Assembly (NCBI GenBank): GCA_018221205.1
Contig: JAAOYF010000046.1
Coordinates: 1,999 to 65,998, forward strand
Direction of reading: 5' to 3'
Source: Candidatus Woesearchaeota archaeon
Lineage (GTDB): Archaea; Nanobdellota; Nanobdellia; Woesearchaeales; WJIZ01
DNA length: 64,000 nucleotides
Shown: positions 1 through 64,000 of the stretch, piece after piece
Position numbering within the stretch: the stretch's first letter is position 1
How the letters are laid out: every line of letters starts with the position of its first letter
Translations under genes and position numbers: made by a program
Notes under the pieces: generated by a model
The model's database searches: none
The model's input: only the letters and a program-made list of their open reading frames with translations
Told to the model about the DNA's origin: nothing

Positions 1-2
1 GA

Positions 3-1184
3 AAAGCAAAAGGATTCAATACTCTGCTTATCAATACCATAGAGCACTATTTCAATGGCCCAGCAAACTATGCTGGTGAAATCCCTTTTAATGACCCTAA
101 TGATTGGTCAACCATCAATGAAGCCTATTGGCAACATGCAGATTTCATCATTCAAGAAGCACTCGATAGAGACTTCTTATTGTTACTTACACCATCATAT
201 GTAGGATATAATTGTGGAAGTGAAGGATGGTGTGCAGAGATGAAAGCGCAAACCAATGCACAAATGTATGCCTATGGAGAATTCATCGCAAATCGATATA
301 AGGATTATCCGAATATCTTATGGGTTGCAGGAGGAGATGTAGGCTATGCCCCGATTATGGGGACAGCATATGAGAGGATGGACAATGTCATCTTAGGGAT
401 GGGGTCTATCGATAGCACCATACTCGTCACAGCTCACACCTCACGCAACCGTGAAGCAGCAGTGGATTATAATGAACCGTGGTTAGATGTTACTAACACA
501 TACACGGATTGTGATACTATAGAACGATTGACCAAATCAGATTATGATCGAACGACTGTACGGCCCTATTTTCATATAGAAGGATGGTATGAGGGCGAGC
601 ATAGTACGCCTCCTTCTTGCCTTGTTGGACAAGCTCTCTATCCTCTACTCGGCGGAGCAATAGGACATATGTTTGGCAACAACCCTATCTGGCCATTTAA
701 TAGTGGATGGGATGGAAGCAGCGGCATCGAAAGTCCTGGATCGTACATGATGGGGCATGTTGCTGATTTAATGAATTCTCGACAATGGGGAAGTTTTGTC
801 CCTGATTATAGCCACAGCATTGTCACGTCGGGAAATTTTGATATTAACGGCGATTATGTGGCTGCAGCGAGCAATGGAGAAACCGTCATGGTGTATACGC
901 CTAGCACTGCTTCCTTCACTGTCGATATGTCTCAGATCTCTGGGAGCACTGCTCAAGCATGGTGGTATGATCCCTGGACTGGGTCTGTTACTGATCTTGG
1001 AACTTTTTCAACTTCAGGCACGCAATCCTTTTCAGCACCACAAGGATCATTTGTCCTTGTTCTAGATGATGCAAGCAAAGGATTTGGTGCTCCTGGTTCA
1101 ATCCCTGATCGCGGCGCGATTACAGTAGATGCAGCACACCCTGAATGGTTTGTCTATGAAGATGGCAGTCCATTGTTCATCTGA
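3..1184 (+). CDS. DUF4038/GH140-like TIM-barrel glycoside-hydrolase-like protein, 5'-truncated by the window start; C-terminal beta-sandwich (putative collagenase-type binding domain)
   Basis: Frame 0 is open from nt 3 (KAKGFNTLLINTIEHYF...) to the TGA at 1182-1184, and the ORF-track M at 180 is internal. GFN/IWVAGGD-type TIM-barrel motifs are followed by a beta-rich C-terminus (FTVDMSQISGSTAQAWWYDPWTGSV). Confidence 0.5.
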   Translation, partial: KAKGFNTLLINTIEHYFNGPANYAGEIPFNDPNDWSTINEAYWQHADFIIQEALDRDFLLLLTPSYVGYNCGSEGWCAEMKAQTNAQMYAYGEFIANRYKDYPNILWVAGGDVGYAPIMGTAYERMDNVILGMGSIDSTILVTAHTSRNREAAVDYNEPWLDVTNTYTDCDTIERLTKSDYDRTTVRPYFHIEGWYEGEHSTPPSCLVGQALYPLLGGAIGHMFGNNPIWPFNSGWDGSSGIESPGSYMMGHVADLMNSRQWGSFVPDYSHSIVTSGNFDINGDYVAAASNGETVMVYTPSTASFTVDMSQISGSTAQAWWYDPWTGSVTDLGTFSTSGTQSFSAPQGSFVLVLDDASKGFGAPGSIPDRGAITVDAAHPEWFVYEDGSPLFI

Positions 1185-1304
1185 GGTGCAGGAGAGCCAG
1201 AAGATTTCTTATATCGGGGAACAAGAAATGCAGATGGCACCAGAACAGGAGATCAAATAGCTTTAATCAACAAAATTGCATCTACAGGTGCGAATAGCAT
1301 TTAC

Positions 1305-2297
1305 ATGCAAATGGTAAGGAGCCACGGAGGAGATGGCCCAGCAGACCATAATCCCTTCATCAATTCAGATCCAACTCAAGGACAGGATCAGGATATCTTG
1401 GATCAGTGGGAGATCTGGTTTGATGAGATGGATAAAAATGATATTGTTATTTACTTATTTTTCTATGACGACGATATGAATTCATGCAGTAGTGGGTTAG
1501 GATGGTGTATGCAAAATGGAGAATTGCATCCTACTGAAAAAGTGTTCATAGAGGAGATTGTCAACAGATATGAACACCACAAAAATATTATATGGATCAC
1601 GATGGAAGAATATCAAGAGGATAATAATGGGGATGATATTGCGCGCCATAGCAAATTAGCAGAAACAATCAGAAATGCTGATGACAATAACCATCCTATC
1701 GCTGTGCATCAATTATCTGGATTAACTTTTGATTTTCCAGATGACCCCAATGTTGATCAGTTTTCCATTCAATGGAAAAAAAGTACTCCCCAAGAGAATC
1801 ATAATGATATGGTAACTGCATGGAATAATGCTGCAGGAAGATTTAACCTTAATCTTGCTGAACCTATAAATACCTGGGGTACAGGAAAGGTTTCAAGAGA
1901 TAAATTATGGGCGATTGCAACTGGTGGTGCGTATGTCATGCCCATAGCTTGGGATATCGCTTCTACATCTGTTGCAGACTTGACTGATTGTGGTGTTTTG
2001 AAAGGATTCTTTGAATCTACAGATTTATTGAATCTTGCGCCGCATGATGAACTGGCTTTTGGCGGAACACAATGGGTATTGGCTAATCCTGGGAATTCCT
2101 ATATTGCATACACTAGTTCTTTGATTGGAGATATGGGCATTAGCGGAATGACTGCTGGAACATATGATTTCACCTGGCTGGATATCCCTTCTGGAGTAAA
2201 AGTTGAGCAGACTGGTGTCAGTGTAAGTGCTGGTGATCAGAGCCGGGTCAAGCCTTTTGGGATAGGGAATGAGTTGGCTGTGTATATCAGACGATAA
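1305..2297 (+). CDS. Second DUF4038/GH140-like glycosidase-like paralog. Its N-terminal segment (HPEWFVYEDGSPLFI*GAGEPEDFLYRG) lies in frame on both sides of the TGA at 1182-1184, so the gene is probably interrupted or was fused to the upstream ORF
   Basis: ORF-track 330 aa. FVYEDGSPLF-x-GAGEPEDF resembles the conserved N-terminus of DUF4038 domains (DG-PFF-LGDTAWEL). A TIM-barrel-like core runs NIIWITMEEYQ...HPIAVHQ. There is no in-frame start codon between 1185 and 1305. Confidence 0.45.
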   Translation: MQMVRSHGGDGPADHNPFINSDPTQGQDQDILDQWEIWFDEMDKNDIVIYLFFYDDDMNSCSSGLGWCMQNGELHPTEKVFIEEIVNRYEHHKNIIWITMEEYQEDNNGDDIARHSKLAETIRNADDNNHPIAVHQLSGLTFDFPDDPNVDQFSIQWKKSTPQENHNDMVTAWNNAAGRFNLNLAEPINTWGTGKVSRDKLWAIATGGAYVMPIAWDIASTSVADLTDCGVLKGFFESTDLLNLAPHDELAFGGTQWVLANPGNSYIAYTSSLIGDMGISGMTAGTYDFTWLDIPSGVKVEQTGVSVSAGDQSRVKPFGIGNELAVYIRR

Positions 2298-2302
2298 TTC
2301 TG
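2237..2302 (+). repeat. Left copy of a ~65-nt imperfect direct repeat, covering the 3' end of the glycosidase-like gene (KPFGIGNELAVYIRR*)
   Basis: gatcagagccgggtcaagccttttgggatagggaatgagttggctgtgtatatcagacgataattctg recurs at 3726-3795 with a few substitutions. Confidence 0.7.
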
Positions 2303-2387
2303 ACGACAGATTTTTCAATAGGGGTTATTATTATAAATCCTTTGAGAAATAGGAAGATTTAAATATAAGATATATTTACATTAATCT

Positions 2388-3008
2388 ATGAGAACTATAG
2401 TTTTACTTGATTTATTAAAAGGTATACATACAATTAAATCTATTATGGATATATTAAATATAAATAAAGAGGGGGCAATCTATTACGTTCATCGATTGCG
2501 AAAGAAGGGATATGTGAAGACTACGTATTTGAGAAACAAGACAAGAGTGTATCATATCTCCCCCGAAATCCGCCTTGGAGGGACAACGTATGAAGAAGCG
2601 CTAAATGCCCATTCACCGATAAAAGTAGCAACTACGACAGACTATCGTATTTTCGGAAAAAAACTCATGTCAGAGGATGTCCTCATTTATACTATACAAT
2701 CCCAAAGCGTGAGAAAAATTACAGCCGCATTGGCTTTATTCCGCAAGATTTCTGATTGGTCCTATCTCTATAGGTTAGCAAAATGCCATTCCCTTGAAAG
2801 GGAGGTTGGCGCCTTGTATGATGTATCAAGAATGATTATGCGAACAAGAAGAATGCCTAAACGATTCAGGAATCATGCATTACCAAAGAGATATAGTCGT
2901 TTCTCCGATATTGTTCCGAAATTACGATCCAAACATTTTAGAAACATTGAAGAAACCTGGAAAGTACACCTTCCATTCAATAAACAAGATCTTGAGGCAT
3001 ATACATGA
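2388..3008 (+). CDS. Winged-HTH protein, AbiEi-like antitoxin/regulator candidate
   Basis: ORF-track 206 aa with an N-terminal wHTH-like segment (IMDILNINKEGAIYYVHRLRKKGYV). Its stop overlaps the start of the downstream nucleotidyltransferase ORF (ATGA at 3005-3008). Confidence 0.4.
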   Translation: MRTIVLLDLLKGIHTIKSIMDILNINKEGAIYYVHRLRKKGYVKTTYLRNKTRVYHISPEIRLGGTTYEEALNAHSPIKVATTTDYRIFGKKLMSEDVLIYTIQSQSVRKITAALALFRKISDWSYLYRLAKCHSLEREVGALYDVSRMIMRTRRMPKRFRNHALPKRYSRFSDIVPKLRSKHFRNIEETWKVHLPFNKQDLEAYT

Positions 3009-3658
3009 TAACTGTCGAGGAACAGCAAGTACTGCTCATAAGCATAGCGAAAAGACTATCAAAACCCCTTATTGCTTATGCTATCGGAGGAACAGCAATG
3101 ATGTTTTTGGGCATAAAGGATACTACAAAGGACATTGATCTTGTGTTTGATCATAGGGCTGAACGGGAGATGTTTAAGAAAGCCATTTCTGAGTTGGGTT
3201 ATGAGAAAATTGATTCAAGAGCTGCCTATGGGGAGAAGAAGAACATTCCTGAGATGTTTTATCGAGACGATGAACGTTTTGATCTTTTTTTGAATGAAGT
3301 CATTTCATTCGTATTCTCAGATGAGATGAAAAAACGTGCGACAAAAACAATGCAGTTCTCTGATAATCTTATCATTAAGGTTGCAGATGTTCACGATCTT
3401 ATTCTTATGAAATGCTCTACTGACAGGGTGAAAGATCAGGATGATGCCCGAGCAATCATTGAACGATCTCCGATTGATTTTAAGATTTGTGTTCAGGAAG
3501 CGAAAGAACAAATTCAATTAGGCAAAGAGAAAGCAGCATTTGAGCTCGGTTGCTTTCTGGAGGATCTTAAGAATGAGCTTAATGTACCTGTGCCCCAAAG
3601 CGCTTTGGATGGTCTTTTCAGCATTGTTAAATCACAAGCTGCGAAGAAGATGAAATAA
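3005..3658 (+). CDS. Minimal nucleotidyltransferase, AbiEii/DUF6036-like toxin candidate
   Basis: AYAIGGTAMMFLGIKDTTKDIDLVF is the GGTA...R.S.DIDL nucleotidyltransferase signature of AbiEii-type proteins. The gene is translationally coupled to the upstream wHTH ORF. Confidence 0.5.
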   Translation: MITVEEQQVLLISIAKRLSKPLIAYAIGGTAMMFLGIKDTTKDIDLVFDHRAEREMFKKAISELGYEKIDSRAAYGEKKNIPEMFYRDDERFDLFLNEVISFVFSDEMKKRATKTMQFSDNLIIKVADVHDLILMKCSTDRVKDQDDARAIIERSPIDFKICVQEAKEQIQLGKEKAAFELGCFLEDLKNELNVPVPQSALDGLFSIVKSQAAKKMK

Positions 3659-3725
3659 GCCAAAGGTTCTACTATCTGGAACGTGGCACCAGCCATCTTA
3701 GAATGAGATATTATGGTTGAACGGT

Positions 3726-3795
3726 GCTTAGCGTTGGGTAAAGCCTGCAGGTATCGGGAATGAGTTGGCTGTGTATATCAGAAAATAATTTTGGA
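3726..3795 (+). repeat. Right copy of the direct repeat, a relic duplicate of the glycosidase gene 3' end (reads KPAGIGNELAVYIRK* in frame)
   Basis: ggtaaagcctgcaggtatcgggaatgagttggctgtgtatatcagaaaataattttgg matches 2237-2302 including the stop-codon context. The two copies bracket the AbiE-like pair. Confidence 0.7.
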
Positions 3796-3863
3796 AAGAT
3801 TTATATATACAATGTAGTTTATTATTAAAATGTATTGTATACTTAATAATCTGGGTGAGTAGA

Positions 3864-4139
3864 ATGGAAGTGGCTATAACAAAAATATCTCGAAATGGAC
3901 AAGTAGTCATCCCTTCTGAAGTCAGGAAGGATGCGGGAATAAAACCATCAACAAAATTCATTGTCTTTAATCAGGATGGAAATATCTTATTGAAGCAGCT
4001 TAGGAAGGAATCTTTAGGCAAAGATATGGAATTGATAGAGAAAGTAATGAGGAGCGAGGAGCAGATTAAGAAAGGCAAAGTCGTGAAGGCTAAAACCACT
4101 ATGAGTGATGCGGATATCGATGATCTTTTAATGACCTAA
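3864..4139 (+). CDS. AbrB/SpoVT (MazE-like) family antitoxin
   Basis: MEVAITKISRNGQVVIPSEVRKDAGIKPSTKFIV matches the swapped-hairpin AbrB consensus (ISSKGQVVIPKEIR..LGI). It sits immediately upstream of a RelE-like ORF. The ORF track starts 3 codons earlier, at 3855. Confidence 0.65.
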   Translation: MEVAITKISRNGQVVIPSEVRKDAGIKPSTKFIVFNQDGNILLKQLRKESLGKDMELIEKVMRSEEQIKKGKVVKAKTTMSDADIDDLLMT

Positions 4140-4140
4140 A

Positions 4141-4386
4141 ATGGAGATTATTTTTTCTGATGAATTCAAGAAAGATTTCAAGAAGATCAAAGATAAACAA
4201 ACCAGATTAAGATTAATCAAACATATCAAGAAATTAGCTTCTTTGCCTGAATCTGGAAAACCATTGAAATATGAGTTGAAGAATCATAGGGGTATAAAGA
4301 TTCCTCCATTTAGAATTATCTATCGCTTAGAGAAAGAGAGGATAGTAATCAATTGTTTTGATCATAGGAAGGATGTTTATAAGTAG
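4141..4386 (+). CDS. relE: RelE/ParE family toxin
   Basis: 81 aa ending PPFRIIYRLEKERIVINCFDHRKDVYK, which is the RelE/StbE signature (R.IY.i.de...V.Vl.IgHRkdvY). Its start is 2 nt after the stop of the AbrB-like ORF. Confidence 0.7.
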   Translation: MEIIFSDEFKKDFKKIKDKQTRLRLIKHIKKLASLPESGKPLKYELKNHRGIKIPPFRIIYRLEKERIVINCFDHRKDVYK

Positions 4387-4467
4387 CACTTTTTGAAACG
4401 TAATATTTATATAACAGTTGTGATATTTTTATTACATATGTTCCAAAAAAGTAACAGGTATAAGATT

Positions 4468-4971
4468 ATGCGGGTTTTCTTTGAAGATCCCTTAAGAAAA
4501 GATTTTCAGCTGAGAGAGATTAGTAGAAAAGTGAATATTGCTCCGACCTCTGTCAAGCGATACCTCCATGAACTTGAGAAAAGTCAACTTATTATCAGGG
4601 AAAAGCATAAGATACATGGCTATCCTATCTATCATGCTCATAGGGATAGCGAAGAATTTACCTTTCTTAAAAGAATAGATACGATGATAGCTCTCAAGGA
4701 GATAGGACTTATTCATTATCTTAGTGAGAAGTGTATGCCAGACGCCATCGTTCTCTTTGGCTCTGCTGCTTTGGGAGAGGACACTAGTGAAAGTGATATT
4801 GATTTATTTGTATTATCTCAAGAGGAGAAATTAGACCTTCGTCTTTATGAGAAAAGATTGAACCGGAAAATCCACGTTTTTTTTAGCGAAAGCCTTAATA
4901 GCCTGAGCAAGGAGCTCAAGAATAACATCCTTAATGGTATTGTACTTAAAGGATATGTCAAGGTTTTTTAG
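4468..4971 (+). CDS. Nucleotidyltransferase (MNT, Pol-beta superfamily) with an N-terminal HTH
   Basis: AIVLFGSAALGEDTSESDIDLFVL is the GS-x9-13-D-x-D nucleotidyltransferase motif. The N-terminal FQLREISRKVNIAPTSVKRYLHELEK is HTH-like. The ORF-track start at 4393 reads through an AT-rich promoter-like stretch, so the ATG at 4468 (MRVFFEDP) is preferred. Confidence 0.7.
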   Translation: MRVFFEDPLRKDFQLREISRKVNIAPTSVKRYLHELEKSQLIIREKHKIHGYPIYHAHRDSEEFTFLKRIDTMIALKEIGLIHYLSEKCMPDAIVLFGSAALGEDTSESDIDLFVLSQEEKLDLRLYEKRLNRKIHVFFSESLNSLSKELKNNILNGIVLKGYVKVF

Positions 4972-4972
4972 A

Positions 4973-5377
4973 ATGGAATTAGTAAGGATAACTCCCGACA
5001 GAGAAAAAGCTCGTGCAATCATGAAAATGGTTAGCTCTACTCTTTCCATGATTGCACAATTGGATATTTCTCAGTTTCCTTCCCATGCCACTAAAGAATA
5101 TTATGACGTGATCAGAGAACTTATCAGCGTCATTATACTTCTCGATGGATATAAGGCCAGGGGAGAAGGAGCGCACAAAAAACAAATTGAGTATCTTGAT
5201 CAGCATTACAAAGAAATCGATAAGTCTGAGATTGTCTTCACTGATGAGCTTCGCGTCATTAGAAACAGGATATCTTATGAGGGGTTCTTTGTTAAAGAAG
5301 GATATATTAAAAGAAATAAGAAGGTTATTACCAACTTTATTATGAAATTGAAGAGTATCATTCAGAAAAAACTATAG
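4973..5377 (+). CDS. HEPN-domain protein, partner of the preceding MNT
   Basis: All-helical 135-aa protein (MELVRITPDREKARAIMKMVSS...GEGAHKKQIEYL...RVIRNRISYEG) immediately downstream of an MNT, which is the classic archaeal MNT/HEPN arrangement. No strict Rx4-6H motif was found, so the assignment is tentative. The ORF-track start at 4934 would overlap the MNT gene. Confidence 0.45.
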   Translation: MELVRITPDREKARAIMKMVSSTLSMIAQLDISQFPSHATKEYYDVIRELISVIILLDGYKARGEGAHKKQIEYLDQHYKEIDKSEIVFTDELRVIRNRISYEGFFVKEGYIKRNKKVITNFIMKLKSIIQKKL

Positions 5378-5428
5378 ATGCAGCTATCTCTTACATTATA
5401 GGTAATTTCCTTGTTATTTCTTCTCTTT

Positions 5429-5613
5429 ATACTTACAAAATAGAATAGGGTTCTTGATAATACTTACAAATAGGAAAATTTCCAAAACATTTATATAGAG
5501 AGATTGCTAAAAGTACTTACAAAATAGGTTACTTAGTATAGTAATTCGTAGCTTACTTACAAATTAGGTAAAAAATGGAGAAGATTCATACTCAGATACT
5601 TACATATAGGGGG
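5429..5613 (+). promoter_or_regulatory. Array of 5 direct repeats of the motif (A)TACTTACA-N2-5-TAGG upstream of the cassette-1 regulator gene; a sixth degenerate copy, CTTACATTATAGG, lies upstream at 5391-5403
   Basis: Copies at about 5429-5449, 5461-5474, 5514-5536, 5554-5574 and 5597-5613. The same motif recurs upstream of the cassette-2 and cassette-3 regulator genes. Confidence 0.6.
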
Positions 5614-5658
5614 GAGTTAGAATAAGTAGAGGCACTATAGTTGGCTAAACGTAAGGGG

Positions 5659-6237
5659 ATGACAGAGAAAACTCCTGTCTTTGCTAATGAGAGTTCTGTT
5701 TTGCAATTAGTCAACTCTGAATCTGATTCTATTACTGAGTCTCTTGCGTTGATTGAGGAGATATCTAAGAAGCATGGAGTAGATATAGGGCATATCACTG
5801 AGATTCTTGAGCACAAGGACAAATACATTGTTCTTCCTGTAGGTTTGTTCAGGAGTAAACTTGGTCCTTTAGAAGCAGTTGTCGGGTATATGAAAGAAGT
5901 TTTGGACCTTAATCTTTCTCAGATTGCACGTTTATTGAACAGAGATGAGACCACCATATGGACAACCTATCAAAATTCTTGGAAAAAAGGGAAGATCATT
6001 GTTGATCTAGAGCTGAAGGATGTTGATTTTGGTGCTTTGAAGATCAAGAAAGAGAACTTTGTTGTTCCCTTATCTGTTTTTGCCAATAGAGAATTGTCTA
6101 TTCTTGAGGCTTTATGTGTGTACTTACGTGAGAATCATGGTCTGAATTATACTATGTTAGGGAAATTGCTAGAGAGAAATGAACGGACTATCTGGACGGT
6201 AGTCAGCAGAGCAAAGAAAAAGTGGACAGAGAGATAG
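5659..6237 (+). CDS. Cassette-1 regulator, a small protein with two tandem sigma-70 region-4 / HTH_10 (Bat-type)-like HTH units
   Basis: Two repeats match L..LE..V.yl.e..gLsy..iA.LL.RdeRTiWT...RAkKK (LGPLEAVVGYMKEVLDLNLSQIARLLNRDETTIWTTYQNSWKKGK and LSILEALCVYLRENHGLNYTMLGKLLERNERTIWTVVSRAKKKW). An AAGGGG motif sits 4 nt upstream of the ATG at 5659, and the ORF track uses a TTG at 5641. Paralogs lie at 36056 and 46478. Confidence 0.6.
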   Translation: MTEKTPVFANESSVLQLVNSESDSITESLALIEEISKKHGVDIGHITEILEHKDKYIVLPVGLFRSKLGPLEAVVGYMKEVLDLNLSQIARLLNRDETTIWTTYQNSWKKGKIIVDLELKDVDFGALKIKKENFVVPLSVFANRELSILEALCVYLRENHGLNYTMLGKLLERNERTIWTVVSRAKKKWTER

Positions 6238-9200
6238 TCAAGCGGATAGTGCAAGAGAGCAAAGAGATGCATGAATGCTCTCGCTCTAAAGTCAAGCTTA
6301 GCTCTAATCTTTTTGCCAATTATGCGAAGAAGAAGAAAGGAAAGATCTCTGAGGAGGAATATGTCGGCTACCTGAAGAAAAAGCATAACGGCCGCACACT
6401 GGATGAATGGATCACTGAAGCGCATAAGCATGGTGAAGAGACGAACAAAGTGTTCCATCAAGATTTCAATTCTTTGGTGAGTTCTTTATCCAGTCCTCGC
6501 TTCACTATGGCTGCGATTATCTTATTGGCCATCTTCTTCCTGCAGTTCTTCACTCCAGGCATCATTGGCTTTGTTACGTTAGAAGAGGCTAATGTGACGA
6601 TTGAGCAAGAGTTTACAGCAAATGCAACGTTTGTTCTTGACGTAAAGAATATCCGCTATCTTGGCTTGCAAGGATATGCAAGCAATGACTTTTCGGGAAG
6701 GGTTTATTTAGATGATGGTGTGCAGAGATATGTTCTTTTAGATTACCTGAGCAAAGAGCTTAGACAAACAGTTCCTGATGCTACAATTGATTTTGAACTG
6801 GTTAAAATAGATATCTCTGATGAAGTGAAGGGCATCGAAGTCCAGGCTGATTTTGATGATGATTCTTTGGCTTGTACAATTTATACCATCGAGAGTGATT
6901 CTGCGACCAATCTTTGTTATGGGTATTCAGGATGCTGCGCATTCATGAATGTTCCTCAGACTGAAGAGCAATGGGATGAGCCTTTGTATGTAAACAAAGG
7001 GAAGTTCGGTGCTGGAGACAGGAATCTGGTGAAAGCACAAGTCGTTTGGGCAAATTATAGTTTAGATCCAGAGAATGCTTATTTTGATCTTGAATATAGT
7101 GATATTATCGGAGTTCCAGTCAATGTCTATTCACAGCTTAGGTTTGTTGATGAATGTGGAGGTGCCTGTTTAATTCAATCTGCTAATCAAGACCATACTT
7201 TAGTTGTTGAAGTGCATTCAGGAAGTTTGTATCTGTCAAATTACAGCTTCAAAGTTGTCGATAAACCGAATAGTCCGCCAGTCTTTACTCCGGTTCCGAA
7301 TATTACTATCAGCCCTCCACGGCCTTTCATCCTGGATTTGAGAGAGTATCTCTCTGATACTGATGGGGATACCTTAAAATTGAGTTATTTCGATTCTCCT
7401 GGATTGATTATTGATTTTGTTGGTATGAATGCTGTCATCCGGGTTGATGATAACTTTACTGGTAGGACTTTTACTTTTTTCACTGCGAATGATTCTGAGT
7501 TGATCGCTATCTCGAATATCATTGAGATTAGTTTAAGTAAGAATGCGACTGTCATTGAGACTCCTAAAAAGGATATCTTTGTTTCTGGACAAGTTGAGAT
7601 CGGCAAGCCTGTTACCTGGAGCCGGAGAGTAGATGTTGCGGATATTTTTGGAGAGTTCAGAGTGAATATCTCTGGGGAAGCGTATAATGTCACGGTCAAG
7701 AAAGTGTTCAATGAGACTTTTGAAGAAGTCTCAGGGGCCAATTTAGAGGTTGTAGAGGATACATTACGTCGAAATATCGCCCGCTTTAAGGAGGATGTTG
7801 CTGATAGGAGGGTTGCTAAGGCATTTGAGAGGCAGCGAGGTATTTTTAGGGATGAACCTATTGATGATGTTGAACTTGTCGTTATGGACCTTTCTCCTGA
7901 GATTGAGATCAGTTTTGAGACTGATGGTCCAGAAGTTGTTGAGGAGATCATCAGTGAGAGTGTGAAGAGAGTTACCATCAGTTCAACTGTGCATTATACT
8001 GATATTCTTTCTTATGCTGATATCAAAGACAGCCCTCAAAGCAGGATTAAGCTCTATTGGTTGGTTAATGGAAGCAGGCAGATTGTTTCTGATGTTACGT
8101 ATGAGGACAGGAACAATAATTCCCTTATTGACAGGATTTATTGGACTGTCCCTTCTCTCAGTTCTCAGACGTATGAGATCATCTTGATCACAAAAGCAGA
8201 TCATCTGGATGCGAATAGGAGCTTTATTGCAGATATCTATGAGTATGTCAAGGAAAAAGATGGTAATTGGAGTTACGGAATCAATGATTCCCAATATGTA
8301 AGAGTGACTTTTGAGCAGGCCTTGGATAATTCCAAGGATATTACTTTATATGCTCGAAGTTTAGGCAGTTCTTCTGTTGAAGTCTATACAGAGAATAATG
8401 ATACTTTGATCACTTCCTTTACTGATATCTCCTCTGAAGACTGGTATAAAGTCTTTTTGACTGAATTAGAAGGAAGCCATGATGTGTTTGACCTTAGAGT
8501 TGTAGGGGATAGTGTTGAGTTCGATTATATTGTCGATCCGGTCGGGCAGGAGAATGTTTCACAGTGGAACAAGACATTCGATGGAACCGGTGGTAGTGAT
8601 ATGGCCAATTCTATCGCTATAGATTCTAACGATAACATCTATGTTGTCGGTGATGGGACTAATATTGTCAGTAGTACGAGCGAGGGTGATTGGTGGATCA
8701 AAAAATTCAACTCCTCAGGCAGCGAAGATACTACTAACTGGAACAAAAGTATTGATGGCGTAACTGGAAAAGATAGTCCCACATTTGTTGCCCTTGATTC
8801 ACAAGACAATGTCTATGTTGTTGGCTATGGTACTAATCTCTCTTCCAGCTCTTCTAATTGGGACTGGTGGATCAAAAAATTCAACTCCTCAGGTAGCGAA
8901 GATACCACCAATTGGAACAAGACGTTTGACGGAGCAGGAAAGGCTGACCAAGCCAGGATAGTTGTCATAGATTCTAATGATAATATGTATGTAGGTGGAA
9001 GTGGATTTAATATTACTGAATCAAATCAAAAAGATTGGTGGATCAAGAAATTCAATTCTTCAGGCAGCGAGGATACTACAAATTGGAACAAATCATTTGA
9101 AAGTTCTGCAGCAACTGATTATCTTCAATCTCTTGCGATAGATAGCAATAACAATCTCTATGCTGGGGGACAGTTTTCACTCGATTTGCTTATCAAAAAA

Positions 9201-12200
9201 TTCAACTCCTCAGGCAGCGAAGATGCTGTCAATTGGAACAAATCTATTGTGGCAGCTACAGGTTCAGCTTTTTACGGTCTGTTCACTGATTCCAACGACA
9301 ATGTCTATGCAGGAATGTCTTCAAATGTCGTCGGTGTCCAGAGCGAGGATGATTGGTGGATCAAGAAATTCAATTCTTCAGGCAGCGAAGATGTTGTTAA
9401 TTGGAACAAAAGCTTTGATGAGGGAACTGCTTGGGCATATGATTATCTTAACTTCATTGCTGTCGACGCAAATGATAATGTTTTCGCTGTTGGGGATATC
9501 GACACTGGCGCAGCAGGCTATAATGATTGGTGGATCAAAAAATTCAACTCCTCAGGCAGCGAAGATGCTGTCAATTGGAACAAGACTTTCAATGCGGGCA
9601 CGAATAAATATGACAGCGCAACAGGTGTTGCCTTTGACAGCTTGAACAATGTCTATGTTTCGGGCTATGGGCAGAATGTTATCAGCGGCACTTCCAGCTA
9701 TGATTGGTGGATCAAGAAGTTTGAAGGTCATCCCATACTTGATACTTCTGCTCCAACTATACTCTTTGTGAACAAGACTGAAGCGAATGGATCCACTATC
9801 ACTGTAAATTATGCTGAGATCAATGTAAGCATCACAGAACTCAATCTGGATGCATTTACCTGGAATTGGAACGGGACGAATTATACGATGTATGATGATA
9901 GCCTGGTGTTGATGCTCAATTTTGACAATGTCTCGGCTCTTGGTGAGAGCAATACATATGTTATTGATGCGAGCAAGCAAAACAATAATGGGCTAGTGTA
10001 TGGAAATGCCTATCCAAATTCTAGTGGAAAATACAGGGGATCATTCGAATTCGGAGGCAGCAGCTCAGATTTTATCAATTTCAGCTCAAATTCAAGCCTT
10101 GATGACCTCAATAACGGAGGATTGACCTTTTCCGCATGGTTATACTTCAGGTCCAGCGGAGGGTTAGACGTCATTTTCAGTAAAGATGCATGGACCAGCG
10201 GATTGATGACGTTTTATATTTCTGATGGAGGAGCCCGAACGCTCCGGTTTATCAAAGATTCTCCGGATCCAGACGTTCGCGCTGACTGGAGCGGAATTAT
10301 CGATCTCGATGAATGGGACCATTATGTGCTTACCTGGAACGGCAGCAACATATCAAGCTCGATTTCGCTCTACAAAAATGGAGCAGAGATTGCGCCATCA
10401 TCAGAGCAAAACGGAAGTGTTCAAACCTGGTCAGATGCAGAGACAGACTTTCTTCTGGGAAGACAGTTCGACGGATTTATGGACGATATCATGCTCTTCA
10501 ATACATCCCTCTCTGCTTCTAAGGCGAAGCAGCTCTATTACTCTAGCCTACAGAAATACGATGCAAACAAATGGGGTTTCTATTCCAATCAAAGCAGTTT
10601 AGCAGATGGCACTTATACTTATCAAGCATATGTGAATGATAGCTTCGGCAAGGCAAATGCTACTGAGTTAAGGACACTCTATGTCGAGGCAGAAGCTCCC
10701 TCAATCAAATTTGTCAATCTTACTGTCGCCAATGGGACTGTGCACATCAAACCACATATCGAGGCGAATGTCTCTATCATCGCAGACGATTTCAGTGATT
10801 TTATCTGGAACTGGAACGGGACCAATTATACGTTCTATGATGATTCATTATCCTTGATGCTCAATTTCGATAATGTTTCTGCTTTAGGAGAGAATGACAG
10901 CCTGGTTGTCGATACCTCTCCTTATGGTAAAAATGGCACTGCCTACGGCAATGCAACACCAAATGTTACTGGCAGGTTCGGAAGAGCATTTTCTTTTGAT
11001 GGTGATGGAGACTATGTTTCTATGGGAACATCGAGTGTCTATAATTTCACTAATGCATCCAATATCACGATTTTGGTATGGGTTTACGCTTATTCTTTGC
11101 CAAGCTATGGGGAGATCATCAACAAGGGCAATACAGAACCAGGCTCTACCAGACAGAATTATGCTATTCAGAGCCAGGATCAGAATATCTCTTTTTTCTA
11201 TCGAGATAGTGCTAATACTGCTTGGGTGGAATATGTGACAGATGCTAGTGTGCTCTCGACAGGATCTTGGCATCATATCGCCATCACTTACAAATTCGGC
11301 ACAGGAAGCTCTGCTAAGATATACGTCAATGGAGCTGAGACATCTGCAACCTGGAGTGGAGGAACAGGCAATGAGGATCCTATGCAAAATGATGAAGAGC
11401 TCTGGATTGGTGCAGTTGATAATGGTGGTGATGACGTGATAGATGAGGAGTGGACTGGGAGAATAGATGGGGTGCGTATGTATAACCGAAGCCTATCATC
11501 GTCAGAAGTCCAACAACATTATTTCTCTAATCTTCGGAAGTATGACACTGATAAATGGAGTTTCTATTCCAATCAGACCAACCTCACCTTAGGCACCTAT
11601 ACGTTCCAGGCATATGCGAATGATACGTATGATAATCCCAATGCGACTGAATTAAGGACGGTTGAGTATAGGGTGAATCCTTATTATGGGAAATTCAGCC
11701 TTCCTCCGACAACCCACTTTAATGTCTCTGCTGATCTTTCGAATATATGTAATGCCACTTTAGCCATCAATGCTATTGGCATGATTGAGTGGAATAATTG
11801 TGTTGATGCGCGGATTGCTAATTTTGATACGTATGTCAATCTTAGTTTCAACAAAGTAAGTGTTGATCCAGTTAATTTAGACTCAAGCTTCAATAGTTCT
11901 GCTAATATTACTCTCTTTTACGTTAATCTTACTAATCCTATCATCCAAAAAGATGGTGCCTATTGTCCTAGCTGTATCATCTTAAACAATGATGGAAATA
12001 ATATCACGTTCAATGCGAGTTCTTTCTCTTCTTATTCTGCTACTGAGAGAACTAATCTTTCAATCTGGGACCTTTCTGATTCACAGACAAGCTATGCTAA
12101 TTTCACCCAGTTCTATGCGAATTATACGAATGCATCAGGTACGATAATTACTACTGGCTATTGTGAGTTCAGACATAATAAGACAGGAAGATGGGCTGCT

Positions 12201-15200
12201 CTAGGGAATATGAGCCTTGGTCCTGGATTGTATAACTGGACTGGTGATTGCGGTTATACTGCAGGAAGGAGCTGCATGCCAGTAGGAAATTATTCTTTTA
12301 ATGTCTCTTGCTTTGATCCTTCTGGTAGTAATGATAACTTAAGTTCGGTTGATAACATTGTTGTTACTGATTATAGCACTTCTTTGGCTATTGAAAATGG
12401 GTCAAGCAGCTATAGCACTGCCCGGAGTGCATATTTCTATGCGAATTATACGACGAGCCATCAGTTCAGCCAAGGGTATGGTGCAGAGATCGGCAGAGTC
12501 ATGCTTAATGTGTCTGGCTTGACACAAGTTAGTACGGTGGATTTCTTCGACTGCCAGAACACTGGAAAAAGGGATTGCATGGTCATCTCTTATCCTTTCG
12601 GCAATGTGACTGTCTTCTATGCAAATGGGAGCCAATACTGGTCCTATCTCGTCACTGGCGGGCAGACTGATGGTGTCGGCAATGGCATTGCTATCGGAGA
12701 TTTGGATAGTGATGGGTATTTCAACGATATCGCTGCTCCCACTACTGATGGTCCGAATTTTATTGTCCTCAATGAGACCGGAGATCTTGTGTTCCAGAGC
12801 AGTTTCGGGGAAATAGCGCAAAATGCTCAGGTCATCGGCATCGGCGATCTGGATGGCGATGGTATAGATAATGATATAGTAGTAAATGCTGGGTCGGAAG
12901 AATTCGATGGCTTTGCAGCATTCAATACCTCTGATGGAAAAACGTGGAACAATAAGTGGAATTACACCGAAGGAGGTGGTTCTAGTTCTGCTGGTCGAAC
13001 GATCCTTATGTATGATTTTGCTGGCACAGCCCATGATGAGGTTGTCGCTAATTGGTTCTTGGGCAGTTGCTGTGAAGCAGATAATAAAGTGGTCTACGGC
13101 AATAATGGATCACTTTTCTTCAATCTTTCAGGTTTTCAAGTCCAAGCAACGAGTCTATTGACCATTGATGTCGATCACGATGGTAAGATGGAATTACTTC
13201 AGTCGGGCTACAATGAATTCAATGTCTGGCTAGCGAACAGTACTGAACTCTGGGATAAGTCTTTCTCAGGCTATTCGTATGATGCGCAGGTTGTTGATCA
13301 GGATAGTGAGGGGTGGGATGATGATATTATCCTTCCTCGTCGTGTGTACCAGCAGTCGGCACTGTTTTTTGAAGCGTATGATAATAGCAGCAATCTTGTC
13401 TGGAGCGTCCAGCTCTCTGATACTACTGATGATCTCTACTCTATAGCTGTTTCTGATATTGATGGGGACGGTATTGAAGAGATTCTTATGGGATCCAATC
13501 AAGGATGGCTCTATATGTTCAATCTCTCTGGTAATATGAGCTGGAGCGAAAATGCTAGCTTGGGCACTATCGGTTCTAAGAATGATCCTTCGCCTGGCAT
13601 TGATCCAGGAGACATCACTGGAGATGGACTGCCTGACTTCTTGGTCGGCTTTGGTGATGGTATCTTCAAAGTGTATCAGGATGTCGGCTGCACTATCGAG
13701 TATAATGACAGCACTGCAGACATGACCTGGAATGAGACGCTCAATAAATGGCAGGCGAGCCGCGTGTTTAGCTCTACTGGTACTTGGGAGTATAATATAA
13801 CATGCTCCAAAGGAGGATATACTAACCAGATTATCTCTTCCACAATTTCCATCAGGGATGAAGCTGCAATAATTAATGAAAACAATACACAGCCTTTGAT
13901 TCCAAACTACAACCAGAATGTAAGCATTTATGCAAATGTAACAGATGCCACCGACGATATCAGCTGGGTAAACTTCACATTGCAAAATCCATCAGGAACA
14001 AATGTAATCAGTTATGAAAACGGAACACAGACAGGAGATATCTGGAATTCAAGTTCTTATATTGTTGATGAAATTGGTACGTGGCTATGGTGGATTAATG
14101 CTTCTTCGTCAGACGGCACCAAAGCAAACAGCTCAGGCTCCTTTACTATCCCTGATGTAAATTTGACTTTTTATTCAAACGAAACCAATACAACTGCTTT
14201 CAGCTTCTTAAACGGCACCTTTACCAATATAAGCTATTCCACCAGTAATAAAGCCATTAGCTTGATTCCTGGCAGAAACAAAGGGAATTACCTCTCTGAT
14301 GTCTTCAACGCCTCTACAAATGCAACATGGGTAAATATTAGCTGGGTTAGCAACAATTTGGAAATTAATCCTAAGGAGCCCCTGGTCAAGGATATGGTGC
14401 TTCTCATGCATTTGAACAATGATTCAGGATTTGGGGAAAACAATAGTTATGTTAAGGACTTTTCTTCATATGGAAATGATGGAACGTGTTCAAATTGTCC
14501 TAAATTTGTCGGCACAGGCTATTTCCAAAAAGCTGCACAGTTTAATGATTCATCATCTAATCAGCTGAACATTCAGAATGACGACAGCATTAGCTTTGCC
14601 AGTGGAGAGACCATTGCAATCTCTTTTTGGGTGAATAAAACAAAGGAACAGGCAAATCAGGCAGTATTGGCTAAAGTAGGCAACAACAACAACGATTATT
14701 TCAATTACTATATTGGAGTAAAAAGTTCTACAGGGGCTTTCAGATTTCAGTACCATAATACTAGCGGAGATATTAATTCATGGAACGGTTCCTCGGGAGC
14801 CATGGCAATGTCATTAAATAAATGGGTTCATTTTGTCATGGTATATACTTATGGTGATGGTCCATCATTTCAGTTATTTAGAAATGGCATTAATGTAACC
14901 TCTCAGGGAGGATGGACATACGGAGACGGCTCAGGGGCGCCAAGTACCAATACAAACACACTCAAAATCGGCAGGGCAGGAAATTGGTGGGGGCACATGA
15001 ACCATGCCAAAATCGATGAACTAGTCATGTGGAACAGAACATTATCAAAAGAGGAAATCTATCAACTTTATTACCGTGGAGCACAAAGACTAAACCTCTC
15101 AATTAGAAGCTGCGACGACTCTGCCTGTTCAGGAGAATCATGGACAGCTATTGATGATTATTCTTCGCAATCAATTGGAATTGCAGACAACTACTATTTC

Positions 15201-18200
15201 CAGTACAATGCAAGCTTCAACACAACAAACATAACTTATTCTCCAAAACTCTATAATATCACAATCAACTATTATTCAGACCAGATACAGCCGGGAATCA
15301 CATTAATCTACCCGCAAAACGACAGCTCATTGAATACCAGCTCAATAAACTTCAACTGGACAACAGCAGACAATTACCATTCAACATTAACCTGCAACCT
15401 AACAATAAACAGTGCTGTAAATATTTCTAATATTATTGCCGGCACATCAACTTATACAAATTATACTGTCAATGGCTTTGCAGAAGGCACATATCTCTGG
15501 AATGTAACCTGCATAGACGGCTCCAGAAACTCAAACACCTCTTTGACTTACAATTTCACATATACTCCTCCTCCGGACTACTTCCCGGGCTACTGGAACA
15601 ATGCTACAAATTCACCGGACAAAATTCATCAGAATGTTTACTTCTGGTTTAACTGGAGCGACGATAATGGATTAAGCCACTACATCTTCTCATGGAACGG
15701 CACCAACGGAACATGGATGAACGATACATCTGTAGTATTTACAGGACTAGTTAATCAATCAAACACAAGCAAATTAATCAACCTATCTGGAGGAAATACA
15801 ATAGGCTGGAGATATTATGCAAATGACACAAGCAATCAATTTAATTTCACTCCAATATACACTTTTATAGTAAGCAATACAACAAACCTTACTATAACAG
15901 ATTTATCAGACACGCAGACAGTCTATGCAAATTTCACGCAGTTCTACGCTAATTATAGCCATGATGACATATCTATCTCTTCAAATGCCTATTGCGAATT
16001 CAGGCATAATAAGACAGGGGTCTGGAAAACGTTAGGCAACATGAGTTATGATTCTGGCAGTGGATTGTATAACTGGACAGGCGACTGCGGCTATTTGGCT
16101 GGACATTCTTGCATGCCAGTAGGAAATTATTCTTTTAATGTAAGCTGTTTTGATTTATCTGGGGGTTATGATAACCTGAGCAAAGTAGATAGTGTTGTTG
16201 TCACTGATTATCCAACTTCACTAATTCTTGAAAATGGCTCTGATAGTTATAATCTCCTTTCAGTAGCATACTTCTATGCGAATTATACAAGGGATAATGG
16301 TTTTGGAGTGAATGCCCCCCCGGGACAGGAGATAGGGAGGGTGTTCTGGCGCAGCAATGATTATGAGAAAAATGCGGGTGGTGGGGTTATTGCTGCTCTT
16401 GACCTTGATGAGGATGGAAAAAAGAATGATATTGCTGCTGCTATGAGCAGGACATTTGCTAAAGATGGACTCCTTGTTGCCTTCTACTCAAACACTACAG
16501 AGGCATGGAACTATACAAGCGGCATAAACATTGATGACTTGAAAACAACAGACCTTGACGGGGATGGGTATGCGACCAACCTCTTGTTCAATACTTATCT
16601 TGACAATTTCTTTGTGTTCAATAGTACAGGCATGCAGTATTGGAATGCTTCATTAGAGGAATCTGTATCAATCTCTAGTGTAGGGGATGTTGACGGAGAC
16701 GGAAACAATGATATCCTTGTCTGGCGGCGCAATAATCATAGTGCATATAATAAATCTGGTGATTTGATATGGATAAAGAATCATACTGCCGGAACAGTAG
16801 CAAGGGAAATCGCTTTCGGCGACCTTGATAACGACGGCAAATCAGACGAGTTTGCAGTAGCATGGGGCATTGCATCTATGATAGTCTTTAATGAATCAGG
16901 GGATGAAGTATGGAAAAAAAACACAGGAGGAAGTGGATTCAGTGTTGCATGGGGGGATTTTGACGGGGACGGCTATAAGGATGATATCGCACGGGGAGAT
17001 AATTATGGTGCACTCAGGTTCTATAATGCGAGCGGCGATGCAATTGATGTTGTCACAGGCAACAGGCCTTATGAATTAATTGTAGTTGATTATGACTCAG
17101 ATGCCATTGATGATATTATCGCAGGCGTGCAGTACGGCAATGTCACTCTCTACAATGGCACGCTCGATGCACAATGGGTGTTCGATACTGCACAAGATGT
17201 CTATCATGTGCTTGCCGAGGATGTAGACGGCGACGGCATTCAGGAAGTCATTGTAGGTGATGCAACTGGTATAGTTCATTTGCTTTCTTTTAATGGAAGC
17301 CATCGCTGGAGCCAAGGCACAATAGAGAGCGGAATGGGAACAAGTGATGAAGCAATGGCTGTTCTGGATTTCAACAATGACGGATTGCTTGATATAGGGA
17401 CTGTGTCATACTATGGATTCATCAATGTCTATCAGGATGTCTCCTGTGTTATGGCATTCAACGACTCCTCAAAATACAACATGACTTGGAATAATTCATT
17501 GAATAAATGGCAGGCGAACAGGACATTTAGCTCTTCTGCGACGTATGACTACAATATAACATGCTCCAAAGGAGGATATACACAGCAACTCGGCACTTCT
17601 CAAATCAAGATAGGCTCGATACCTGTCATTAATAAGAATTATACCATTCCTACGATGCCTTTCTATGGACAAAATGTCACTATACAAGCGAATGTAACTG
17701 ATGATAATAATAATATCCGCTCAGTCAACTTCAGTTTAGTCGGTCCTTCAGGAATATGGTATATCAACTATACAAACGGGACTAACTTCAACAATGATAT
17801 GTGGAATTCTTCTTTATTTGAGCTGGGTGAGTCCGGGACATGGAGCTGGTACATCAATGTCACTGATGATGATGGATATATCACCTCGAGTTATGGCAGT
17901 TTTGTTGTTTCGGAGAACCCACCGAATGTAACTTTGCTTTATCCATTGAATATCAATGTTAGCCATACTCGTATTATAGGCTTTGTCTATAATGTTTCCA
18001 GCCCGATAGATATTTCTTCATGTTCATTATATATCCATAATATCCTGAATGATACTGACAGTTCTGTAACTGAAAACATCAACCAGACTTTTATCAAAAC
18101 CCTTAATAATGGAATATATAACTGGACTGTCGGATGTATTGACAATACAGATCAAGCTGTGAATGCAACCTTTGGATTCTTTAATATCAGTGCAGATGTC

Positions 18201-21200
18201 CTTGTGAGTGAGAATTTAAATCCCTCAAGCATCTTTGAAAATACGCCAACTAATATCTCTGTTTCCGGACATATCAACCTGTCCAATGGGGAGAATGTGA
18301 GCAATGCGAACATCCTCATCTATTTCAATAGCTCGCTTATCAGCGTTGCGACAGGCCAGACCTATACAGATTGGATGAATTACAGTTATCATTACCGCAC
18401 ACTGATTAATGTTTCACAGGCAGCATCGGCAGACCTCAATAATACTCTCTATCTGCTGAACATCTCAACAGACAGATTTATTGCCGCCGGCCGGATGAAC
18501 TCTAACTGCAGTGATGTGAGATTCACGGATGTCAACGGCGCAAACCTCAGCTTTGTACTGGTGTATGGAACATGCAATACCACAAATACACATTTCTTTG
18601 TATGGTCCAACTTAACAGGAAATGCAAATACTTCTCTGTATATGTATTATAATAATCCAGGGGCTTCTTATGCCTCATTGAGTAATCCTGACCCTACTCT
18701 AAAAGCATGGTATCTTTTTGATAATGAGTCTACTTATGGGGAGAATAACACTCATATCTTTGATTTCAGTGGGTATGGTAATAATGCTAGTTGTTCAAGT
18801 ACTTGTCCTGGATATAATTCATCTGCACAATTTGGAGGTACGTTCAATTTTGCAGGCTTTGATACTTATTTTAATGCTTCTCATAGTGAAGCATTAGATA
18901 TCAATGGATCTGCTCTTACCATTACCGCTTGGCTCTACCTCCGACAGACTGGAGCGGATGATGCCATTATCGCTAAAGCTTGGGAAACTGGCGTAAGTGC
19001 TGGTTCAATCTATCAATATGCTGTTGAATGGGATTCTAGTCCAAATGGGATTGATTTCTTTATCGGCAGGCCGGGTGGTGCAGGCCTAACAGAAGTAACT
19101 ACGACAAGTGCACCTTGGGCGGATAAATGGTTGCATTTTGCAGGAACCTATAATGGAACTCATATGGCAATTTATGTAAACGGCATCTTGAATGCAACAA
19201 CTGCTTATACAGAAGGAATTGTGAATCGGACGACACCCTTGATTATTGGAGGAGATTATCAAGGAGAACAGAATTTTGATGGTATGATTGATGATTTGCG
19301 ATTATATAACAGAACATTAAGTGCTGATGAAATATATTCCTTTTTTGCTGATAAAACTCTTTATTATGTATCTAATAATAGTTATACAGCAACTGATTCT
19401 GATGGAAATTACAATTATACTTTTGCTGTTAACGCAGGAGCCGGTAGCTATCCTGTCACGGTGAATCTTACGTATCGGGGAATGATTGGGAACAATACAC
19501 AATATCTTACTGTCAGTGAGAATAGTATCAATCTGACAGAATCCTTGAATCCAAGCAGCATTGATGCTGATACGATGACGAATGTCTTTATCTCTGGCCA
19601 AGTTAACTGGACAAACAGGACTGCTGTCACCAACACCCCAATTGAGATCTGGTTCAATGGTTCTGCTTATTTCTATAATGAATCTGGATTATTGGGCAAT
19701 GAAAGTACATGGTGGGATACTGATTGGAAATATCGTGTGAAGATTGCGTATGAACTGAATGTTACTTCTAGTCTGACCGATACGATCATTCTTGTCAATG
19801 CTTCTACTGCCAGCTACATCTCCTCGGGAAAAATGAATTCAGATTGCAGCGATGCACGATTTGCAGATAGTCTTGGAAGAAAGCTACCTGCTACGGTTGA
19901 AACGTCTACGTGCAATTCTGCTGGAACAATCTTCTGGGCATGGGCAAATTTGAGTGCGAGTACAAACACAACGATGTATATGTACTTTGGCAATAGTGGG
20001 GCTTCATTAGATACAAGCTATACAGTGCCTGATTCTGATCTTCTTGTTTATTATCACTTTGATAATTCATCTGCTTATGGCGAGAATGATAGCATAGTGT
20101 ATGATTTTTCCAGGAATGGAAGAAACGGAACGTATTATGGCAATGCATTCAGTAATTCTACTGGTTATTATGGGGGGATGCTTCAAATGGATGGTGTAGG
20201 AGATTATGTCAATACTACTGATATCTCTTGGGCGCAGACTGACAGCTTCACGATGATGTTATGGTTCTATAAATATTCTGCAACTAATGGCGTATTGATC
20301 GGTAAACATCACACTGCCAGTCCATTTGAGTTTTCTTTCTATACTGGGACAAATAGTGTCGACTTTGCTGCATGGAGCAGTCCCGGTGACACTAGCCTCG
20401 CTTTCAATGGCCAGGTGAACATCTTTGCTAATACTTGGTATCACGTCGCAGTTACGTACAATGGTTCTGTAGGTAAGATGTATGTCAACGGCATGAATAG
20501 AAGCAACGACACTTCTGATAAAACAATCGGAGATGGCACCCTGAACTTGCAGGTCGGATCAGGGTATCATCCTACCACTGCCGGAGTTGCTTACTTGAAT
20601 GGCTCAGTTGACGAAGTCCGAATCTATAACAGAAGTCTTTCTCATGATGAAATCAAAGCAATTTATAATGCCACTAAAGGCTATTTCCTTGGCAACCAAA
20701 GTTTGACTGTAACTGATAGTCTTGGTAAATATAATTATACTCTTGCTGTCAATAAATTTGCAGGAACCTACCCTGTTAAAGTGAATATGACTTCTAATGG
20801 AAAGGTTGGCAACAATACCCAATATTTGACAGCGTCATATGTAACTACTGTAACGCTGAATAGTCCAGAGAACGATTATGTTGCGCAAGATAGTATTACG
20901 TTTAATTGTTCAGCTGTCAATCTTGGAGGATTGAACAATATCACGCTGTATTGGAACTATTCTGGCAATTTTGTGAGCAATGGGACAGTCAACATAAGCA
21001 GTACTGCGAATGGGACGACCTTTACTAGGCAGTTGCCTAATCCTCGGGAGAATGTCTTATGGAACTGCCTTGCCTATGGGACGCAATCGAACTCGTTTGC
21101 TTCTGCTAACAGAACATTCAATGCCCGTACCATAACTGTTACTGAAACATTATCGCCAAGTTCGTTCAATGAACTTACCTCTACTGATGTCTCTATAACG

Positions 21201-24200
21201 GGAAACATGAACTGGAGCAACAATACTCCTGTCAATAATATGCCTATAGAGATATGGTTCAATGGAAGCAGGTATTGGTACAATGAGTCTGGTGTCTTAG
21301 GAAATGAAAGTGAGTGGCTCAATGACAGCTGGAAGTATAGGTTGAAGGTGAACATCGATTCAGTCACTACTACTGATCTTAATGATACCCTTGTGCTGGT
21401 TAATGTAACTACTCTTGATTATATTGCTCAAGGAAAGATGCAGGATGACTGTTCTGATGCACGATTCGGAGATTCTTATGGCAATGAACTTGGATTCAGT
21501 GTGGAAACGTCTACCTGCAACACTTCTCTGACTCATTTCTGGGTATGGACCAATCTGACTGGCAGTGTGAATACGTCGATCTATCTTTATTTCGGGAATG
21601 TAGATGCTGGCTTTGATCTGGATTATACTAATCCTGATGATAGGCTGCTCATCTACTATCATTTTGATAATTCTTCGGCTTATGGCGAAAATGATGCTCT
21701 TGTGTATGATTTCAGCAGGCATGGAAATAATGGTACTATAGGTAGAGGAGATGAATTCATCAATACAAGTGGCAGATTCGGAGGGGCAATGCAGCTTGAT
21801 GGGGATCTTGATTATGTCAATACAACAGACCTCTCGTGGAAGACGAATGAGAGCTTCAGCATGCTGGCATGGTTTAAGGCTTTTGATAATACTGCGGGTG
21901 TGATCTTTGGAAAGCCAACGTTTGAATATTCACTCTATACTGAAGCCGATGGATCAATCATCTTTATCTATTGGAAATCATCTGGCTTAGAAGCGATAAC
22001 TTTAGCTGAATATAATGCAGGGATTGTTCCTTATCGATGGTATATGGCAGCAGTGACGTATAATGGATCTGAAGGAAGGCTTTATATCAATGGAACTTTG
22101 AGACAGACTGATAATGCTGTTACAGGAACACTTGAGAATAAGGCCAATAACTTGCTTATCGGCTCTGGTTATCATGGTGCCCTCGGCTCTACTGGAAACT
22201 TCATTGGATTGATCGATGAGGTTCGTGTCTATAATCGAAGCCTTTCTGAGGATGAAGTCATGGCGATCTATAATGCTACTCGTCGCTATTATCTCGGTAA
22301 CCAAAGCCTGACCATGACCGATTCAATCGGCAATTATGATTATACTCTTACTGTTAATATGCCAGCTGGTACTTATCCTGTCAAAGTGAATGTCAGTTCT
22401 GGTAGTGTTGTAGGGAATAATACAAAATATCTTACTCTTACTTCTATCCCTACTAATTTGAGCATCTCAGATCTGTCTGACAGCCAGACTGTGTATGTTA
22501 ATTATACGACTTTCAGTGCTAATTATTCGTATAATTCTGCAGCCATTATTGATGGTTATTGTGAATTCAGGCATAATGCAACTGTTAGTTGGAGTTCTGG
22601 ACGGAATATGACATATAGTCCTGTTACTAAGAAATATGAAATTATTGCAGATGGCAAATATGATTCAATGATGGAAAGCCAGGAGAGGTGGATACTAACG
22701 CCCAATCATACTGTGAATCTTCTAGCCGGAGATTATTCGTACAATATCAGCTGTTTCAGCGATTATGATAATATCAGCAAAGTAGATGCCCTTTCCATCA
22801 GCGATTATTCGACAACTATGATCCTTAACAAGAGCTCATCTAATGTTACAGTGAATGCTCAAGTTAGTATCTATGCTAATTATTCTGGGCCATGGAATGA
22901 GATAGGCAGGCAGATATGGAACTTCAGCATCGGAACCAACGCCCTTGCAATAGAGGCTGCAGATATTGATAATGACGGTCTGATGGAGGTTGTTGTCGGG
23001 GGAAATACAGGAAAAATTACCCTTTACAATCACACAGGTGGACAAGTACTTCCACTTACTGGCATAGGTGATGGTTCAGTAAGTGATATTGAGATTATGG
23101 ATTTAGATGGAGACGGAATCAAAGAGATTATATATGGCACTAATGCAAATATCACTATTGTCAATGCAAGTTTTGATATACTTGCTAATGCGTACATAGG
23201 AGGTACAGTCAACACTATAGAGATAGGAAATTTTATTAACTCTAGTTTTATAGGCATAGCTGTTGGAACACAATCTGGAACTGATGAATTGAGGATATTT
23301 AATTATTCTAATGGGGATATCACGAGTCTTTGGAACTTTAATTATGATGATGCTATCTATTACGCTGTAATCGATCTTGCGGATATCAATAATGATGGTA
23401 TCATGGAAATCATCGCAGGATCCACAGGAAGCAATCTTACAGCATTCCTCGGAAATGGAACAGTTCTCTGGAATATAGATACTGGGAATTCGGTTAATTC
23501 TGTCGAGGCAGCAGATATCAACAATGACGGCAAAGTGGAGATTGTTGTGGGCAAGCATGATGAAACTGTTTTGATCTATAATTCAAGTGGCGATCAGATC
23601 GATATCGTCACTAACGCAGGGAATAATTATCCCTATGATCTGGAAATCAATGATCTTGACAATGATGGCAAGATAGAAATTATTTATGGAGATAGTGCAG
23701 GTGTGCTAAATATATTCAATTCCACTCTTGATTCTCAAGATTCTTATTCTAACGGTATCGGAATCAATGAAATAATCATCGCTGATATCAATCATGACGG
23801 AGTAAAAGAAATCATTACAGGCCACAGTGTAGGGACCAATGAAACAAGAGTGTTCAATTATACCAATGGAACTTTGTCAACACTATGGACATATGATTTT
23901 GGTAATACAATATATCAACACGACATAGCAGTTGCTGATATCAACAATGATGGTATCTATGATATGGTGGTTGGTTCTTGGAATACCATTGTTAGGGCAT
24001 TCCAGGATGTACAATGTAATATTGATTTTGGTTCTGGATATATTCCTATGGAATGGGATCCAAATGAAAACAGATGGGAATATAATCGATCATTTGTTAG
24101 CTCAGGCACTAAGCATTATAATGTCAGCTGTTCAAAGAATGCGTATGAAGCGCAAACTTTCCGCAGTAATGTCAGCGTAGCACAGACTGCTGAGTATAAT

Positions 24201-27200
24201 CTCACTACTGTCACTACTGCTAATATCTTCAGTAATGAAACACTTTCTGTGGACATTAATGTCACGAATGATGGGGAACTTGGTGGCCAGATCAATGTCA
24301 CGTGTTATCTCGATAATGCTTTCTTTGATTCATATCTTACTACTATCACAACAGGCAGCTATAATTACTCTACCTGTACAAAATCCATCACGAATGAAGG
24401 AGGAACTAATCATAGTATCAGGGTTGCAATTGACCCTCTTGATCAAATTGTTGAATTTGTTGAAACTAATAATAATCAAACACTGAGTATTAATATCACC
24501 CAATTGACAGGATTTAATATTTCTTCAACAACTCCATACGTCGATAAACAAGTAACATTCTTCTTTAATTATACTCGAGATAATGATAATAGCAATCTAG
24601 GTCCTGCTCTAGCTGCACGATGGACTGCAAGCACTGGAACAGGCAACCTACTGTTTTCTGTCGCTATTGGAGACCCTAATAATGATAGTCTGATGGAAGT
24701 TGTTGTTGGAGATGCAGATAGAGATGTGTTCCTCTATAATTTTTCTGGATCGCAAATTGATTCAACAAGTTTTGGCTCTACGAATGATGTTAAAGGAATT
24801 GCTATCGAAGATTTAGACAATGATGGAAAAGACGAAATCATTTATGGGGATGACGGCTCAGGTCCATTGCTAAGGGTCATTAATGAGACTCTTGATGTAC
24901 TTGCAACAACATCAGGCCCCCAGGTTTGGAATATACAAATAGGGGATATCAACAATGACAGTATCAAGGAGATCATAGCGAGCGGTTCAGGAACTAACGA
25001 TACTAATGTTTATAACTACACTGGCAGCAGTCTAACTCATCTATGGGGGTGGGAATACGGTGGCATAGTACTTTATCATGCTGTAGACCTTAAGGATATT
25101 ACTGATGATGGAGTTCTAGATATCATTGTCGGCTCTCTAGGAAGCAACCTTACTGCATTCTATGGCAATGGGACCATAATATGGAATGTAGATACTGGGT
25201 TGGGAATCTATTCTGTTGAAGCAGGAGACATTGATGGAGATGATGATATTGAAATAGTGATCGGAGATGATGCTGGAGACGTTACTGTCTATAACTCCAC
25301 TGGAGGAGTAGAAGTTTCTACTACTTCTCTTGATGCTGGCGATGTTCAAGATATCGAAATCTCTGATTTGGACAATGATGGAACCAATGAGATCATTGTC
25401 TCCAGCCTATCAGAACTCTATATTCTGAATTCCAGCCTGGATACTTTAACATCAGTTCCCACTTCTTCAATTTTTTATAGTATCCACATCGCAGATGTCA
25501 CAGGAGATAGTCTGAAAGATATCATCGTTGGCATGTCTTCAACGACCAATGAGACAAGAGCATACACCTATTACCAAGGTTCACTAACAAATATCTGGAA
25601 CTATGATTTTGGTGGTGAAGTTCCGTATAAAGGAATTGCCTTAGCTGACGTTGATAATGACAGCTTATCAGATATTGCTGCGGCATCTAAAGGTGCTGGC
25701 ACCAATGTCATCCTCACCAAACTTGAGAACTGCGATATCTGGTTCAATGATACTAATGTATGGAAGCCTATGGGCTATAACTTTACTACACTTGAATATA
25801 ATTTCAACAGGACGTTCAGCCAATCAACGACTTATGCTTATAATATCTCATGCACGAGGAATTCGACAGCTCCCCTGTTATTCTTCGAAGCTCAGACATA
25901 TAGTTCTACTTTTGATGTCTTGGAGACTCCTATCAATCTATCAATCTCTGATCTTTCAGACAGCCAGACAACTTATGCAAACTTCACTCAGTTCTATGCT
26001 AACTATAGCTATGATGGCCTGCCTATCTCTTCGAATGCATACTGTGAATTTAGGCATAATAAGACAGGAATATGGAAATCATTAGGGAATATGACTTATA
26101 ATGGTGGAAGCAAGCTGTATAACTGGACTGGTGATTGCGGATATTTAGCAGGACATAGTTGTATGCCTGTGGGTAATTATTCATTTAATGTAAGCTGCTT
26201 TGATTTAAGCGGTAGCTATGATAATCTCTCTGCTGTTGATAGTGTTGTTGTTACGGATTATGCAACTACATTAGCTCTTGAGAATGGATCTGATTCATAT
26301 TCGACAACTGATGTTGCGTATTTCTATGCGAATTTTACAACGAGCCATCAGTTTAGTCAAGGATATGGTGCAGAGATCGGCAGAGTCATGTACAATAGGA
26401 CCACCTTGTCCAATGTGGGCACTGTTGATTTCTTCGATTGCCAGAATAAAGGCATCAATGATTGTATGGTCACCACATATCCAAATGGAAATATCACTGT
26501 CTACTATGCCGATGGGTCTCGCTATTGGTCATATCTCTATGCTGGATCACAGACTGATGGAGTTGGTAGTAATATCGCTATCGGTGATTTAGATGGTGAT
26601 GGCTATTTCAATGACATCGCTGCGCCAACAACAGATGGCCCCAATATCTTCGTCCTCAATGAGACTGGAGCGCTCGTCTTCGAGAGCAGCTTTGGCGAAA
26701 CAACTTATTTGGATGCTGTGGTCGGCATCGGCGATCTCGATGGAGACGGACTCAAGAACGATATTGTCAACAACCATGGAGGCGGTCAGTTCGACGGTTT
26801 TTCAGCATTTAATACTTCTGATGGGAAGACGTGGAACAGTAAATGGAATTATTCGGAGGGTGGCGCGTCGAGCAGCGTTGCAAGGACCATCTTGCTCTAC
26901 GATTTTGCTGGTACTGGGCATGATGAGGTCGTGGCTAACTGGTTCCTTGGCAGCTGCTGCGAACCAGATAACAAAGTGGTCTACGGCAATAACGGATCAC
27001 TCTTCTTCAATCTCTCAGGTGATCAAGTCCACGGAGCTAGTCTGCTGACCATAGACGTCAATCATGACGGAGTGATGGAACTCATCCAGGTCGGCTACAA
27101 TGACCTACGAGTCTTCAGGGCCAATAGCACACAGCTCTGGTCTGCATCCTTTTCAGGTCATTCCTTTGATGCCCAGATTGTTGATTATGATATTGATGGG

Positions 27201-30200
27201 TGGACTGATGATATCATCACGTCGAGGAGACCCTATAATCAAGATCCCTTGTACTTAGAGATGTATGATAACTCAAGCAACAATGTCTGGAGCGTGCTTC
27301 TTTCAGATACTCGAGATGATATCTATTCTCTTTCAGCTGCTGATATCGATGGAGATGGCGTTGACGAAATCTTTGCAGGATCTAATCAAGGGTGGCTCTA
27401 TATGTTCAATGTCTCAGGCAATATGAGCTGGAGCCAAAACGTGAGTCTTGGCTCTATCGGCACTGATAATGGCCAGATGCCAGGCATCGATGTCCATGAT
27501 ATCACCGGAGATGGATTGCTTGACTTCCTTGTCGGCTTCGATGACGGTGCTTTCAAAGTATATCAGGATGGCGGCTGCAGTATAGAGTATAATGATAGTA
27601 CAGTTGATATGACGTGGAACGAGACGTTGAATACATGGCAGACAAGTAGGACCTTTGCAGGCTCAGGAACATGGAATTATAATATCAGCTGTTCTAAAGG
27701 CGGCTATACTACTCAGACTGTTGTTTCGAACATTGAGGTGGGTGCTAAACCAGTCTTCAATATCAATTATACTATTCCAATCCCACCAGTATTCTTACAA
27801 GAAGTCACTATCCATGCGAATGTGACTGATCCCGACAATAACCTCCATTCTGTCAACTTTACTTTGCAGAGTCCTTCTGGATTCAATTATATCAACAATG
27901 TCAATGGTACGAATTTCAACAATGACCTCTGGAATTCCAGTGGTTTTACGTTGAATGAATCAGGAACATGGATCTGGACGATCAATGCGACAGATACAGA
28001 CGGCTTTACTGCAGCAAGCATGGGCAGTTTCCATGTCGCTGATTATAATGTAACGTTCTTTATTAATGAGACTCAGACACTTGGCTTTGGATTCATCAAT
28101 GGCTCTACGTATAATGTTACTTATAACCAGACGTTCTATGGTTATACATTGGATTCTGGCACCGGCCATTTCAGTTCTTTCATCTTCAATGCTTCTCCGA
28201 ATGCAAGCTGGGTGAATATCTCTTGGGTGAGCAATAATCTTGAGATTAATCCTGAAGAGCCATTGGCTGAAGATCTTGTCTTGTTGTTGCATTTCAATAA
28301 TGATTCGAGATATGGTGAGAATAGTACTTATGTGAGGGATTTCTCACCTTATGGATGGAATGCAACTTGTACCTCTGTATGTCCAGATAACCAAACTAAT
28401 GCTGGTAAATTCCAAGGAGCGTGGAACTATGCAGCTGATACAGGATTCTTCATAACAGATCCAGGAACTTCCTCATTGGACTTCGCAAACAGCTCTATAA
28501 TCACTATCTCTGCTTGGTTCAACTTCTCGGGTAATGATAATGTCTTAGTTACTAAAGGAGATGCTTCATCGATAAATGCAAACTATAAGATCGATATCGA
28601 CACTTCTGGTACAGATGTTGACTTCACTTATATTGATGAGAACTCACAGACACATTCTTGGCTAGGTGCATCTGGTTCTATGGTACAATTCAACATATAC
28701 CACCTTGTGTTCTCTTACACGTTTGGCGACAATGAATCAGTCAAAGTCTATGTAAATGGGGTGAATTATACAGGAAGCTGGACAACCGGGAATGGTTCAT
28801 CATCGCCTAGTACCATGAATGATCCGTTGACTATAGGTTATGCGGACTTTACTTCCGGCTACTTTAATGGATGGATTGATGAATTGGCTATCTGGAACCG
28901 ATCCTTGTCAGAAATAGAAATCCATGATCTTTATTATCGTGGAACACAGCGACTAAATATTTCTGCACGAAGCTGTGATGATTCAAGTTGTTCAGGAGAA
29001 AGCTGGACTGAGATAACTGATTACACTCCGCAAGACTTTAGTTTAGCGGATAATCCTTATTTCCAATATAATGTCAGTTTCTCAACGACTAATATAAGTT
29101 ACAAGCCTAAATTGTACAATGTTACTATTGGTTATTATCAAGATCTGACTCAACCTTCTGTCATCTTGAATTATCCAACGAATGGATTAGGAATATCGAG
29201 CTCAAGTGTCAATTTCAACTGGACCGCAACAGATAATGTGCATACTAATTTATTATGCAATCTCACTATCAATGGAAAGGTGAATGTTACTGCCAATGCA
29301 ACTTCGGGAGTGCATGAGAATTATCAAGTGAATAATCTTGCTGATGGCAGTTATGATTGGAATGTAACGTGTAAAGATGGATCGCAGAATGCGAATACTT
29401 CTCTTACGTATAGTTTTACTATAGATACGACTGCTACTTCTATCAGCTTTGCTGATCCTACTCCGTTGAATGCTACTTTTGTCAATGAGGATTATGCTAT
29501 TATTAATGTGTCTATCACTGAGGCTGATTTAGATAAACTTGTCTTCAATTGGAACGGGACTAACTTTACAATCTATAATGATTCTTTAGTCTTGATGTAT
29601 AATCTTGATAATGTCTCTGCTTTAGGTGAGAATGATACTCATGTTGTTGATATGAGCGGACACGGTTATAATGGCACTTCTTTGGTTAACAACAGCGACG
29701 GCAGTTTCAGGGGCCCAAATGCAACAGGAAGATATGGATCTGCATATGAATTTGATGGAATAGATGATTATATCAATCTTGGAGCGGTTGATGTATTTGA
29801 AGATTTGAGCCAGTTGAGTACCTGCTTATGGTTTAAAACAGCACATACAGGGACAAGCAGAGATATTTTCACACAGCAAGTTGACACCGTCTGGATTCAA
29901 ACTGGCCTTTCAGGGACAGTATTTGCTACAAGGGTAGCTACTTCCTCCTGGGTCAATGGTAATAAGATAGTCAATGATGGATTATGGCATCATGGATGTA
30001 TTACTTATAACGGATCAGATGTATTTCTGTATGTCGATGGAGCCCAGGATGCCAATGTATCGGACGCGAATTCAGCTACTGTAACCACTGGAGATTCTGT
30101 TTATGTCGGTGGTACTGCCACATACTTCAATGGCACTATAGATGAAATCATCGTATGGAACACGACTCTCGGAAGTGCAGAAATCAATCAACTCTATTTT

Positions 30201-33200
30201 ACCAATCTTCGGAAATATGATTCTAACAAATGGATTCTCTATATCAATCAATCTTATAATTCTTCCTTAGGACTTGATGAAGGAAGTTATACTTATCAAG
30301 CCTTTGCTTCAGATAGTACTGGCAATGGTGCGAATACTGATCAACGAGATCTAGAAGTTGATCTGACGAATCCAGGCATAGAGTTTGTGTTCCCGACAGC
30401 AGCTAATAATTCAGTGATCAACCAGAGTGCAATCTATATCAATCTCTCGACGAGTGATGATAATGAACATTATAGTTTTGTTGATATGGACAGTTCTTTA
30501 GTTGGTTGGTGGCGGTTTGATAATATTTCAGGAGGGCAAGTCATAGATGAATCAGGGTATGGTGGACATGGAACGATTGTGGATGCGATACCATCTGTAT
30601 CTGGGAGATATGGAGAGTCGATGAAGTTTGATGATGACCTTGATTATGTCAATATGACATACAATGAGGCATGGAATGTGAAGAACGATGAACTTACCAT
30701 CAGTTTCTGGCTACAATGGGATGGAACAGGAGTTGATGGAAGAGCAGTCTCTAAGACCGAGATTAACGGTACAGAATCTTATGGACTATATCCGATAAAT
30801 TCTGTAGGTTCTGAAGTACGATTTAGAATCAGAACAGGTGGCACTACTACTGGACTGATGTGTGACTATAATGCTGTTGCAGATAGTGGTTGGCATCATT
30901 GGATCGGTAGATATAATGGTACACATATGGCAGTCTTTATCGATACACAAAATTGTGGTACTCCAATAGCAAAGACAGGAACTCTCGATTATGGAACTTC
31001 AGCTAATGCTACCCTCTTATTCGGTGCTAATAAAAATCTTTATGGGGGAGGAGTTAGAAATCTTACTAGTGCAACTCTTGATGAAGTCATGATCTTTAAT
31101 CGAAGTCTCTCTTATGAAGAAATTCAATCTCTCTATAATGCTACCCTCTATCAATTCCAGAAAAACTTTACTGATTTATCGGATGGGGAACATACTTTTA
31201 CAGGATATGTTGTGGATAGGGCAGGAAATAGAAATGAAACTGAACAGAGGAATTATACTGTTCTAGGTGTGAATTATAATCTTACTTATTATAAGAATGA
31301 GACTGCAACAACTGTTAAAGGATTCAGAGATGCTACTTTAGTTAATGTAAGCTATAGTCTTGGAGATAAGGCTGTTACGTTGGATAATGGTGTTGGTTAT
31401 TATCTATCGAATGTCTTCAATGCGTCTTCGAATGTGAGTTGGGTGAATGTCTCCTTAGAAAATAATCTTGGCGAGCTAGACATTAACGCGCCTTACACGA
31501 GTACTTATGGTTTGATTGGGTTATGGCACTTTAACAATGATAGCAGGTATGAAAATGATTCATTTATCTATGATTTCAGCGGAACAGGTACTAATGGAAC
31601 GTGTACTAATTGCCCAACACTCACTTCAGATGCGAAATATGGCAATGCCTATGACTTTGATGGGGCTGATGATTTATGGACCATGTCCTCTCCAAGCCAT
31701 GTTGATGATCTTGATCAAAAAGGGGGCATGTCAGCATGCTGGTGGATGAATATTGAAGAGGATGCTTCACAAGCAGGTGTGCTGGGCAAGACACTTGCTG
31801 CTTCGAATGGGTATTGGACAGTTCAAATTGCAAGTGCCAGCAACAATCGATTGCTTTTTGAGAAAGATCTTCCGGGAGATAATACAGCCAAAAGCTGGGA
31901 TCAAGCTTATTCCATTGGTATATGGGAACATTTCTGTCTGACTTGGAACGGGGGAGCTCATCGTTTCAATGCCACTGAAGGAATACATCTCTATCGCAAC
32001 GGAACATTACTTCCATATCTAGCAGCAACCAATGGCTCTGGAACAGATAGATCTGATGCAAGCTTAGACTTCGAAATCGGAAGAAGCCAGTTTGTTCTGA
32101 ATGGGACGATTGATGAAGTGATGCTTTTCAACCGAAGCATATCTGCAAACGAAGTGCAGGAAATTTATGAGGGCGGCTTGCGTAAACTCAATCTTTCTAT
32201 CAGAAGCTGTGATGATTCTGCTTGTTCAGGAGAATCTTGGACCCAAGTTGATAATTATTCATTCCAATCACTTGGTGGAGTGAATAATACCTACTTCCAG
32301 TATAATGTTTCCTTCACTACTACTAATATGAGCTTTAAGCCACGGTTATATAATGCCACTGTGCATTATTATTCTGATCGAGGGCCTCCAAGTATAGACT
32401 TGCATGAACCTACTCCTGCTGCCTCTTTCTCCATCAATGATATTGAGTTCAACTGGACTGCTACTGATAATGTGCATGCTACGCTTACTTGTGACATTAT
32501 CATCAATGGTACAGTAAATGTCTCTGGTATCAGCTCAACATCGGGAATGTATACTAATTATTCTATCTATAATTTCGCTGATGGTTATTATCATTGGAAT
32601 GTCAGTTGCGCCGAGATCAGTCTTAATTCGAATACTTCTTTGACCAGAAACTTCACTGTCGATACATCTGGCAATCCGCCAGCATGGGATAATGTCACTT
32701 CAGATGTTCCAGGCAAAATAAATGAACAGAAATACTTCTTTGCCAACTGGACGGATGATATTGGATTAAGTGTGTATGTCTTTTCTTGGAACGGGACGAC
32801 TGGAACATGGGCTAATGATAGCTCAGTTGCAATGACTACAACGAGAAATGAAAGCAATATCACTAAAATCATCAATCTCACGAGAGGAAATGTCATCGGT
32901 TGGAGGATCTATGCACAAGATGTCGGCGGACAGTGGAACTGGACAAATCTTAATACCTTTACTGTTGAAAATACTCCTCCAACTGCTGTCAATCTCAGCT
33001 TGCCTGTCAATATGTCTACTATCTATGACAGAAGGCCATTCTTCAACTGGAGTCCAACACATGATGCTGATAATGACTCTATCACTTACACCATTGTGAT
33101 AGATGAGTGGGATGATTGCTCAGGAAACGGGCTGGAATGCATAACTTCTACCATCACCGACACAACCTCTGCAACGAATTATACACCATCACCATATCTT

Positions 33201-33725
33201 GGACTGGATACATTCTATAATTGGACTGTAAGAGCATATGACGGCTATAATTATTCTTCATGGGCAGGGCAGTTCAACTTCACTATCGCCAGCCTGATCA
33301 GCTTGACCTTAAGCTGTACAGGCTGCAATAATGTTGTTGAGTTCGGCACTGTCTATCATGGTCTTCCATATAACACAACGACCAACAGCCCATCTCCTTT
33401 GATCCTTGAGAATGACGGCAATGTGCTTGCTGATATCAGCATAAACGCCTCTACTGGATTATGGACACAACAAACCCTCAATACCATCTACTTCCAATTC
33501 AAAGCCGGCAATAGTTCTGAAACCAACTCATTCAACTGGACCAATAGCACGACAGCCTGGGCCAATATGAAGGCTAATTTCACTGATGTCATAGGCCAAC
33601 TGAACTTCACCAATGCTTCTGATAGGGCTGAGATTGAACTATTGGTAAGAGTGCCAAGTGATGAGCCTGCGGGCAATAAAGAATCTGATCTGACCATAGA
33701 GGCGAGATACTTTGCGAATGACTAA
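6222..33725 (+). CDS. Giant-1, a 9167-aa surface protein with an N-terminal signal anchor. From N to C it carries a conserved domain shared with giant-3, SBBP propeller repeats, about 10 LamG_3 domains, three DUF2341-LamG pairs, FG-GAP/VCBS propellers, CARDB and many Ig/FN3-like domains. It has no C-terminal anchor
   Basis: A 27.5-kb ORF with no internal stops. The start is a GTG at 6222 that overlaps the upstream regulator by 16 nt, and an alternative ATG lies at 6267. There is a hydrophobic helix at aa ~96-118. Extracellular-type repeats are saturated with N-x-S/T sequons, and domain motifs are readable by eye (see sub-features). Confidence 0.85.
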   Translation: MDREIVKRIVQESKEMHECSRSKVKLSSNLFANYAKKKKGKISEEEYVGYLKKKHNGRTLDEWITEAHKHGEETNKVFHQDFNSLVSSLSSPRFTMAAIILLAIFFLQFFTPGIIGFVTLEEANVTIEQEFTANATFVLDVKNIRYLGLQGYASNDFSGRVYLDDGVQRYVLLDYLSKELRQTVPDATIDFELVKIDISDEVKGIEVQADFDDDSLACTIYTIESDSATNLCYGYSGCCAFMNVPQTEEQWDEPLYVNKGKFGAGDRNLVKAQVVWANYSLDPENAYFDLEYSDIIGVPVNVYSQLRFVDECGGACLIQSANQDHTLVVEVHSGSLYLSNYSFKVVDKPNSPPVFTPVPNITISPPRPFILDLREYLSDTDGDTLKLSYFDSPGLIIDFVGMNAVIRVDDNFTGRTFTFFTANDSELIAISNIIEISLSKNATVIETPKKDIFVSGQVEIGKPVTWSRRVDVADIFGEFRVNISGEAYNVTVKKVFNETFEEVSGANLEVVEDTLRRNIARFKEDVADRRVAKAFERQRGIFRDEPIDDVELVVMDLSPEIEISFETDGPEVVEEIISESVKRVTISSTVHYTDILSYADIKDSPQSRIKLYWLVNGSRQIVSDVTYEDRNNNSLIDRIYWTVPSLSSQTYEIILITKADHLDANRSFIADIYEYVKEKDGNWSYGINDSQYVRVTFEQALDNSKDITLYARSLGSSSVEVYTENNDTLITSFTDISSEDWYKVFLTELEGSHDVFDLRVVGDSVEFDYIVDPVGQENVSQWNKTFDGTGGSDMANSIAIDSNDNIYVVGDGTNIVSSTSEGDWWIKKFNSSGSEDTTNWNKSIDGVTGKDSPTFVALDSQDNVYVVGYGTNLSSSSSNWDWWIKKFNSSGSEDTTNWNKTFDGAGKADQARIVVIDSNDNMYVGGSGFNITESNQKDWWIKKFNSSGSEDTTNWNKSFESSAATDYLQSLAIDSNNNLYAGGQFSLDLLIKKFNSSGSEDAVNWNKSIVAATGSAFYGLFTDSNDNVYAGMSSNVVGVQSEDDWWIKKFNSSGSEDVVNWNKSFDEGTAWAYDYLNFIAVDANDNVFAVGDIDTGAAGYNDWWIKKFNSSGSEDAVNWNKTFNAGTNKYDSATGVAFDSLNNVYVSGYGQNVISGTSSYDWWIKKFEGHPILDTSAPTILFVNKTEANGSTITVNYAEINVSITELNLDAFTWNWNGTNYTMYDDSLVLMLNFDNVSALGESNTYVIDASKQNNNGLVYGNAYPNSSGKYRGSFEFGGSSSDFINFSSNSSLDDLNNGGLTFSAWLYFRSSGGLDVIFSKDAWTSGLMTFYISDGGARTLRFIKDSPDPDVRADWSGIIDLDEWDHYVLTWNGSNISSSISLYKNGAEIAPSSEQNGSVQTWSDAETDFLLGRQFDGFMDDIMLFNTSLSASKAKQLYYSSLQKYDANKWGFYSNQSSLADGTYTYQAYVNDSFGKANATELRTLYVEAEAPSIKFVNLTVANGTVHIKPHIEANVSIIADDFSDFIWNWNGTNYTFYDDSLSLMLNFDNVSALGENDSLVVDTSPYGKNGTAYGNATPNVTGRFGRAFSFDGDGDYVSMGTSSVYNFTNASNITILVWVYAYSLPSYGEIINKGNTEPGSTRQNYAIQSQDQNISFFYRDSANTAWVEYVTDASVLSTGSWHHIAITYKFGTGSSAKIYVNGAETSATWSGGTGNEDPMQNDEELWIGAVDNGGDDVIDEEWTGRIDGVRMYNRSLSSSEVQQHYFSNLRKYDTDKWSFYSNQTNLTLGTYTFQAYANDTYDNPNATELRTVEYRVNPYYGKFSLPPTTHFNVSADLSNICNATLAINAIGMIEWNNCVDARIANFDTYVNLSFNKVSVDPVNLDSSFNSSANITLFYVNLTNPIIQKDGAYCPSCIILNNDGNNITFNASSFSSYSATERTNLSIWDLSDSQTSYANFTQFYANYTNASGTIITTGYCEFRHNKTGRWAALGNMSLGPGLYNWTGDCGYTAGRSCMPVGNYSFNVSCFDPSGSNDNLSSVDNIVVTDYSTSLAIENGSSSYSTARSAYFYANYTTSHQFSQGYGAEIGRVMLNVSGLTQVSTVDFFDCQNTGKRDCMVISYPFGNVTVFYANGSQYWSYLVTGGQTDGVGNGIAIGDLDSDGYFNDIAAPTTDGPNFIVLNETGDLVFQSSFGEIAQNAQVIGIGDLDGDGIDNDIVVNAGSEEFDGFAAFNTSDGKTWNNKWNYTEGGGSSSAGRTILMYDFAGTAHDEVVANWFLGSCCEADNKVVYGNNGSLFFNLSGFQVQATSLLTIDVDHDGKMELLQSGYNEFNVWLANSTELWDKSFSGYSYDAQVVDQDSEGWDDDIILPRRVYQQSALFFEAYDNSSNLVWSVQLSDTTDDLYSIAVSDIDGDGIEEILMGSNQGWLYMFNLSGNMSWSENASLGTIGSKNDPSPGIDPGDITGDGLPDFLVGFGDGIFKVYQDVGCTIEYNDSTADMTWNETLNKWQASRVFSSTGTWEYNITCSKGGYTNQIISSTISIRDEAAIINENNTQPLIPNYNQNVSIYANVTDATDDISWVNFTLQNPSGTNVISYENGTQTGDIWNSSSYIVDEIGTWLWWINASSSDGTKANSSGSFTIPDVNLTFYSNETNTTAFSFLNGTFTNISYSTSNKAISLIPGRNKGNYLSDVFNASTNATWVNISWVSNNLEINPKEPLVKDMVLLMHLNNDSGFGENNSYVKDFSSYGNDGTCSNCPKFVGTGYFQKAAQFNDSSSNQLNIQNDDSISFASGETIAISFWVNKTKEQANQAVLAKVGNNNNDYFNYYIGVKSSTGAFRFQYHNTSGDINSWNGSSGAMAMSLNKWVHFVMVYTYGDGPSFQLFRNGINVTSQGGWTYGDGSGAPSTNTNTLKIGRAGNWWGHMNHAKIDELVMWNRTLSKEEIYQLYYRGAQRLNLSIRSCDDSACSGESWTAIDDYSSQSIGIADNYYFQYNASFNTTNITYSPKLYNITINYYSDQIQPGITLIYPQNDSSLNTSSINFNWTTADNYHSTLTCNLTINSAVNISNIIAGTSTYTNYTVNGFAEGTYLWNVTCIDGSRNSNTSLTYNFTYTPPPDYFPGYWNNATNSPDKIHQNVYFWFNWSDDNGLSHYIFSWNGTNGTWMNDTSVVFTGLVNQSNTSKLINLSGGNTIGWRYYANDTSNQFNFTPIYTFIVSNTTNLTITDLSDTQTVYANFTQFYANYSHDDISISSNAYCEFRHNKTGVWKTLGNMSYDSGSGLYNWTGDCGYLAGHSCMPVGNYSFNVSCFDLSGGYDNLSKVDSVVVTDYPTSLILENGSDSYNLLSVAYFYANYTRDNGFGVNAPPGQEIGRVFWRSNDYEKNAGGGVIAALDLDEDGKKNDIAAAMSRTFAKDGLLVAFYSNTTEAWNYTSGINIDDLKTTDLDGDGYATNLLFNTYLDNFFVFNSTGMQYWNASLEESVSISSVGDVDGDGNNDILVWRRNNHSAYNKSGDLIWIKNHTAGTVAREIAFGDLDNDGKSDEFAVAWGIASMIVFNESGDEVWKKNTGGSGFSVAWGDFDGDGYKDDIARGDNYGALRFYNASGDAIDVVTGNRPYELIVVDYDSDAIDDIIAGVQYGNVTLYNGTLDAQWVFDTAQDVYHVLAEDVDGDGIQEVIVGDATGIVHLLSFNGSHRWSQGTIESGMGTSDEAMAVLDFNNDGLLDIGTVSYYGFINVYQDVSCVMAFNDSSKYNMTWNNSLNKWQANRTFSSSATYDYNITCSKGGYTQQLGTSQIKIGSIPVINKNYTIPTMPFYGQNVTIQANVTDDNNNIRSVNFSLVGPSGIWYINYTNGTNFNNDMWNSSLFELGESGTWSWYINVTDDDGYITSSYGSFVVSENPPNVTLLYPLNINVSHTRIIGFVYNVSSPIDISSCSLYIHNILNDTDSSVTENINQTFIKTLNNGIYNWTVGCIDNTDQAVNATFGFFNISADVLVSENLNPSSIFENTPTNISVSGHINLSNGENVSNANILIYFNSSLISVATGQTYTDWMNYSYHYRTLINVSQAASADLNNTLYLLNISTDRFIAAGRMNSNCSDVRFTDVNGANLSFVLVYGTCNTTNTHFFVWSNLTGNANTSLYMYYNNPGASYASLSNPDPTLKAWYLFDNESTYGENNTHIFDFSGYGNNASCSSTCPGYNSSAQFGGTFNFAGFDTYFNASHSEALDINGSALTITAWLYLRQTGADDAIIAKAWETGVSAGSIYQYAVEWDSSPNGIDFFIGRPGGAGLTEVTTTSAPWADKWLHFAGTYNGTHMAIYVNGILNATTAYTEGIVNRTTPLIIGGDYQGEQNFDGMIDDLRLYNRTLSADEIYSFFADKTLYYVSNNSYTATDSDGNYNYTFAVNAGAGSYPVTVNLTYRGMIGNNTQYLTVSENSINLTESLNPSSIDADTMTNVFISGQVNWTNRTAVTNTPIEIWFNGSAYFYNESGLLGNESTWWDTDWKYRVKIAYELNVTSSLTDTIILVNASTASYISSGKMNSDCSDARFADSLGRKLPATVETSTCNSAGTIFWAWANLSASTNTTMYMYFGNSGASLDTSYTVPDSDLLVYYHFDNSSAYGENDSIVYDFSRNGRNGTYYGNAFSNSTGYYGGMLQMDGVGDYVNTTDISWAQTDSFTMMLWFYKYSATNGVLIGKHHTASPFEFSFYTGTNSVDFAAWSSPGDTSLAFNGQVNIFANTWYHVAVTYNGSVGKMYVNGMNRSNDTSDKTIGDGTLNLQVGSGYHPTTAGVAYLNGSVDEVRIYNRSLSHDEIKAIYNATKGYFLGNQSLTVTDSLGKYNYTLAVNKFAGTYPVKVNMTSNGKVGNNTQYLTASYVTTVTLNSPENDYVAQDSITFNCSAVNLGGLNNITLYWNYSGNFVSNGTVNISSTANGTTFTRQLPNPRENVLWNCLAYGTQSNSFASANRTFNARTITVTETLSPSSFNELTSTDVSITGNMNWSNNTPVNNMPIEIWFNGSRYWYNESGVLGNESEWLNDSWKYRLKVNIDSVTTTDLNDTLVLVNVTTLDYIAQGKMQDDCSDARFGDSYGNELGFSVETSTCNTSLTHFWVWTNLTGSVNTSIYLYFGNVDAGFDLDYTNPDDRLLIYYHFDNSSAYGENDALVYDFSRHGNNGTIGRGDEFINTSGRFGGAMQLDGDLDYVNTTDLSWKTNESFSMLAWFKAFDNTAGVIFGKPTFEYSLYTEADGSIIFIYWKSSGLEAITLAEYNAGIVPYRWYMAAVTYNGSEGRLYINGTLRQTDNAVTGTLENKANNLLIGSGYHGALGSTGNFIGLIDEVRVYNRSLSEDEVMAIYNATRRYYLGNQSLTMTDSIGNYDYTLTVNMPAGTYPVKVNVSSGSVVGNNTKYLTLTSIPTNLSISDLSDSQTVYVNYTTFSANYSYNSAAIIDGYCEFRHNATVSWSSGRNMTYSPVTKKYEIIADGKYDSMMESQERWILTPNHTVNLLAGDYSYNISCFSDYDNISKVDALSISDYSTTMILNKSSSNVTVNAQVSIYANYSGPWNEIGRQIWNFSIGTNALAIEAADIDNDGLMEVVVGGNTGKITLYNHTGGQVLPLTGIGDGSVSDIEIMDLDGDGIKEIIYGTNANITIVNASFDILANAYIGGTVNTIEIGNFINSSFIGIAVGTQSGTDELRIFNYSNGDITSLWNFNYDDAIYYAVIDLADINNDGIMEIIAGSTGSNLTAFLGNGTVLWNIDTGNSVNSVEAADINNDGKVEIVVGKHDETVLIYNSSGDQIDIVTNAGNNYPYDLEINDLDNDGKIEIIYGDSAGVLNIFNSTLDSQDSYSNGIGINEIIIADINHDGVKEIITGHSVGTNETRVFNYTNGTLSTLWTYDFGNTIYQHDIAVADINNDGIYDMVVGSWNTIVRAFQDVQCNIDFGSGYIPMEWDPNENRWEYNRSFVSSGTKHYNVSCSKNAYEAQTFRSNVSVAQTAEYNLTTVTTANIFSNETLSVDINVTNDGELGGQINVTCYLDNAFFDSYLTTITTGSYNYSTCTKSITNEGGTNHSIRVAIDPLDQIVEFVETNNNQTLSINITQLTGFNISSTTPYVDKQVTFFFNYTRDNDNSNLGPALAARWTASTGTGNLLFSVAIGDPNNDSLMEVVVGDADRDVFLYNFSGSQIDSTSFGSTNDVKGIAIEDLDNDGKDEIIYGDDGSGPLLRVINETLDVLATTSGPQVWNIQIGDINNDSIKEIIASGSGTNDTNVYNYTGSSLTHLWGWEYGGIVLYHAVDLKDITDDGVLDIIVGSLGSNLTAFYGNGTIIWNVDTGLGIYSVEAGDIDGDDDIEIVIGDDAGDVTVYNSTGGVEVSTTSLDAGDVQDIEISDLDNDGTNEIIVSSLSELYILNSSLDTLTSVPTSSIFYSIHIADVTGDSLKDIIVGMSSTTNETRAYTYYQGSLTNIWNYDFGGEVPYKGIALADVDNDSLSDIAAASKGAGTNVILTKLENCDIWFNDTNVWKPMGYNFTTLEYNFNRTFSQSTTYAYNISCTRNSTAPLLFFEAQTYSSTFDVLETPINLSISDLSDSQTTYANFTQFYANYSYDGLPISSNAYCEFRHNKTGIWKSLGNMTYNGGSKLYNWTGDCGYLAGHSCMPVGNYSFNVSCFDLSGSYDNLSAVDSVVVTDYATTLALENGSDSYSTTDVAYFYANFTTSHQFSQGYGAEIGRVMYNRTTLSNVGTVDFFDCQNKGINDCMVTTYPNGNITVYYADGSRYWSYLYAGSQTDGVGSNIAIGDLDGDGYFNDIAAPTTDGPNIFVLNETGALVFESSFGETTYLDAVVGIGDLDGDGLKNDIVNNHGGGQFDGFSAFNTSDGKTWNSKWNYSEGGASSSVARTILLYDFAGTGHDEVVANWFLGSCCEPDNKVVYGNNGSLFFNLSGDQVHGASLLTIDVNHDGVMELIQVGYNDLRVFRANSTQLWSASFSGHSFDAQIVDYDIDGWTDDIITSRRPYNQDPLYLEMYDNSSNNVWSVLLSDTRDDIYSLSAADIDGDGVDEIFAGSNQGWLYMFNVSGNMSWSQNVSLGSIGTDNGQMPGIDVHDITGDGLLDFLVGFDDGAFKVYQDGGCSIEYNDSTVDMTWNETLNTWQTSRTFAGSGTWNYNISCSKGGYTTQTVVSNIEVGAKPVFNINYTIPIPPVFLQEVTIHANVTDPDNNLHSVNFTLQSPSGFNYINNVNGTNFNNDLWNSSGFTLNESGTWIWTINATDTDGFTAASMGSFHVADYNVTFFINETQTLGFGFINGSTYNVTYNQTFYGYTLDSGTGHFSSFIFNASPNASWVNISWVSNNLEINPEEPLAEDLVLLLHFNNDSRYGENSTYVRDFSPYGWNATCTSVCPDNQTNAGKFQGAWNYAADTGFFITDPGTSSLDFANSSIITISAWFNFSGNDNVLVTKGDASSINANYKIDIDTSGTDVDFTYIDENSQTHSWLGASGSMVQFNIYHLVFSYTFGDNESVKVYVNGVNYTGSWTTGNGSSSPSTMNDPLTIGYADFTSGYFNGWIDELAIWNRSLSEIEIHDLYYRGTQRLNISARSCDDSSCSGESWTEITDYTPQDFSLADNPYFQYNVSFSTTNISYKPKLYNVTIGYYQDLTQPSVILNYPTNGLGISSSSVNFNWTATDNVHTNLLCNLTINGKVNVTANATSGVHENYQVNNLADGSYDWNVTCKDGSQNANTSLTYSFTIDTTATSISFADPTPLNATFVNEDYAIINVSITEADLDKLVFNWNGTNFTIYNDSLVLMYNLDNVSALGENDTHVVDMSGHGYNGTSLVNNSDGSFRGPNATGRYGSAYEFDGIDDYINLGAVDVFEDLSQLSTCLWFKTAHTGTSRDIFTQQVDTVWIQTGLSGTVFATRVATSSWVNGNKIVNDGLWHHGCITYNGSDVFLYVDGAQDANVSDANSATVTTGDSVYVGGTATYFNGTIDEIIVWNTTLGSAEINQLYFTNLRKYDSNKWILYINQSYNSSLGLDEGSYTYQAFASDSTGNGANTDQRDLEVDLTNPGIEFVFPTAANNSVINQSAIYINLSTSDDNEHYSFVDMDSSLVGWWRFDNISGGQVIDESGYGGHGTIVDAIPSVSGRYGESMKFDDDLDYVNMTYNEAWNVKNDELTISFWLQWDGTGVDGRAVSKTEINGTESYGLYPINSVGSEVRFRIRTGGTTTGLMCDYNAVADSGWHHWIGRYNGTHMAVFIDTQNCGTPIAKTGTLDYGTSANATLLFGANKNLYGGGVRNLTSATLDEVMIFNRSLSYEEIQSLYNATLYQFQKNFTDLSDGEHTFTGYVVDRAGNRNETEQRNYTVLGVNYNLTYYKNETATTVKGFRDATLVNVSYSLGDKAVTLDNGVGYYLSNVFNASSNVSWVNVSLENNLGELDINAPYTSTYGLIGLWHFNNDSRYENDSFIYDFSGTGTNGTCTNCPTLTSDAKYGNAYDFDGADDLWTMSSPSHVDDLDQKGGMSACWWMNIEEDASQAGVLGKTLAASNGYWTVQIASASNNRLLFEKDLPGDNTAKSWDQAYSIGIWEHFCLTWNGGAHRFNATEGIHLYRNGTLLPYLAATNGSGTDRSDASLDFEIGRSQFVLNGTIDEVMLFNRSISANEVQEIYEGGLRKLNLSIRSCDDSACSGESWTQVDNYSFQSLGGVNNTYFQYNVSFTTTNMSFKPRLYNATVHYYSDRGPPSIDLHEPTPAASFSINDIEFNWTATDNVHATLTCDIIINGTVNVSGISSTSGMYTNYSIYNFADGYYHWNVSCAEISLNSNTSLTRNFTVDTSGNPPAWDNVTSDVPGKINEQKYFFANWTDDIGLSVYVFSWNGTTGTWANDSSVAMTTTRNESNITKIINLTRGNVIGWRIYAQDVGGQWNWTNLNTFTVENTPPTAVNLSLPVNMSTIYDRRPFFNWSPTHDADNDSITYTIVIDEWDDCSGNGLECITSTITDTTSATNYTPSPYLGLDTFYNWTVRAYDGYNYSSWAGQFNFTIASLISLTLSCTGCNNVVEFGTVYHGLPYNTTTNSPSPLILENDGNVLADISINASTGLWTQQTLNTIYFQFKAGNSSETNSFNWTNSTTAWANMKANFTDVIGQLNFTNASDRAEIELLVRVPSDEPAGNKESDLTIEARYFAND
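6507..6575 (+). other. Giant-1 N-terminal TM/signal-anchor helix (MAAIILLAIFFLQFFTPGIIGFV), followed by the conserved post-TM motif
   Basis: A ~22-residue hydrophobic stretch preceded by a Lys-rich, sequon-free, presumably cytoplasmic, ~95 aa. Giant-3 (LLGAMFLQPDITGLFTF) and the 46948 ORF (LFLNSDITGQITF) share the post-TM motif. Confidence 0.6.
6780..8200 (+). other. N-terminal domain block of giant-1, homologous to giant-3 residues encoded at ~50700-52280
   Basis: Collinear matches include CCAFMNVPQTEEQWDEPLYVNKGKFG...YSLDPENAYFD vs CCALLETLPENDEWDEPLFLSYGKHG...YNLDPENAYSE, NSPPVFTPVPNI..DGDTLKLSY vs NAPPLVRALPNI..ENDSLSYAI, and EIEISFETDGPEVVEEI...LIDRIYWTVPSLSSQTYEI vs EIEIEYYTEAPELIEEE...LIDKIEWIVPHLSNQTYEV. 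Confidence 0.7.
8560..9740 (+). repeat. Seven to eight tandem SBBP-type beta-propeller repeats (DWWIKKFNSSGSED..NWNK...DSNDNVYV.G), near-identical at the DNA level with a period of ~170-180 nt
   Basis: tggtggatcaa(a/g)aaattcaa(c/t)tc(c/t)tcaggcagcga(a/g)gat recurs at ~8689, 8866, 9040, 9190, 9350, 9526 and 9705. The protein motif matches the SBBP repeat pattern (D.F..K....G...W....G.....D.g..i..D..GN.YVtG). Confidence 0.65.
9890..11530 (+). other. Two LamG_3 (concanavalin A-like lectin) domains
   Basis: DDSLVLMLNFDNVSALGE...GNAYPNSSGKYRGSFEFGG...LTFSAWLY...DDIMLFNTSLSASKAKQLY and DDSLSLMLNFDNVSALGEN...GRFGRAFSFDGDGDYV...ITILVWVY...GVRMYNRSLSSSEVQQHY carry the LamG_3 hallmarks (LhfDe..G...DsSgngn.gt..Ga....Gk.G.A..FDG..dyv........s.t.s.Wv....dev.iynRaLs..EI..ly). 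Confidence 0.75.
12060..15560 (+). repeat. Copy A of a ~3.5-kb intragenic module: DLSDSQT..CEFRHNKTG..CMPVGNYSFNVSCFD module, FG-GAP propeller, GC(T/S)IEYNDS module, Ig-like, LamG, then SCDDSACSGESW plus an FN3-like domain
   Basis: Collinear with 25940-29430 at about 70-80% amino-acid identity (for example SQGYGAEIGRVMLNVSG...GIAIGDLDSDGYFNDIAAPTTDGPNFIVLNETGDLVFQSSFGE vs ...GIAIGDLDGDGYFNDIAAPTTDGPNIFVLNETGALVFESSFGE). Partial copies lie at 15899-17900, 22459-22900 and 31270-32660. Confidence 0.7.
18355..22275 (+). other. Three consecutive DUF2341 + LamG_3 domain pairs
   Basis: DUF2341-like segments occur at ~18355, ~19700 and ~21307 (W.DTDWKYRVKI...L.D......AS..YIS.GKM..DCSDARF.DS.G..L...VETSTCN......W.W.NLS...NT..YMYFGN). 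Each is followed by a LamG_3 domain (LLVYYHFDNSSAYGEND...DEVRIYNRSLSHDEIKAIY). Confidence 0.6.
22930..25700 (+). other. Two FG-GAP/VCBS-type beta-propellers flanking a CARDB domain (24190-24500)
   Basis: Repeated IDNDGxMEVVVG / DINNDGKVEIVVG / DLDNDGKIEIIYG blades. The CARDB-like segment is AEYNLTTVTTANIFSNETLSVDINVTNDGELGGQINVTCYLDNAFFDS...SIRVAIDPLDQIVEFVETNNNQTLSINI. Confidence 0.6.
25940..29430 (+). repeat. Copy B of the ~3.5-kb intragenic module (see 12060-15560)
   Basis: Same domain order and long stretches of near-identical residues, for example CEFRHNKTGIWKSLGNMTYNGGSKLYNWTGDCGYLAGHSCMPVGNYSFNVSCFDLSG. Confidence 0.7.
29580..32170 (+). other. Three further LamG_3 domains (~29580-30215, ~30500-31145, ~31510-32170)
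   Basis: DSLVLMYNLDNVSALGENDTHVVDMSGHGYNGT...IVWNTTLGSAEINQLY, WWRFDNISGGQVIDESGYGGHGT...VMIFNRSLSYEEIQSLY and GLWHFNNDSRYENDSFIYDFSGTGTNGT...VMLFNRSISANEVQEIY. Confidence 0.65.
32690..33722 (+). other. C-terminal FN3/Ig-like domains of giant-1, with no C-terminal TM segment
   Basis: Beta-sandwich-like repeats (PPTAVNLSLPVNMSTIYDRRPFFNWSPTHDADNDSITYTIVID...YNWTVRAYDGYNYSSW). The protein ends RYFAND with no hydrophobic tail. Confidence 0.5.
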
Positions 33726-33728
33726 ATA

Positions 33729-34142
33729 TCATAAAGAACGGAGCAAGCTTTGCACTATCTCTTTTGTAGAGAGAACTCTTACTAATGATTGTGCTTTCAT
33801 ATCTTTATCATTTGACCAGATAATCGAATTCTTAGCTAGAGCAAGGGCCAGATACGGAGAATCTTTCGGATCTGAGATTATGGCAAGTGCTTTCTTGAGG
33901 AAAGATTTGTACTCAGATAATCTCGCGAATTCAATCTGTTCAGATATCTCCATAAATCTTAACTGGAAGCCATGTTCAGATAATCTAGATTTCAGCAGGC
34001 ATTCTTCTTTATATTTGTTGAATTCAGAGAGAGCAAACTCGGGCGCAGAATATGTTGCCGATAGCACCGAGAAGACATATGACGTCACCGAAGATGGTTT
34101 CATAAGGGAAAAAAGAATATTGTTATCCAAAACGATTTTCAT
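33729..34142 (-). CDS. PIN-domain (VapC-like) ribonuclease toxin
   Basis: MKIVLDNNILFSLM...SDPKDSPYLALALAKNSIIWSNDKD gives the PIN acidic-residue pattern (D5, mid D, C-terminal D.D). It is convergent with and abuts the giant-1 stop, and it is the last gene of a 3-gene minus-strand operon. Confidence 0.7.
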   Translation of the reverse strand: MKIVLDNNILFSLMKPSSVTSYVFSVLSATYSAPEFALSEFNKYKEECLLKSRLSEHGFQLRFMEISEQIEFARLSEYKSFLKKALAIISDPKDSPYLALALAKNSIIWSNDKDMKAQSLVRVLSTKEIVQSLLRSL

Positions 34143-34145
34143 TGT

Positions 34146-34406
34146 TTATCCAAACAGTTCTTTCTTCTCTTTAGGAGAGGGTTTTGACTGCAATCGTTTG
34201 AATCTTCCTTTCTTGGATTTTCTCCCTAATTCTACAGCCCACTTCGTGAATTCTTTCTCTTCTTTGGAATCGAGCCTTTTCAATAATTGCTCTGCTGTTG
34301 CTCTTTTCAACACAGAACTTCTTGCTACTTCAGACCAATTTATCCATGATAATGTTTCCATCCTTGATTTCAATTTATCATCAATAGCGAATGTTATGCT
34401 TGCCAT
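34146..34406 (-). CDS. Ribbon-helix-helix (CopG/VapB-like) antitoxin-type protein
   Basis: MASITFAIDDKLKSRMETLSWINWSEVARSSVLKR fits the RHH beta-strand plus helix-A pattern. The C-terminal half is Lys-rich. Its start sits 1 nt after the stop of the upstream small RHH ORF. Confidence 0.5.
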   Translation of the reverse strand: MASITFAIDDKLKSRMETLSWINWSEVARSSVLKRATAEQLLKRLDSKEEKEFTKWAVELGRKSKKGRFKRLQSKPSPKEKKELFG

Positions 34407-34565
34407 TTATATCACTCCTTTACGTTTTAATTCCTCAAACTTCTCGATTTCAGTTACTTTGCGTACTATCTCTTCTCGGACAACAGCAGCCCAGTTTACA
34501 GCAGGAAACTGCTTCCTTACTTTATGCATCAATTCATCCGGTATATGTACAGTCATTCGTGGCAT
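34407..34565 (-). CDS. Small (52 aa) RHH-type putative antitoxin, absent from the ORF track because it is shorter than 60 aa
   Basis: Reverse-complement translation from ATG 34565-34563 gives MPRMTVHIPDELMHKVRKQFPAVNWAAVVREEIVRKVTEIEKFEELKRKGVI*, with a TAA at 34409-34407. MTVHIPDEL...AVNWAAVVREEI is RHH-like. It is tightly coupled to the two downstream ORFs. Confidence 0.5.
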   Translation of the reverse strand: MPRMTVHIPDELMHKVRKQFPAVNWAAVVREEIVRKVTEIEKFEELKRKGVI

Positions 34566-34663
34566 TTTATATGACCTCCCTTGTTTATATCGGAATAATT
34601 CCGATTCTGTTCATACAAGTAATTACTTTAGTACAAGTAATTACTTGAGTATATATAAATCTT

Positions 34664-35875
34664 GTGGTGAAGCATATGCGGCATAAGTTCATAGCATGGC
34701 TGTTGATGATTTTCATAGTCTCAAGTATGGCCTTTGCTATAGGAGTTTCTCCTGTCAGGAAAGTCATTGACTTTGAGCCCAATAAAGAAGTTGAATTGGA
34801 CCTTTTGATCAGGAATGATGCTGGATTCGATATCAAAGCATTAGTGTATGCACGAGGAGAATTAGCCGAGTATATCGGCATCAAAGACTCTCTTATGACT
34901 GTAACGAAGGAAGAGTCGCAGAAGAAAGCACGATATGTCATGAAGATGCCTGCTGCTTTTGAAAAACCAGGAGTGCATAAGACAGATCTTGTTGTTGTGG
35001 AGTATCCGAGTTCATTCGGCCAGGAAGGCGAGACTGCTGTTACTGCAACTGCCTCTGTGGTCACTGAGCTATGGGTCAGAGTGCCATTCCCAGGGAAATA
35101 TGCTGAAGCTGACCTCACGATCGACTCAAAAGAGGACAAGGTAGACTTCTACATCAATGTGCTGAACTTCGGCAAGGACGATATCAAAGAAGCAAAAGCT
35201 ACTATCAAGATATTAGGAGCGACGTATGAAGAGATCGCTGCTGTCGAAACACAAACAATCAGTATCAAAGCGCAGGATCAGGCACAATTGATCACTAGCT
35301 GGATCCCTAATGTCAATCCTGGAAGATATCATGCGATCGCTGAGATCGAGTATGACGGCAAGAAGATCATCTTAGAGAAGAACTTTGAGGTCGGGAAGCT
35401 GTATATCGAGATCAAGCGGATAGATGTCAAGGATTTCAATTTGGGAGATGTCGCTGTATTCGATATCCTCTTGTTGAGCCATTGGAACGAGATGATCCCT
35501 GATGTGTATGGCGAGATGACAGTCCTTGATGCAGACGGAACTGAATATACTAAATTCAAGACAGCCTCTGTTGATGTCGCTGCACAAGAAGAAGCCACTT
35601 TGAAAGCGTTCTGGGACACTGAAGGTATCACTGTCGGCACGTATACCTTACGGTTATTGATCCATTATGCTCAACGCGTTACAGAGAAATTGATTGATAC
35701 AGAAGTGAACATCGATTCTATCACCACTGAACTAGGTCCGACAGCCCAGGTTGTGGCTGAGGAAGGTATTGATCGAGATACTGTCCTCACTGTCCTGGTC
35801 ATCATCTTAGTTATCATCAATATTGTGTGGTTTGTGTACTTCATGAAATCAAAGAAGAAAGGTAAGAAAAAATGA
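34664..35875 (+). CDS. Secreted/membrane Ig-like beta-sandwich protein with a signal peptide and a C-terminal TM helix plus Lys-rich tail; paralogs at 43863 and 46948
   Basis: N-terminal IAWLLMIFIVSSMAFAIGVSP and C-terminal VLTVLVIILVIINIVWFVYFMKSKKKGKKK. Collinear similarity to 43863-45041 (RYHAIAEIEYDGKK...NWNEMIPDVYGEMTVLDADG vs IYRAEAEIDYGGKN...NWNEEIKNVYAELKVKQGEQ). Confidence 0.65.
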   Translation: MVKHMRHKFIAWLLMIFIVSSMAFAIGVSPVRKVIDFEPNKEVELDLLIRNDAGFDIKALVYARGELAEYIGIKDSLMTVTKEESQKKARYVMKMPAAFEKPGVHKTDLVVVEYPSSFGQEGETAVTATASVVTELWVRVPFPGKYAEADLTIDSKEDKVDFYINVLNFGKDDIKEAKATIKILGATYEEIAAVETQTISIKAQDQAQLITSWIPNVNPGRYHAIAEIEYDGKKIILEKNFEVGKLYIEIKRIDVKDFNLGDVAVFDILLLSHWNEMIPDVYGEMTVLDADGTEYTKFKTASVDVAAQEEATLKAFWDTEGITVGTYTLRLLIHYAQRVTEKLIDTEVNIDSITTELGPTAQVVAEEGIDRDTVLTVLVIILVIINIVWFVYFMKSKKKGKKK

Positions 35876-35884
35876 CAAATATAG

Positions 35885-36055
35885 ATACTTACATATCAGG
35901 AGAGATTTTTGCCCGTTCCCTACGGTCACTTAAAAATCTCGTAAAATGCACTCTAGTGAGACATCGCTATCGCGAGTCTCACGGACTAGATACTTACATA
36001 TTAGGTAGTCGAGGTGAGATTGTAAGAGTATCAGATAACTTACAAATTAGATAAT
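35885..36055 (+). promoter_or_regulatory. Three copies of the ATACTTACA-N-TAGG motif upstream of the cassette-2 regulator
   Basis: ATACTTACATATCAGG at 35885-35900, ATACTTACATATTAGGTAG at 35989-36008 and ATAACTTACAAATTAGATAAT at 36034-36055, the last abutting the ATG at 36056. Confidence 0.55.
35902..35949 (+). repeat. Conserved 48-nt palindromic intergenic element, copy 1 (GAGATTTTT-gcccgttccctacggtcactt-AAAAATCTC-GTAAAATGC), followed by a second hairpin at 35955-35981
   Basis: A near-identical block lies at 46310-46358. It has a perfect 9-nt inverted repeat (GAGATTTTT/AAAAATCTC) with inner CCGT/ACGG pairing. The downstream GTGAGAC-N13-GTCTCAC is another inverted repeat. Confidence 0.6.
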
Positions 36056-36610
36056 ATGTTAAAAGACTTGAAAGAGCAGAAAGAGAAGAGGCTTGGTAAA
36101 GTGTATCTGCAGGAAAAGTCCTCTTTAGTGAAGCTAGACAGCCTGTTCTCTGAACTCTCTCAAAAGTATGGCATGGATTATCAAAATGTCGCTCAATTAT
36201 TGAGAAGATTCCAGAGCTATCTCACTATCCCTGCTTCATTGTTCAAGACACGAGTGAGTCCTTTGGAAGCAGTTGTATTATTCTTACACCTTAAGTATAA
36301 GTGTACACAGACACAGATGGCTGAAATCCTTCATAGAGACCATACGACTATCTGGACTACGCTAGATAATGCCTGGAAGAAGACAACCAAAGCACAATTT
36401 CTGCAAAGCATTGAGGAAAGCGAGATATTGATCCCTGTCCACCTGTTATCAAATAGAAGATTGAGCATCTTAGAGGTTGTTGCCTCTTATATCAAAGATA
36501 AATATAGTCTGAAATATCGGGAGATTGCTACTTTATTAGATCGGGATGATCGGACTGTCTGGACTGTTATCGATAGAGCCAGAAAAAAGCTTATAAAGAA
36601 TAGACGATGA
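36056..36610 (+). CDS. Cassette-2 regulator with tandem sigma-70 r4 / HTH_10-like HTH units (paralog of 5659 and 46478)
   Basis: VSPLEAVVLFLHLKYKCTQTQMAEILHRDHTTIWTTLDNAWKK and LSILEVVASYIKDKYSLKYREIATLLDRDDRTVWTVIDRARKKL. There is an ATGA overlap with giant-2. Confidence 0.65.
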   Translation: MLKDLKEQKEKRLGKVYLQEKSSLVKLDSLFSELSQKYGMDYQNVAQLLRRFQSYLTIPASLFKTRVSPLEAVVLFLHLKYKCTQTQMAEILHRDHTTIWTTLDNAWKKTTKAQFLQSIEESEILIPVHLLSNRRLSILEVVASYIKDKYSLKYREIATLLDRDDRTVWTVIDRARKKLIKNRR

Positions 36611-39600
36611 GAATAAAGAATATGAAAAAATTTATGTATTCTCTAGTATTTTTGATATTAATCGGCTTTGTTTCTGCAACTCCTGTCGATGATGTCCGGA
36701 ATATGCCGGCTAATTCATGGATGGAAGTCCAGAATACGCTTCTTGATGATTTGCCTCTTCCTGTGCCTGAGCGCAGTCCACCAGGTGTGACCAATAGGCA
36801 AGCAGTCATAGATGCATGGAATAGCGGCGTCCTTACAGGCAATTATCTGCTGATCTGGGGAGGCGGGCATGGTGATTATAATGGTGACGAAGTATATGGA
36901 TTCAATCTACAGACAGGATCATTAGAACAGCTGAGCATACCTTCTTCTGATCCAATAATTGACGGAACAAACCCCAATAATGAGATGCAATATCCTGATG
37001 GGGGTCCTGTAGCTATGCATTCTTATGATAATATAGCCCATGATGGTAATGGTAATATGATACTGCTGCCTCAATCAGCAGGATGGAGAGGAGCTTTTGA
37101 AACTGATATTGTAATGAGATGGAATGTTGCTAAGAAAGGACAAGCCGGAAGTTCTTGGGATAGACTAGCAGATTCATCAAGTTATACAAGTTTTAATGAT
37201 AGGGCTCAAGACGCAGTAAGTGGTTTTGATGGTGACCATACCATATGGACCCATACTTCAGTGAGTGCAGGAAGATTAAGAAAATTCGATCTTTATGATA
37301 ACTCATGGACTGTCTATCGTAATGATGGAGCATGGCAAGGTGGTGATTCCGCGATAGGAACCATAGATACATTAAGAAACTTATTTGTTGTACATACAAC
37401 GGTAGGAATGTTTATTCAGGACTTATCAAGACCCAATGATCCTTTTATCAGACCCACTTCTGTCGGAGATACTAATCTATATCAAAATTATGGCATCGGT
37501 TTTGAATACAATCCTGATGATGGATTGATATATGCTTGGCGTGGAACAAATAATGTCTATCAATTAAGCATTTCTCAGGATTTACAAACAGTAACATGGA
37601 CTGAAGTTATAGGATCAGGTGATACGGCCCCAATTACCGGAACTAAAGATCCTAATGGGGATGATCGTTATATCGGCGGACGATTTAGGTATTGGCCTCA
37701 AGAAAAAGTTTTTGTATTATGGAATAACGCTTATGAAAATATTTATGTTTATAACCCACCCAGTATTATTGAAAAAGACCCAATAGATGCAATTATTAAT
37801 AATGCAGAACCTAATAGTTGGGTTAGACTTACTAATACTAAACTAAGTGATTATAATCCAGAAGATGATCCTAATACAAATCCTAATTTTCCAGATCTTG
37901 CTTCATGGCATGCTGTAAGTGGACAGAGAGGAATTTATGCTTATAGTGGAGCAACTTTTGCTCCTGATTATAATTACTTATTGGTTTTTGGAGGAGGACA
38001 TAATGATTATGCAGGTAATGAACTTTATGCTTTTGATGTTCTTAATATGAAATGGGAAAGACTTACAGATCCAGCAAATGCTTTGTATGATGCTATGCCT
38101 AGTTGCACTTATTATGATCCTTATGGACAAAGAAATATAACCTCTTCTTACAGACTTTTTGAATCATGCGGATATTATTCTAATGAAGCATTTGATGTTA
38201 CTTCAGTGCCTGATGAAGACAGAAATTTTAGGGAAACATGTCCTACAACACTGATTAGAGATAAATGTTTTGAAGAACCTTATGCTAGTTTACTTGATTT
38301 AGAAAATAATCCTCAACCTAGATCCCGTCATAGTAATGATTATCTGGTTTATTTACCTCAAATAAAAAGTTTTTGTTCTATAGGTGGAGGGGCTTTTTAT
38401 CAATATGCACATGGAGCTCCTTATATTGATTGTTATAGTTTAGAAACTAAAAAGTGGACTGCCAGAGCTTTTACTGATGTTCCTTATGGAAGTCATAATG
38501 CAGCTGTAGATTCAGAAGGAAATATTTGGACTCATGGAATAGGAACTAATGGAAGATTAGCAAAACTTGATACTTCAACTAATACTTGGACTCCACACAC
38601 AATTCACCCTTGGGGTTGGTGGAATTATGGAACTACTTTAAGAATTGACACTAATAATAATAATGCTTATTCTTTAGGGAGTGATCCTAGAAATAGTGGT
38701 AAAGCAATATTAGTAAAATGGGATCTTGATAATCCTAATAATCCTTTAGAAGAATTAGATTACACTTCACCTCCAGAAATGCCATTATTCAGTGCAGATA
38801 GTTTTGAATTTCATCCTGCTTCAGGAAAATTCTTCGCTTATGTAAATGGAAAAGATGTATATGTATTAGATGTAAATACTTTAGAATTCACAAAATATAT
38901 TGGCAGTGGAGAAGAACCAGCTATTGAAACAGATTATTATGGGAATAAATTCCCTGTATATGGAAGGTTTAGATATGTTCCTTCAAAAAACATTTTTGTA
39001 TTAGCAGGAGCAGTAACTGATGATGTATTTATTTATATTCCTCCAATAAATTTTGATCCACCACCATTACAATGCAATGATAATGATGTTAGACAGTGTG
39101 GAGTGACTGATATAGGACCTTGCCAGTATGGGACACAGACGTGTTCAAATGAGCAATGGGGGAGCTGTACTGGAGCAATCAATCCTGTTGCAGAGGTCTG
39201 TGATGATGGAGTGGATAATGATTGTGATACTGATACTGATAGTGCTGATTCTGATTGTCAAGTCTGCGAATGCTCTGATGCCCTTTGCGAGGCTGGAGAT
39301 ACTGGAATGGTTTGTGATGGATGTAATTATGTAGCTGCACCTCCTGAACTTTGTGATGATCAGCTTGATAATAACTGCGACGGCCAGACAGATGAAGGCT
39401 GCATTGCAGGCTGTTTTGCTGAGGATGTCGATCAGAATGGAAATGTAGGTATAGCTGATCTGCAGCAGATTGCACTTGCTTTTGGCACTTCTCCACCCTC
39501 AAATGTTCGAGCGGATATCAATGGAGATAATAAAGTCGGATTGCTTGATATCAGAGACGTTGTCATGAAATTCGGGCAAACAAGTAGCTGTGCACCTATT

Positions 39601-42600
39601 GATAATGATCAAGATGGTTATGCGAGCGATGTTGATTGCAATGATGACGATGATACAGTCTATCCTGGAGCACCTGAAATATGTAATGACGGCATTGACC
39701 AAGATTGTGATGGATCAGATGATATCTGCCCTGATCCAGGAGATCTCAATGCGCTGCTTGTTGTTGATGAGACTCTTCCTTGTATTCAAAGAGGTAATCG
39801 GGACTCAGAAGGACTTTGCATCGGAGGCACTGAAGCAGGCATCTCCAGGAGTGGAGAATTGGTGAGTTTCGGCGTGCCGTTGTATGATGAAGAAGGGATC
39901 ACTTCAGCAGACCAGCTCGGTCTTTTAGGAACATCCGCTTATCAAATCCATGAGCTTGAACGGTATGATTCTGGAAATCTTATGTGGGTATTAGTAAGTA
40001 CACTTGCTGATGTTCCTGCAGGTGGACAGACCAGTTTTACGTTGACAGGCGGCAGCGGCAAAGCAGGTGGAGCAGATCTTGCTATCGAGGGTGTCTCTAC
40101 TATCACCATCAATACGGGGACAGCACAATTTGTCCTCAATAAAGATCATTTCAATGTTCTTGATAGTGTTACAGTCAATGGGCAGAATCTTGTTTCTTCT
40201 GGACATGACAAAGGATTGGTCTTGGTAGATGGTACAGGCAAAGAATGGTGGGCGTATGATTCTGCAACAGAATTTACTATTATGGAGAATGGTCCTGTGA
40301 AGGCATTGATCAAGGCGAAAGGAAGATTTACTGATAATCAAGGAACACTTGGACCATTTGGCTGGACTTTATACATGACGTTCATCAAAGATTCCGGACA
40401 GGTGAAGATGAGTGCAGAATTGAGGAATGCCTATGAGGATGTCTGGGCCAATCAGCAGTTCCAATCATTTGAGATTATCCTACCGACGACTCTATCGGGC
40501 GCTTTAACCTACACCTTCCCGACGAATAGCGAGACCTATACGGGTACGGTGAACGGCAAAGCATACTTGTATCAGGGATTGTGCAATCTACACGCTGGAG
40601 GGGATGCTTGGCAGGTTCCGGGACACTATGCAGACAGTTCTGTCAATGAATCAACTGATCGTGGCACTAAAGTAGTCAATGGTGGAACCATCATCAAGGA
40701 CGTAACGGATGATCCTGAAGTCAGAACTGACTGCGTCACTGGTTGGGGCAGTTTTGAAGGGCAGAATGGAGGTATCACTGCTTCCTATCTTCATATGTAT
40801 GCTTATTTTCCTAGTGCATTTGAGTTTGCAGATGATGGGACTTTGACCATAGGCTTATTCTCATCGAGGATGATTGATAAGGATTATAATGTCTTTGATT
40901 GGGGTGTGCATGCTAATCGAGATATCCTTCTGGATTTCCATACTTCTCCTCAAGACAATGATGCTATTTGGGCAGCACTCAACAGGCCTCTCTTCGGAAG
41001 AGCACTCTGGGATCGATATAGTCTAAGCAGTGCTATCCTGGGTAAGAAGGGCTTTGCAAGCTCCCAGGAGCAAAAGGAAATCTTCGATGAGTATGGTTGG
41101 ACATTTTATGGAGATCCTGGATGGTATCGCGAGAATGATGATCTTTCAATCCTCAGATGGTATAGCCATAGCAAAGGAGGAGGAGACAATCAGAGAGATT
41201 CATCTTTTGCTGACTTTCTCGATTACTGGCGAACAGGTCATGGAGGCTATCTCTTGAATGGGTTGCAAAATTCTTTATTTAGATCTGATGAATACATGAG
41301 GCCTACCGATGGTTTTGATCCTCGATATAAATTCGAACCAGATCCTCAAAGCTGGCTGTACGATGATTATGATACTTCTGCAGGCAGGGCGATGAATGGG
41401 GGATATTATAATAAGATGGAGCGCGATAGTGAACATGGCCTGCGTTTCCAGAGCCTTGCTCTTGCGTATTATCTTACTGGCGACGAACGTTATTGGGAAG
41501 GATTGCTTGATGGCTTTGAAGGTTATTTCTCCTCTTCAGAATGGACTGATCATGGCATGAGCATCTGGAGCAGAAGCGGAGCATCTGCTGCGTATATCGG
41601 AGCATTAGCCCATGAGATCACTGGTGATAGCGCTTATCTTGACAGGCAAGTTAATCAGAGGATGAACGCTTTCTTGGGCAATGTCAATCAATATCCTGAG
41701 CTGCCTCGATGGGGATTCAGCAAACAACGAGGAAGCATGATTGCCAGTGGAGGAGATTATCCCCTTATCGAGAATCCTATTGAAGGATCGATGGAAGGAG
41801 ACATAGCTATTGATGATGGAACAGCACATCTTAAAGTAGAATGGTTCTCAAATACACCAGATACCTATTATAGTAGTTCATGGTTTGATTTTACTGTTAC
41901 GCTTAGTAATATCTCAGGTAATGCTACTGCTAATTTGACCTATCGTATTGAACGACCAGGGTTGGTCTTTGAAACTATTGATGATCCTCATGCACCTGGG
42001 GCAGATAGCTATGAAGTAAGGATCTATACTGATTCTGAACTAGATTTAGGGTCTTACACGTTTTCGGTCTTGAAAGAGGATATAGTAATCCTCAGCACAA
42101 CTCTTGATCTTGATGTGAAGCAGTATTCTCATGGGTTGTTCATCCATACCTATCATCCACCAGCTTTCCTAGAGGTGGTGAACAGGGTGCCTAAAGATTA
42201 TATCTTCATGCATGAGAAATACTATCCTGGACAGAGCCTTACACTTGAAGATGTGCGTGATACTGCTATTGGTATGGCCTACTATAACATCTTTGATGGT
42301 ATGGTATACCCTGAAGATGCTGACTTTGATCCGGGAGTGGCAAGAGGCCTTCCGTATGCCCGTAACACCAGATGGGTCTACGATTTCGCCGCTGCTCCAC
42401 TGCTTGCGTATACATATACTGGTGATACAGAATTCCTTGTCAGAGGGGCCAGGCTTGCTGTTGCATTAGCTAATGGTGATGGGGCACAGACATGGAGGAC
42501 GCATGCGAATCCTGACTTGCTCCAGCTTCTGTACTTAGTGAAACATCCTAATGAGGTAGTTGTTGGAGAAGTCGATCTTACTGTTCAGCAGAATGGAGGT

Positions 42601-42864
42601 AGTTATACTATGAGTTGGACCGCTCCAGCAGGTGCGAAGGAGTATCAACTCAAATATTATGATAGGCCATTGGTCGATAACCTTTATTATGATGCTGCAA
42701 CTGATAGTTATCAATATGACCCCAGCCAGTATTGGGCGTTCTGGGGAGCGTATAATACTGATCAGGAACCAATCCCAGCTGTAGCAGGCACTAGCCAACA
42801 AATCACTCTTTCAAATCTCGAATGTGGAAGCAGTTGCCATTTCATGATGAGATATTACGGATAA
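36607..42864 (+). CDS. Giant-2, a 2085-aa secreted protein with a signal peptide, two Kelch/galactose-oxidase-like beta-propellers, Cys-rich CxDxDxDG motifs flanking a dockerin module, a ~900-aa domain of unknown function and a C-terminal FN3-like domain
   Basis: MKKFMYSLVFLILIGFVSA signal peptide. GGGHGDYNGDEVYGFNLQTG and GGGHNDYAGNELYAFDVLNMKWERL are Kelch-like blades. CDDGVDNDCDTDTDSADSDC and CNDGIDQDCDGSDDICP are Cys-rich motifs. The dockerin runs 39421-39580. The true start may be the ATG at 36625. Confidence 0.85.
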   Translation: MRIKNMKKFMYSLVFLILIGFVSATPVDDVRNMPANSWMEVQNTLLDDLPLPVPERSPPGVTNRQAVIDAWNSGVLTGNYLLIWGGGHGDYNGDEVYGFNLQTGSLEQLSIPSSDPIIDGTNPNNEMQYPDGGPVAMHSYDNIAHDGNGNMILLPQSAGWRGAFETDIVMRWNVAKKGQAGSSWDRLADSSSYTSFNDRAQDAVSGFDGDHTIWTHTSVSAGRLRKFDLYDNSWTVYRNDGAWQGGDSAIGTIDTLRNLFVVHTTVGMFIQDLSRPNDPFIRPTSVGDTNLYQNYGIGFEYNPDDGLIYAWRGTNNVYQLSISQDLQTVTWTEVIGSGDTAPITGTKDPNGDDRYIGGRFRYWPQEKVFVLWNNAYENIYVYNPPSIIEKDPIDAIINNAEPNSWVRLTNTKLSDYNPEDDPNTNPNFPDLASWHAVSGQRGIYAYSGATFAPDYNYLLVFGGGHNDYAGNELYAFDVLNMKWERLTDPANALYDAMPSCTYYDPYGQRNITSSYRLFESCGYYSNEAFDVTSVPDEDRNFRETCPTTLIRDKCFEEPYASLLDLENNPQPRSRHSNDYLVYLPQIKSFCSIGGGAFYQYAHGAPYIDCYSLETKKWTARAFTDVPYGSHNAAVDSEGNIWTHGIGTNGRLAKLDTSTNTWTPHTIHPWGWWNYGTTLRIDTNNNNAYSLGSDPRNSGKAILVKWDLDNPNNPLEELDYTSPPEMPLFSADSFEFHPASGKFFAYVNGKDVYVLDVNTLEFTKYIGSGEEPAIETDYYGNKFPVYGRFRYVPSKNIFVLAGAVTDDVFIYIPPINFDPPPLQCNDNDVRQCGVTDIGPCQYGTQTCSNEQWGSCTGAINPVAEVCDDGVDNDCDTDTDSADSDCQVCECSDALCEAGDTGMVCDGCNYVAAPPELCDDQLDNNCDGQTDEGCIAGCFAEDVDQNGNVGIADLQQIALAFGTSPPSNVRADINGDNKVGLLDIRDVVMKFGQTSSCAPIDNDQDGYASDVDCNDDDDTVYPGAPEICNDGIDQDCDGSDDICPDPGDLNALLVVDETLPCIQRGNRDSEGLCIGGTEAGISRSGELVSFGVPLYDEEGITSADQLGLLGTSAYQIHELERYDSGNLMWVLVSTLADVPAGGQTSFTLTGGSGKAGGADLAIEGVSTITINTGTAQFVLNKDHFNVLDSVTVNGQNLVSSGHDKGLVLVDGTGKEWWAYDSATEFTIMENGPVKALIKAKGRFTDNQGTLGPFGWTLYMTFIKDSGQVKMSAELRNAYEDVWANQQFQSFEIILPTTLSGALTYTFPTNSETYTGTVNGKAYLYQGLCNLHAGGDAWQVPGHYADSSVNESTDRGTKVVNGGTIIKDVTDDPEVRTDCVTGWGSFEGQNGGITASYLHMYAYFPSAFEFADDGTLTIGLFSSRMIDKDYNVFDWGVHANRDILLDFHTSPQDNDAIWAALNRPLFGRALWDRYSLSSAILGKKGFASSQEQKEIFDEYGWTFYGDPGWYRENDDLSILRWYSHSKGGGDNQRDSSFADFLDYWRTGHGGYLLNGLQNSLFRSDEYMRPTDGFDPRYKFEPDPQSWLYDDYDTSAGRAMNGGYYNKMERDSEHGLRFQSLALAYYLTGDERYWEGLLDGFEGYFSSSEWTDHGMSIWSRSGASAAYIGALAHEITGDSAYLDRQVNQRMNAFLGNVNQYPELPRWGFSKQRGSMIASGGDYPLIENPIEGSMEGDIAIDDGTAHLKVEWFSNTPDTYYSSSWFDFTVTLSNISGNATANLTYRIERPGLVFETIDDPHAPGADSYEVRIYTDSELDLGSYTFSVLKEDIVILSTTLDLDVKQYSHGLFIHTYHPPAFLEVVNRVPKDYIFMHEKYYPGQSLTLEDVRDTAIGMAYYNIFDGMVYPEDADFDPGVARGLPYARNTRWVYDFAAAPLLAYTYTGDTEFLVRGARLAVALANGDGAQTWRTHANPDLLQLLYLVKHPNEVVVGEVDLTVQQNGGSYTMSWTAPAGAKEYQLKYYDRPLVDNLYYDAATDSYQYDPSQYWAFWGAYNTDQEPIPAVAGTSQQITLSNLECGSSCHFMMRYYG
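39421..39580 (+). other. Dockerin type-I-like module with two F-hand Ca-binding repeats
   Basis: DVDQNGNVGIADLQQIALAFG and DINGDNKVGLLDIRDVVMKFG each fit the 12-residue loop D1-x-[DN]3-x-[DN]5-G-x-V8-x-x-x-D12 followed by a helix. The repeats start 30 residues apart, as in canonical dockerins. Confidence 0.65.
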
Positions 42865-42970
42865 ATTCAATAAGAAATTTATCCCATTATAATACCATTC
42901 ATGAGTTATGAAATCGAAATCTTTATAAATGAAGCATACTGGAATTAAAATAATAAAAAAGGGATAAACT

Positions 42971-43192
42971 ATGGACGAAAATGTATCGAGGAAAGCAGTT
43001 CTTGTTCTTGTTATCATTGCAGTTGTGGTAAGCATATTCAGCACAACTCTCGTATTAAATGCAGTCTATGATTATCAACCACCTGCACAACAGGATTATG
43101 GCGCACCACTCGGTAGAGTAGTGCTTTCTGTGCCTGGTGATCCATCAGGCACGGGCAAGGTCGTGCTATCAGTTCCGGAGGAGGAAAAATGA
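42971..43192 (+). CDS. Small membrane-anchored protein (N-terminal TM)
   Basis: MDENVSRKAVLVLVIIAVVVSIFSTTLVLNA then GRVVLSVPGDPSGTGKVVLSVPEE. It shares the R-x-L-[ST]-V-P-G motif with the next ORF. Confidence 0.4.
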   Translation: MDENVSRKAVLVLVIIAVVVSIFSTTLVLNAVYDYQPPAQQDYGAPLGRVVLSVPGDPSGTGKVVLSVPEEEK

Positions 43193-43854
43193 GAGAACTT
43201 TCAAATTCAAGTTTAGCATTAATGGTTGTACTGGCAATTGTCATCTCAGCGTTCGGCACCTTCATGAGCATGAGCAAGCTCAGTGAGATAGGGGGAGCTG
43301 TCGGTTTGACAGGATTCGCGACAACCGATACAGGAAGAGCTAACCTGACTGTTCCAGGGGGAGCATTCATCGTTGTCTTTGATGATGAGATAGACCTTCA
43401 TGTAATCCAGATCAATAAGACCAATGCCAGCGGCTATGGTGTCAATTGGGTCGATGATTGGTGGAGAATACAGAATGATGGCGGAGTGAACTTCAGCGTC
43501 GAAGTCTATATCGATGTCGCAAGCGGTCAACTTTCAGGATCAGGTACTTATTCAGGACAGAGAGGATGGGGCCCATTCAATTCGACAACAAGTGTCGCTA
43601 CAGGATGTGTGGATCCAACCGAGGTTTTACATACTTGTTTCCGAGTCAAATGTAACAGCACAGACTCTGGTGATCAATGCAATAATACCTATTATTCAAT
43701 CTATAATAAATCAGGACAGGCTGTTTTGCTCAATGATCTGAGCTATATCGATGGGAGCGACATCGCCAGCTTCGGTATCAATGCGACTGTCCCTCCTGGC
43801 GAACCTGCAGGGACAAAAATCCAGTTTGTCACGTTCGAAGCAGCAGAATCATAA
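43189..43854 (+). CDS. Membrane-anchored secreted protein of unknown function (N-terminal TM)
   Basis: MRELSNSSLALMVVLAIVISAFGTF then GRANLTVPGGAFIVVFDD. Beta-rich with N-x-S/T sequons. Its start overlaps the stop of the previous ORF. Confidence 0.45.
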   Translation: MRELSNSSLALMVVLAIVISAFGTFMSMSKLSEIGGAVGLTGFATTDTGRANLTVPGGAFIVVFDDEIDLHVIQINKTNASGYGVNWVDDWWRIQNDGGVNFSVEVYIDVASGQLSGSGTYSGQRGWGPFNSTTSVATGCVDPTEVLHTCFRVKCNSTDSGDQCNNTYYSIYNKSGQAVLLNDLSYIDGSDIASFGINATVPPGEPAGTKIQFVTFEAAES

Positions 43855-43862
43855 AATGAAAA

Positions 43863-45041
43863 ATGAGGTATATCTTTTTTCTTCTTGCTTTAGTTCTTTT
43901 ATCTAGCCTTGTTTCTGCATCGTCTGCTATGGGAGTGGCTCCTTCTAGCCATAATCTTATCTATACTGGAGCGAAAATCATTGAAGGATCGTATTTTGTC
44001 TATCCTGACGAAGAAAAGAATGTCAGATCTTATGGTGTAGGGGATCTGAAAGAATATCTTACACTTAATGATGGGGAGACTGAAATCAGACAGCGCATAA
44101 GTGAACCTACTGAAATCAAGTATAGGTTGGAATTACCTGAGAACCTGAAGCCTAAAGACTACCGCTTAAAGATTGTCAATAGCCAATTCTTGTCTGATGA
44201 AGACAAGTTGGTAGGGGGGTTTGCCACTGCTTTTGCTGCGATGTCATTCGTAATCAATGTGAGGGTGCCCAATGAAGGTAAGTTCCTGGAAACAGGGATG
44301 TCGATCAAACCCGAAAAGATAACTGTAGGAGATAGCATTCTCTTTTCCGTATGGATGCTTAACTTCGGCACTGAGGATCTGACAGACCTGCAGACTGAGA
44401 TACGGGTGAGAGACCCTCAAGGGGTGCTCCTTGCACGACTGCCTACTTGGGACATAGCCCTGCTTGAGCCTGCGCAACGTACAGGCGTGAATGTACTATG
44501 GAAGTCTGAGGGCCATGGTTCGGGTATTTACCGCGCTGAAGCAGAGATCGATTATGGAGGAAAGAATCCTGCACTCACAACGACAGGATTTCGCATCGGA
44601 GACATCTTCATCGAAATTCTCAATATCACTTCTGAATTGAACAGCACCATCGCCAAGATTGATGTGCATGTCAGGAGCAACTGGAATGAAGAGATCAAGA
44701 ATGTCTATGCAGAGCTTAAAGTGAAGCAAGGCGAACAGATCTTTGATACGATACGGACAAGTTCAGTCAATCTGCCGGCGTGGGGAGAAGATGTCCTGAC
44801 AGGATTCTGGGAGCGCGGACAATTGAAATCAGGAGATTACCTTTTGGAGATATTCGTCTATTATTATGATAAATATACGCAAGAGACAAAATCAGTAACG
44901 CTTGATGCTCTTGGGCAACCACTCACCAAGGAGCAGAACAACAACTTCACCATCATCATCATAGTCTTCCTTGCCCTTATCCTGATCCTCAACATTCTTT
45001 GGTTCTTCCACAGCACAAGAAAAAAACACAAGAAACGATGA
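43863..45041 (+). CDS. Ig-like beta-sandwich surface protein with a signal peptide and a C-terminal TM helix plus basic tail (paralog of 34664)
   Basis: N-terminal MRYIFFLLALVLLSSLVSASSA and C-terminal FTIIIIVFLALILILNILWFFHSTRKKHKKR. Confidence 0.65.
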   Translation: MRYIFFLLALVLLSSLVSASSAMGVAPSSHNLIYTGAKIIEGSYFVYPDEEKNVRSYGVGDLKEYLTLNDGETEIRQRISEPTEIKYRLELPENLKPKDYRLKIVNSQFLSDEDKLVGGFATAFAAMSFVINVRVPNEGKFLETGMSIKPEKITVGDSILFSVWMLNFGTEDLTDLQTEIRVRDPQGVLLARLPTWDIALLEPAQRTGVNVLWKSEGHGSGIYRAEAEIDYGGKNPALTTTGFRIGDIFIEILNITSELNSTIAKIDVHVRSNWNEEIKNVYAELKVKQGEQIFDTIRTSSVNLPAWGEDVLTGFWERGQLKSGDYLLEIFVYYYDKYTQETKSVTLDALGQPLTKEQNNNFTIIIIVFLALILILNILWFFHSTRKKHKKR

Positions 45042-45451
45042 AAAAAAGGAATTTTTATGTGTTTATTGTGGTGATCATTGTTCTGGTAACTTTGACTACT
45101 CTCTTCTTCATGGAGAGCAACAGGATTATCCAAGTCACTAGATTCCCTATGGATGTGACCTTGACCCATAATGATATCATGGGCATCAATGCTGATCCAG
45201 GGGCATTCCATTTTGGATCTTTCAAACCCGGCCAGCATGCTGGGCGGAAACTTGAGATAAAAGATATCCACGAAGAGGTTACTGTAATCATCTCAACCAA
45301 GGGAGAGATGGGGAAATGGCTGACTTATGACAATAATTTTCCGATGCGAGAAGGGGATAGCAAAAACATTTCCCTTACACTTATCACTCCTTCACATGCA
45401 TCTCTAGGTAATTATTCGGGAGAAGTCATCATTGTATTGAGAAAGAGGTAA
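45038..45451 (+). CDS. Small membrane protein with an N-terminal TM helix and a beta-rich domain
   Basis: ATGA overlap with the upstream stop (45038-45041). MKKRNFYVFIVVIIVLVTLTTLFF then a beta-rich domain (GEVIIVL). The ORF-track start at 44999 would overlap the upstream gene. Confidence 0.45.
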   Translation: MKKRNFYVFIVVIIVLVTLTTLFFMESNRIIQVTRFPMDVTLTHNDIMGINADPGAFHFGSFKPGQHAGRKLEIKDIHEEVTVIISTKGEMGKWLTYDNNFPMREGDSKNISLTLITPSHASLGNYSGEVIIVLRKR

Positions 45452-45483
45452 TTTTATATATTTCTTCACCATCAGAGGAGATA

Positions 45484-46308
45484 ATGAAAAAGAGGTATTT
45501 GTTCATTTTTGCAGTATTATTAGTCATCATAGCATGTGAGGAGCAGGAAGAGTACTCCCTTTGCCCAGATGGCATCACTCAAGTCCTTGATCTCAATGAA
45601 TGTCCTTTGCCAAAGCCCCAATGCGGCAGCTGCGATGATGGAAATGAATGTACGAGGGATATCTGCAATGAAGGAACGAATTACAGCTGTACGTATGATC
45701 TCATCAAACCCTGTGTAGGCAATGGGATCTGCGAGTCTGGAGAGTATCCAGGGGGAATAGACTGCCCAAACAACTGTGAAGATACAGATTCATGCACTCT
45801 GGACAGCTTTGATTTCGCACAGCAGAAATGTATCCATAATTCCATCACCCCTTGCTGCGGGAATGATAAATGTGAAGCCGGTGAAACGTTTGTGTATTGC
45901 CCTGTCGACTGTGAACAGAGGCTTTCTCTTAAAATAACCAATTTTGACCGAAGACAATATGTTTCAGGAGCGTTTATCGATCTGACAGGTACAGACCGCA
46001 CCTATCTTATTGTCACCTTCAAGATCCACAATATCAATATTGATGAAGAAGAAGAGCTTAACTTTGATGTAAAAAATGGCTTTTTGTACGATCCTTTCAA
46101 GATGAGGATAGAAGACGAAAACCAGAGATATTATGATGTCGAGTATGACTCAAATCTTTTGCCAGGGTACTTAGATTATATCATCATCCAAAGGGGCGGG
46201 ACAAAGGGCGCTTCTTTGATGTTTACCATACCTCTTTCTGCACAGCATGTCAGGATGATCGCGTATGATAGATTTGGAAGCAGACTGGACACTGCTGATC
46301 TTTATTAA
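45484..46308 (+). CDS. Secreted Cys-rich protein with a C-terminal DUF4352-like beta-sandwich
   Basis: Signal/lipobox-like MKKRYLFIFAVLLVIIAC. A ~110-aa region holds about 20 Cys (CGSCDDGNECTRDICNEGTNYSCTYD...CCGNDKCEAGETFVYCPVDCE). The C-terminal TYLIVTFKIHN...GASLMFTIPLSAQHVRMIAYD resembles DUF4352. Confidence 0.5.
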   Translation: MKKRYLFIFAVLLVIIACEEQEEYSLCPDGITQVLDLNECPLPKPQCGSCDDGNECTRDICNEGTNYSCTYDLIKPCVGNGICESGEYPGGIDCPNNCEDTDSCTLDSFDFAQQKCIHNSITPCCGNDKCEAGETFVYCPVDCEQRLSLKITNFDRRQYVSGAFIDLTGTDRTYLIVTFKIHNINIDEEEELNFDVKNGFLYDPFKMRIEDENQRYYDVEYDSNLLPGYLDYIIIQRGGTKGASLMFTIPLSAQHVRMIAYDRFGSRLDTADLY

Positions 46309-46309
46309 G

Positions 46310-46358
46310 GAGATTTTTGCCCGCTCACTTCGTTCACTCTAAAAATCTCGTAAAATGC
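46310..46358 (+). repeat. Conserved palindromic intergenic element, copy 2 (GAGATTTTT-gcccgctcacttcgttcactct-AAAAATCTC-GTAAAATGC), followed by a GGAGC-tac-GCTCC hairpin
   Basis: Starts 2 nt after the stop of the 45484 ORF. Aligns with 35902-35949 over ~48 nt, and the 9-nt inverted repeat is perfectly conserved. Confidence 0.6.
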
Positions 46359-46411
46359 GGGGGACATTCGGAGCTACGCTCCTCAATTCCCCTACCGCTG
46401 TTTCTGGTATT

Positions 46412-46484
46412 GTTTACTCATATATATTTACTTTAGGGTAATATTTATAAATAGATATACTTATATGTATATACTAGATGCCTA
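46412..46484 (+). promoter_or_regulatory. Degenerate TACTTA...TAGG motif copies upstream of, and overlapping, the cassette-3 regulator start
   Basis: TTTACTCATATATATTTACTTTAGGGTAATA and ATACTTATATGTATATACTAGATGCCTAGG, the latter spanning the ATG at 46478. Confidence 0.45.
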
Positions 46485-46951
46485 GGAATCTGAGAAAAGA
46501 CAAGCGTTTTCTGCAAATTAGAGAGCTTTTAGAGCAGCTTGAGAAGGATTATGGGATAAGTAAAAAGGAGATTCTTGAGATTTCTGAAGACATCCTGATT
46601 CCGGTCTCGCTTTATTCTTCTGGATTGAGCTCTCTGGAGATCATTGTCAAATATCTGAAGGAGGGCAAGCAGTTTTCTCTTTCAACAATCGCGAAGCTTA
46701 CTGGTAGAAGCAAGCAAGGAGTATGGCAGTCTCTTTCACATGCCCGTAAGAAGCATCCTAAAGCATTCGTTTCTGATGCATCGCCTTATGATTTTCCTGT
46801 TTCCATAATCTCAGACAAGAAACACTCTGTTCTTGAGTCTATTGTCGTGCACCTCAAGGAAGCACATAGCTTGAGCTATGCACAGATTGCTAGACTGTTG
46901 AACAGGGATCAACGAACAGTGTGGACTGTATACAACAAAGTGAAGAAATGA
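46478..46951 (+). CDS. Cassette-3 regulator with tandem sigma-70 r4 / HTH_10-like HTH units
   Basis: LSSLEIIVKYLKEGKQFSLSTIAKLTGRSKQGVWQSLSHARKK and HSVLESIVVHLKEAHSLSYAQIARLLNRDQRTVWTVYNKVKK. Confidence 0.65.
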   Translation: MPRNLRKDKRFLQIRELLEQLEKDYGISKKEILEISEDILIPVSLYSSGLSSLEIIVKYLKEGKQFSLSTIAKLTGRSKQGVWQSLSHARKKHPKAFVSDASPYDFPVSIISDKKHSVLESIVVHLKEAHSLSYAQIARLLNRDQRTVWTVYNKVKK

Positions 46952-48075
46952 GCTCAACTGAAAGATTGCGGACGGAGAAAGAGCAGCTGCAAGAGAGCAT
47001 CATGAAGTGTGAACAATATCTCACTCAACTGGATCAGCGGCTCAATACCCTCACCAAGCAACTCGAGAATAAAGAGATAGATGAGCTTAGCTATACCATG
47101 CTCACCTCTACTTCACTAGGTGGACGGTCGTTCGGGCACTATATCTATCACTATGAAGACCTTATCAAGGGCTATCAGGAAAGGATAGCTAAGATAGATA
47201 AGAAGGTCAAGCATAAAAATACGACAGTCATCAGTGTTGCGGCTATCTTTGTTGCTATCATGCTCTCGAGCCTCTTCCTTAATTCAGATATCACTGGCCA
47301 GATCACTTTCAGCGTCATCGAGGCGCTTTCAGATCCTATCGAAAGGGAGTTCAATGAGAGTGTGAGAGTACCCTTAGATAATACGCAGGCCCTGAATACG
47401 TTCACCATGACCGGAAAGTATAATGGAACAGGGTTCTTGCGTATCTATCTTGATTCTCCGCGACAGTCTTACTTAGTGTACGGTACAGATGATCCTTCAA
47501 CATTCAAGGATGAATGCGGACAGGCCTGTTATCTGCAGCCCGAGGACAACTATACGCTGAGGATACAGCTTTCAGGACAAGGAAGCGTAAAAATTGAGAA
47601 AGTTACGTATCTCTTCTCTGAATTGAGAGAATTCACTCTCGAGCCAGAGGTGGCGATCCATAATCTGACAGACAATAGGTTCATCAAGGGCAGCTTTGAC
47701 CTTGTATCAAAGAGGGGAAGAGACTTCAGTGTTGCGCTCTATGGTGAGGGGCAGTTAGCAGATTATCTCACCCTCTACACTTCTTATGCAGACTTCAGGT
47801 CAAGTCCAGAACAGAAGATATCCTATGATCTTGATCTGCCGCTGCAGATGGCACCAGGTACGTATACCAGCAAGATTATCGTCAAATACCTGCCAAAAGA
47901 CAAGTTCTCTGGCAAGACTCCTGAAGAGGTGCATGATATTGTCGTCAATATAAGGGGGAGGGAAGAAGCAGCAGAGGAAGGCTCCTACCTCTCCATACTC
48001 TTCACTATCCTTATCGCTCTTTTCGGTATCAATCTGATCTATTTCCTCTATCGGAAGCTCTTTCTTAAAAAATAG
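46948..48075 (+). CDS. Ig-like membrane protein with a cytoplasmic coiled-coil N-terminus, an N-terminal TM with post-TM DITG motif, and a C-terminal TM plus basic tail (paralog of 34664 and 43863)
   Basis: ATGA overlap with the regulator stop (46948-46951), and the ORF track starts at 46921. VISVAAIFVAIMLSSLFLNSDITGQITF, GQLADYLTLYTSYADF (cf. GELAEYIGIKDSLMTV in the 34664 ORF) and C-terminal SILFTILIALFGINLIYFLYRKLFLKK. Confidence 0.6.
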   Translation: MSSTERLRTEKEQLQESIMKCEQYLTQLDQRLNTLTKQLENKEIDELSYTMLTSTSLGGRSFGHYIYHYEDLIKGYQERIAKIDKKVKHKNTTVISVAAIFVAIMLSSLFLNSDITGQITFSVIEALSDPIEREFNESVRVPLDNTQALNTFTMTGKYNGTGFLRIYLDSPRQSYLVYGTDDPSTFKDECGQACYLQPEDNYTLRIQLSGQGSVKIEKVTYLFSELREFTLEPEVAIHNLTDNRFIKGSFDLVSKRGRDFSVALYGEGQLADYLTLYTSYADFRSSPEQKISYDLDLPLQMAPGTYTSKIIVKYLPKDKFSGKTPEEVHDIVVNIRGREEAAEEGSYLSILFTILIALFGINLIYFLYRKLFLKK

Positions 48076-48094
48076 TAATATTTTTAAAGGAAAG

Positions 48095-48132
48095 GTATCA
48101 AAATGATATATAAAGTATATCAAAATGATATA
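48095..48132 (+). promoter_or_regulatory. Direct repeat (TATCAAAATGATATA x2) in the promoter region of the RHH gene
   Basis: gtatcaaaatgatata at 48095-48110 and gtatatcaaaatgatata at 48115-48132, ending 14 nt upstream of the ATG at 48146. Confidence 0.4.
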
Positions 48133-48145
48133 CTAGTATGCATAG

Positions 48146-48328
48146 ATGAAGAAAAGCGACTTGCTCCACATCCGTGTGGGCAAAGAGATGAAGAAGCAGA
48201 TACAGAAGCTGATAGAGATAGGGCTGTTTTCTACTGAAGCTGAAATCGCACGCGAAGGCATACGAAGCATTCTCCTGAAATATCTGAAAGAGGCTGGTCT
48301 CGAAAAGAAGAATGATAAAAAGAAATAG
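48146..48328 (+). CDS. CopG-family ribbon-helix-helix DNA-binding protein
   Basis: MKKSDLLHIRVGKEMKKQIQKLIEIGLFSTEAEIAREGIRSILLKY matches the CopG pattern (beta-strand; ..ekid.lve.G.f.sRSEaIReAir..l). Confidence 0.55.
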   Translation: MKKSDLLHIRVGKEMKKQIQKLIEIGLFSTEAEIAREGIRSILLKYLKEAGLEKKNDKKK

Positions 48329-51300
48329 GGCTAAGAAGTTCGTCGAAGAAGCTTTAGATAGAGGCCACTCTCTCAAAGATATCAAACTAGTGATGGATAA
48401 GAGAGGATACTCGCGGCAGGAAATCAAACAGGTTGTGCAAGAGTATGAGCATCCGTGGAAAATATCAAACAATACTCTTGCAGTCTTTGTCATTGTGCTA
48501 GCGCTCGGCTCTCTTCTGGGGAATTATTATCTTCTACAATCAATGGAAGCTCCTGAGCCAGAGGTAACAGCTATGGTCAGCATAGCCCGCGCCACTTTCT
48601 GCGTGAATGCGGGACCTACCATCAATACATCAGACTGCAATGCTACTGCCTCAGTCAATACTCCTTATGACTGTGAAATAAATGCCACTGATACAGATAT
48701 CGGAACAGCGTATAATTTTACTGACAATACAACCCTTTTTGATATCAATTCAACAACAGGAGAGATCAATTTCACCCCCACAATCGGAGATATCGGCAGT
48801 TATCACATCAATTTCAGTGTTTTTGACGGCAGCGGCTGCAGCAATGAGTATATATCGAGCATATTCAACCTGACCATCTCGTTGGATTGCGGCAGCAAAC
48901 AAGCCCCTCAATTCACTGACCTTGGAACAACATATAATTTCTCAAGAAAGGAGAATCTCTCGCTCTATATCAACGCAAGTGATCCTGATAATGATAGCAT
49001 CACTATCAATGCCGAATTAGTGAGTTCCAACGCTTACACACCGTTCAATGTCTCGGAAATCCTCAATGGCAACTGGATCAATTTCACTCCCACCATAGCA
49101 CATGTCGGCTGGCACCTGTTCAATATCTCGGTAACAGATAACAGCAGCTGCCAGAATGACACGAGCTGGCAGCTTGTCAATGTCACTGTCTGGGCCAATA
49201 ATTCCGCTCCTCAATATATCGGCTCATCAGGAGATCTAGATTATACGCTGAATGAAGATACCACTGTCAATAATGTCTATAATCTAGACGACTATTTCAA
49301 CGATTCAGATGGAGACTGCCTGAAATATGAGATATCCTATTCAGTAGCCAACCCAATCCTCAATATCGTTGTCAACAACAATGATGATCCACGCGACCTG
49401 AGCAGCTGCCCTTCAGACCATCTGGTGACGCTTATACCTTCTCCAAATCAATTCGGCACTGTGATAGCATTCATCATCGCCAATGACACGTTAAATGTCT
49501 CTGAAATTGTCACGGTCACCTTCACTATCCTCAATGTGGCTGAAGTGATCAGCTTACCTACTCCTAGCAGCGGAGGCGGTGGAGGAGGACCGACGCTGAA
49601 CTTATGTAACGAGCGATGGACCTGTACACCATGGAACCAGAGCGAATGCGTCAATGGATTCATGACCAGGGAATGTGATGATCTCAATGACTGCCACACC
49701 ACGAAGTTCCAGCCGAATGAGACAAAGATATGCCAATATATCGACCACTGCAGTGATGGTGTGAAGAATTTTGATGAGGATGGAGTGGACTGCGGCGGGT
49801 CATGTCAGGCAAGCTGCTCGACCTGTTTCGATGCAGTCATGAACTGCCATAAATTAGTGAATGGAACACAGATCTGTGAAGAAGGTGTGGACTGTGGCGG
49901 ACTTTGTCAGGCCTGTTCATTAGCAGATCTAGTGGGCAAGATCGATCTGGAAAAGGAGCCTTTGAGCCCGACCCAGCAGACCTTCAGATGGCTCATGTTT
50001 TGGATCCTCCTTTTCATCGTATTGGCAATTCTCACCTATTGGACTATCAAGAAGATGCAGCCGCCGAAAAAGAAGAGCGAGCAAGAAGAGGTCAAGAAAT
50101 TCAGCGCACTCTGGTGGCTGAGACTGATACAGCGCCATAGACAGGATGTACGGACGACCCAGCTTGAGCTTATGGCAAGACCGAGCAAACTCACCCTGTT
50201 CTGGGAGAAGGCTACCTTCTTCTGGCCGCGGAAGGCACCGGATTACATCCCAAACCTTGATCAGAAAATCAAAACTCTGCGGAAGAAGGTGAGCAAGAAT
50301 GATAATGAGCATGTCGCCAAGAAGCTTGGAGAGTACATGAAGCTCTGGCTTGCCCATGACTTCAACATAGAATATTCAGCAACTTATGAAGAATTGAGCC
50401 AGGAGATGAGAGAACGGAAGAAGAAAGAGCTTATCCATGGCAAGATTGAACCGTTCTTCGATGATCTGGTGAAAGCAGAGTTCAGCGGACGGCAGATAGC
50501 TGACAAGAAGATGAGAAGTCTTATCACCACCGCCTTGTCTATCATGACCTTCAGGCCCAAGCCGAGGAGGCAGACCCCTGTTGTCGCGAGCATCGTGGTC
50601 ATCCTTGCTTTATTGGGAGCTATGTTCCTGCAGCCTGATATCACTGGATTATTCACGTTTACCCAAGAGCAAAGCATCGATGTCTTTATGCAATTCAATG
50701 CATCTGGCACGCTGCCATTGGATATTATCGGTGCTGACAGCATCAGCATAGACGGCTGGATATCGCAGGATGCAGAGATATATATCTACGCCGGAGACAG
50801 CATTGTCCTGGACAGCTCGTTGCTGAAAAAAGGAAAGACACCGACCAGAACCGATGTCAAGATCCCCTTTACAGAAGGAATAAAGCAGATAGATGCGAAG
50901 ATCGATTATGGGGACAGTGCATGGGATCCTGACAATGACGGCGTGGAACCTATTGAAAATGCTGTCGATGTCAGTGTCAAAGGAAGCCTGTTCAACGGAA
51001 TCGATGATAAGGGCAAGCTCTGTACCTTATGGGAGATCGAGAATGATGCAAAAAGCTTCATCTGCAACGGCAATGTTGACTGCTGCGCACTTCTTGAGAC
51101 CCTTCCTGAAAACGATGAGTGGGACGAGCCTTTATTCTTGAGTTATGGCAAACACGGCGCGAAAGAGGAAAACATTGTCTGGGCAAGGATATATTATATA
51201 AATTACAACCTTGATCCAGAAAATGCCTATTCAGAGATTGTCGAGTCTGAACAGGAATCTATCAGCGTCTACTTCGAGCCCTCAACTATAGGCTTCGAGA

Positions 51301-54300
51301 AAGAATGCGTCGAAAGCTGCTCTTTCACCTTTGATCGGAAAGAGTTGAAGATAGAACTCATGAAAGGAGAGCTATTCATCGAAAAAGTCCATTATGGCAA
51401 GCGTATAAATGCACCTCCCCTGGTAAGGGCACTTCCGAATATCAGCTCTGACATCAACAAGGAGATCATCATCAATCTCAAGGATTACATAGAAGATGCT
51501 GAGAACGATTCTTTGAGCTATGCGATAACAGGCCTCAGAGATTTCATCATCGCCTATGAAGGAGATCTTCTGCGTATCACTCCTCCTGAGGATTATGAAG
51601 GACAATCTACAGTATTCATCATCGCCAATGACTCTACTTCTATCGGTGTCTCTAATCTCTTTGATATCACTGTAAGGAAGATCTTGGAGGAAACTGTCCA
51701 AGAGAAAGCTGAAGTCGGCAAGCCGGTGAAATGGATCAAGAAAGTGCATGCTTACAACAAGTCAATCATCAAGCTTGATCACGTCCCCATGAACGTCACT
51801 GTACAAGGCATTGAAGGCCTCTCAAAGAGGACACTGCACAAGATCACTGTCAAAGACCAAGATCGATTCATCCCGCTCCAAAATTATCTGCGAGCACCTC
51901 AAGTTGTCGGTGTGGCAGCTGCTGAGGATGACCTCCTCCCTGCTGAACTCATGATAGATGAAGATATCCAAGAAATCGAGATAGAGTATTATACAGAAGC
52001 GCCTGAATTGATCGAAGAAGAAGTGACGACATCACTCAAGAAAGTGGTCATCAGTTCTCCTGTCCATTATGAGAACATCACTGCCTTTACTGCTATCGAT
52101 GACAAGCCTCGTTCTGCCATCCATCTCTTCAGGACAACTGACGGCATACGGGAGAAAGTCAGTTTCGAGGCATTTGATGAGAATGCCAACGGTCTGATCG
52201 ATAAGATAGAATGGATTGTCCCGCACCTGAGCAACCAGACTTATGAAGTGGAGATCTCGGTATTGAATGTGCAGAGCTATCCTACTGTCGGAGGGATATG
52301 GGAGGTACGATTCAACACCACAGGCAAGGCAAACCTGACGATAAGCGCGATCAATAACACACTCTACGGAAGCTCGTTGCCGAATGATCTCCTCCCTGAT
52401 GAGCTGCAATGCGGCTTCACTGATCTGAACTATACATGGGAGGGCAATGATGTCACCTACAATGATTATGAATGCAACCAGACAGGATATTGGAAGGTCA
52501 TTGTTCTGACTGAAGGGGTCCATAACCAGCAGTTCACTTTCGGTGATGCTGTCGCGTATGCAAACAATCTCGCAAGCGTGAACGGCACAGGCGGGAATCT
52601 GACTGTCTGGGACGACTCCGACTTAGGAGAGGTCTTTGCTACAGACAATGTCACGTTCTCTGTCAACTATACCAACGGATTCCAGATATCAAATGGCACA
52701 TGCGAAGTCGAGTTCAATCTCACCGGCAGCTATCAGAACAAGACGAATATGACCTATAATGGGGTAGCGTCTCCCTGGACCTACAACAGAAGTATCCCTT
52801 ACAAAGGCACGAGCTATTTCCATGTCATCTGCCAGAATGCGACCATGCCGACACTCAATGTGACAGACAGTGTCTACATCAACAATACCTCACCTACCTT
52901 CAATAAATCCGCAGGCAAGCTTCCTTCTCTCGTTTGTGTCGAGGATACACCCTGCGAATACAATATGAGCAAATATGTCATCGATCCAGACCTTAATGAT
53001 GATTTCACTTTTGACTACGGTGCTTTATCGATACGAAACCTTACCGAGCATCCGGACTGCAGCAATTGCTGGGTATTCAATTTCGATCATGGTAAGTTTA
53101 TCGTCAATGTCACCACCTCTGACCATGCTAATCAGACGCCTTGGAGCCCTGTCGTGAGTGTCCTTGATTCTGATGGGGGCTCTGATTCTGCTACTGTTGA
53201 TATCTCAATGAGTGAGGTGAATGATTATCCAGTCTTCACTAATCCATCTGGGATAAGCCTCACTGATGCGACTGCAGAATCTGTCTATAATTATGATGTC
53301 GATGCGACAGATGAAGAAGATATCACGACAACAGATTATAATTTCACCATACTCAGCTGCCAGCAGGTGTATCTTTCAGACTGCTCTGCACTGAACGTCA
53401 GCATCAACAGGACAACAGGCATTATCTCAGGAACGCCCGGAACGTTTGATCCCGGTAACTATACACTTAATCTGAGCACCACTGATAATGATACTGCTAT
53501 AACCTGGAAGCTAGTCAATCTGTCTGTCATCGATGTCAATAACGCGCCTGTCTTTGATCTTGTCTGCGCCGGCTCCCGGTCTGCCCTTGAAGACAGCGCA
53601 TTCAATTGCACGATCAATGCATCTGACGCTGATGCCGATCCTTTGACCTTCGGTTCCAATTACAGTTGGTTCACTCTTGATAGCACTGGAGCGAGAAGCG
53701 TCTTAGCGAACTTCACCCCGACCAATGCAGAAGTCGGCAATTATACCATCAAGCTGAATGTGACTGACGGATTGCTGACAACAAGCACGTTCATCAATTT
53801 CTCGGTGAACAATACAAATGATGTCCCTTATATGCTTAACATCACCAATCAGCTGGCTGTTGTCAACATCGACTTCAGGAGGAATGTAAGCGGGCATGAC
53901 GATGACCTGTATCAGCCCTATAATATCTTCAACGCAGTCGGGGATACGTTGAGCTTCACCATCAACCTCAGTTTTATGAGCATCACGAAAATCAACGCTA
54001 CTTCGGCGACGATGAATTTCACTCCAGCATCAGGCCAGGAAGGGAACTACTCTGTCCTGGTCAATGTCTCAGACAACGCAGGAACGTATGGCATCACCAC
54101 ATTCAATCTGACCATCAGGAACAACACTGCCCCTATCATCAAATGGATCTGTGACAATGACAGGATCATCCAGGAGGAGGAAGTATTCAAATGCTGGGTG
54201 AATGCCACTGATATCGATGGAGACAATTTCACGTTCTCGACGAACGGCACGTGGTTCAATATCAATGCAACATCTGGAAATGTCAGTATGATCCTCAATG

Positions 54301-57300
54301 ACAGCGATGTGGGCAATTACACCATCAGGTTCACGGCGACAGATTCCTGGGGAAGCTCAAGCCTCAACGACACCAATTTCACTGTCAATAACACACCTGA
54401 ATTCCCCTATATGTTCATCCCAAACATCAATGCGACACAGAACGAGACCTTGCTGTATAATCTCAGCGCAAATGTGACAGATGAGGACCAGAATACGATC
54501 TTCGGTGATATACTCCATTTCTATTCAAATGGAAGCTTCTCGGGGAACTTCTCTGTTAATGAATTGACTGGCTTGATGAATTTCACCCCTGACGGGTCAG
54601 ATGGAGGAATTTTCTATCTGAACATCACAGTAAATGACAGCGCGGGATTAATAAGCACACAGACGATCATCCTCACTGTCGAATTGATCAATTACCCACC
54701 TGAACTGGACACTATCTGCGACAACCTGACCAGCGCCAGGGAAGATGTATTCTTCAGCTGCACAGTCAATGCTACAGATGCCAACCCTAGCGATAATCTC
54801 ACTTTCAATGTGAGCATCATCGGAGGAGGCAGTTGGTTCAACATCAATGCATCAGGATATGTGAACTTCACCCCGATTAATGCGAATGTCGGCAACCATA
54901 CCCTCAACTTCACTGTCTATGATGGAGTGCTCTGGGATTATCGACTCATCAATTTCTCAGTGAACAACACAAATGACGCCCCTGTGTTTGATGCCAATCC
55001 GAATCTTAATGGGACAGAAGACATTCTTTTCAACTATACGCTGAATGTGAGCGATGACGATTTATCAGTGCCTGTAGGTGAGAACCTTTCCTATTTCTCG
55101 AACAGCACGTTCTTTACTGTCAATCAATCTACCGGACAGATTGTTTTCATACCGAACAGCAGCCAGGTCGGGAATTATTCTATCAAGTTCAATGTCTCAG
55201 ACCTGAACGGAAGCTTTGATACCCTTATCAGAAACTTCACCATCAGTTTCTATGATGACTTCCCTGTATTGCAATTCATACCCAATCTCATCGTCGAGGA
55301 ATTATCGCAGCTGTATCATGACGTCAACGCGACTGACGAGGAAGATGCTGAAAACCTGCTGAGATTCAGGACCAACGCCTCTGCTGCCCTTTTTGTCATC
55401 AATGTGCTTACTGGAGAGATCAATTTCACTGCGAATGCATCACAGGCAGGCATACATCATATCAACTTAACGGTCAACGATACTATAGGCAGAGAGACCT
55501 CTCAAGTGTTCAACCTGACGGTCACCTTATTCAATTTCGATCCCAATATCACTACAGTCTATCCTTATGGAACCCCTAAAGTGAGCTATACTGAATTCTC
55601 GTTCGCCAACAGATCAGATTTTCCGACCAATATCACCTCGATCAACCTTGCGGAAAATAATACCTATCTCTTCAATGTCTCTATCCAAGACGGCAATGGC
55701 GATAACATCAACTACAGTTGGTATAAGAATGGGACGCTTGTCTACAGTTCGAACGAAACATCGAGCTTCAACTATTCAGTGGGCCTGACAGATGAGGGAT
55801 TGCGGAACATCACCGTGATCATCTCAGACGGTCGTGGAGGCACTGACAGATTCAGCTGGAATGCGACAGTGAACAATTCAAACAGAAAGCCCTTATTCGG
55901 TGTGAAGGAATATGATGAAGAATCAGAGTTTTCCGGAACAGAGAATGACACCAATGTCACATCTGGAGGCATCATCCTTGCTGTCAACGGCAGCGTATTC
56001 GCCAATGCCGGCGATTATGTCTCCCTATCTATCGATATGGGTGCATTGGTGAGCAGTTTCTATAATCCTATCGGCTATACGACGATTGAGTGGGTCGCAA
56101 CCACCCCCGCAGACACGAGTGTCACAGCACAGACACGGACTTCTGACAATGGTGTGAGCTGGGGCAACTGGAGTTCCCCTTACAGCTCGGGATCGAGGAT
56201 CACCTCAACGAACACGACTTATATCCAGTATAAGCTGAATTACCAGACGAACAATACTGCTTCAACTCCAAATGTCACGACTGTACGCATCAGACATATC
56301 ATCCCTGATCTGCTCGCTGACCAGGGAGATACCAATCCAAACTGGATTGACCTTGATGATTATTTCATTGATATCGATACTGAAGATACACTACAATTCA
56401 CAGTGACGGGCTACACCAATATCCAATTTTCTATCAGCAGCAGTACCCATGTCGTCGGTATCACCATCCCCAACACGGCGACAGGCGAAGAGGTCATCTA
56501 TTTCACTGTAAATGACTCGTATGATACTGAAGTGAGCAATAATATCACGATAACCATCAATGAAACACCCCAGCAATCTGCTGTTGAAATCGTGACTGTC
56601 ACCACCACTAAGAGCAAGACCGTCATTAAATTCAGGCCTCGGGATGTTGAAGTGTATGAACCACTGCAGATCCTTGTGCCTCAGCATCTGACGAGTTTTG
56701 ATGATGAGACCATGGTGGCTCCGATCAAGCTTTCGAATATGGGGGAATCACTGCTGACCGGCATAACTTTATCTGCCGGTACCAATGCTGAAGGAGTGGA
56801 ATTATGGTTCAGCCGGAATACCTTCGACAGTCTCAGTCCAGGAACAGAATTTGAAACTGACCTTTTCATGAGATGGACAGGCCTTATTGCAGAATTTGAC
56901 GTCATCGTCAATGCAACCTCGATTGACCCTGTCTTCACTGATTCTGCCATTGTCTCGGTAACAGGCATCAAGCGTGTCGAGAGCAACCGCAGTATCGTCG
57001 AGGACCATATCTCTTTTGTTCGCGATCTCCTTGCGAATAATCCACGCTGTCTGGAGTTGAATGAGCTGGTTGAAGAATCAGAGAAGGCATTAGCGGCAGG
57101 CGACCTGACGAAAGCACGGAACCTCTGGAACTTTGTGATCAATGGTTGCCGAACCTTATTGGAATCTGTGCAGGACGTTGAACAATCCACACCCATTCAG
57201 CAGAGAGAAGGAGATTTGTTCAAGATCGTCTCAGGAGTACTGCTCTTGCTGCTGTTCATCACTGCAATCATCATCCTGGCACTTGCAAGAAGAAAGAAAT

Positions 57301-57308
57301 CAATGTAA
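48312..57308 (+). CDS. Giant-3, a 2998-aa polytopic surface protein built as two modules, [TM1, cadherin-like Ig domains, Cys-rich, TM2] and [sequon-free loop, TM3 + DITG motif, giant-1-like N-domain, ~9 cadherin-like (He_PIG/CADG-type) repeats, C-terminal domain, TM4 + RRKK]
   Basis: Continuous 9-kb ORF. Hydrophobic helices at nt ~48481-48531, 49989-50045, 50581-50631 and 57226-57288. Repeats bounded by N-[DNT]-[AY]-P-[VEIY]-[FM] run 53170-55800. The 50700-52280 block is homologous to giant-1 6780-8200. Protein ends ...ILALARRKKSM. Confidence 0.85.
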   Translation: MIKRNRAKKFVEEALDRGHSLKDIKLVMDKRGYSRQEIKQVVQEYEHPWKISNNTLAVFVIVLALGSLLGNYYLLQSMEAPEPEVTAMVSIARATFCVNAGPTINTSDCNATASVNTPYDCEINATDTDIGTAYNFTDNTTLFDINSTTGEINFTPTIGDIGSYHINFSVFDGSGCSNEYISSIFNLTISLDCGSKQAPQFTDLGTTYNFSRKENLSLYINASDPDNDSITINAELVSSNAYTPFNVSEILNGNWINFTPTIAHVGWHLFNISVTDNSSCQNDTSWQLVNVTVWANNSAPQYIGSSGDLDYTLNEDTTVNNVYNLDDYFNDSDGDCLKYEISYSVANPILNIVVNNNDDPRDLSSCPSDHLVTLIPSPNQFGTVIAFIIANDTLNVSEIVTVTFTILNVAEVISLPTPSSGGGGGGPTLNLCNERWTCTPWNQSECVNGFMTRECDDLNDCHTTKFQPNETKICQYIDHCSDGVKNFDEDGVDCGGSCQASCSTCFDAVMNCHKLVNGTQICEEGVDCGGLCQACSLADLVGKIDLEKEPLSPTQQTFRWLMFWILLFIVLAILTYWTIKKMQPPKKKSEQEEVKKFSALWWLRLIQRHRQDVRTTQLELMARPSKLTLFWEKATFFWPRKAPDYIPNLDQKIKTLRKKVSKNDNEHVAKKLGEYMKLWLAHDFNIEYSATYEELSQEMRERKKKELIHGKIEPFFDDLVKAEFSGRQIADKKMRSLITTALSIMTFRPKPRRQTPVVASIVVILALLGAMFLQPDITGLFTFTQEQSIDVFMQFNASGTLPLDIIGADSISIDGWISQDAEIYIYAGDSIVLDSSLLKKGKTPTRTDVKIPFTEGIKQIDAKIDYGDSAWDPDNDGVEPIENAVDVSVKGSLFNGIDDKGKLCTLWEIENDAKSFICNGNVDCCALLETLPENDEWDEPLFLSYGKHGAKEENIVWARIYYINYNLDPENAYSEIVESEQESISVYFEPSTIGFEKECVESCSFTFDRKELKIELMKGELFIEKVHYGKRINAPPLVRALPNISSDINKEIIINLKDYIEDAENDSLSYAITGLRDFIIAYEGDLLRITPPEDYEGQSTVFIIANDSTSIGVSNLFDITVRKILEETVQEKAEVGKPVKWIKKVHAYNKSIIKLDHVPMNVTVQGIEGLSKRTLHKITVKDQDRFIPLQNYLRAPQVVGVAAAEDDLLPAELMIDEDIQEIEIEYYTEAPELIEEEVTTSLKKVVISSPVHYENITAFTAIDDKPRSAIHLFRTTDGIREKVSFEAFDENANGLIDKIEWIVPHLSNQTYEVEISVLNVQSYPTVGGIWEVRFNTTGKANLTISAINNTLYGSSLPNDLLPDELQCGFTDLNYTWEGNDVTYNDYECNQTGYWKVIVLTEGVHNQQFTFGDAVAYANNLASVNGTGGNLTVWDDSDLGEVFATDNVTFSVNYTNGFQISNGTCEVEFNLTGSYQNKTNMTYNGVASPWTYNRSIPYKGTSYFHVICQNATMPTLNVTDSVYINNTSPTFNKSAGKLPSLVCVEDTPCEYNMSKYVIDPDLNDDFTFDYGALSIRNLTEHPDCSNCWVFNFDHGKFIVNVTTSDHANQTPWSPVVSVLDSDGGSDSATVDISMSEVNDYPVFTNPSGISLTDATAESVYNYDVDATDEEDITTTDYNFTILSCQQVYLSDCSALNVSINRTTGIISGTPGTFDPGNYTLNLSTTDNDTAITWKLVNLSVIDVNNAPVFDLVCAGSRSALEDSAFNCTINASDADADPLTFGSNYSWFTLDSTGARSVLANFTPTNAEVGNYTIKLNVTDGLLTTSTFINFSVNNTNDVPYMLNITNQLAVVNIDFRRNVSGHDDDLYQPYNIFNAVGDTLSFTINLSFMSITKINATSATMNFTPASGQEGNYSVLVNVSDNAGTYGITTFNLTIRNNTAPIIKWICDNDRIIQEEEVFKCWVNATDIDGDNFTFSTNGTWFNINATSGNVSMILNDSDVGNYTIRFTATDSWGSSSLNDTNFTVNNTPEFPYMFIPNINATQNETLLYNLSANVTDEDQNTIFGDILHFYSNGSFSGNFSVNELTGLMNFTPDGSDGGIFYLNITVNDSAGLISTQTIILTVELINYPPELDTICDNLTSAREDVFFSCTVNATDANPSDNLTFNVSIIGGGSWFNINASGYVNFTPINANVGNHTLNFTVYDGVLWDYRLINFSVNNTNDAPVFDANPNLNGTEDILFNYTLNVSDDDLSVPVGENLSYFSNSTFFTVNQSTGQIVFIPNSSQVGNYSIKFNVSDLNGSFDTLIRNFTISFYDDFPVLQFIPNLIVEELSQLYHDVNATDEEDAENLLRFRTNASAALFVINVLTGEINFTANASQAGIHHINLTVNDTIGRETSQVFNLTVTLFNFDPNITTVYPYGTPKVSYTEFSFANRSDFPTNITSINLAENNTYLFNVSIQDGNGDNINYSWYKNGTLVYSSNETSSFNYSVGLTDEGLRNITVIISDGRGGTDRFSWNATVNNSNRKPLFGVKEYDEESEFSGTENDTNVTSGGIILAVNGSVFANAGDYVSLSIDMGALVSSFYNPIGYTTIEWVATTPADTSVTAQTRTSDNGVSWGNWSSPYSSGSRITSTNTTYIQYKLNYQTNNTASTPNVTTVRIRHIIPDLLADQGDTNPNWIDLDDYFIDIDTEDTLQFTVTGYTNIQFSISSSTHVVGITIPNTATGEEVIYFTVNDSYDTEVSNNITITINETPQQSAVEIVTVTTTKSKTVIKFRPRDVEVYEPLQILVPQHLTSFDDETMVAPIKLSNMGESLLTGITLSAGTNAEGVELWFSRNTFDSLSPGTEFETDLFMRWTGLIAEFDVIVNATSIDPVFTDSAIVSVTGIKRVESNRSIVEDHISFVRDLLANNPRCLELNELVEESEKALAAGDLTKARNLWNFVINGCRTLLESVQDVEQSTPIQQREGDLFKIVSGVLLLLLFITAIIILALARRKKSM

Positions 57309-57908
57309 TGTCTTCATGACATCATTTATCTTTTCCCGATGAAAACCTAGGGCATGCAATTCTGTCCGTAGTTGGGAACGGCTTATGCCCAGTTCGTGGC
57401 TCACCAGAGCATATCGCTGCATATAATCAAATTCCTTGTCCTGCATATGATCAATGAGATCCAGGACTTCTTCTTTAGTCTCTTTTTCGACGGCCTCTTT
57501 ACCTTCTTTCACCTTTTGCTTCTTATGCAGTTGGTTCTTCTTTTCTTTCTCTGCTTTTTCTGCTTTATTCATTAAAGTGCCTAAGAAAGATCTGTCCTCG
57601 ACATGCGTGGCTATCAAATCCCTAATGATGGTCCTGATCTCTTCATGCATGATGTCCATCTCCACTTTAGAAGACTTTTTTTGGCTGTATTCAAGATCCT
57701 GGAAGCGTTGGCAGAGCATCTGGACAGCAGACTTGACTTCTGGAACGAGCTTTCTCTTCTTGATCACCGTTTTCAGCTCTTCAAACGTATATTGATAGCG
57801 GATGCCCATCACATCCCTCAGAATCTCTCTCAGCAGCGCTGCTAAACTGTCAATAGAATGGGCTTGAGCCAGCTTTCTCAGGTACTTTTCCCTATGTAAT
57901 CCTGCCAT
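57300..57908 (-). CDS. Hypothetical helical protein convergent on the giant-3 stop
   Basis: ORF-track 202 aa, Lys/Glu-rich with a coiled-coil-like middle. No motif recognised. Confidence 0.4.
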   Translation of the reverse strand: MAGLHREKYLRKLAQAHSIDSLAALLREILRDVMGIRYQYTFEELKTVIKKRKLVPEVKSAVQMLCQRFQDLEYSQKKSSKVEMDIMHEEIRTIIRDLIATHVEDRSFLGTLMNKAEKAEKEKKNQLHKKQKVKEGKEAVEKETKEEVLDLIDHMQDKEFDYMQRYALVSHELGISRSQLRTELHALGFHREKINDVMKTLH

Positions 57909-58004
57909 AGATGAAAAAGGCTTTTGAATCTATATAAAAGTTTGTCTTCACTCTTTTATAGTGGGACAATAAAGTATATATAGGATAAAATAAGAAAGGG
58001 TAAT

Positions 58005-59291
58005 ATGCCTAGGCTGAAGACTAAAAAAAGGGGTAAAGCTGATAGAATCGACCGGCTGAGAGCAAAGCTGGAGAGGGATCAGTCTCGACTCAATCGACGA
58101 GGCCCCAAACATATGGCTGATGTCGAAGAACAGATTAAACAGATTTCTAAACAAGGATCTAAACAAACTGAACCAGAACCAGAACATGAGCCAAGATCAA
58201 CAGCTGCGACAGTACGGGCGGATGAAACACAAGATGCAGTAGATAGGATCGTCAATTCTGTCAAGGACCAGGCACAGGAGCCGACAGACCAACTGCAGAA
58301 ATTTTTGCTGAGCAAGACGTATGCCAACAGGTTAAAGGCATATGTCAAGGTCTTTGCAGATGTCAGAAAAGAGATCGCTAAACTTGTCGTCGGGCAGGAT
58401 GAGATAGTAACTGCACTTCTTCGTGCGTTGGTCTCTGACGGCCACGTCTTGATAGAGGGCGTCCCGGGAATCGCAAAAACAACCTTGATCAGGGCCCTCT
58501 CTAAAACTCTTGACTGCTCTTTTGCGCGAATCCAGTTCACTCCCGATCTTCTGCCGAGCGATATCATCGGCATCAGCACCTATCAGGAAGGAAGAGGATT
58601 CTATACTTTAAAAGGACCTATCTTCAATAATTTTATCCTGGCAGATGAGATCAACAGGGCGCCGCCTAAAGTACAGAGTGCGCTGCTCGAGAGCATGGCA
58701 GAGAAACAGGCCACTATCGCCAAGGAGACCTTTCCTGTTCCGCTACCCTTTTTCACCATGGCAACACAGAATCCCTTAGAGAGCATGGGGACCTATACCT
58801 TGCCAGAAGCACAGATCGACAGATTCCTGTTCAAGCTCTATATGGGCTATCCTAATATTGAAGATGAGCAGCTGATTCTCCGCTCGAACATCAATGAGCA
58901 GCTCTTTGATACGTATGAGATAAAGCCCATACTCAATCCAGAGACCCTTCTCGATATCCAGGCCGATTCAAAGAAGATATATGTCGCAAAGAAAGTGGAG
59001 AAGTATATCGTGCGCATCGTCGATGCGACACGAAATCCGAAGAAGTACGGCGTTTCACTGGGCAAATATATCGACTATGGAGGCTCACCTCGAGCATCTA
59101 TCGGCATCTTCAAAGCTGCCAGATCTGATGCGATGATCCATGGGCAGAATTTTGTCACTCCACACCATGTCAAGGCAGTCACGAAGGATGTCTTGAGGCA
59201 TCGACTGCTGATGAGTTATGAAGGGCAGGCAGAGAATATCAAATCAGAAGATATCATCGATGAAATCCTGAAAAAGGTTCCTGTTCCATGA
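58005..59291 (+). CDS. MoxR-family AAA+ ATPase
   Basis: VGQDEIVTALLRALVSDGHVLIEGVPGIAKTTLIRALSK (Walker A) and FILADEINRAPPKVQSALLESMAE (Walker B/sensor) are typical of MoxR. Confidence 0.9.
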   Translation: MPRLKTKKRGKADRIDRLRAKLERDQSRLNRRGPKHMADVEEQIKQISKQGSKQTEPEPEHEPRSTAATVRADETQDAVDRIVNSVKDQAQEPTDQLQKFLLSKTYANRLKAYVKVFADVRKEIAKLVVGQDEIVTALLRALVSDGHVLIEGVPGIAKTTLIRALSKTLDCSFARIQFTPDLLPSDIIGISTYQEGRGFYTLKGPIFNNFILADEINRAPPKVQSALLESMAEKQATIAKETFPVPLPFFTMATQNPLESMGTYTLPEAQIDRFLFKLYMGYPNIEDEQLILRSNINEQLFDTYEIKPILNPETLLDIQADSKKIYVAKKVEKYIVRIVDATRNPKKYGVSLGKYIDYGGSPRASIGIFKAARSDAMIHGQNFVTPHHVKAVTKDVLRHRLLMSYEGQAENIKSEDIIDEILKKVPVP

Positions 59292-60181
59292 AAGAGATTA
59301 AGTTAGACATTCTTCCCCTCATCAAGAAGCTTGAAACGTTTTTGAAGAAAGGATTCTCTCATGATTTGATGGCAGGCAACTATCTTTCTGTGTATAAAGG
59401 GAAAGGCATGGAATTCGTCGGATTTCGAGAATATTCTCCGAGCGATGATGCTATGCTCATAGACTGGAAAGCTTCTTTGCGAGCGCATAAACCGATGGTA
59501 AGGGTACTGCAAGAGGAAAGAAATCTGACTGTGTTTTTTCTCATGGACGTTTCAGACAGCATGCTGACTGGCTCACACAGCAAATTGAAATGCGAGTATG
59601 CCGCTGAGATGATCGCTACACTCAGCTACGCCATCCAACAGGTAGGCGACAATGTAGGCATTGCGATGTTCAACGATAAGGTAGTAGATTTCATCCCTCC
59701 TTCTCCTGGAAGGCATCAGTTCTATCAGATTGTGAGAAGCCTGAAGAATCCAGAACACTATGGCGGCAAATTCGACATATCCTATGCACTGGAGTACTTG
59801 GTTACGTTGGGTTTCCTGGAAAAGGATTCTATCGTGTTCCTTATCAGCGATTTCATCGGCATGAAACCAGGATGGGACCATACCTTGAAGTTAGCAGGCC
59901 TGAAGTATGACCTGACGGCAATCGTTGTGCGCGATCCGGTAGATCTACGCATGCCTTCCATACCTGGAGAATTCGAATTACGAGATCCCCTGTCAGGGAA
60001 TCAATTGCTCATCAATCCTGTCGAAGCCAAAGAAGGGTATGAGCGCGAGGTAAAGAAACAGTTGGCAGTACTGCAGAGTGAGCTTAAAAAGACTGCCTCG
60101 AATTATCTCTTATTAGAGACAGACCAGGAGTTTGTCAACGACATCATCACGTTTTTCAGGAGGAGACTCAGAACACATTAG
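59288..60181 (+). CDS. DUF58-domain protein, MoxR operon partner
   Basis: GMEFVGFREYSPSDDAMLIDWKASLRA is the DUF58 hallmark. It overlaps the MoxR stop by 4 nt. Confidence 0.8.
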   Translation: MKEIKLDILPLIKKLETFLKKGFSHDLMAGNYLSVYKGKGMEFVGFREYSPSDDAMLIDWKASLRAHKPMVRVLQEERNLTVFFLMDVSDSMLTGSHSKLKCEYAAEMIATLSYAIQQVGDNVGIAMFNDKVVDFIPPSPGRHQFYQIVRSLKNPEHYGGKFDISYALEYLVTLGFLEKDSIVFLISDFIGMKPGWDHTLKLAGLKYDLTAIVVRDPVDLRMPSIPGEFELRDPLSGNQLLINPVEAKEGYEREVKKQLAVLQSELKKTASNYLLLETDQEFVNDIITFFRRRLRTH

Positions 60182-60182
60182 C

Positions 60183-61118
60183 ATGGTAGAAGTAACTTTT
60201 GTGAACGCCCAGTACCTTTGGCTACTTTTCATCATCCCTTTCCTCATCCTTACCCATTTCTATGGATTGAGATTCTCGAGGAAGAAAGCGATGCGCTTCG
60301 CCAACCTTGAAGCTTTAGCACGAGTGAGCGGCGGCCGAAAACTTTCGATGAACCTTCCCCTGCTTTTCCTGCGTTTCTTCACTCTGCTGTTCCTTATTTT
60401 TGCGTTATCACAGCCCATCTTCTGGTATATCGGAGAGGGAAGCGATTTCAATTTTCTTATCGCAATCGACAGTTCAGGGAGCATGTTGGCGGATGATTTC
60501 CCTCCCAATAGGCTAGAGGCAGCCAAGACCGCAGCCAAGGAGTTCATCAACACTGTCCCCAAAGATGCGAAGGTCGGCCTGATGAGTTTTTCGGGAACAC
60601 AATTCATCAAACAGGTGATGACTGAAGATTTTGAGGCAGTTGAGCTTGCTATTGACGGAGTGAACGTCGAATACAGCTCGGGAACCGCAGTCGGCGACGC
60701 TATCATAGCCGGAAGCAATATGATTATCAGCGAGGAGAAAGGAAGGGTCATCGTGCTGCTGACAGACGGACAGAGCAATGCAGGTACGGTTCTTGAGAAG
60801 GCCATCAATTATGCCAACGATAATTTTATCACGGTGTATACCATCGGCATGGCGACTGCTGAAGGGGGCAGATTCCAGGGCATCGAGGCGTTGTCTACCA
60901 TCGATGATAGCTCTTTGGAAATGATAGCGAAAAATACAGGCGGCGCATTTTATCGTGCTGTCAACACGAATGAACTGATTGAGGCTTACCGAGAGATTGC
61001 GCAGACATCGAAGAAGAAAGTCCCTATCAGGTTGGCCATCTGGTTCACCATCCTTGCCTTCCTTGCCCTTACAAGTGAATGGGTCATCGTAAATACAAAA
61101 TTCCGTTCAGTGCCATAA
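60183..61118 (+). CDS. von Willebrand factor A (BatA-like) membrane protein
   Basis: Two N-terminal TM helices, then FLIAIDSSGSMLADDFPPNRLEAAKTAAKEFI (VWA MIDAS DxSxS motif), then a C-terminal TM. The ORF-track start at 60132 overlaps DUF58, so the ATG at 60183 (MVEVTF) is preferred. Confidence 0.8.
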   Translation: MVEVTFVNAQYLWLLFIIPFLILTHFYGLRFSRKKAMRFANLEALARVSGGRKLSMNLPLLFLRFFTLLFLIFALSQPIFWYIGEGSDFNFLIAIDSSGSMLADDFPPNRLEAAKTAAKEFINTVPKDAKVGLMSFSGTQFIKQVMTEDFEAVELAIDGVNVEYSSGTAVGDAIIAGSNMIISEEKGRVIVLLTDGQSNAGTVLEKAINYANDNFITVYTIGMATAEGGRFQGIEALSTIDDSSLEMIAKNTGGAFYRAVNTNELIEAYREIAQTSKKKVPIRLAIWFTILAFLALTSEWVIVNTKFRSVP

Positions 61119-61151
61119 CGACTGGTTACATGTCGGAAATCAAGAATTTCC

Positions 61152-61178
61152 GAGCACATTCAGCATAGCTGAATGCTC
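61152..61178 (+). other. Strong hairpin (GAGCaCATTCAGC-ata-GCTGAATG-GCTC), a terminator-like or regulatory stem-loop after the VWA gene
   Basis: An 8-bp perfect stem (CATTCAGC/GCTGAATG) with a 3-nt loop, extended by GAGC/GCTC with one bulged base. No downstream T-tract. Confidence 0.35.
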
Positions 61179-61242
61179 AGTCGATATCTATGATAACCAC
61201 GATTCAAAATGTTTTTAAAACGAGACATAATCTAGTGTGTAG

Positions 61243-61479
61243 GTGATACTCATGGCTAAAACAAACAAAGATGAACAAATCGGATTTCACAAAGGTGCAT
61301 TGAGCACGCTTGCCAAAGAGCGAGAGGAAATGCTGCGTATTCTTCAGATTGTTGAGCAGCTTATGCAGATGCATGTCAAAGGCCTCAAAGACTTAGGGGT
61401 AGATCTGGAAGCTGCTGCGAAAGCCAGCAAAGGCAAGAATAAGAAAAAAGCCAAGCCTATCGAAGATATGCTGCGATAA
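61243..61479 (+). CDS. Small hypothetical protein (78 aa; Lys-rich C-terminus)
   Basis: ORF track only; helical with no recognisable motif. It overlaps the 3' end of the minus-strand VKOR-like gene by 23 nt. Confidence 0.3.
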   Translation: MILMAKTNKDEQIGFHKGALSTLAKEREEMLRILQIVEQLMQMHVKGLKDLGVDLEAAAKASKGKNKKKAKPIEDMLR

Positions 61480-61822
61480 AGAGCAGGATATTGATTACAT
61501 AGGTAAGAGAGCAGATAACACAGAAATTCTTCTGTCTTATATATGAGATATAGGCAAGATAGAGAGAGATAGCAACTCCTAGCGCAGTGAGATAAAGGAG
61601 ATATTCTTGGAAGAGGAAGAGCGAGGAGTAGAACGCTATCCCATAGATCGGATTAGGAATATTGAAATGCTTCCCATACTTGCTTGAGAACGCTTTTGTG
61701 CAGGAGATGTTTTCTGATATGTCACATATGGGTCTGAATGGTTTTTTTGCGTATCTTCTTTCTACGTAGAGGGAATAGAGTGAAAGGATCAGTCCGATCA
61801 ATGCCAGTATCTTCTCAATCAT
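61457..61822 (-). CDS. VKOR/DsbB-like integral membrane thiol-disulfide oxidoreductase
   Basis: 121 aa with about 4 TM helices, a loop Cys pair (CDISENISC) and a CxxC (CVIC) at the start of the last helix, which is the layout of vitamin K epoxide reductase-family proteins. Confidence 0.45.
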   Translation of the reverse strand: MIEKILALIGLILSLYSLYVERRYAKKPFRPICDISENISCTKAFSSKYGKHFNIPNPIYGIAFYSSLFLFQEYLLYLTALGVAISLYLAYISYIRQKNFCVICSLTYVINILLFIAAYLR

Positions 61823-62733
61823 GACATCACCTTGATGATCTCTTCAGTTGTCCTGCACTGAGAGAGTTTCAGGCGCAATTTAGCCGCATCTTTAATGCCT
61901 CTTGTGAAATTCATCGCGTGATTCTTCAATTGAGAATAAGAGATTTTATATTTTTCTGCTAAAAGAGCATATTCCCTGAATAAGTCCATCCCAGATCTCT
62001 TTTCGTATTCTCCTTTCTTAAGAAAATCATCAATCTGCTGGAAAATAAAGGGGTTGCCCATCGCTCCTCTGGCTACCATGATGTAATCAACACGACTTAA
62101 CTCGAGTCTTTCCTTGAAATCTTCTGGAGAAAAGACATCCCCGTTGCCGATTACAGGAATATTGACAGATTCTTTTACTTTTTTTATGATATTCCAATCA
62201 CTTTTTCCAGTATACCCTTGTTTTTGTGTCCGACCGTGGATGGCAATCGCTGCTGCACCAGCATCTTCTGCTTTTTTTGCTATCTCGACAGCGTTTATGG
62301 ATCTTTCATCTATCCCAGACCTTATTTTTAGCGTTACGGGGCTGTTGACTGCTGATGAAAGCTTAGAGATGAAGTCTGCGATGCCTTCTGGCTTTTTCAA
62401 TAGCTCTGAGCCAGCCCCTGTCTTGATGACTTTCCAGGCAGGGCAGCCGCAGTTGACGTCGATGATGTCGAATCTATCCTCGATCATCTTTGCTGCTTCA
62501 ACGACTTCTTTGATTGAACTGCCGAACAATTGGACTGCTACCGGTCTTTCAGAAGGATCTGTCTGGAGCATCTCAAGGGTTTTTTCATTCTCTCTTGTTA
62601 TCGCAATAGAATTGACAAATTCAGTATAGGTCAGAGCAGCGCCGTATCTTTTCGCTAAAGCTCGAAAAGCGACATCAGTTACGCCTGCCATCGGGCTTAA
62701 GAGCGCTTTTCCTTTCAACTTTGGGAAATCCAT
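61819..62733 (-). CDS. dus: tRNA-dihydrouridine synthase (Dus)
   Basis: LSPMAGVTDVAFRALAKRYGAALTYTEFV...VAVQLFG...IDVNCGCPAWKVIKTGAGSELLKKPE...VTLKIRSG. The ORF-track N-terminus at 62907 adds 58 low-complexity residues, so the ATG at 62733 (MDFPKLKGK) is preferred. Confidence 0.85.
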   Translation of the reverse strand: MDFPKLKGKALLSPMAGVTDVAFRALAKRYGAALTYTEFVNSIAITRENEKTLEMLQTDPSERPVAVQLFGSSIKEVVEAAKMIEDRFDIIDVNCGCPAWKVIKTGAGSELLKKPEGIADFISKLSSAVNSPVTLKIRSGIDERSINAVEIAKKAEDAGAAAIAIHGRTQKQGYTGKSDWNIIKKVKESVNIPVIGNGDVFSPEDFKERLELSRVDYIMVARGAMGNPFIFQQIDDFLKKGEYEKRSGMDLFREYALLAEKYKISYSQLKNHAMNFTRGIKDAAKLRLKLSQCRTTEEIIKVMS

Positions 62734-62806
62734 ATCGATAGTGAGTAGATTGTGACTTAAAAACCTTGCCAAAAGAATTTTATAATGCAAGTTTTTCTTT
62801 GATGCT

Positions 62807-63205
62807 ATGAAGTTTTTTTGCAAAGGACATGAGAATCTTCTCGGAACGCATAAAAATACGATTGAATTCACGAAAGATAAGCATTTGACTATGGACGGTG
62901 ACTGCATTGTCGGTGTGGAAGCTGATTTTGACTATGGAAAACTGATGAATTTCATCAAAAATAAGGAAAAGATCCATGTCAGACTTTCGGTTGGAGAGAT
63001 ATCTGATGAATTCTCTTTTGTTGTTAGTCATGATTTCGATGATAAGCATGAAATTGTCATCAGACGGAGCTATTTTAACAGCAAAAGGACATTGGGTTTC
63101 CGTACTACTAAAGCTGCGATAGACATCAAGAGGGACTTAATCGATACATTAAAGAATCCTGAATCAACATTAACGGTGGAGTTCAATGAAGACATTAAGC
63201 AATAA
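62807..63205 (+). CDS. Conserved hypothetical small protein (possibly a DUF371-type archaeal protein) upstream of the PUA protein
   Basis: ORF-track 132 aa, overlapping the next gene by 20 nt. No confident motif. Confidence 0.35.
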   Translation: MKFFCKGHENLLGTHKNTIEFTKDKHLTMDGDCIVGVEADFDYGKLMNFIKNKEKIHVRLSVGEISDEFSFVVSHDFDDKHEIVIRRSYFNSKRTLGFRTTKAAIDIKRDLIDTLKNPESTLTVEFNEDIKQ

Positions 63206-63629
63206 AGAGATCCGGCAGCTCAATCTGACCATCGAGCACTTCGGTTATGAGATCCCTAAGAAAAGCAAAGTTATTGAAGACGACAAATTGACTAAAGTAG
63301 ATGGCGAGACGCTTTTTTTCTTTAAAGATAAGGTATTGCTGCCTAGCCTTAAGTTATTGGTCAAAGAGACATTGACAATCAAGCATGTTGTTGTTGATAT
63401 GGGGGCTGTGAAATTTGTCGTCAATGGCGCAGACATCATGCGGCCAGGCATCACCCATATCGATGAAGGAATCGAAAAAGACGATTTTGTTGTCATAGTC
63501 GATGAGAACAACAAGAAACCTTTGGCTGTCGGGCAGGCATTGCTAGATGCTGAGGATATGACGAAAGCAGAGAAAGGGAAGGTTGTCAAGAGCATACATC
63601 ATGTCGGCGATGAGGTCTGGAATGCGTAA
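63186..63629 (+). CDS. Stand-alone PUA-domain RNA-binding protein (archaeal type)
   Basis: MGAVKFVVNGADIMRPGITHIDEGIEKDDFVVIVDENNKKPLAVGQALLDAEDMTKAEKGKVVKSIHHVGDEVWN matches the PUA fold signature (GA.lm.PGv.....i..gD.V.v.de.g..lAvG.al.s.eem....kGk.vk..hhvgD.lW). Confidence 0.7.
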   Translation: MKTLSNKEIRQLNLTIEHFGYEIPKKSKVIEDDKLTKVDGETLFFFKDKVLLPSLKLLVKETLTIKHVVVDMGAVKFVVNGADIMRPGITHIDEGIEKDDFVVIVDENNKKPLAVGQALLDAEDMTKAEKGKVVKSIHHVGDEVWNA

Positions 63630-63661
63630 ACTATTTATATCAATGTATGTAGAGTTCTTTT

Positions 63662-63841
63662 ATGGCCACCGAAACCCAGGTGATGAAGAAATTTCAGAAA
63701 TTTTCTAAGGCACTTGATGAATATCTTCATTCTACTCTTACCTTAGCACATCTCATGCATCCGAAAAAAGCTCATACTATCCATAAACACATCAAGGCCG
63801 TAGCGCAACAGCATGATAAGATAGTGGAGAAAATAAAATGA
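63662..63841 (+). CDS. Small hypothetical protein (59 aa; His/Lys-rich)
   Basis: ATG at 63662 (MATETQVMKKFQKFSKALDEYLHSTLTLAHLMHPKKAHTIHKHIKAVAQQHDKIVEKIK*). The stop overlaps the next ATG (ATGA at 63838-63841). Absent from the ORF track because it is shorter than 60 aa. Confidence 0.3.
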   Translation: MATETQVMKKFQKFSKALDEYLHSTLTLAHLMHPKKAHTIHKHIKAVAQQHDKIVEKIK

Positions 63842-64000
63842 TTCGTAAGATTAGCAGTAAACTCTTTAAGATTATGTTAGAAAAGAGGAAAAACAAAAGA
63901 GCGGCCGCAAAAGGACTCTTTCTCACCACTACTTCAGTCAAGGAATTTGAAGAAATTGCAAGAGACCTTGTCGCTCGTCAAAAACGCATCATCGGCAACC
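63838..64000 (+). CDS. Small ORF truncated by the window end (MIRKISSKLFKIMLEKRKNKRAAAKGLFLTTTSVKEFEEIARDLVARQKRIIGN...)
   Basis: Open frame to the window edge, translationally coupled to the preceding small ORF. Function unknown. Confidence 0.25.
   Translation, partial: MIRKISSKLFKIMLEKRKNKRAAAKGLFLTTTSVKEFEEIARDLVARQKRIIGN

What the first reader, a model, noticed from the sequence alone, without database searches (positions are those of the whole stretch)
2237..3795. AbiE-like toxin-antitoxin pair flanked by a 65-nt direct duplication of the host gene 3' end
The 3' terminus of the glycosidase-like gene (...VKPFGIGNELAVYIRR* plus the 3' UTR start ataattctg) is repeated with a few substitutions at 3726-3795 (...VKPAGIGNELAVYIRK* ataattttg). 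The two copies bracket exactly the wHTH plus nucleotidyltransferase pair (2388-3658). This is the footprint expected when an element integrates into the 3' end of a gene and carries a replacement 3' end, as tRNA-targeting integrative elements do. No integrase is present, which suggests a decayed integrated element or a cassette mobilised in trans.
Basis: seen in the sequence. Interest (0 to 1): 0.55.

Follow-up and report, generated by a model that had tools for sequence, protein, structure and literature searches.

The report
Mobile toxin-antitoxin cassette insertion scar
A small two-gene toxin-antitoxin-like cassette has been inserted just behind a glycosidase gene of a Woesearchaeota (DPANN) archaeon, pushing the gene's old tail to the far side; the same 1.3-kb cassette moves between related archaea without any recombinase gene of its own.

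Summary
Window 2232-2302 and 3723-3793 are a 71-nt direct repeat at 80% identity, with a perfect 27-nt core. A gapped alignment extends it to 2338/3831. It brackets only a wHTH gene (2388-3008) and a nucleotidyltransferase gene (3005-3658). The second copy is a dead gene tail with an in-frame TAG.

The NTase matches DUF2204/DUF6036, not AbiEii/DUF1814. Its predicted fold is closest to the tRNA-modifying toxin MenT1. The partner has a generic wHTH and an unmatched C-terminal domain. "AbiE-like" therefore fits the architecture, not the family.

All 80 other DPANN species loci fetched carry the same pair, almost always with different neighbours. Nine of the 65 loci with enough flank on both sides also have locus-specific flanking direct repeats, against about 1% of control placements. 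Blocks of about 1.33 kb (promoter plus both genes) are 95-97% identical between genomes whose flanks are unrelated or only 82% identical.

In one lineage the pair sits behind pheT. Relatives show the empty site, and one locus keeps the displaced pheT tail. A different cargo at the same site left the same scar, with a donor-type tail on the gene.

Best reading: an integrase-free, recombination-mediated cassette insertion that displaced the resident 3' end. No empty site could be found for the window itself, and the exact mechanism is inferred.

The parts
3..1184 (+). Glycosidase-like gene, part 1 (Apiosidase/DUF4038 catalytic domain plus Collagen_bind_2 beta-sandwich). It ends at an in-frame TGA (1182-1184).
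   Evidence: Pfam PF13204 E 6e-41 and PF12904 E 1e-16. The TGA aligns with Cys of homologue P0122.
1185..2297 (+). Glycosidase-like gene, part 2 (second DUF4038 domain, 'GH2'; NCBI calls it from 1305). This is the host gene whose 3' end is duplicated.
   Evidence: Pfam PF13204. The best non-self homologues are at most 61% identical and the few that carry a source name are bacterial. The homologue C-terminal consensus is GDQTW.KP.GIGNELAVYI.R.
2232..2338 (+). Left repeat copy: the functional last 22 codons of GH2, its stop codon, and about 40 nt of downstream DNA.
2265..2291 (+). 27-nt core that is identical in both copies (the other copy is at 3756-3782). Candidate crossover or conversion tract.
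   Evidence: run length versus flank divergence discussed in the report
2339..2387 (+). Cassette promoter: TATA box TTTAAATATA at 2358-2367 and an operator-like ATTTACATTAATCT at 2374-2387 directly before the ATG (leaderless layout).
   Evidence: Read from the sequence. The same architecture is conserved in 76 related cassettes. The left edge at -49 matches the -54 edge of the transferred block in L096/L105.
2388..3008 (+). wHTH protein (206 aa): N-terminal winged helix plus a helical C-terminal domain of unknown fold family. Presumed regulator/antitoxin.
   Evidence: Weak Pfam HTH_27. AF2 pLDDT 86.6. Foldseek finds only MarR/ArsR-type wHTH for the first ~60 residues. It lies directly upstream of the NTase gene in 80/80 loci.
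3005..3658 (+). Pol-beta-superfamily nucleotidyltransferase (217 aa; DUF2204/DUF6036), presumed toxin. Its start overlaps the wHTH stop (ATGA).
   Evidence: Pfam DUF2204 23.2 bits (cut-off 20.3) and DUF6036 19.6 bits (cut-off 23.6). Invariant GG(T)...DxD...D and K..TDR.KD.DD motifs. AF2 pLDDT 91. The best PDB fold match is MenT1, E 1e-6, TM 0.58/0.67.
3659..3722 (+). 64-nt tail of the insert, with no detectable similarity to the host gene.
3723..3831 (+). Right repeat copy: the displaced, decaying GH2 3' end (TAG 3729-3731, stop 3786-3788) plus downstream DNA. That DNA now carries the TATA box (3803-3812) of the next operon.
3855..4386 (+). Neighbouring AbrB/MazE-type antitoxin (3855-4139) and ParE/RelE-type toxin (4141-4386).
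   Evidence: Pfam PF04014 E 2e-9 and PF05016 E 3e-12
4393..5377 (+). Neighbouring HTH-fused MNT nucleotidyltransferase (4393-4971) and HEPN-like partner (4934-5377). This is the third TA-like module of the island.
   Evidence: Pfam Polbeta/NTP_transf_2. PADLOC PDC-M05A/B. NCBIfam MntA-like, below cut-off.

Best explanation
Segment 2339-3722 is a self-contained two-gene cassette with its own promoter. It encodes a wHTH regulator/antitoxin and a MenT/AbiEii-like DUF6036-type nucleotidyltransferase toxin. The cassette belongs to a family that is widespread in DPANN archaea and moves between genomes as a discrete unit of about 1.3 kb. In this genome it was inserted immediately behind the glycosidase gene by host recombination, not by a cassette-encoded recombinase. 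The proposed route is as follows. Incoming DNA carried the cassette next to a diverged copy of the gene's tail. It recombined with the resident tail, either by a Campbell-type crossover in the 27-nt identical core or by homology-anchored illegitimate recombination. The gene therefore kept a working 3' end on the cassette's promoter side. The resident 3' end (3723-3831) was displaced to the other side, where it is decaying. The addictive toxin-antitoxin function would then protect the otherwise unstable repeat-flanked insert from loss. Shown: the repeat, the cassette unit, its horizontal spread, the recurrence of such scars, and an empty site plus a donor-type tail in sister cases. Inferred: toxin-antitoxin activity, and the exact recombination route in this window.
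For: The repeat is real and far above chance. The remnant has an in-frame TAG, and each copy retains different ancestral residues of the family consensus. The two copies are therefore diverged alleles rather than a fresh duplicate. The flanks of the repeat are about 67% identical while the core is a perfect 27 nt. Uniform decay would give such a run with probability about 0.67^27 = 2e-5, which points to a crossover or conversion tract. The pair is adjacent in all 80 loci from other species, and neighbouring genes are almost never shared. Flanking direct repeats scoring >=50 occur at 9 of the 65 loci with enough flank, against 2 of 71 loci (4 of 729 placements) for control positions. Cassette-limited blocks: L096 vs L105 is 96.7% over 1333 nt (-54 from the ATG to +11 after the stop) beside pheT at 82.5%. 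L008 vs L011 is 94.8% over 1340 nt with unrelated flanks. The pheT hotspot: filled and pair-less loci interleave on the pheT tree. L102 is the empty site and aligns colinearly (82%) with the L012 remnant plus downstream gene. In L107 a different cargo left the same scar. Its remnant keeps the resident L106-type end, while the attached tail is another allele. pheT identity to L106 drops from 0.92 to 0.75 toward the junction, while the flank is 0.93. The two control-position hits also place a copy of a flanking gene's 3' end on the far side of a 1-2-gene segment. The NTase fold is MenT1-like and its catalytic motifs are invariant. A published precedent exists for recombination that orphans 3' regions (PMC5361080).
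Against: No close relative of this genome exists in any searched collection, so no empty site or donor allele is available for this locus. About 85% of cassette loci show no flanking duplication. Homology-anchored recombination predicts co-transfer of donor flank, yet the shared high-identity blocks stop sharply at the cassette edges. That fits a precise unit better than random fragments. The 27-nt identical core is also what a site-specific recombinase acting in trans would leave. No circular form was seen in two short contigs. Toxin and antitoxin activities are untested. The host gene may itself be a pseudogene (in-frame TGA), which weakens any argument that selection keeps its tail intact.
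Confidence: 0.6

Rival explanations
1. True site-specific integration. The 27-nt core is an att core, and the cassette (or a 1.49-kb circle carrying cassette plus gene tail) was integrated by a tyrosine or serine recombinase encoded elsewhere and acting in trans.
For: A perfect core flanked by partial homology on both sides is the classic attL/attR picture. The target is a gene 3' end. Two independent insertions at pheT (L012 and L107) start their duplications only about 15 nt apart. L021 carries a tyrosine integrase about 5 kb from its cassette.
Against: No integrase was found among the window ORFs scanned, and none lies between the repeats at any locus. The flanking repeats differ in sequence and in length (43-175 nt) from locus to locus, with one exception: L020 and L021 share a segment in opposite orientation. 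The cassette has no conserved terminal motif at its 3' end. Most loci have no repeats.
Confidence: 0.13
2. Target-site duplication. The cassette was pasted into a long staggered break, or inserted by a replication template switch. Both tail copies were identical at insertion and have since diverged.
For: The duplications are made of local target sequence and vary in length. Near-identical repeats exist at L074 (42/43). The cassette has sharp, reproducible ends.
Against: In the window, flanks at about 33% divergence surround a perfect 27-nt core, which does not fit uniform decay. In L107 the two copies are 79% identical while the adjacent flank is 93% identical to the sister genome, so the attached tail is foreign. 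No known enzyme gives 43-175-nt duplications. The L074 repeat lies next to a DDE transposase and may have another origin.
Confidence: 0.12
3. Relic of tandem gene duplication. A third glycosidase copy once followed GH2, and all but its last about 65 nt was deleted or overwritten when the cassette arrived.
For: The locus already holds two tandem DUF4038 domains. The similarity includes non-coding DNA after the stop, as a tandem copy would.
Against: No further glycosidase-like sequence lies upstream of 3723, so the deletion end would have to coincide exactly with the cassette edge. The same cassette shows the same kind of scar next to unrelated single-copy genes such as pheT and a DUF2779 gene.
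Confidence: 0.08
4. The cassette is an autonomous mobile element. Its own wHTH protein and Pol-beta-type NTase mediate excision or insertion, and the long variable duplications are its signature.
For: A discrete 1.33-kb unit with reproducible ends spreads between genomes with no other gene. Flanking duplications are enriched at this cassette. Conserved paired operator-like sites lie at the left end.
Against: There are no terminal repeats or 3'-end motif. The closest fold is a tRNA-modifying toxin. Scars of the same kind occur around unrelated cargo. Most copies have no duplication.
Confidence: 0.05

Closest known systems
MenAT / AbiE nucleotidyltransferase toxin-antitoxin systems (MenT1-4 of M. 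tuberculosis; AbiEi-AbiEii)
   Same: A two-gene operon with an upstream DNA-binding or antitoxin gene overlapping a downstream Pol-beta-fold NTase. The NTase motifs are invariant. The predicted fold is closest to MenT1 (8an5/8an4; E 1e-6, TM 0.58/0.67). MenT toxins block growth by modifying tRNA acceptor stems (PMC7450476, PMC10435456).
   Different: The toxin matches Pfam DUF2204/DUF6036, not AbiEii/DUF1814, and has no PADLOC or NCBIfam hit at all. The partner's C-terminal domain has no AbiEi or other PDB match. The family is archaeal (DPANN, with ~30%-identical pairs on haloarchaeal and methanogen plasmids). Activity is untested.
Homology-facilitated illegitimate recombination and 'orphaned 3' regions' (T6SS effector-immunity arrays, Rhs/CDI loci)
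   Same: Incoming DNA anchored in a conserved gene brings new cargo and displaces the resident 3' part downstream as an orphan. No dedicated recombinase is needed. The result is a functional tail plus a remnant (PMC5361080). L107 shows exactly this mosaic.
   Different: The known cases are bacterial. Here the hosts are DPANN archaea, the cargo is a minimal TA cassette, and the remnants are only 40-175 nt. The sharp cassette-limited identity blocks and the 27-nt core are not predicted by simple HFIR.
Integrative elements that target gene or tRNA 3' ends and carry a replacement 3' end (attL/attR)
   Same: Direct repeats bracket the insert, with an identical core and partial homology on both sides. 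The gene remains intact.
   Different: No integrase lies in or near the insert. The insert is 1.4 kb. The repeats differ in sequence and length at almost every locus, so there is no shared attP.
Integron gene cassettes and TA cassettes of superintegrons
   Same: Small mobile units that often carry TA genes and accumulate side by side. The window has three TA-like modules in a row.
   Different: The cassette carries its own promoter, has no attC-like 3' element, and has no integron integrase.

Membership tests
AbiE (AbiEi/AbiEii) type IV TA / abortive infection | Toxin belongs to the AbiEii/DUF1814 family (PF08843) | tested here: not met
   Pfam at E<=0.01 gives only DUF2204 and DUF6036. The NTase has no PADLOC hit of any kind at E<=1 and no NCBIfam hit.
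AbiE (AbiEi/AbiEii) type IV TA / abortive infection | Pol-beta NTase catalytic motifs (GG[ST]...DxD, third acidic residue, C-terminal K..R..D motif) | tested here: met
   Invariant G28 G29 T30, D43 D45, D93, and K136/T139 D140 R141/K143 D144/D146 D147 in 27 homologues.
AbiE (AbiEi/AbiEii) type IV TA / abortive infection | Antitoxin of AbiEi type: N-terminal wHTH plus AbiEi C-terminal domain | tested here: inconclusive
   A wHTH is present. AbiEi_4 matches only 4/33 homologues, best E 0.014. Foldseek against PDB finds no AbiEi (6y8q) match for the partner, and the C-terminal domain is unmatched.
AbiE (AbiEi/AbiEii) type IV TA / abortive infection | Bicistronic operon, antitoxin first, genes overlapping | tested here: met
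   ATGA overlap at 3005-3008. The gene order is conserved in 80/80 loci.
AbiE (AbiEi/AbiEii) type IV TA / abortive infection | Toxin arrests growth and the antitoxin neutralises it; phage defence | not testable with these tools
   Needs expression experiments.
MenAT (MenT NTase toxins) | MenT-like three-dimensional fold | tested here: met
   The AF2 model (pLDDT 91) has MenT1 8an5_B as its best PDB match: E 1.1e-6, prob 1.00, TM 0.58/0.67.
MenAT (MenT NTase toxins) | Nucleotide addition to tRNA acceptor stems | not testable with these tools
   Needs tRNA sequencing or in vitro assays.
Pfam DUF2204 / DUF6036 nucleotidyltransferases | Score above the Pfam gathering threshold | tested here: met
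   DUF2204 scores 23.2 bits against a cut-off of 20.3. DUF6036 scores 19.6 against 23.6 for the window protein, but PF19502 is precomputed for most homologues and NCBI names relatives 'DUF6036 family'.
Integrase-driven integrative element (attL/attR at a gene 3' end) | Integrase or recombinase gene in or next to the element | tested here: not met
   The insert holds only the two genes. No Phage_integrase or recombinase hit was found in the window ORFs scanned.
Integrase-driven integrative element (attL/attR at a gene 3' end) | Flanking direct repeats with an identical core | tested here: met
   27-nt perfect core inside the 71-107-nt repeat.
Integrase-driven integrative element (attL/attR at a gene 3' end) | The same att sequence is shared by related elements | tested here: not met
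   The repeats at the other loci differ in sequence and are 43-175 nt long; only L020 and L021 share a segment, in opposite orientation. There is no conserved 3' motif.
DDE/IS-type transposon | Transposase, terminal inverted repeats, fixed-length target duplication | tested here: not met
   No transposase in the insert, no TIR, and variable repeat length.
Integron gene cassette | attC recombination site at the 3' end; usually promoterless | tested here: not met
   No conserved sequence downstream of the NTase stop in 74 cassettes. The cassette carries its own TATA promoter.
Recombination that orphans a gene's 3' region (HFIR-type) | One tail contiguous with the gene, a second orphaned tail beyond the cargo | tested here: met
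   Window; L012; L107; L068.
Recombination that orphans a gene's 3' region (HFIR-type) | The attached tail is of donor type, the orphan is of resident type, and the anchor gene has mosaic identity | tested here: inconclusive
   Met in the sister case L107. For the window no relative exists, so only the unequal pattern of ancestral residues in the two copies is available.

The most novel reading that the evidence does not exclude
The wHTH-NTase pair is not merely cargo. It would be a minimal autonomous mobile element of a new kind, whose own DNA-binding protein and Pol-beta-type nucleotidyltransferase promote insertion. That would explain its razor-sharp 1.33-kb unit, its spread between genomes with unrelated flanks, and the enrichment of long, variable target duplications around it.
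Probability: 0.05. Interest if true: 0.85.

Novelty: new variant of a known kind. Interest (0 to 1): 0.5.

Why it matters
DPANN archaea have tiny genomes, no cultured genetic systems and few recognised mobile elements. How they gain accessory and defence genes is therefore poorly known.

This locus and its relatives give a concrete, checkable picture. An uncharacterised archaeal branch of the MenT/AbiE-type NTase toxin systems behaves as a minimal promoter-plus-two-gene cassette. It hops between lineages without a recombinase, lands next to conserved genes, and sometimes leaves a displaced gene tail.

This supplies three things. First, a candidate new toxin-antitoxin family to test. Second, a natural marker (orphaned 3' tails) for tracing gene flow in DPANN metagenomes. 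Third, evidence that recombination-driven 3'-end displacement, known from bacterial T6SS/Rhs loci, also shapes archaeal genomes.

Tried and rejected
**Searches for relatives of this genome (all empty)**
- Exact-protein look-ups of the window's NTase and glycosidase found nothing on record.
- The 27-nt core has no exact match in the metagenome collection.
- The nearest NTase is 62% identical and the nearest glycosidase 61%.
- An empty site for this locus therefore cannot be found with these data.

- GC and tetranucleotide deviation of the insert gave no signal: GC 0.375 against 0.417 for the window, and the 82nd percentile for tetranucleotide distance.
- There is no second copy of the segment in the window.

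**Other leads that went nowhere**
- The repeat does not extend upstream of 2232.
- There is no tRNA in the window. No tRNA or Rfam family lies at the repeats of other loci.
- No relative of the NTase was found in IMG/VR viral contigs.
- Two short contigs carrying the cassette show no terminal overlap, so there is no sign of a free circle.
- One exact NTase (P0017), seen on 24 contigs, always sits in the same neighbourhood, so that population shows no ongoing jumping.
- The cassette has no terminal inverted or direct motif at its 3' end.
- The pheT tail is only slightly more alike among cassette-bearing loci than expected (+0.04). This is suggestive but not decisive.
- The PDB sequence search for the NTase gave nothing.
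- Foldseek of the wHTH protein against PDB and viral structures gave only generic wHTH hits.
- Literature searches for DUF6036 and for Woesearchaeota TA systems found nothing.

**Rejected: chance**
- The repeat scores 83 against a null maximum of 40.

**Rejected: a decayed large element**
- The same minimal unit recurs alone in all 80 loci fetched.
Full report
**1. Observation**

In window 1-8000 the one outstanding direct repeat is 2232-2302 vs 3723-3793. It is 71 nt long, 80% identical without gaps, and the copies are 1491 nt apart.

All 14 mismatches lie outside a perfect 27-nt core (2265-2291 = 3756-3782). With gaps the similarity runs on to 2338/3831, about 40 nt beyond the stop codon. 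It does not extend upstream of 2232 (p = 0.18).

The alignment score is 83. Mismatched flanks of related loci give mean 25, sd 3.6 and maximum 40.

- Copy 1 is the real end of the DUF4038/apiosidase-like gene: ...GDQSRVKPFGIGNELAVYIRR*.
- Copy 2 reads GA*RWVKPAGIGNELAVYIRK*. It has a TAG at 3729-3731, so it is a dead remnant.

**2. Anatomy of the locus**

The window comes from a Candidatus Woesearchaeota MAG. The NTase is 100% identical to NCBI GOV09_05690.

Between the repeats lie the following parts:

- A 49-nt promoter, with a TATA box at 2358-2367 about 26 nt before the ATG. This is a leaderless layout.
- A 206-aa wHTH gene (2388-3008).
- A 217-aa nucleotidyltransferase gene (3005-3658). 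Its start overlaps the wHTH stop (ATGA).
- A 64-nt tail.

Upstream are two tandem DUF4038 glycosidase domains, joined in frame through a TGA. Downstream follow an AbrB/MazE-ParE/RelE pair and an HTH-MNT/HEPN-like pair, so the site is a small toxin-antitoxin island.

The window has no tRNA gene. No recombinase was found among the ORFs scanned. The insert is not compositionally odd, and there is no second copy in the window.

**3. What the two genes are**

*The NTase*

- It passes Pfam's threshold for DUF2204 and falls just short for DUF6036. Its homologues are annotated DUF6036.
- It does not match AbiEii/DUF1814, and it has no PADLOC or NCBIfam hit.
- Twenty-seven homologues keep the Pol-beta motifs invariant: GG(T), DxD, a third Asp, and K..TDR.KD.DD.
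- A confident AlphaFold model (pLDDT 91) is closest to the M. tuberculosis toxin MenT1 (E 1e-6, TM 0.58/0.67). ANT(2'')-Ia, JHP933 and TM1012 follow.
- MenT toxins are DUF1814-family NTases that block translation by modifying tRNA acceptor stems (PMC7450476, PMC10435456).

*The partner protein*

- It has a generic MarR/ArsR-type winged helix in its first ~60 residues.
- Its helical C-terminal domain has no PDB or viral match.
- The AbiEi_4 profile is only a weak hit, in 4 of 33 homologues.

*Related pairs elsewhere*

Pairs at about 30% identity, each with a gene directly upstream of and abutting the DUF6036 NTase (annotated as wHTH in one, hypothetical in the other), sit on haloarchaeal and methanogen plasmids.

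*Conclusion*

The pair works like an AbiE/MenAT-type toxin-antitoxin module in architecture and fold class. It is not a demonstrable member of the AbiE families, and toxicity is inferred.

**4. The pair is a discrete, mobile cassette**

A scan of one genome per species returned 80 DPANN loci. In all 80 the wHTH and NTase genes are adjacent, at 48-61% identity to the window. Neighbouring genes are almost never shared between loci.

Upstream, most cassettes have a TATA box plus a CTACATTTAAC-like motif at -15 and again at -65. Nothing is conserved at the 3' end, so there are no terminal repeats or att-like ends.

Sharply bounded blocks show recent horizontal spread:

| Comparison | Block | Block limits | Surroundings |
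|---|---|---|---|
| L096 vs L105 | 96.7% over 1333 nt | -54 from the wHTH ATG to +11 after the NTase stop | pheT next door is 82.5% identical; the other flank is unrelated |
| L008 vs L011 | 94.8% over 1340 nt | about -95 to the NTase stop | no shared neighbour |

The L096-type and L105-type arrangements are each seen in two independent assemblies (L095/L096 and L105/L134).

The window's insert begins 49 nt before the ATG, which is the same edge.

**5. Flanking duplications recur**

I compared 900 nt on each side of the pair at every locus with enough flank. Nine of 65 other loci score at least 50, against a null maximum of 40. Their repeats are 43-175 nt long and 65-98% identical.

The repeat sequences differ from locus to locus, except that L020 and L021 share a segment in opposite orientation.

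The same test at 729 control placements elsewhere in those loci reaches 50 in only two loci. Fisher's test gives p = 0.026 per locus, and about 2e-5 for effectively independent placements.

Several of the repeats are 3' ends of a flanking gene:

- The glycosidase gene in the window.
- pheT in L012.
- A DUF2779 gene in L066.

Not all repeats need share one origin. L074's 43-mer lies next to a DDE transposase.

The two control hits also place a copy of a flanking gene's 3' end on the far side of a one- or two-gene segment:

- In L068, the tail of a DRG-type GTPase gene is duplicated around a GH130 gene.
- In L021, the tail of an integrase gene is duplicated around two unknown genes.

The process is therefore not peculiar to this cassette.

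**6. A sister case with filled and empty sites**

*The pheT site*

In L012, L014, L017 and L025 the pair lies convergent to, and directly after, pheT. A metagenome scan with PheT gave 17 close relatives:

- 8 have the pair behind pheT.
- 4 have no NTase match (L097, L104, L106, L107).
- 5 have only a distant paralogous NTase nearby, with a longer wHTH gene read beside it in L102.

On a tree of the pheT body, filled and pair-less loci interleave with 90-100% bootstrap support. The cassette is consistently more alike than pheT among filled loci.

*The empty site and the L012 scar*

- L101 and L102 have pheT followed directly by a 60-aa membrane-protein gene.
- L012 has pheT, then the cassette, then an 85-nt pheT-tail remnant, then the same 60-aa gene.
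- The L012 remnant plus downstream region aligns colinearly with L102 at 82% (295/359).
- The remnant keeps the L102-type C-terminus (..LIL..). All cassette-bearing genes instead end ..LIK*/..LIN*, within about 5-25 nt of the cassette edge except in L105/L134, where a 157-nt spacer intervenes.
- L096 retains a 17-nt vestige at the same junction.

*L107: a different cargo, the same scar*

L107 carries a different cargo, a 134-aa ORF, at the same site. It left the same scar.

- The L107 remnant keeps the L106-type end. The last 21 nt are identical, and the flank beyond is 93% identical to L106.
- The tail attached to pheT is a different allele (..RLIKDK*).
- pheT identity to L106 falls from 0.92 to 0.75 toward the junction.

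In L107, therefore, the attached tail and the cargo came in together on foreign DNA, and the resident tail was displaced.

**7. Mechanism inferred for the window**

The two copies are about 67% identical on either side of a perfect 27-nt core. Uniform decay of an initially identical duplication would give such a run with probability about 2e-5.

Each copy also keeps different residues of the family consensus GDQTW.KP(A/G)GIGNELAVYI.R. The remnant keeps W and A. The attached tail keeps D and Q. They therefore look like two diverged alleles that share a crossover or conversion tract.

The best-supported account is recombination between the resident gene tail and incoming DNA that carried the cassette next to a diverged copy of that tail. 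Two routes are possible:

- A Campbell-type single crossover in the core.
- Homology-anchored illegitimate recombination, as seen in L107.

Toxin-antitoxin addiction would then protect the repeat-flanked insert from loss by recombination between the repeats.

Several points weigh against this account or remain open:

- There is no relative, and so no empty site, for this locus.
- About 85% of cassette loci have no scar.
- The sharply cassette-limited identity blocks are not what random donor fragments would give.
- A recombinase acting in trans would leave the same core.
- A long target duplication cannot be excluded.
- A relic third glycosidase copy cannot be excluded.

**8. Comparison with known systems**

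The function resembles MenAT/AbiE NTase toxin-antitoxin systems. Membership of AbiE failed on the defining Pfam family and is unproven for the antitoxin.

The scar resembles attL/attR of integrative elements that replace a gene's 3' end. However, there is no integrase and no shared att sequence.

The closest process precedent is recombination that orphans 3' regions in bacterial T6SS effector-immunity arrays and Rhs/CDI loci (PMC5361080). IS, transposon and integron memberships fail on terminal repeats, fixed duplications, attC and recombinase.

**9. Verdict**

The labels 'AbiE' and 'decayed integrated element' are not supported.

What is new is modest but concrete. An uncharacterised DPANN branch of NTase toxin-antitoxin modules behaves as a minimal, recombinase-free mobile cassette. 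Orphaned gene tails are a recurrent footprint of gene gain in these archaea.

Noticed in passing
window 1182-1184: An in-frame TGA joins the two DUF4038 glycosidase domains. It aligns with a Cys (TGY) of homologue P0122. The second domain's N-terminal strands lie upstream of the stop. Possible readings: a nonsense-mutated pseudogene, a sequencing error, or (less likely) Sec/read-through.
   Followed up: partly
window 5420-5620: At least three, possibly up to six, copies of a TACTTACAAA(A/T)TAG motif in the intergenic region, upstream of the HTH gene (5641-6237) and the 9167-aa ORF. It looks like an operator array.
   Followed up: no
window 6222-33725, 36607-42864, 48312-57308: Giant ORFs of 9167, 2085 and 2998 aa. 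The first is rich in repeated modules and N-x-S/T sequons. Two of them are preceded by small sigma70-region-4-like HTH genes (5641-6237 and 36056-36610); a similar one lies at 46478-46951, about 1.4 kb upstream of the third.
   Followed up: no
window 3855-5377: Two further TA-like modules sit directly beside the cassette: AbrB/MazE-ParE/RelE, and HTH-MNT with a HEPN-like partner matching PADLOC PDC-M05A/B. Together they form a three-module island.
   Followed up: partly
L105 3167-3323 (= L134): A 157-nt spacer between pheT and the cassette made of four consecutive perfect or near-perfect hairpins, absent from relatives. Possibly a small structured or MITE-like insert.
   Followed up: no
L021 5044-5116 / 6776-6848 and L020 3959-4079 / 5584-5708: The flanking repeats of these two loci share a conserved segment (GTGCTTACGAAGAGGGTG and neighbours) in opposite orientation relative to the cassette. 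It has no tRNA or Rfam match and is of unknown nature.
   Followed up: partly
L021 9506-9601 / 11460-11555: The 3' end of a tyrosine-integrase gene (11460-12599, minus strand) is duplicated 1.95 kb away, around two genes with no Pfam match. This may be an att-type arrangement of another element.
   Followed up: partly
L074 3626-4987: A DDE transposase gene lies immediately upstream of the cassette, whose 43-nt flanking repeats are 42/43 identical. IS-mediated mobilisation is possible at this locus.
   Followed up: no
L099 4655-5666, L102 7133-8636, L103 about 7297-7845: A distant paralogous cassette lies in the same pheT-downstream region: an NTase 28-31% identical to the window's, beside a longer (287-aa) wHTH protein read in L102. 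The region is a hotspot for NTase modules.
   Followed up: partly
L068 3194-3251 / 4838-4895: The 3' end of a DRG/Obg-type GTPase gene is duplicated around a GH130 glycoside phosphorylase gene. This is the same kind of scar with unrelated cargo.
   Followed up: partly

What the first reader, a model, noticed from the sequence alone, without database searches (positions are those of the whole stretch)
5429..57308. Three paralogous cassettes, each a tandem-HTH regulator directly followed by a giant surface protein gene
Each giant ORF (6222-33725, 36607-42864 and 48312-57308) is immediately preceded, with overlap or ATGA coupling, by a ~160-190-aa paralog at 5659, 36056 and 46478. Each paralog contains two sigma-70 region-4 / HTH_10-like HTH units (L..LE..V.yl....gLsy..iA.LL.Rd.RTvWT...RAkKK). 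A dedicated sigma-r4-like tandem-HTH regulator fused into an operon-like unit with giant adhesin or S-layer-like genes, repeated three times with shared upstream repeats, looks like a modular expression system for giant surface proteins that I do not recognise as described. The divergent giant payloads (LamG/SBBP vs Kelch/dockerin vs cadherin-like) behind a conserved front-end suggest a swappable cassette family.
Basis: partly seen in the sequence, partly recalled or inferred. Interest (0 to 1): 0.85.

Follow-up and report, generated by a model that had tools for sequence, protein, structure and literature searches.

The report
Tandem-HTH regulators coupled to archaeal surface-protein genes
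A tiny symbiotic (DPANN) archaeon carries three copies of a small double DNA-binding protein, each with its own repeated DNA docking sites and placed directly in front of a cell-surface protein gene; the family is large and apparently undescribed, and in other genomes it is fused to the inner end of giant surface proteins.

Summary
The window comes from a Candidatus Woesearchaeota contig. It holds three paralogs (30-35% identical), each with two sigma-70 region-4-like HTH units; all pass Pfam's Sigma70_r4_2 cut-off.

H1 overlaps a 9167-aa LamG/FG-GAP giant, and H2 is ATGA-coupled to a 2085-aa giant. The third cassette was misread. H3 is ATGA-coupled to a 375-aa membrane protein, and the 2998-aa giant has its own 60-aa partner gene and operator.

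- **Family size:** 2223 clusters at 50% identity.
- **Neighbours:** in 38 related DPANN loci the next gene nearly always encodes an exported or membrane-anchored protein, of at least 900 aa in 14 of 36.
- **Operator:** arrays of a 17-bp palindrome, TACTTAC-N3-GTAAGTA, lie upstream (51 of 79 hits in 3.2% of the sequence), typically 6 nt after a TATA box. Operator symmetry tracks the symmetry of the two recognition helices.
- **Fusions:** the module is fused behind a C-terminal transmembrane helix in 16 of the top 149 representatives. The N-terminal cytoplasmic domain seen in seven of them recurs in two window proteins.

Best reading: an autoregulatory DNA-binding module dedicated to surface-protein operons, possibly membrane-coupled. 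I found no description of it. It is a new variant of a known kind.

The parts
5388..5613 (+). Operator array 1: six same-orientation copies of TACTTACAWAWTAGGTA, starting at 5388, 5430, 5461, 5514, 5554 and 5597. A TATA-like TTTATATA lies at 5490-5497.
   Evidence: the same five-copy array lies upstream of the ortholog in L010
5659..6237 (+). H1, a tandem sigma-r4-like HTH protein (192 aa from ATG 5659; 198 aa from TTG 5641). The unit-1 recognition helix is RDETTIWTT and the unit-2 helix is RNERTIWTV.
   Evidence: 53% identical to the L010 ortholog
6222..33725 (+). Giant 1 (9167 aa). It has a conserved cytoplasmic N-tail domain (aa 1-95, 6222-6506), a membrane anchor, then at least 10 LamG (Laminin_G_3) domains, FG-GAP propellers, DUF2341, Big_13 and CARDB. 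There is no C-terminal transmembrane helix.
   Evidence: N-tail homology
34664..35875 (+). Gene B (403 aa): signal peptide, CARDB-like region, C-terminal transmembrane helix plus KKKGKKK. A B-like gene directly precedes the HTH gene in at least 10 related loci. Gene D is a paralog.
35886..36053 (+). Operator array 2: three copies, starting at 35886, 35991 and 36037. The proximal copy ends 2 nt before the H2 ATG. The 46-nt spacing of the last two copies is conserved in L001-L003 and L007.
36056..36610 (+). H2, a tandem sigma-r4-like HTH protein (184 aa; NCBI locus tag GOV09_05745).
36607..42864 (+). Giant 2 (2085 aa): plain signal peptide, Kelch repeats and MopE-like Cys motifs. It occupies a variable slot; orthologous loci hold a 77-79-aa or 467-aa gene there, or none.
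43189..46308 (+). Genes C, D, E and F (221, 392, about 137-150 and 274 aa). All are predicted exported or membrane proteins. They form the conserved syntenic partners downstream of H2 orthologs.
46444..46474 (+). H3 promoter and operator. TATA TTTATAAA lies at 46444-46451, followed by a 6-nt gap and a canonical left half-site TACTTAT at 46458 with a divergent right half. An 18-bp near-palindrome, ATATACTTATATGTATAT, lies at 46455-46472.
   Evidence: read; the geometry matches the mode found
46478..46951 (+). H3, a tandem sigma-r4-like HTH protein (157 aa). Unit 1 is divergent (GRSKQGVWQS) and unit 2 is canonical (RDQRTVWTV).
46948..48075 (+). M3 (375 aa), ATGA-coupled to H3. It has the conserved N-tail helical hairpin (aa 1-100), a transmembrane helix, an ectodomain of about 230 aa, and a C-terminal transmembrane helix followed by basic residues.
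   Evidence: An N-tail HMM built only from fused giants hits it at E = 1e-11. AF2 pLDDT 92
48096..48132 (+). Two copies of TATCAAAATGATATA, each an inverted repeat, upstream of the 60-aa gene. The same pair is conserved behind a TATA box in L004.
48146..48328 (+). A 60-aa gene whose sequence pattern looks ribbon-helix-helix-like, without HMM support. It overlaps the giant-3 start by 17 nt and is 75% identical to its L004 counterpart. It is a separate, second kind of small-gene-plus-giant unit.
48312..57308 (+). Giant 3 (2998 aa): a cytoplasmic N-terminus of about 55 aa, a transmembrane helix, Big_9/cadherin-like/PKD/He_PIG domains, and a C-terminal transmembrane helix plus RRKK. It is not a direct partner of H3.

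Best explanation
H1, H2 and H3 belong to a large, uncurated DPANN family of sequence-specific DNA-binding proteins built from two sigma-70 region-4-like HTH units. I propose that one polypeptide acts as a pseudo-dimer, with each unit reading one half of a 17-bp site (family consensus TACTTAC-N3-GTAAGTA; in this genome TACTTACAWAWTAGGTA). Arrays of 2-10 such sites sit in front of the regulator's own gene. The promoter-proximal site typically begins 6 nt after the TATA box, so it covers roughly -16 to +1.

The regulator gene is the first gene of an operon. Its next gene is translationally coupled to it and encodes a membrane-anchored or secreted surface protein, often a giant one. The most likely function is therefore autoregulatory control of surface-protein operons, with repression at the proximal site and cooperative binding along the array.

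- **Shown here:** the fold and family; the site and its position; the gene coupling; the conservation.
- **Inferred:** that the protein binds these sites; the sign of regulation; co-transcription.
- **Further inference:** natural fusions to giant surface proteins, and a shared cytoplasmic N-tail domain, suggest the module works at or with the membrane protein it is encoded beside.
For: **Fold and family**
- Sigma70_r4_2 scores above the curated cut-off in all three proteins.
- The AF2 model has pLDDT 86.9.

**Family size**
- 2223 representatives at 50% identity reach E <= 1e-3, and 969 reach E <= 1e-30.

**Site specificity**
- In the window the motif occurs only upstream of H1 and H2.
- In 38 loci, 51 of 79 matches lie in the 500 nt upstream of the HTH gene, which is 3.2% of the sequence (binomial p = 6e-56).
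- The reverse test started from the DNA. Among 120 metagenome loci holding the exact 17-mer, 32 encode an HTH unit. In all 32 the site lies 81-309 nt upstream, in the direction of the gene.

**Promoter geometry**
- The gap from TATA box to site is 5-9 nt in 14 of 18 cases, with a mode of 6.
- H3 in the window has the same geometry.

**Symmetry covariation**
- Loci with perfect palindromes (L015, L017, L023, L028, L029) have near-identical recognition helices in both units (core R[DN]DRTIWTC).
- H1, H2 and their orthologs, whose sites are asymmetric, have different helices (RD[HE]TTIWTT against RDDRTVWTV).
- A single-unit member (L037) has five palindromic sites matching the consensus half-sites with at most one mismatch.

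**Coupling**
- The HTH gene overlaps the next gene in 23 loci, and 9 of these are exact ATGA overlaps.
- The downstream proteins are nearly all exported or membrane-anchored.

**Conservation**
- Cassette 1 (array, H1 and a giant with the same N-tail) recurs in L010. There the regulator is 53% identical but the giant's N-terminus only 26%.

**Precedent**
- EnfR/Tfx are archaeal r4-like HTH regulators that bind a pseudo-palindrome over the promoter (PMC10570040).
Against: - No binding, expression or transcript data exist. Everything rests on sequence.
- In the window itself the H1 and H2 promoters are not clear. The only good TATA box upstream of H1 is 16 nt, not 6, from a site. No TATA box is evident near the H2 sites.
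- About 17 of 38 loci have no recognisable site upstream. In most of these the HTH gene sits directly behind a B-like gene.
- The symmetry covariation rests on few independent evolutionary events.
- The minimal family members (133-148 aa) have no sensor domain, so a pure repressor model does not say what relieves repression.
- 88 of the 120 exact-match metagenome loci show no HTH gene. These could be chance matches, contig ends, other targets, or limits of my small HMM.
- I could not inspect the model coordinates, so the pseudo-dimer geometry is untested.
Confidence: 0.65

Rival explanations
1. Membrane-coupled signalling, which extends the best explanation more than it replaces it. The tandem-HTH module would be the cytoplasmic output of the surface protein itself. 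In fused versions it is the C-terminal tail behind a transmembrane helix. In split versions such as H1/giant 1 and H3/M3 it would dock on the conserved N-terminal cytoplasmic helical hairpin. The state of the surface protein (export, clustering on a host cell, or cleavage) would then set how much regulator is free. That would be analogous to ToxR-type transmembrane regulators, sigma/anti-sigma pairs, or regulated intramembrane proteolysis.
For: - Natural fusions exist. The L016 ORF (1313 aa) is verified at DNA level, and 16 of the top 149 representatives (652-5919 aa) are fusions. In those inspected the module (four units in 15, two in one) follows a short hydrophobic segment and a polybasic stretch; seven of the 16 also begin with the N-tail and a membrane anchor.
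- The L016 fusion gene has variant sites 6 nt after a TATA box in its own promoter.
- An HMM built only from the N-tails of fused giants hits window M3 (E = 1e-11), the L010 giant (1.6e-7) and window giant 1 (1.1e-4). It hits the downstream proteins of L030, L021 and L006 more weakly.
- The N-tail is confidently predicted as a helical hairpin running into the transmembrane helix (pLDDT 92).
- Membrane-bound regulators of archaeal surface structures are known (ArnR/ArnR1, PMC6396743; survey in PMC10269533).
Against: - There is no direct evidence that the two parts interact.
- Giant 2 and several other partners have a plain signal peptide and no N-tail.
- The presence of an N-terminal extension on the regulator does not correlate with the presence of an N-tail on the partner.
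Confidence: 0.25
2. The regulator is mainly an activator. The upstream arrays would act as activating sites needed to fire, or to sustain, transcription of very long surface-protein genes. The proximal site would not block RNA polymerase.
For: - Most sites in the arrays lie upstream of the TATA box and have none of their own. L017 has seven perfect copies spaced 39-49 nt apart.
- In L082 and L153 the sites lie upstream of surface-protein genes with no regulator gene in between.
Against: The most constant feature is a site 6 nt downstream of the TATA box. In characterised archaeal systems that position blocks polymerase recruitment; this rests on general knowledge of archaeal repressors such as MDR1, LrpA and Phr, not on a test here.
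Confidence: 0.3
3. DNA-to-membrane tethering. The module would anchor the gene locus to the membrane, through the fusion or through the N-tail, to aid co-translational insertion of very long proteins. Its main role would not be to regulate initiation.
For: - Fusion of a sequence-specific DNA-binding domain to the cytoplasmic end of giant membrane proteins.
- The sites lie at the gene's own promoter.
Against: - Many partners are small, from 77 to 300 aa.
- The fixed spacing from the TATA box points to control of initiation.
Confidence: 0.07
4. Mobile-element machinery. The HTH would be a transposase-type or recombination-directionality DNA-binding protein, the palindromes would be recombination or terminal sites, and the cassettes would move as units.
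For: - Weak sub-threshold hits to transposase-type HTH families (HTH_23, HTH_38, HTH_Tnp_ISL3).
- The payload varies at a syntenic position.
Against: - The window cassettes contain no transposase, integrase or recombinase gene.
- In the window the sites occur only 5' of the regulator genes and never flank the payload.
- Cassette 1 and the B-H2-C-F synteny are stably inherited between genomes.
Confidence: 0.03

Closest known systems
Tfx/EnfR family of archaeal regulators (TON_1525 EnfR, PDB 8HNO; MTH0916 Tfx)
   Different: EnfR has one HTH plus an acidic alpha+beta C-terminal domain and forms a homodimer. The proteins here have two HTH units in one chain (one or four in relatives) and no such C-terminal domain. 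The profile search of solved-structure sequences did not retrieve EnfR. Their targets are surface-protein genes, not metabolic genes.
ECF sigma factor / anti-sigma factor pairs
   Same: The HTH resembles ECF region 4.2 (RTVWTVxxRAxKKL compared with GTVKSRLxRARxxL, the latter recalled from memory). The gene order is also similar: a small r4-bearing protein directly followed by a single-pass membrane protein with a cytoplasmic N-terminal helical domain and a large outside domain.
   Different: There is no sigma region 2, and archaeal RNA polymerase does not use sigma factors. The protein is r4+r4, not r2+r4. The N-tail gave no anti-sigma structural match.
Transmembrane transcription regulators (ToxR, CadC; archaeal ArnR/ArnR1)
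   Same: The fused relatives carry a DNA-binding domain and transmembrane helices in one protein. ArnR/ArnR1 are membrane-bound and control archaeal surface structures (PMC6396743; survey in PMC10269533).
   Different: In the fused relatives the DNA-binding module is C-terminal, behind an ectodomain of up to about 5500 aa, and is of the sigma-r4 type. The three window proteins are soluble, split versions. I did not find sigma- or DPANN-type members mentioned in the survey text.
LuxR/GerE/NarL-type HTH regulators
   Different: GerE (PF00196) gave no Pfam hit even at E <= 10. LuxR-type proteins dimerise through separate domains, whereas here the two HTH units are in one chain.
MarA/Rob-type (AraC family) two-HTH monomers
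   Same: They work in a similar way: one polypeptide carries two HTH units that read the two halves of an asymmetric site of about 20 bp (general knowledge).
   Different: The HTH fold family is unrelated, and sequence or fold searches found no similarity.
Giant surface proteins of DPANN archaea (SPEARE-type, e.g. SVXNc_0300 of Nanohaloarchaeota)
   Same: Both are membrane-anchored surface proteins of about 9000 aa with Ig-like or lectin-type repeats, in episymbiotic archaea with small genomes (PMC10266531).
   Different: That paper describes a VirB4/TraG-like ATPase context and, in the passages I read, mentions no dedicated HTH partner or operator. The giants in this window are LamG/FG-GAP, Kelch and cadherin-like.

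Membership tests
Pfam Sigma70_r4_2 (PF08281) domain | Whole-protein score above the curated gathering cut-off of 25.7 bits | tested here: met
   H1 scores 28.3, H2 31.5 and H3 38.2 bits. Two matched stretches are reported in H1 and H3.
Sigma-70 family sigma factor (including ECF) | Presence of region 2, which binds core RNA polymerase and the -10 element | tested here: not met
   No Sigma70_r2 hit even at E <= 10. The NCBIfam sigma models match only their C-terminal r4 part and score far below their cut-offs.
Sigma-70 family sigma factor (including ECF) | The host uses a bacterial-type, sigma-dependent RNA polymerase | tested here: not met
   The source is Candidatus Woesearchaeota, an archaeon. 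All 33 related genome loci are archaeal.
Tfx/EnfR archaeal regulators | A single N-terminal r4-like HTH followed by an acidic alpha+beta C-terminal domain; forms a homodimer | tested here: not met
   The architecture here is two HTH units with no C-terminal domain. Only the HTH aligns to 8HNO (51 residues). The profile search of solved-structure sequences did not retrieve it.
HTH_10 (PF04967, haloarchaeal Bat-type) | Score above the cut-off of 23.1 bits | tested here: not met
   13.8-13.9 bits, E about 0.05.
DUF134 (PF02001) | Score above the cut-off of 27 bits | tested here: not met
   21.7 and 19.3 bits.
LuxR/GerE (PF00196) | Sequence match to the GerE model | tested here: not met
   Absent from the hit lists at E <= 10. 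There is fold-level similarity only.
Autoregulated operator-regulator module | A repeated, specific DNA site concentrated at the regulator's own promoter and conserved in orthologs | tested here: met
   plus the reverse search.
Autoregulated operator-regulator module | The protein binds the site and changes transcription | not testable with these tools
   This needs gel-shift or footprinting assays and transcription assays.
Transmembrane transcription regulator | A DNA-binding domain and a transmembrane segment in one polypeptide | tested here: not met
   H1, H2 and H3 have no hydrophobic segment. The feature is met only by relatives: L016, L027 and 16 of the top 149 representatives.
Sigma/anti-sigma-like partner pair | The cytoplasmic domain of the downstream membrane protein binds the r4-bearing protein | not testable with these tools
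   No complex prediction was available. The N-tail fold is a generic helical hairpin.

The most novel reading that the evidence does not exclude
The tandem sigma-r4 module would be the cytoplasmic read-out of the surface protein it is encoded with. In many DPANN genomes it is fused behind the C-terminal transmembrane helix of giant adhesin-like proteins. In this window it would be the detached version, docking on the conserved N-terminal cytoplasmic hairpin of giant 1 and M3. Host contact, export status or cleavage of the giant protein would then feed back directly on transcription of surface-protein operons. This would be a one-protein (or two-protein) signalling path from outside to gene in archaea that otherwise have few regulators. 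It would also be an archaeal counterpart of sigma/anti-sigma or Notch-type signalling.
Probability: 0.25. Interest if true: 0.85.

Novelty: new variant of a known kind. Interest (0 to 1): 0.7.

Why it matters
DPANN archaea live attached to other cells. They have tiny genomes and few recognisable regulators, yet they spend a large share of their coding capacity on giant surface proteins thought to mediate host contact. How those genes are controlled is unknown.

This work defines four things:
- a large lineage-specific regulator family (more than 2000 clusters at 50% identity);
- its probable DNA site and the promoter layout around it;
- a testable reading rule, in which each HTH unit reads one half-site;
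- a physical link to the surface proteins, through natural fusions and a shared cytoplasmic domain.

Together these make regulation of DPANN host-interaction genes directly testable, through binding assays, metatranscriptome 5' ends and complex prediction. They also give a sequence handle, the palindrome, for finding the regulon in any DPANN genome. Finally, the family shows a sigma-factor DNA-binding domain reused as an ordinary or membrane-tethered regulator in archaea.

Tried and rejected
- **Related-locus search with the 18-sequence alignment:** it failed for lack of a conserved stretch. A closer 12-sequence alignment worked.
- **First palindrome scan:** it used an 18-bp pattern with the wrong centre and gave only noise. 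A 17-bp pattern, 7+3+7, corrected this.
- **Homolog search with the giant-1 N-terminus:** no hits.
- **Homolog search with M3:** it returned only M3 itself. The word-index search is too insensitive for these divergent proteins, so the N-tail link had to be made with a local HMM.
- **Rfam scan of the window:** nothing. **tRNA scan:** nothing.
- **Pfam on the 60-aa protein upstream of giant 3 and on the N-tails:** nothing significant. The ribbon-helix-helix label for the 60-aa protein therefore rests only on its sequence pattern.
- **The 324-aa ORF at 33712-34686:** rejected as a gene. It is antisense to a PIN-domain toxin-antitoxin insertion.
- **Juxtamembrane module of the fused giants:** it has no counterpart in the window, so gene B followed by H2 is not simply a split version of those fusions.
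- **Motif as general archaeal promoter element:** rejected, because in the window it occurs only upstream of H1 and H2.
- **Chance adjacency and mobile-element readings:** considered and rejected (see the rival explanations).


Full report
**Source and layout**

The H2 protein is identical to NCBI GOV09_05745 of a Candidatus Woesearchaeota archaeon, on a 75-kb contig. An archaeal pre-PUA/PUA protein elsewhere in the window fits this origin. Positions 5.4-57.3 kb form one island of cell-surface genes, all on the + strand.

**Checking the observation**

The three giant ORFs are there: 9167, 2085 and 2998 aa. Giant 1 carries at least 10 Laminin_G_3 domains, FG-GAP propellers, DUF2341, Big_13 and CARDB. 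Giant 2 has Kelch repeats and MopE-type Cys motifs. Giant 3 has Big_9, cadherin-like, PKD and He_PIG domains.

The three small proteins are true paralogs. Identity is 30-35% (BLASTP E 3e-41 and 1e-20), and each contains an internal duplication. A tblastn search finds no further copy in the window. All three exceed Pfam's curated cut-off for Sigma70_r4_2, and none has a region-2 hit. NCBIfam sigma models match only their r4 end and score far below their cut-offs.

- H1 overlaps giant 1 by 16 nt.
- H2 and giant 2 share ATGA.
- H3 shares ATGA with a 375-aa membrane protein, M3 (46948-48075), not with giant 3. A 60-aa gene (48146-48328) follows and overlaps the start of giant 3.

Giant-3 orthologs in L004 and L009 follow gene F directly. 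In L004 the 60-aa gene (75% identical) and the same TATCAAAATGATA operator pair precede it, and H3 and M3 are absent from both loci. Cassette 3 is therefore two independent units.

**Is the pairing more than chance?**

A word-index search found 16 relatives. A full HMM search found 2223 representatives at 50% identity, 969 of them at E <= 1e-30. A scan of GTDB species genomes gave 33 loci. All are DPANN (Woese-, Pace- or Nanoarchaeia), although some records carry a 'Methanosarcinales' label.

In 38 loci in total, the ORF after the HTH gene usually overlaps it. There are 23 overlaps, 9 of them exact ATGA. In every case examined but one, that ORF encodes a protein with an N-terminal signal peptide or membrane anchor. 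It is at least 900 aa, or runs off the locus beyond that length, in 14 of 36 cases. The figure for other genes in the same loci is 29 of 323 (Fisher p = 9e-6).

The other partners are 77-470 aa. So the constant feature is 'surface or exported protein', not 'giant'.

Synteny adds two points:
- L010 is the ortholog of cassette 1. H1 is 53% identical there, while the giant's N-terminus is only 26% identical (E 5e-23).
- H2 orthologs lie in the same B-H2-...-C-D-E-F cluster, but the gene directly after them is a 77-79-aa or 467-aa gene, or absent. Giant 2 therefore fills a variable slot.

**The DNA sites**

Seven of the nine TACTTAC heptamers in the 64 kb lie there. The same motif, with the same 45-46-nt spacing, precedes H2 orthologs in L001-L003 and L007. 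A five-copy array precedes the H1 ortholog in L010.

Across the family the site is a 17-bp palindrome, TACTTAC-N3-GTAAGTA, present in arrays of 2-10 copies. Allowing up to 3 mismatches, 51 of 79 matches in 590 kb lie in the 500 nt upstream of the HTH gene. That is 3.2% of the sequence (p = 6e-56).

Where a consensus archaeal TATA box (TTTAWAWA) precedes a site, the gap is 5-9 nt in 14 of 18 cases and exactly 6 nt in 8. That places the site at about -16 to +1. H3 in the window has this layout: TATA at 46444-46451, a 6-nt gap, then TACTTAT.

I also ran the test in reverse, starting from the DNA. Of these, 32 encode an HTH unit, and in all 32 the site lies 81-309 nt upstream in the direction of the gene. 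Of the 18 loci with two or more copies, 13 have the gene, and 2 of the other 5 are cut by a contig end. In L082 and L153 the sites lie directly upstream of surface-protein genes with no regulator gene between. This suggests a regulon of surface-protein genes. The remaining single-copy loci cannot be interpreted.

**One unit, one half-site**

- Loci with perfect palindromes (L015, L017, L023, L028, L029) encode proteins whose two recognition helices are nearly identical (core R[DN]DRTIWTC).
- H1, H2 and their orthologs have a degenerate right half-site (TTAGGTA in place of GTAAGTA). Their unit 1 has changed (RD[HE]TTIWTT) while unit 2 stays canonical (RDDRTVWTV). H3 has a canonical unit 2, a canonical left half-site, and both a divergent unit 1 and a divergent right half.
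- A single-unit member exists: L037 (93 aa) has five near-consensus palindromic sites and is followed by a 3319-aa giant. Four-unit members also exist.

The number of independent events behind this correlation is small, and I could not inspect the model coordinates.

**Link to the membrane**

In L016 a continuous 1313-aa ORF runs as follows: a cytoplasmic N-terminal helical region, a membrane anchor, a large ectodomain, a short hydrophobic segment, RRKRKKK, and then two HTH units. L027 ends the same way. Among the top 149 representatives, 16 are such fusions (652-5919 aa), and 15 of them carry four units. The L016 fusion gene has variant sites in its own promoter, one of them 6 nt after a TATA box.

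Seven of the fused giants share an N-terminal cytoplasmic domain of about 95 aa. An HMM built only from these seven hits window M3 (E = 1e-11), the L010 giant (1.6e-7) and window giant 1 (1.1e-4) (alignment). A wider model also weakly hits the partners of L030, L021 and L006.

So the two window proteins directly behind H1 and H3 carry the same cytoplasmic domain as giants that have the HTH module fused to their other cytoplasmic end. This is a fusion-based ('Rosetta stone') argument for a functional or physical link. It is not proof of one.

**Mechanism**

The best-supported reading is an autoregulatory DNA-binding module dedicated to surface-protein operons. The protein would bind the palindrome arrays at its own promoter. 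The proximal site lies where archaeal repressors block polymerase recruitment; this rests on general knowledge and on the EnfR precedent (PMC10570040). Translational coupling would tie the regulator's level to that of the surface protein.

The status of each step is:
- **Shown:** the family, the site, the geometry, the coupling and the conservation.
- **Inferred:** binding, the sign of regulation and co-transcription.

There are three weak points:
- The H1 and H2 promoters in this window are not clearly defined.
- Many loci lack sites.
- The minimal proteins have no sensor domain, so something else must modulate them.

The membrane-coupled model supplies such a modulator and is the most novel reading that remains open.

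**Comparison with what is known**

| Known system | Relation to this family | Source |
|---|---|---|
| Tfx/EnfR | Closest by fold and by working mode, but the architecture differs and the profile search of solved-structure sequences did not retrieve EnfR | |
| Sigma factors | Not a member: no region 2, and the host is an archaeon | |
| ToxR-type and ArnR-type transmembrane regulators | The fused relatives qualify, but with an unusual C-terminal r4 module behind a giant ectodomain | PMC10269533, PMC6396743 |
| Giant DPANN surface proteins | Known, but described without such a partner | PMC10266531, |

Literature searches for the family, the pairing and the site sequence found nothing. The library does not cover subscription journals.

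**Verdict**

This is a real, widespread and apparently undescribed regulator-operator-surface-protein module. I rate it a new variant of a known kind, with interest 0.7.

Noticed in passing
window 33729-34565 (- strand); repeats at about 34617-34650: A three-gene insertion lies between giant 1 and gene B: a PIN_2-domain toxin (33729-34142, E 1e-18), an 86-aa ORF, and a 52-aa antitoxin-like ORF. It is absent from the syntenic loci L001, L004 and L007, where the giant overlaps B directly. Two copies of ACAAGTAATTACTT, containing the 12-bp palindrome AAGTAATTACTT, lie in the shared intergenic region next to a TATA box. The 324-aa + strand ORF at 33712-34686 is a spurious antisense ORF.
   Followed up: partly
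window 35902-35950 and 46310-46360: A roughly 50-nt element, GAGATTTTTGCCCGyTC...CACTyTAAAAATCTCGTAAAATGC, is more than 90% identical between the regions upstream of H2 and H3. It can form a hairpin (GAGATTTTT/AAAAATCTC). In each copy a second hairpin follows that is conserved in shape but not in sequence. There are only two copies in the window and no Rfam match.
   Followed up: partly
window giant 1 aa ~113-120, M3 aa ~113-121, gene C aa ~39-46; downstream proteins in L005-L033: A short motif directly after the N-terminal membrane anchor, (L/I)TG(F/Y)(V/A)V(L/F), recurs in most surface proteins next to the HTH genes. Examples are PGIIGFVTLEE, DITGQITFSV and GLTGFATTD. It may be a sorting or processing signal.
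   Followed up: no
window 36281-36297 (inside the H2 coding sequence); L007 at +225 from the HTH start: An operator-like sequence, TTCTTACACCTTAAGTA (2 mismatches to the palindrome), lies inside the H2 gene. The scan also found a match (at most 3 mismatches) at the same offset, +225, in the L007 ortholog. It could be an inherited coincidence of the codons for (F/Y)LH(L/I)K(Y/F), or an intragenic site.
   Followed up: no
window 48096-48328; L004 12300-12700: There is a second kind of unit pairing a small gene with a giant gene. A 60-aa protein (ribbon-helix-helix-like by sequence pattern, no Pfam hit) overlaps the giant-3 start. It is preceded by two TATCAAAATGATA inverted repeats. Protein (75% identity) and repeats are conserved in L004, which appears to carry two tandem copies of the small gene.
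   Followed up: partly
window 2388-5377: A cluster of toxin-antitoxin and defence-type genes lies just upstream of cassette 1: a winged-helix protein plus a DUF2204 nucleotidyltransferase (2388-3658), a MazE-type antitoxin plus a ParE toxin (3855-4386), and a nucleotidyltransferase with an overlapping 147-aa ORF (HEPN-like by position only; no Pfam hit) (4393-5377).
   Followed up: partly
window 58005-61118: A MoxR AAA+ ATPase, a DUF58 protein and a VWA/BatA protein form a Bat-like operon immediately after the surface island. Whether it relates to the surface proteins was not examined.
   Followed up: no
L012, L013, L024, L034, L035 (genes directly after the HTH gene): A conserved family of secreted proteins of about 240-270 aa, with the motif TQN.RWKG(F/Y)VGN(V/I)(S/T)G...L.D...(S)(L/I)(Y/F)DW....GE(I/V)YATR, is a recurrent partner of the HTH gene. 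It was not scanned against any family library.
   Followed up: no
L017 positions -526 to -310 relative to the HTH start: Six perfect copies of TACTTACATTGTAAGTA are spaced 39-49 nt apart, about four helical turns. Only a further, 1-mismatch copy at -183 lies next to a TATA box. The regular spacing suggests cooperative or higher-order binding.
   Followed up: no
L073 5437-5489: Two perfect palindromes lie upstream of a 350-aa ORF with a winged-helix-like N-terminus, and no family HTH gene is nearby. It may be a regulon member that is not a surface protein.
   Followed up: no

What the first reader, a model, noticed from the sequence alone, without database searches (positions are those of the whole stretch)
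5429..5613. Array of TACTTACA-N-TAGG direct repeats upstream of every cassette regulator
Five copies of (A)TACTTACA(A/T)-N2-5-TAGG lie at 30-50-nt spacing ahead of the cassette-1 regulator, with a sixth degenerate copy (CTTACATTATAGG) at 5391-5403 just upstream. Three copies lie ahead of cassette 2 (35885-36055, the last abutting the ATG) and degenerate copies ahead of cassette 3 (46412-46484). Shared, iterated motifs in front of paralogous regulator genes suggest an operator array, for example autoregulation by the tandem-HTH protein, or a specialised promoter architecture. Iteration at roughly helical-repeat multiples would favour cooperative binding.
Basis: seen in the sequence. Interest (0 to 1): 0.65.

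Follow-up and report, generated by a model that had tools for sequence, protein, structure and literature searches.

The report
Conserved operator arrays before giant genes
The repeats are real: they are the local form of a 17-bp site found in helically phased arrays around the promoters of small double-HTH regulator genes that head giant surface-protein operons in DPANN archaea, and because the site's variable half changes together with the regulator's first DNA-reading helix, the regulator very probably binds its own promoter.

Summary
Observation confirmed. TACTTACA occurs 8 times in the window against 1.2 expected, and 7 of the 8 lie in two intergenic arrays. Cassette 3 has two degenerate copies.

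The window is from a Woesearchaeota (DPANN archaeon) contig. The motif is a local, asymmetric variant of a 17-bp palindrome, TACTTACA-W-TGTAAGTA.
- In 80 related loci, 87 of 89 strong matches lie within 600 bp upstream of homologues of the regulator.
- TACTTACA is about 70-fold denser there than elsewhere in those loci.
- Site spacings cluster at 21, 31-32, 42, 53 and 63 bp, which are whole helical turns.
- A TATA box ends 5-6 bp before many sites. In the window's orthologue group it ends exactly 16 bp before the third site.

The left half-site tracks the C-terminal HTH. The right half-site varies with the recognition helix of the N-terminal HTH. Single-domain and symmetric tandem proteins go with the perfect palindrome.

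Best reading: an autoregulatory operator array that flanks and overlaps the promoter of each regulator-plus-giant-gene operon, probably repressive. Binding and the sign of regulation are inferred, not shown. I found no paper containing the site sequence. It is a new variant of a known kind of system.

The parts
5388..5404 (+). Cassette 1, site S0 (degenerate): CTCTTACATTATAGGTA
   Evidence: Lies 42 bp upstream of S1. An equivalent site at the same spacing is present in the orthologous arrays.
5430..5446 (+). Cassette 1, site S1: TACTTACAAAATAGAAT
5461..5477 (+). Cassette 1, site S2: TACTTACAAATAGGAAA. The right half is shifted by 1 nt.
5490..5497 (+). Predicted TATA box TTTATATA, preceded by A-rich BRE-like AAAACA at 5484-5489. 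It ends 16 nt before S3.
   Evidence: Seen directly in the sequence. The same gaaaca-TTTATATA-16 nt-TACTTACA arrangement is invariant in orthologous loci L201, L203 and L205. The transcription start is predicted at about 5519-5522, inside S3, from the usual archaeal TATA-to-start distance. This is an inference.
5514..5530 (+). Cassette 1, site S3: TACTTACAAAATAGGTT. It overlaps the predicted transcription start.
5554..5570 (+). Cassette 1, site S4: TACTTACAAATTAGGTA. This is the best match to the window-type consensus and lies in the predicted 5' leader.
5597..5613 (+). Cassette 1, site S5: TACTTACATATAGGGGG. It lies in the predicted 5' leader.
5641..6237 (+). Regulator 1: an N-terminal helical region followed by two sigma-70-region-4-like HTH domains. 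D1 spans residues 66-116 with helix RDETTIWTTYQNSWKK. D2 spans residues 143-194 with helix RNERTIWTVVSRAKKK. NCBI annotates the start at ATG 5659. Orthologues are called from the equivalent of TTG 5641, which follows a GAGG at 5629-5632.
6222..33725 (+). Giant ORF of 9167 aa (Laminin_G_3 x10, FG-GAP, CARDB, Big_13, DUF2341). Its start (GTG 6222, or the in-frame ATG 6267) overlaps or abuts the regulator's stop, so co-transcription is presumed.
35886..35902 (+). Cassette 2, site 1: TACTTACATATCAGGAG
35991..36007 (+). Cassette 2, site 2: TACTTACATATTAGGTA
36037..36053 (+). Cassette 2, site 3: AACTTACAAATTAGATA. It ends 2 nt before the ATG.
36056..36610 (+). Regulator 2, a tandem-HTH paralogue. 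D1 helix RDHTTIWTTLDNAWKK is the same class as in regulator 1. Its stop overlaps the ATG of the 2085-aa ORF 36607-42864 in an ATGA overlap.
46415..46431 (+). Cassette 3, site 1 (degenerate): TACTCATATATATTTAC
   Evidence: Lies 43 bp upstream of site 2.
46444..46451 (+). Predicted TATA box TTTATAAA, ending 6 nt before cassette 3 site 2. This is the canonical family geometry.
46458..46474 (+). Cassette 3, site 2: TACTTATATGTATATAC. It ends 3 nt before the ATG, which predicts a leaderless transcript.
46478..46951 (+). Regulator 3, a tandem-HTH paralogue with a divergent D1 helix (GRSKQGVWQSLSHARKK). Its stop overlaps an ATG at 46948 of the next ORF (to 48075). The 2998-aa ORF 48312-57308 follows.

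Best explanation
Each array is a set of operators for the tandem-HTH protein encoded immediately downstream. One site is 17 bp. The C-terminal HTH (D2) reads the invariant upstream half, TACTTACA. The N-terminal HTH (D1) reads the variable downstream half, which in cassettes 1 and 2 is A/T-A/T-T-A-G-G-T.

The sites lie on one face of the helix, spaced by whole turns, on both sides of the promoter and over it. In cassette 1 there are three sites upstream of the TATA box, one over the predicted transcription start and two in the leader. Cooperative occupancy would then control transcription of the regulator gene and of the translationally coupled giant surface-protein gene behind it.

A site lying between the TATA box and the start, or over the start, is where archaeal repressors exclude RNA polymerase. 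The most likely net effect is therefore negative autoregulation, giving a thresholded control of a very costly operon. Cassettes 1 and 2 share site type and D1 class and are predicted to cross-regulate. Cassette 3 has its own right half.

Status of each step:
- Shown: the sites, their conservation, phasing, promoter geometry and the protein-site covariation.
- Inferred: actual binding, the transcription start and the sign of regulation.
For: Significance in the window: TACTTACA 8 against 1.2 expected; the composite motif 5 against 0.02 expected.

Conservation and location:
- In 80 loci retrieved through the protein, 87 of 89 matches of at least 13/16 to TACTTACA-N-TGTAAGTA fall at -600..0 of the regulator gene.
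- TACTTACA density is 2.14 per kb there against 0.029 per kb elsewhere.
- The most enriched 8-mers upstream, found without a prior, are all pieces of the motif.
- A motif-first scan of metagenomes for the exact palindrome gave 120 loci. 32 carry a homologue directly downstream of the site or sites.

Phasing: spacing peaks at 21, 31-32, 42, 53 and 63 bp, with Rayleigh p about 1e-6 at a 10.5-bp period.

Promoter geometry:
- A strict TATA box ends 4-7 nt, with a peak at 5-6, before 59 of 291 sites.
- In four genomes of the window's orthologue group the order is conserved: 42, 31 and 53 bp spacings with TTTATATA exactly 16 nt before the next site. The invariant alignment columns are the sites and the TATA box, while the spacers diverge.

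Covariation:
- Both helices canonical (R-D/N-D-R-T-I-W-T-V/C): perfect palindrome, 28 proteins and 80 sites, right half 6.9/8.
- D1 'RTIWTTY': right half ATAAGTA.
- D1 'TTIWTT' (window regulators 1 and 2, and L001): AWWTAGGT.
- D1 'RNIWH': TAACGTA or TAATGTA.
- D1 without W: TAATATATA.
- D2 non-canonical: TACTTACA sites mostly absent.
- Fisher tests: D2 canonical against site presence, 50/56 against 5/19, p = 5e-7. D1 canonical against palindromic right half, 11/15 against 2/35, p = 2e-6.

The right half is more alike within a locus (0.64) than between loci (0.48). Flanks are near background (0.36 against 0.30), so the copies are not just recent duplications.

The protein is a DNA binder: two HTH domains above the Pfam Sigma70_r4_2 threshold; AF2 pLDDT 91; each domain matches sigma region 4 structures, including one bound to a -35 element.

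Operon linkage: ATGA stop/start overlaps. 61 of 104 homologues are followed by an ORF of at least 800 aa or one running off the locus.

Precedent for repression at this position and for phased autoregulatory sites: PMC2995911.
Against: - There are no binding data, no mapped transcription start and no expression data.
- Only about 20% of sites have a strict TATA box at the canonical distance. Cassette 2 has no recognisable TATA box.
- The covariation statistics treat loci as independent and are not corrected for phylogeny. The single-domain/perfect-palindrome association comes from a search that required the perfect palindrome.
- Several homologues with canonical helices have no site within 650 bp (L034, L035, L038, L062).
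- 88 of the 120 motif-first loci have no detectable homologue. Most look unrelated, with varied GC, short contigs and some high-GC bacterial contexts. A few archaeal contigs (L113, L122, L193) carry paired palindromes next to other genes, so the site may also serve other targets or another reader.
- Sites upstream of the TATA box could just as well activate.
Confidence: 0.75

Rival explanations
1. The same protein binds the same sites, but the array acts mainly as an activator, or as a concentration-dependent dual switch. Occupancy of the sites upstream of the TATA box would recruit TBP/TFB at low protein levels. Full occupancy, including the site over the start, would shut the promoter at high levels.
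For: In cassette 1 and its orthologues, three to five sites lie upstream of the TATA box. Most sites family-wide have no TATA box directly upstream. Ss-LrpB works this way on three phased sites in its own control region (PMC2995911).
Against: The best-conserved positional feature is a site between the TATA box and the start, or over the start. In archaea this is the classical repressor position. Nothing here measures the sign of regulation.
Confidence: 0.3
2. The motif is a core-promoter or initiator element read by the basal machinery or by a lineage-specific TFB. On this reading the arrays are stacked promoters and the neighbouring regulator does not bind them.
For: There is a fixed 5-6 nt distance from a BRE/TATA unit. 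In some loci (L050, L051, L048, L037) every copy has its own TATA box. Orientation relative to the gene is constant.
Against: About 80% of sites lack a TATA box at that distance. The element is a palindrome in many genomes. It is essentially confined to this one gene family's upstream regions. Its halves covary with the adjacent protein's two recognition helices. None of the other intergenic regions of the window carries the motif: the only copy outside the arrays is a lone one in coding DNA at 184.
Confidence: 0.07
3. The repeats are recombination or transposition sites. The tandem HTH would be the DNA-binding module of a mobile or cassette-shuffling system. It gives weak Pfam hits to HTH_23 and HTH_38 and resembles the bipartite Tc3 DNA-binding domain.
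For: Sub-threshold HTH_23 and HTH_38 hits. A weak Foldseek hit to the Tc3 bipartite domain. There are three paralogous cassettes with a shared 49-nt inter-cassette element.
Against: No transposase or recombinase catalytic domain was found in the cassette ORFs scanned. The sites sit only upstream of the regulator and in one orientation, not flanking a unit. Site positions relative to the TATA box and the start codon are conserved across genomes.
Confidence: 0.03
4. The motif acts at the RNA level, as a repeated element in the 5' leader, or it is an AT-rich chance pattern.
For: S4 and S5 are predicted to be transcribed. The region is AT-rich (GC 0.345).
Against: Shuffles never reach the observed counts. 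Half the sites lie upstream of the TATA box. The palindrome would form only a 6-7 bp A/U-rich hairpin. No Rfam family matched. Phasing at 10.5 bp is a property of duplex DNA.
Confidence: 0.02

Closest known systems
Ss-LrpB of Sulfolobus solfataricus: three regularly spaced palindromic boxes in its own control region
   Same: An archaeal transcription factor binds several helically phased sites upstream of its own gene. Binding is cooperative and the factor autoregulates (PMC2995911).
   Different: Ss-LrpB is an Lrp/AsnC protein with a RAM domain. It binds as separate dimers to 15-bp boxes and has three sites. Here the protein has two sigma-region-4-like HTH domains in one chain, 17-bp sites that may be asymmetric, up to nine or ten sites, and a downstream giant surface-protein gene. 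There is no Lrp Pfam hit.
LrpA (Pyrococcus furiosus) and MDR1 (Archaeoglobus fulgidus) repression
   Same: The operator lies directly downstream of the TATA box or over the start of the regulator's own gene or operon. RNA polymerase recruitment is blocked while TBP/TFB can stay bound (PMC2995911).
   Different: These are different protein families. The mechanism here is inferred from position only. The array also extends about 130 bp upstream and about 95 bp downstream of the predicted start.
Sigma-70 region 4 (Pfam PF08281) bound to the -35 element
   Same: Each HTH domain matches PF08281 above threshold, at 28-38 bits against a cutoff of 25.7. Each superposes on SigR, SigF and SigE region 4 with Foldseek probability 0.97-0.99 and rmsd 1.1-3.1 Å over 46-49 residues.
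   Different: There is no region 2 and no whole-protein match to any sigma factor. The organism is an archaeon, which has no sigma factors. Two copies of the domain sit in tandem behind an N-terminal helical region.
Single-chain two-HTH DNA binders: MarA/Rob/SoxS of the AraC family, and the Tc3/paired bipartite domains
   Same: One polypeptide places two HTH units on adjacent half-sites. The site can therefore be asymmetric and have an orientation. This comparison rests on my own knowledge, apart from the weak Foldseek hit to Tc3 chain 1u78.
   Different: There is no sequence membership: no HTH_18/AraC Pfam hit. Here the two units are clear duplicates of each other, and single-domain relatives exist that pair with the perfect palindrome.
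Membrane-tethered one-component regulators of the ToxR/CadC type
   Same: In many relatives the same tandem-HTH module is the extreme C-terminus of very large proteins (up to 5919 aa in the search of protein cluster representatives). In the fused ORFs of the fetched loci it follows a hydrophobic stretch and a polybasic linker.
   Different: In the window the regulator is a separate small protein. In ToxR/CadC the DNA-binding domain is an N-terminal winged helix. Topology and any release mechanism are untested here.

Membership tests
Sigma-70 region 4-like HTH domain (PF08281) | Sequence match above Pfam's gathering score | tested here: met
   28.3, 31.5 and 38.2 bits for the three regulators, against a cutoff of 25.7.
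Sigma-70 region 4-like HTH domain (PF08281) | Region 4 fold | tested here: met
   AF2 model with pLDDT 91. Foldseek hits 5fgm, 8jzt, 2h27 and 1rio at probability 0.96-0.99, single-domain alignments only.
Sigma factor (functional family) | Region 2 (core-binding and -10 recognition) together with region 4 | tested here: not met
   No Sigma70_r2 hit. NCBIfam sigma models score 16-29 bits against cutoffs of 43-323 and cover region 4 only. The host is an archaeon.
Autoregulatory operator array of an archaeal transcription factor | Specific sites concentrated in the regulator's own control region and conserved across species | tested here: met
   87 of 89 matches within -600..0; a 74-fold density excess; orthologous arrays with conserved site order.
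Autoregulatory operator array of an archaeal transcription factor | The sites are bound by the product of the adjacent gene | tested here: inconclusive
   Supported indirectly by half-site/recognition-helix covariation. Physical binding is not testable with these tools.
Autoregulatory operator array of an archaeal transcription factor | A site overlaps the promoter between the TATA box and the transcription start, as for a repressor that blocks RNA polymerase recruitment | tested here: inconclusive
   The TATA-to-site distance is fixed at 5-6 nt family-wide and at 16 nt in the window's orthologue group. The transcription start itself is predicted, not mapped.
Autoregulatory operator array of an archaeal transcription factor | Helical phasing of sites, consistent with cooperative binding | tested here: met
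   Window spacings equal 4.0, 2.95, 5.05, 3.8 and 4.1 turns. Family-wide Rayleigh p is about 1e-6 at 10.5 bp. Cooperativity itself was not tested.
Lrp/AsnC, AraC/XylS, LuxR/GerE families | Family-specific Pfam domain | tested here: not met
   None of these families appears among the hits at E <= 0.01.
Transposase or site-specific recombinase system | A catalytic domain, with sites flanking a mobile unit | tested here: not met
   No catalytic domain in the regulators or in the neighbouring ORFs scanned. The sites lie on one side only and in one orientation.

The most novel reading that the evidence does not exclude
The HTH module and the giant surface proteins may form one signalling unit. In many relatives the module is the cytoplasmic tail of a membrane-anchored giant protein. 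In the window it is split off but translationally coupled to the giant gene.

The arrays would then be the read-out of a feedback circuit that senses the state of the surface protein, such as export, assembly or contact with a host cell. The three cassettes share a left half-site but have cassette-specific right half-sites. They could form a cross-regulating switch that selects which giant adhesin an episymbiotic DPANN cell displays.
Probability: 0.15. Interest if true: 0.8.

Novelty: new variant of a known kind. Interest (0 to 1): 0.62.

Why it matters
DPANN archaea such as Woesearchaeota are uncultured, have tiny genomes and devote a large share of them to giant surface proteins thought to mediate contact with hosts. 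As far as I know, and as far as my limited literature searches showed, how those genes are controlled has not been described.

This result defines a widespread, uncharacterised family of transcription factors. The search of protein cluster representatives found about 1,400 clusters at E <= 1e-10. It also gives their 17-bp site, the promoter architecture and a readable recognition code linking each HTH domain to one half-site.

Each of these is directly testable with a purified 20-kDa protein and short oligonucleotides, with no need to culture the organism. The family also offers a natural series, from single domain to symmetric tandem, asymmetric tandem and fusion to a giant membrane protein. 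That series could be used to study how operators and regulators co-evolve.

Tried and rejected
- **AT-rich chance:** rejected by the shuffles and by location specificity.
- **Known RNA family or tRNA in the region:** none found.
- **Bacterial sigma-70 promoter reading:** the scan gave only weak 9/12 matches. It is irrelevant because the organism is an archaeon.
- **Sequence search against solved structures:** no hit.
- **Foldseek with the whole model:** only single-domain region-4 matches were convincing. The ParB/Noc and sigma whole-chain hits have TM-scores of 0.16-0.25 and were not used.
- **Literature:** no paper contains the 15-17-mer. Two keyword searches on Woesearchaeota/DPANN giant genes and regulators found nothing relevant.
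- **Motif-first metagenome scan:** 88 of 120 loci have no homologue. On inspection most are unrelated organisms or short contigs. I treated them as background rather than as a regulon.
- **The shared 49-nt inter-cassette element:** examined as a possible part of the system. It is absent upstream of cassette 1 and from all 200 loci held at that point, so it was left out.
- **Flank comparison script:** it crashed on its third comparison. Only the first two printed results are used.

Full report
**1. The observation**

- Upstream of the first regulator gene there are five exact copies of TACTTACA, at 5430, 5461, 5514, 5554 and 5597. Each is followed after 2-5 nt by TAGG or TAG.
- A degenerate sixth copy lies at 5388-5404.
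- Three copies precede the second regulator, at 35886, 35991 and 36037. The last ends 2 nt before the ATG.
- Two degenerate copies precede the third regulator, at 46415 and 46458. The last ends 3 nt before the ATG.
- TACTTACA occurs 8 times in 64 kb against 1.23 expected, and no shuffle reached 8.
- The composite pattern occurs 5 times against 0.02 expected.
- Seven of the eight exact copies lie in two intergenic stretches that together cover about 350 bp.

**2. The organism and the genes**

Regulator 1 is identical to a hypothetical protein of a Candidatus Woesearchaeota MAG. All relatives come from Woesearchaeota, Pacearchaeota and Nanoarchaeota bins. Some bins are labelled 'Methanosarcinales' in third-party assemblies. 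The window is therefore DPANN archaeal DNA, and promoters should be read as BRE/TATA promoters, not sigma-70 promoters.

The three regulators are paralogues at 34-35% identity.

- Each has two copies of a roughly 51-residue HTH domain that matches Pfam Sigma70_r4_2 above threshold.
- An AlphaFold2 model of regulator 1 is confident, with pLDDT 91 and pTM 0.79. It shows an N-terminal helical region followed by the two HTH domains.
- Foldseek finds only single-domain matches, to sigma region 4, and no whole-protein relative.
- There is no sequence hit in the PDB.
- NCBIfam gives only sub-threshold region-4 matches.

Each regulator gene overlaps or abuts a very large ORF.

- The ORFs are 9167 aa, 2085 aa, and 384 aa followed by 2998 aa.
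- In two cassettes the junction is an ATGA stop/start overlap.
- The 9167-aa protein is built of Laminin_G_3, FG-GAP, CARDB and Ig-like domains, which indicates a surface protein.

**3. The motif is a conserved 17-bp site**

I fetched 80 loci encoding relatives of the regulator. The window motif turned out to be a variant of the palindrome TACTTACA-W-TGTAAGTA.

- Of 89 matches of at least 13/16 in 456 kb, 87 lie within 600 bp upstream of the regulator gene, in 35 loci.
- Exact TACTTACA is 2.14 per kb there and 0.029 per kb elsewhere.
- A k-mer enrichment run without any prior returns only pieces of this motif at the top.
- Copy number per locus ranges from 1 to 9.

I then ran the reverse experiment and scanned metagenome contigs for the exact palindrome. 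It returned 120 loci. 32 of them carry a homologue immediately downstream of the site or sites. The rest are mostly unrelated organisms or short contigs.

**4. Geometry**

Start-to-start spacings pile up at 21, 31-32, 42, 53 and 63 bp. At a 10.5-bp period the resultant length is 0.27, with Rayleigh p about 1e-6. The spacings are not all independent. The window's spacings of 42, 31, 53, 40 and 43 bp are all within 0.2 turn of an integer.

A strict TATA box (TTTWWAWA) ends 4-7 nt, with a peak at 5-6, before 59 of 291 sites. It is often preceded by a purine-rich BRE-like gaaa. With the usual archaeal TATA-to-start distance, the 17-mer then fills the interval from about -17 to the start. In several loci the start codon follows the site by 3-7 nt, which predicts leaderless mRNAs. 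The window's cassette 3 has exactly this layout: TATA box 46444-46451, 6 nt, site, 3 nt, ATG.

Cassette 1 belongs to an orthologue group at 57-60% identity, for which I fetched three further genomes. All four share the same layout:

- sites spaced 42-43, 31 and 53 bp;
- gaaaca-TTTATATA exactly 16 nt before the next site;
- in L203, two more sites in the leader.

In the alignment the invariant columns are the sites and the TATA box, while the spacers have diverged. In this group the site spans the predicted start at about 5519-5522. The array reaches from about -130 to about +95.

**5. Who reads the site**

The left half, TACTTACA, is far better conserved than the right half, and it always lies on the upstream side. 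Sorting proteins by the recognition helices of their two HTH domains gives a consistent picture:

| Recognition helices | Site found upstream |
|---|---|
| Both helices canonical (R-D/N-D-R-T-I-W-T-V/C-Y-x-R-A-K-K-K) | Perfect palindrome (28 proteins, 80 sites, right half 6.9/8) |
| D1 'RTIWTTY' | Right half ATAAGTA |
| D1 'TTIWTT' (window regulators 1 and 2, L001 and the orthologues) | Right half AWWTAGGT |
| D1 'RNIWH' | Right half TAACGTA or TAATGTA |
| D1 lacking the tryptophan | Right half TAATATATA |
| D2 helix changed (RDQRNIW...) | TACTTACA sites mostly absent |

At locus level in the protein-first set:

- A canonical D2 predicts the presence of a site, 50/56 against 5/19, p = 5e-7.
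- A canonical D1 predicts a palindromic right half, 11/15 against 2/35, p = 2e-6.

Single-domain relatives of 65-100 aa, which would have to act as dimers, sit behind perfect palindromes. That set was ascertained through the palindrome, so the association is biased.

Within a locus the right halves resemble each other more (0.64) than between loci (0.48). Flanks are near background at 0.36 against 0.30. The copies are therefore kept alike by something locus-specific rather than by recent duplication.

The simplest reader is the adjacent protein, with D2 on the upstream half and D1 on the downstream half. These tests are not corrected for phylogeny.

**6. Mechanism**

What is shown is conserved, phased, promoter-embedded sites that covary with the neighbouring DNA-binding protein. 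From this I infer that the protein binds them cooperatively and controls its own operon, including the giant gene.

A factor bound directly downstream of the TATA box or over the start excludes RNA polymerase in the characterised archaeal cases, LrpA and MDR1 (PMC2995911). I therefore favour negative autoregulation.

The upstream sites leave room for an Ss-LrpB-like dual switch. Cassettes 1 and 2 share D1 class and site type, so cross-talk between them is predicted. Cassette 3 has a different D1 helix and a different right half.

**7. Comparison with known systems**

The domain is sigma-region-4-like, but the protein is not a sigma factor. It has no region 2 and the host is an archaeon. It is not a member of the Lrp, AraC or LuxR families.

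Functionally it resembles archaeal autoregulators with phased operators. Architecturally it resembles single-chain two-HTH binders.

I found no paper containing the site sequence and nothing relevant on regulators of DPANN giant genes. This is a limited test. The family is large: 1,978 cluster representatives at E <= 1e-3 and 1,416 at E <= 1e-10.

**8. Verdict**

This is a new variant of a known kind of system, an autoregulatory operator array, belonging to an uncharacterised and widespread DPANN regulator family that heads giant surface-protein operons. The sign of regulation, the binding itself and the full set of targets remain to be tested.

Noticed in passing
L006, L016, L018, L020, L021, L055, L061 (about 500 nt before the HTH domains); proteins P0043, P0051, P0055, P0059, P0064 and others: In many relatives the tandem-HTH module is the extreme C-terminus of very large proteins, from about 800 to 5919 aa in the search of protein cluster representatives. 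In the fused ORFs of the fetched loci it follows a hydrophobic, transmembrane-like stretch and a polybasic run (RKKKKKK). This looks like a giant surface protein with a cytoplasmic DNA-binding tail. These forms have a changed D2 helix (RDQRNIW) and no TACTTACA sites upstream.
   Followed up: partly
window 35901-35950 and 46310-46358: A 49-nt element, GAGATTTTTGCCCG..TCACT.TAAAAATCTCGTAAAATGC, is shared between the 3' ends of cassettes 1 and 2. It sits just after the last stop codon and before or among the next cassette's sites. It folds into a 9-10 bp hairpin followed by a second GC-rich hairpin (z = -3.7 and -2.4). It is absent from all 200 loci held at the time of the search. It may be an inter-cassette terminator or a trace of cassette duplication.
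   Followed up: partly
L083-L200, for example L092, L150, L153, L174: Single-domain homologues of 65-100 aa sit behind arrays of perfect palindromes. L174 has seven exact copies, most of them 56 bp apart. This suggests the ancestral form is a homodimer on a symmetric site and that the tandem proteins are fused pseudo-dimers.
   Followed up: partly
window 5641 versus 5659: The database protein starts at ATG 5659 (192 aa). Orthologues are called at 197-198 aa from a TTG equivalent to 5641, and a GAGG lies 8 nt upstream of that TTG. The annotated start may be six codons short.
   Followed up: partly
window 6222-33725, 36607-42864, 48312-57308: There are three very large ORFs of 9167, 2085 and 2998 aa. 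The first has about ten Laminin_G_3 domains plus FG-GAP, CARDB, Big_13 and DUF2341. Each is followed by smaller ORFs without Pfam hits, one of which has a weak, sub-threshold CARDB match.
   Followed up: partly
window 3005-3658, 4393-4971, 4934-5377: Nucleotidyltransferase genes lie just upstream of cassette 1: a DUF2204 gene, and a Polbeta/NTP_transf_2 gene with an N-terminal winged helix. The second overlaps a 147-aa ORF with no Pfam hit. The arrangement looks like a toxin-antitoxin pair of the MNT/HEPN type.
   Followed up: no
window 5311-5332 and 5401-5422: A 22-nt inverted repeat, 86% complementary with 68 nt between the arms, brackets the stop codon of ORF 4934-5377 and the degenerate site S0.
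   Followed up: no
L203, L204, L206 (upstream of the regulator); L201, L202 (one gene further upstream): In the orthologous loci a divergently oriented HerA-like DUF87 ATPase gene lies upstream of the array. It directly flanks the array in L203, L204 and L206. In L201 and L202 an AAA_14/DUF4143 gene lies in between. The window has the nucleotidyltransferase genes there instead, so the array travels with the regulator and not with the upstream neighbour.
   Followed up: no
L085, L110, L123 (high-GC contigs); L113, L122, L193 (archaeal-looking contigs): The exact palindrome also occurs, sometimes paired, in unrelated contexts. In high-GC bacterial contigs it lies next to -35-like TTGAC. In a few archaeal contigs it lies next to a CBS/HTH gene, an Lrp/AsnC gene or an asparagine-synthase-like gene. 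These could be convergent operators or trans targets.
   Followed up: partly
window 58005-61118: A MoxR AAA+ ATPase, a DUF58 protein and a VWA/BatA protein form an operon downstream of cassette 3. A Dus (dihydrouridine synthase) gene lies on the minus strand at 61819-62907.
   Followed up: no
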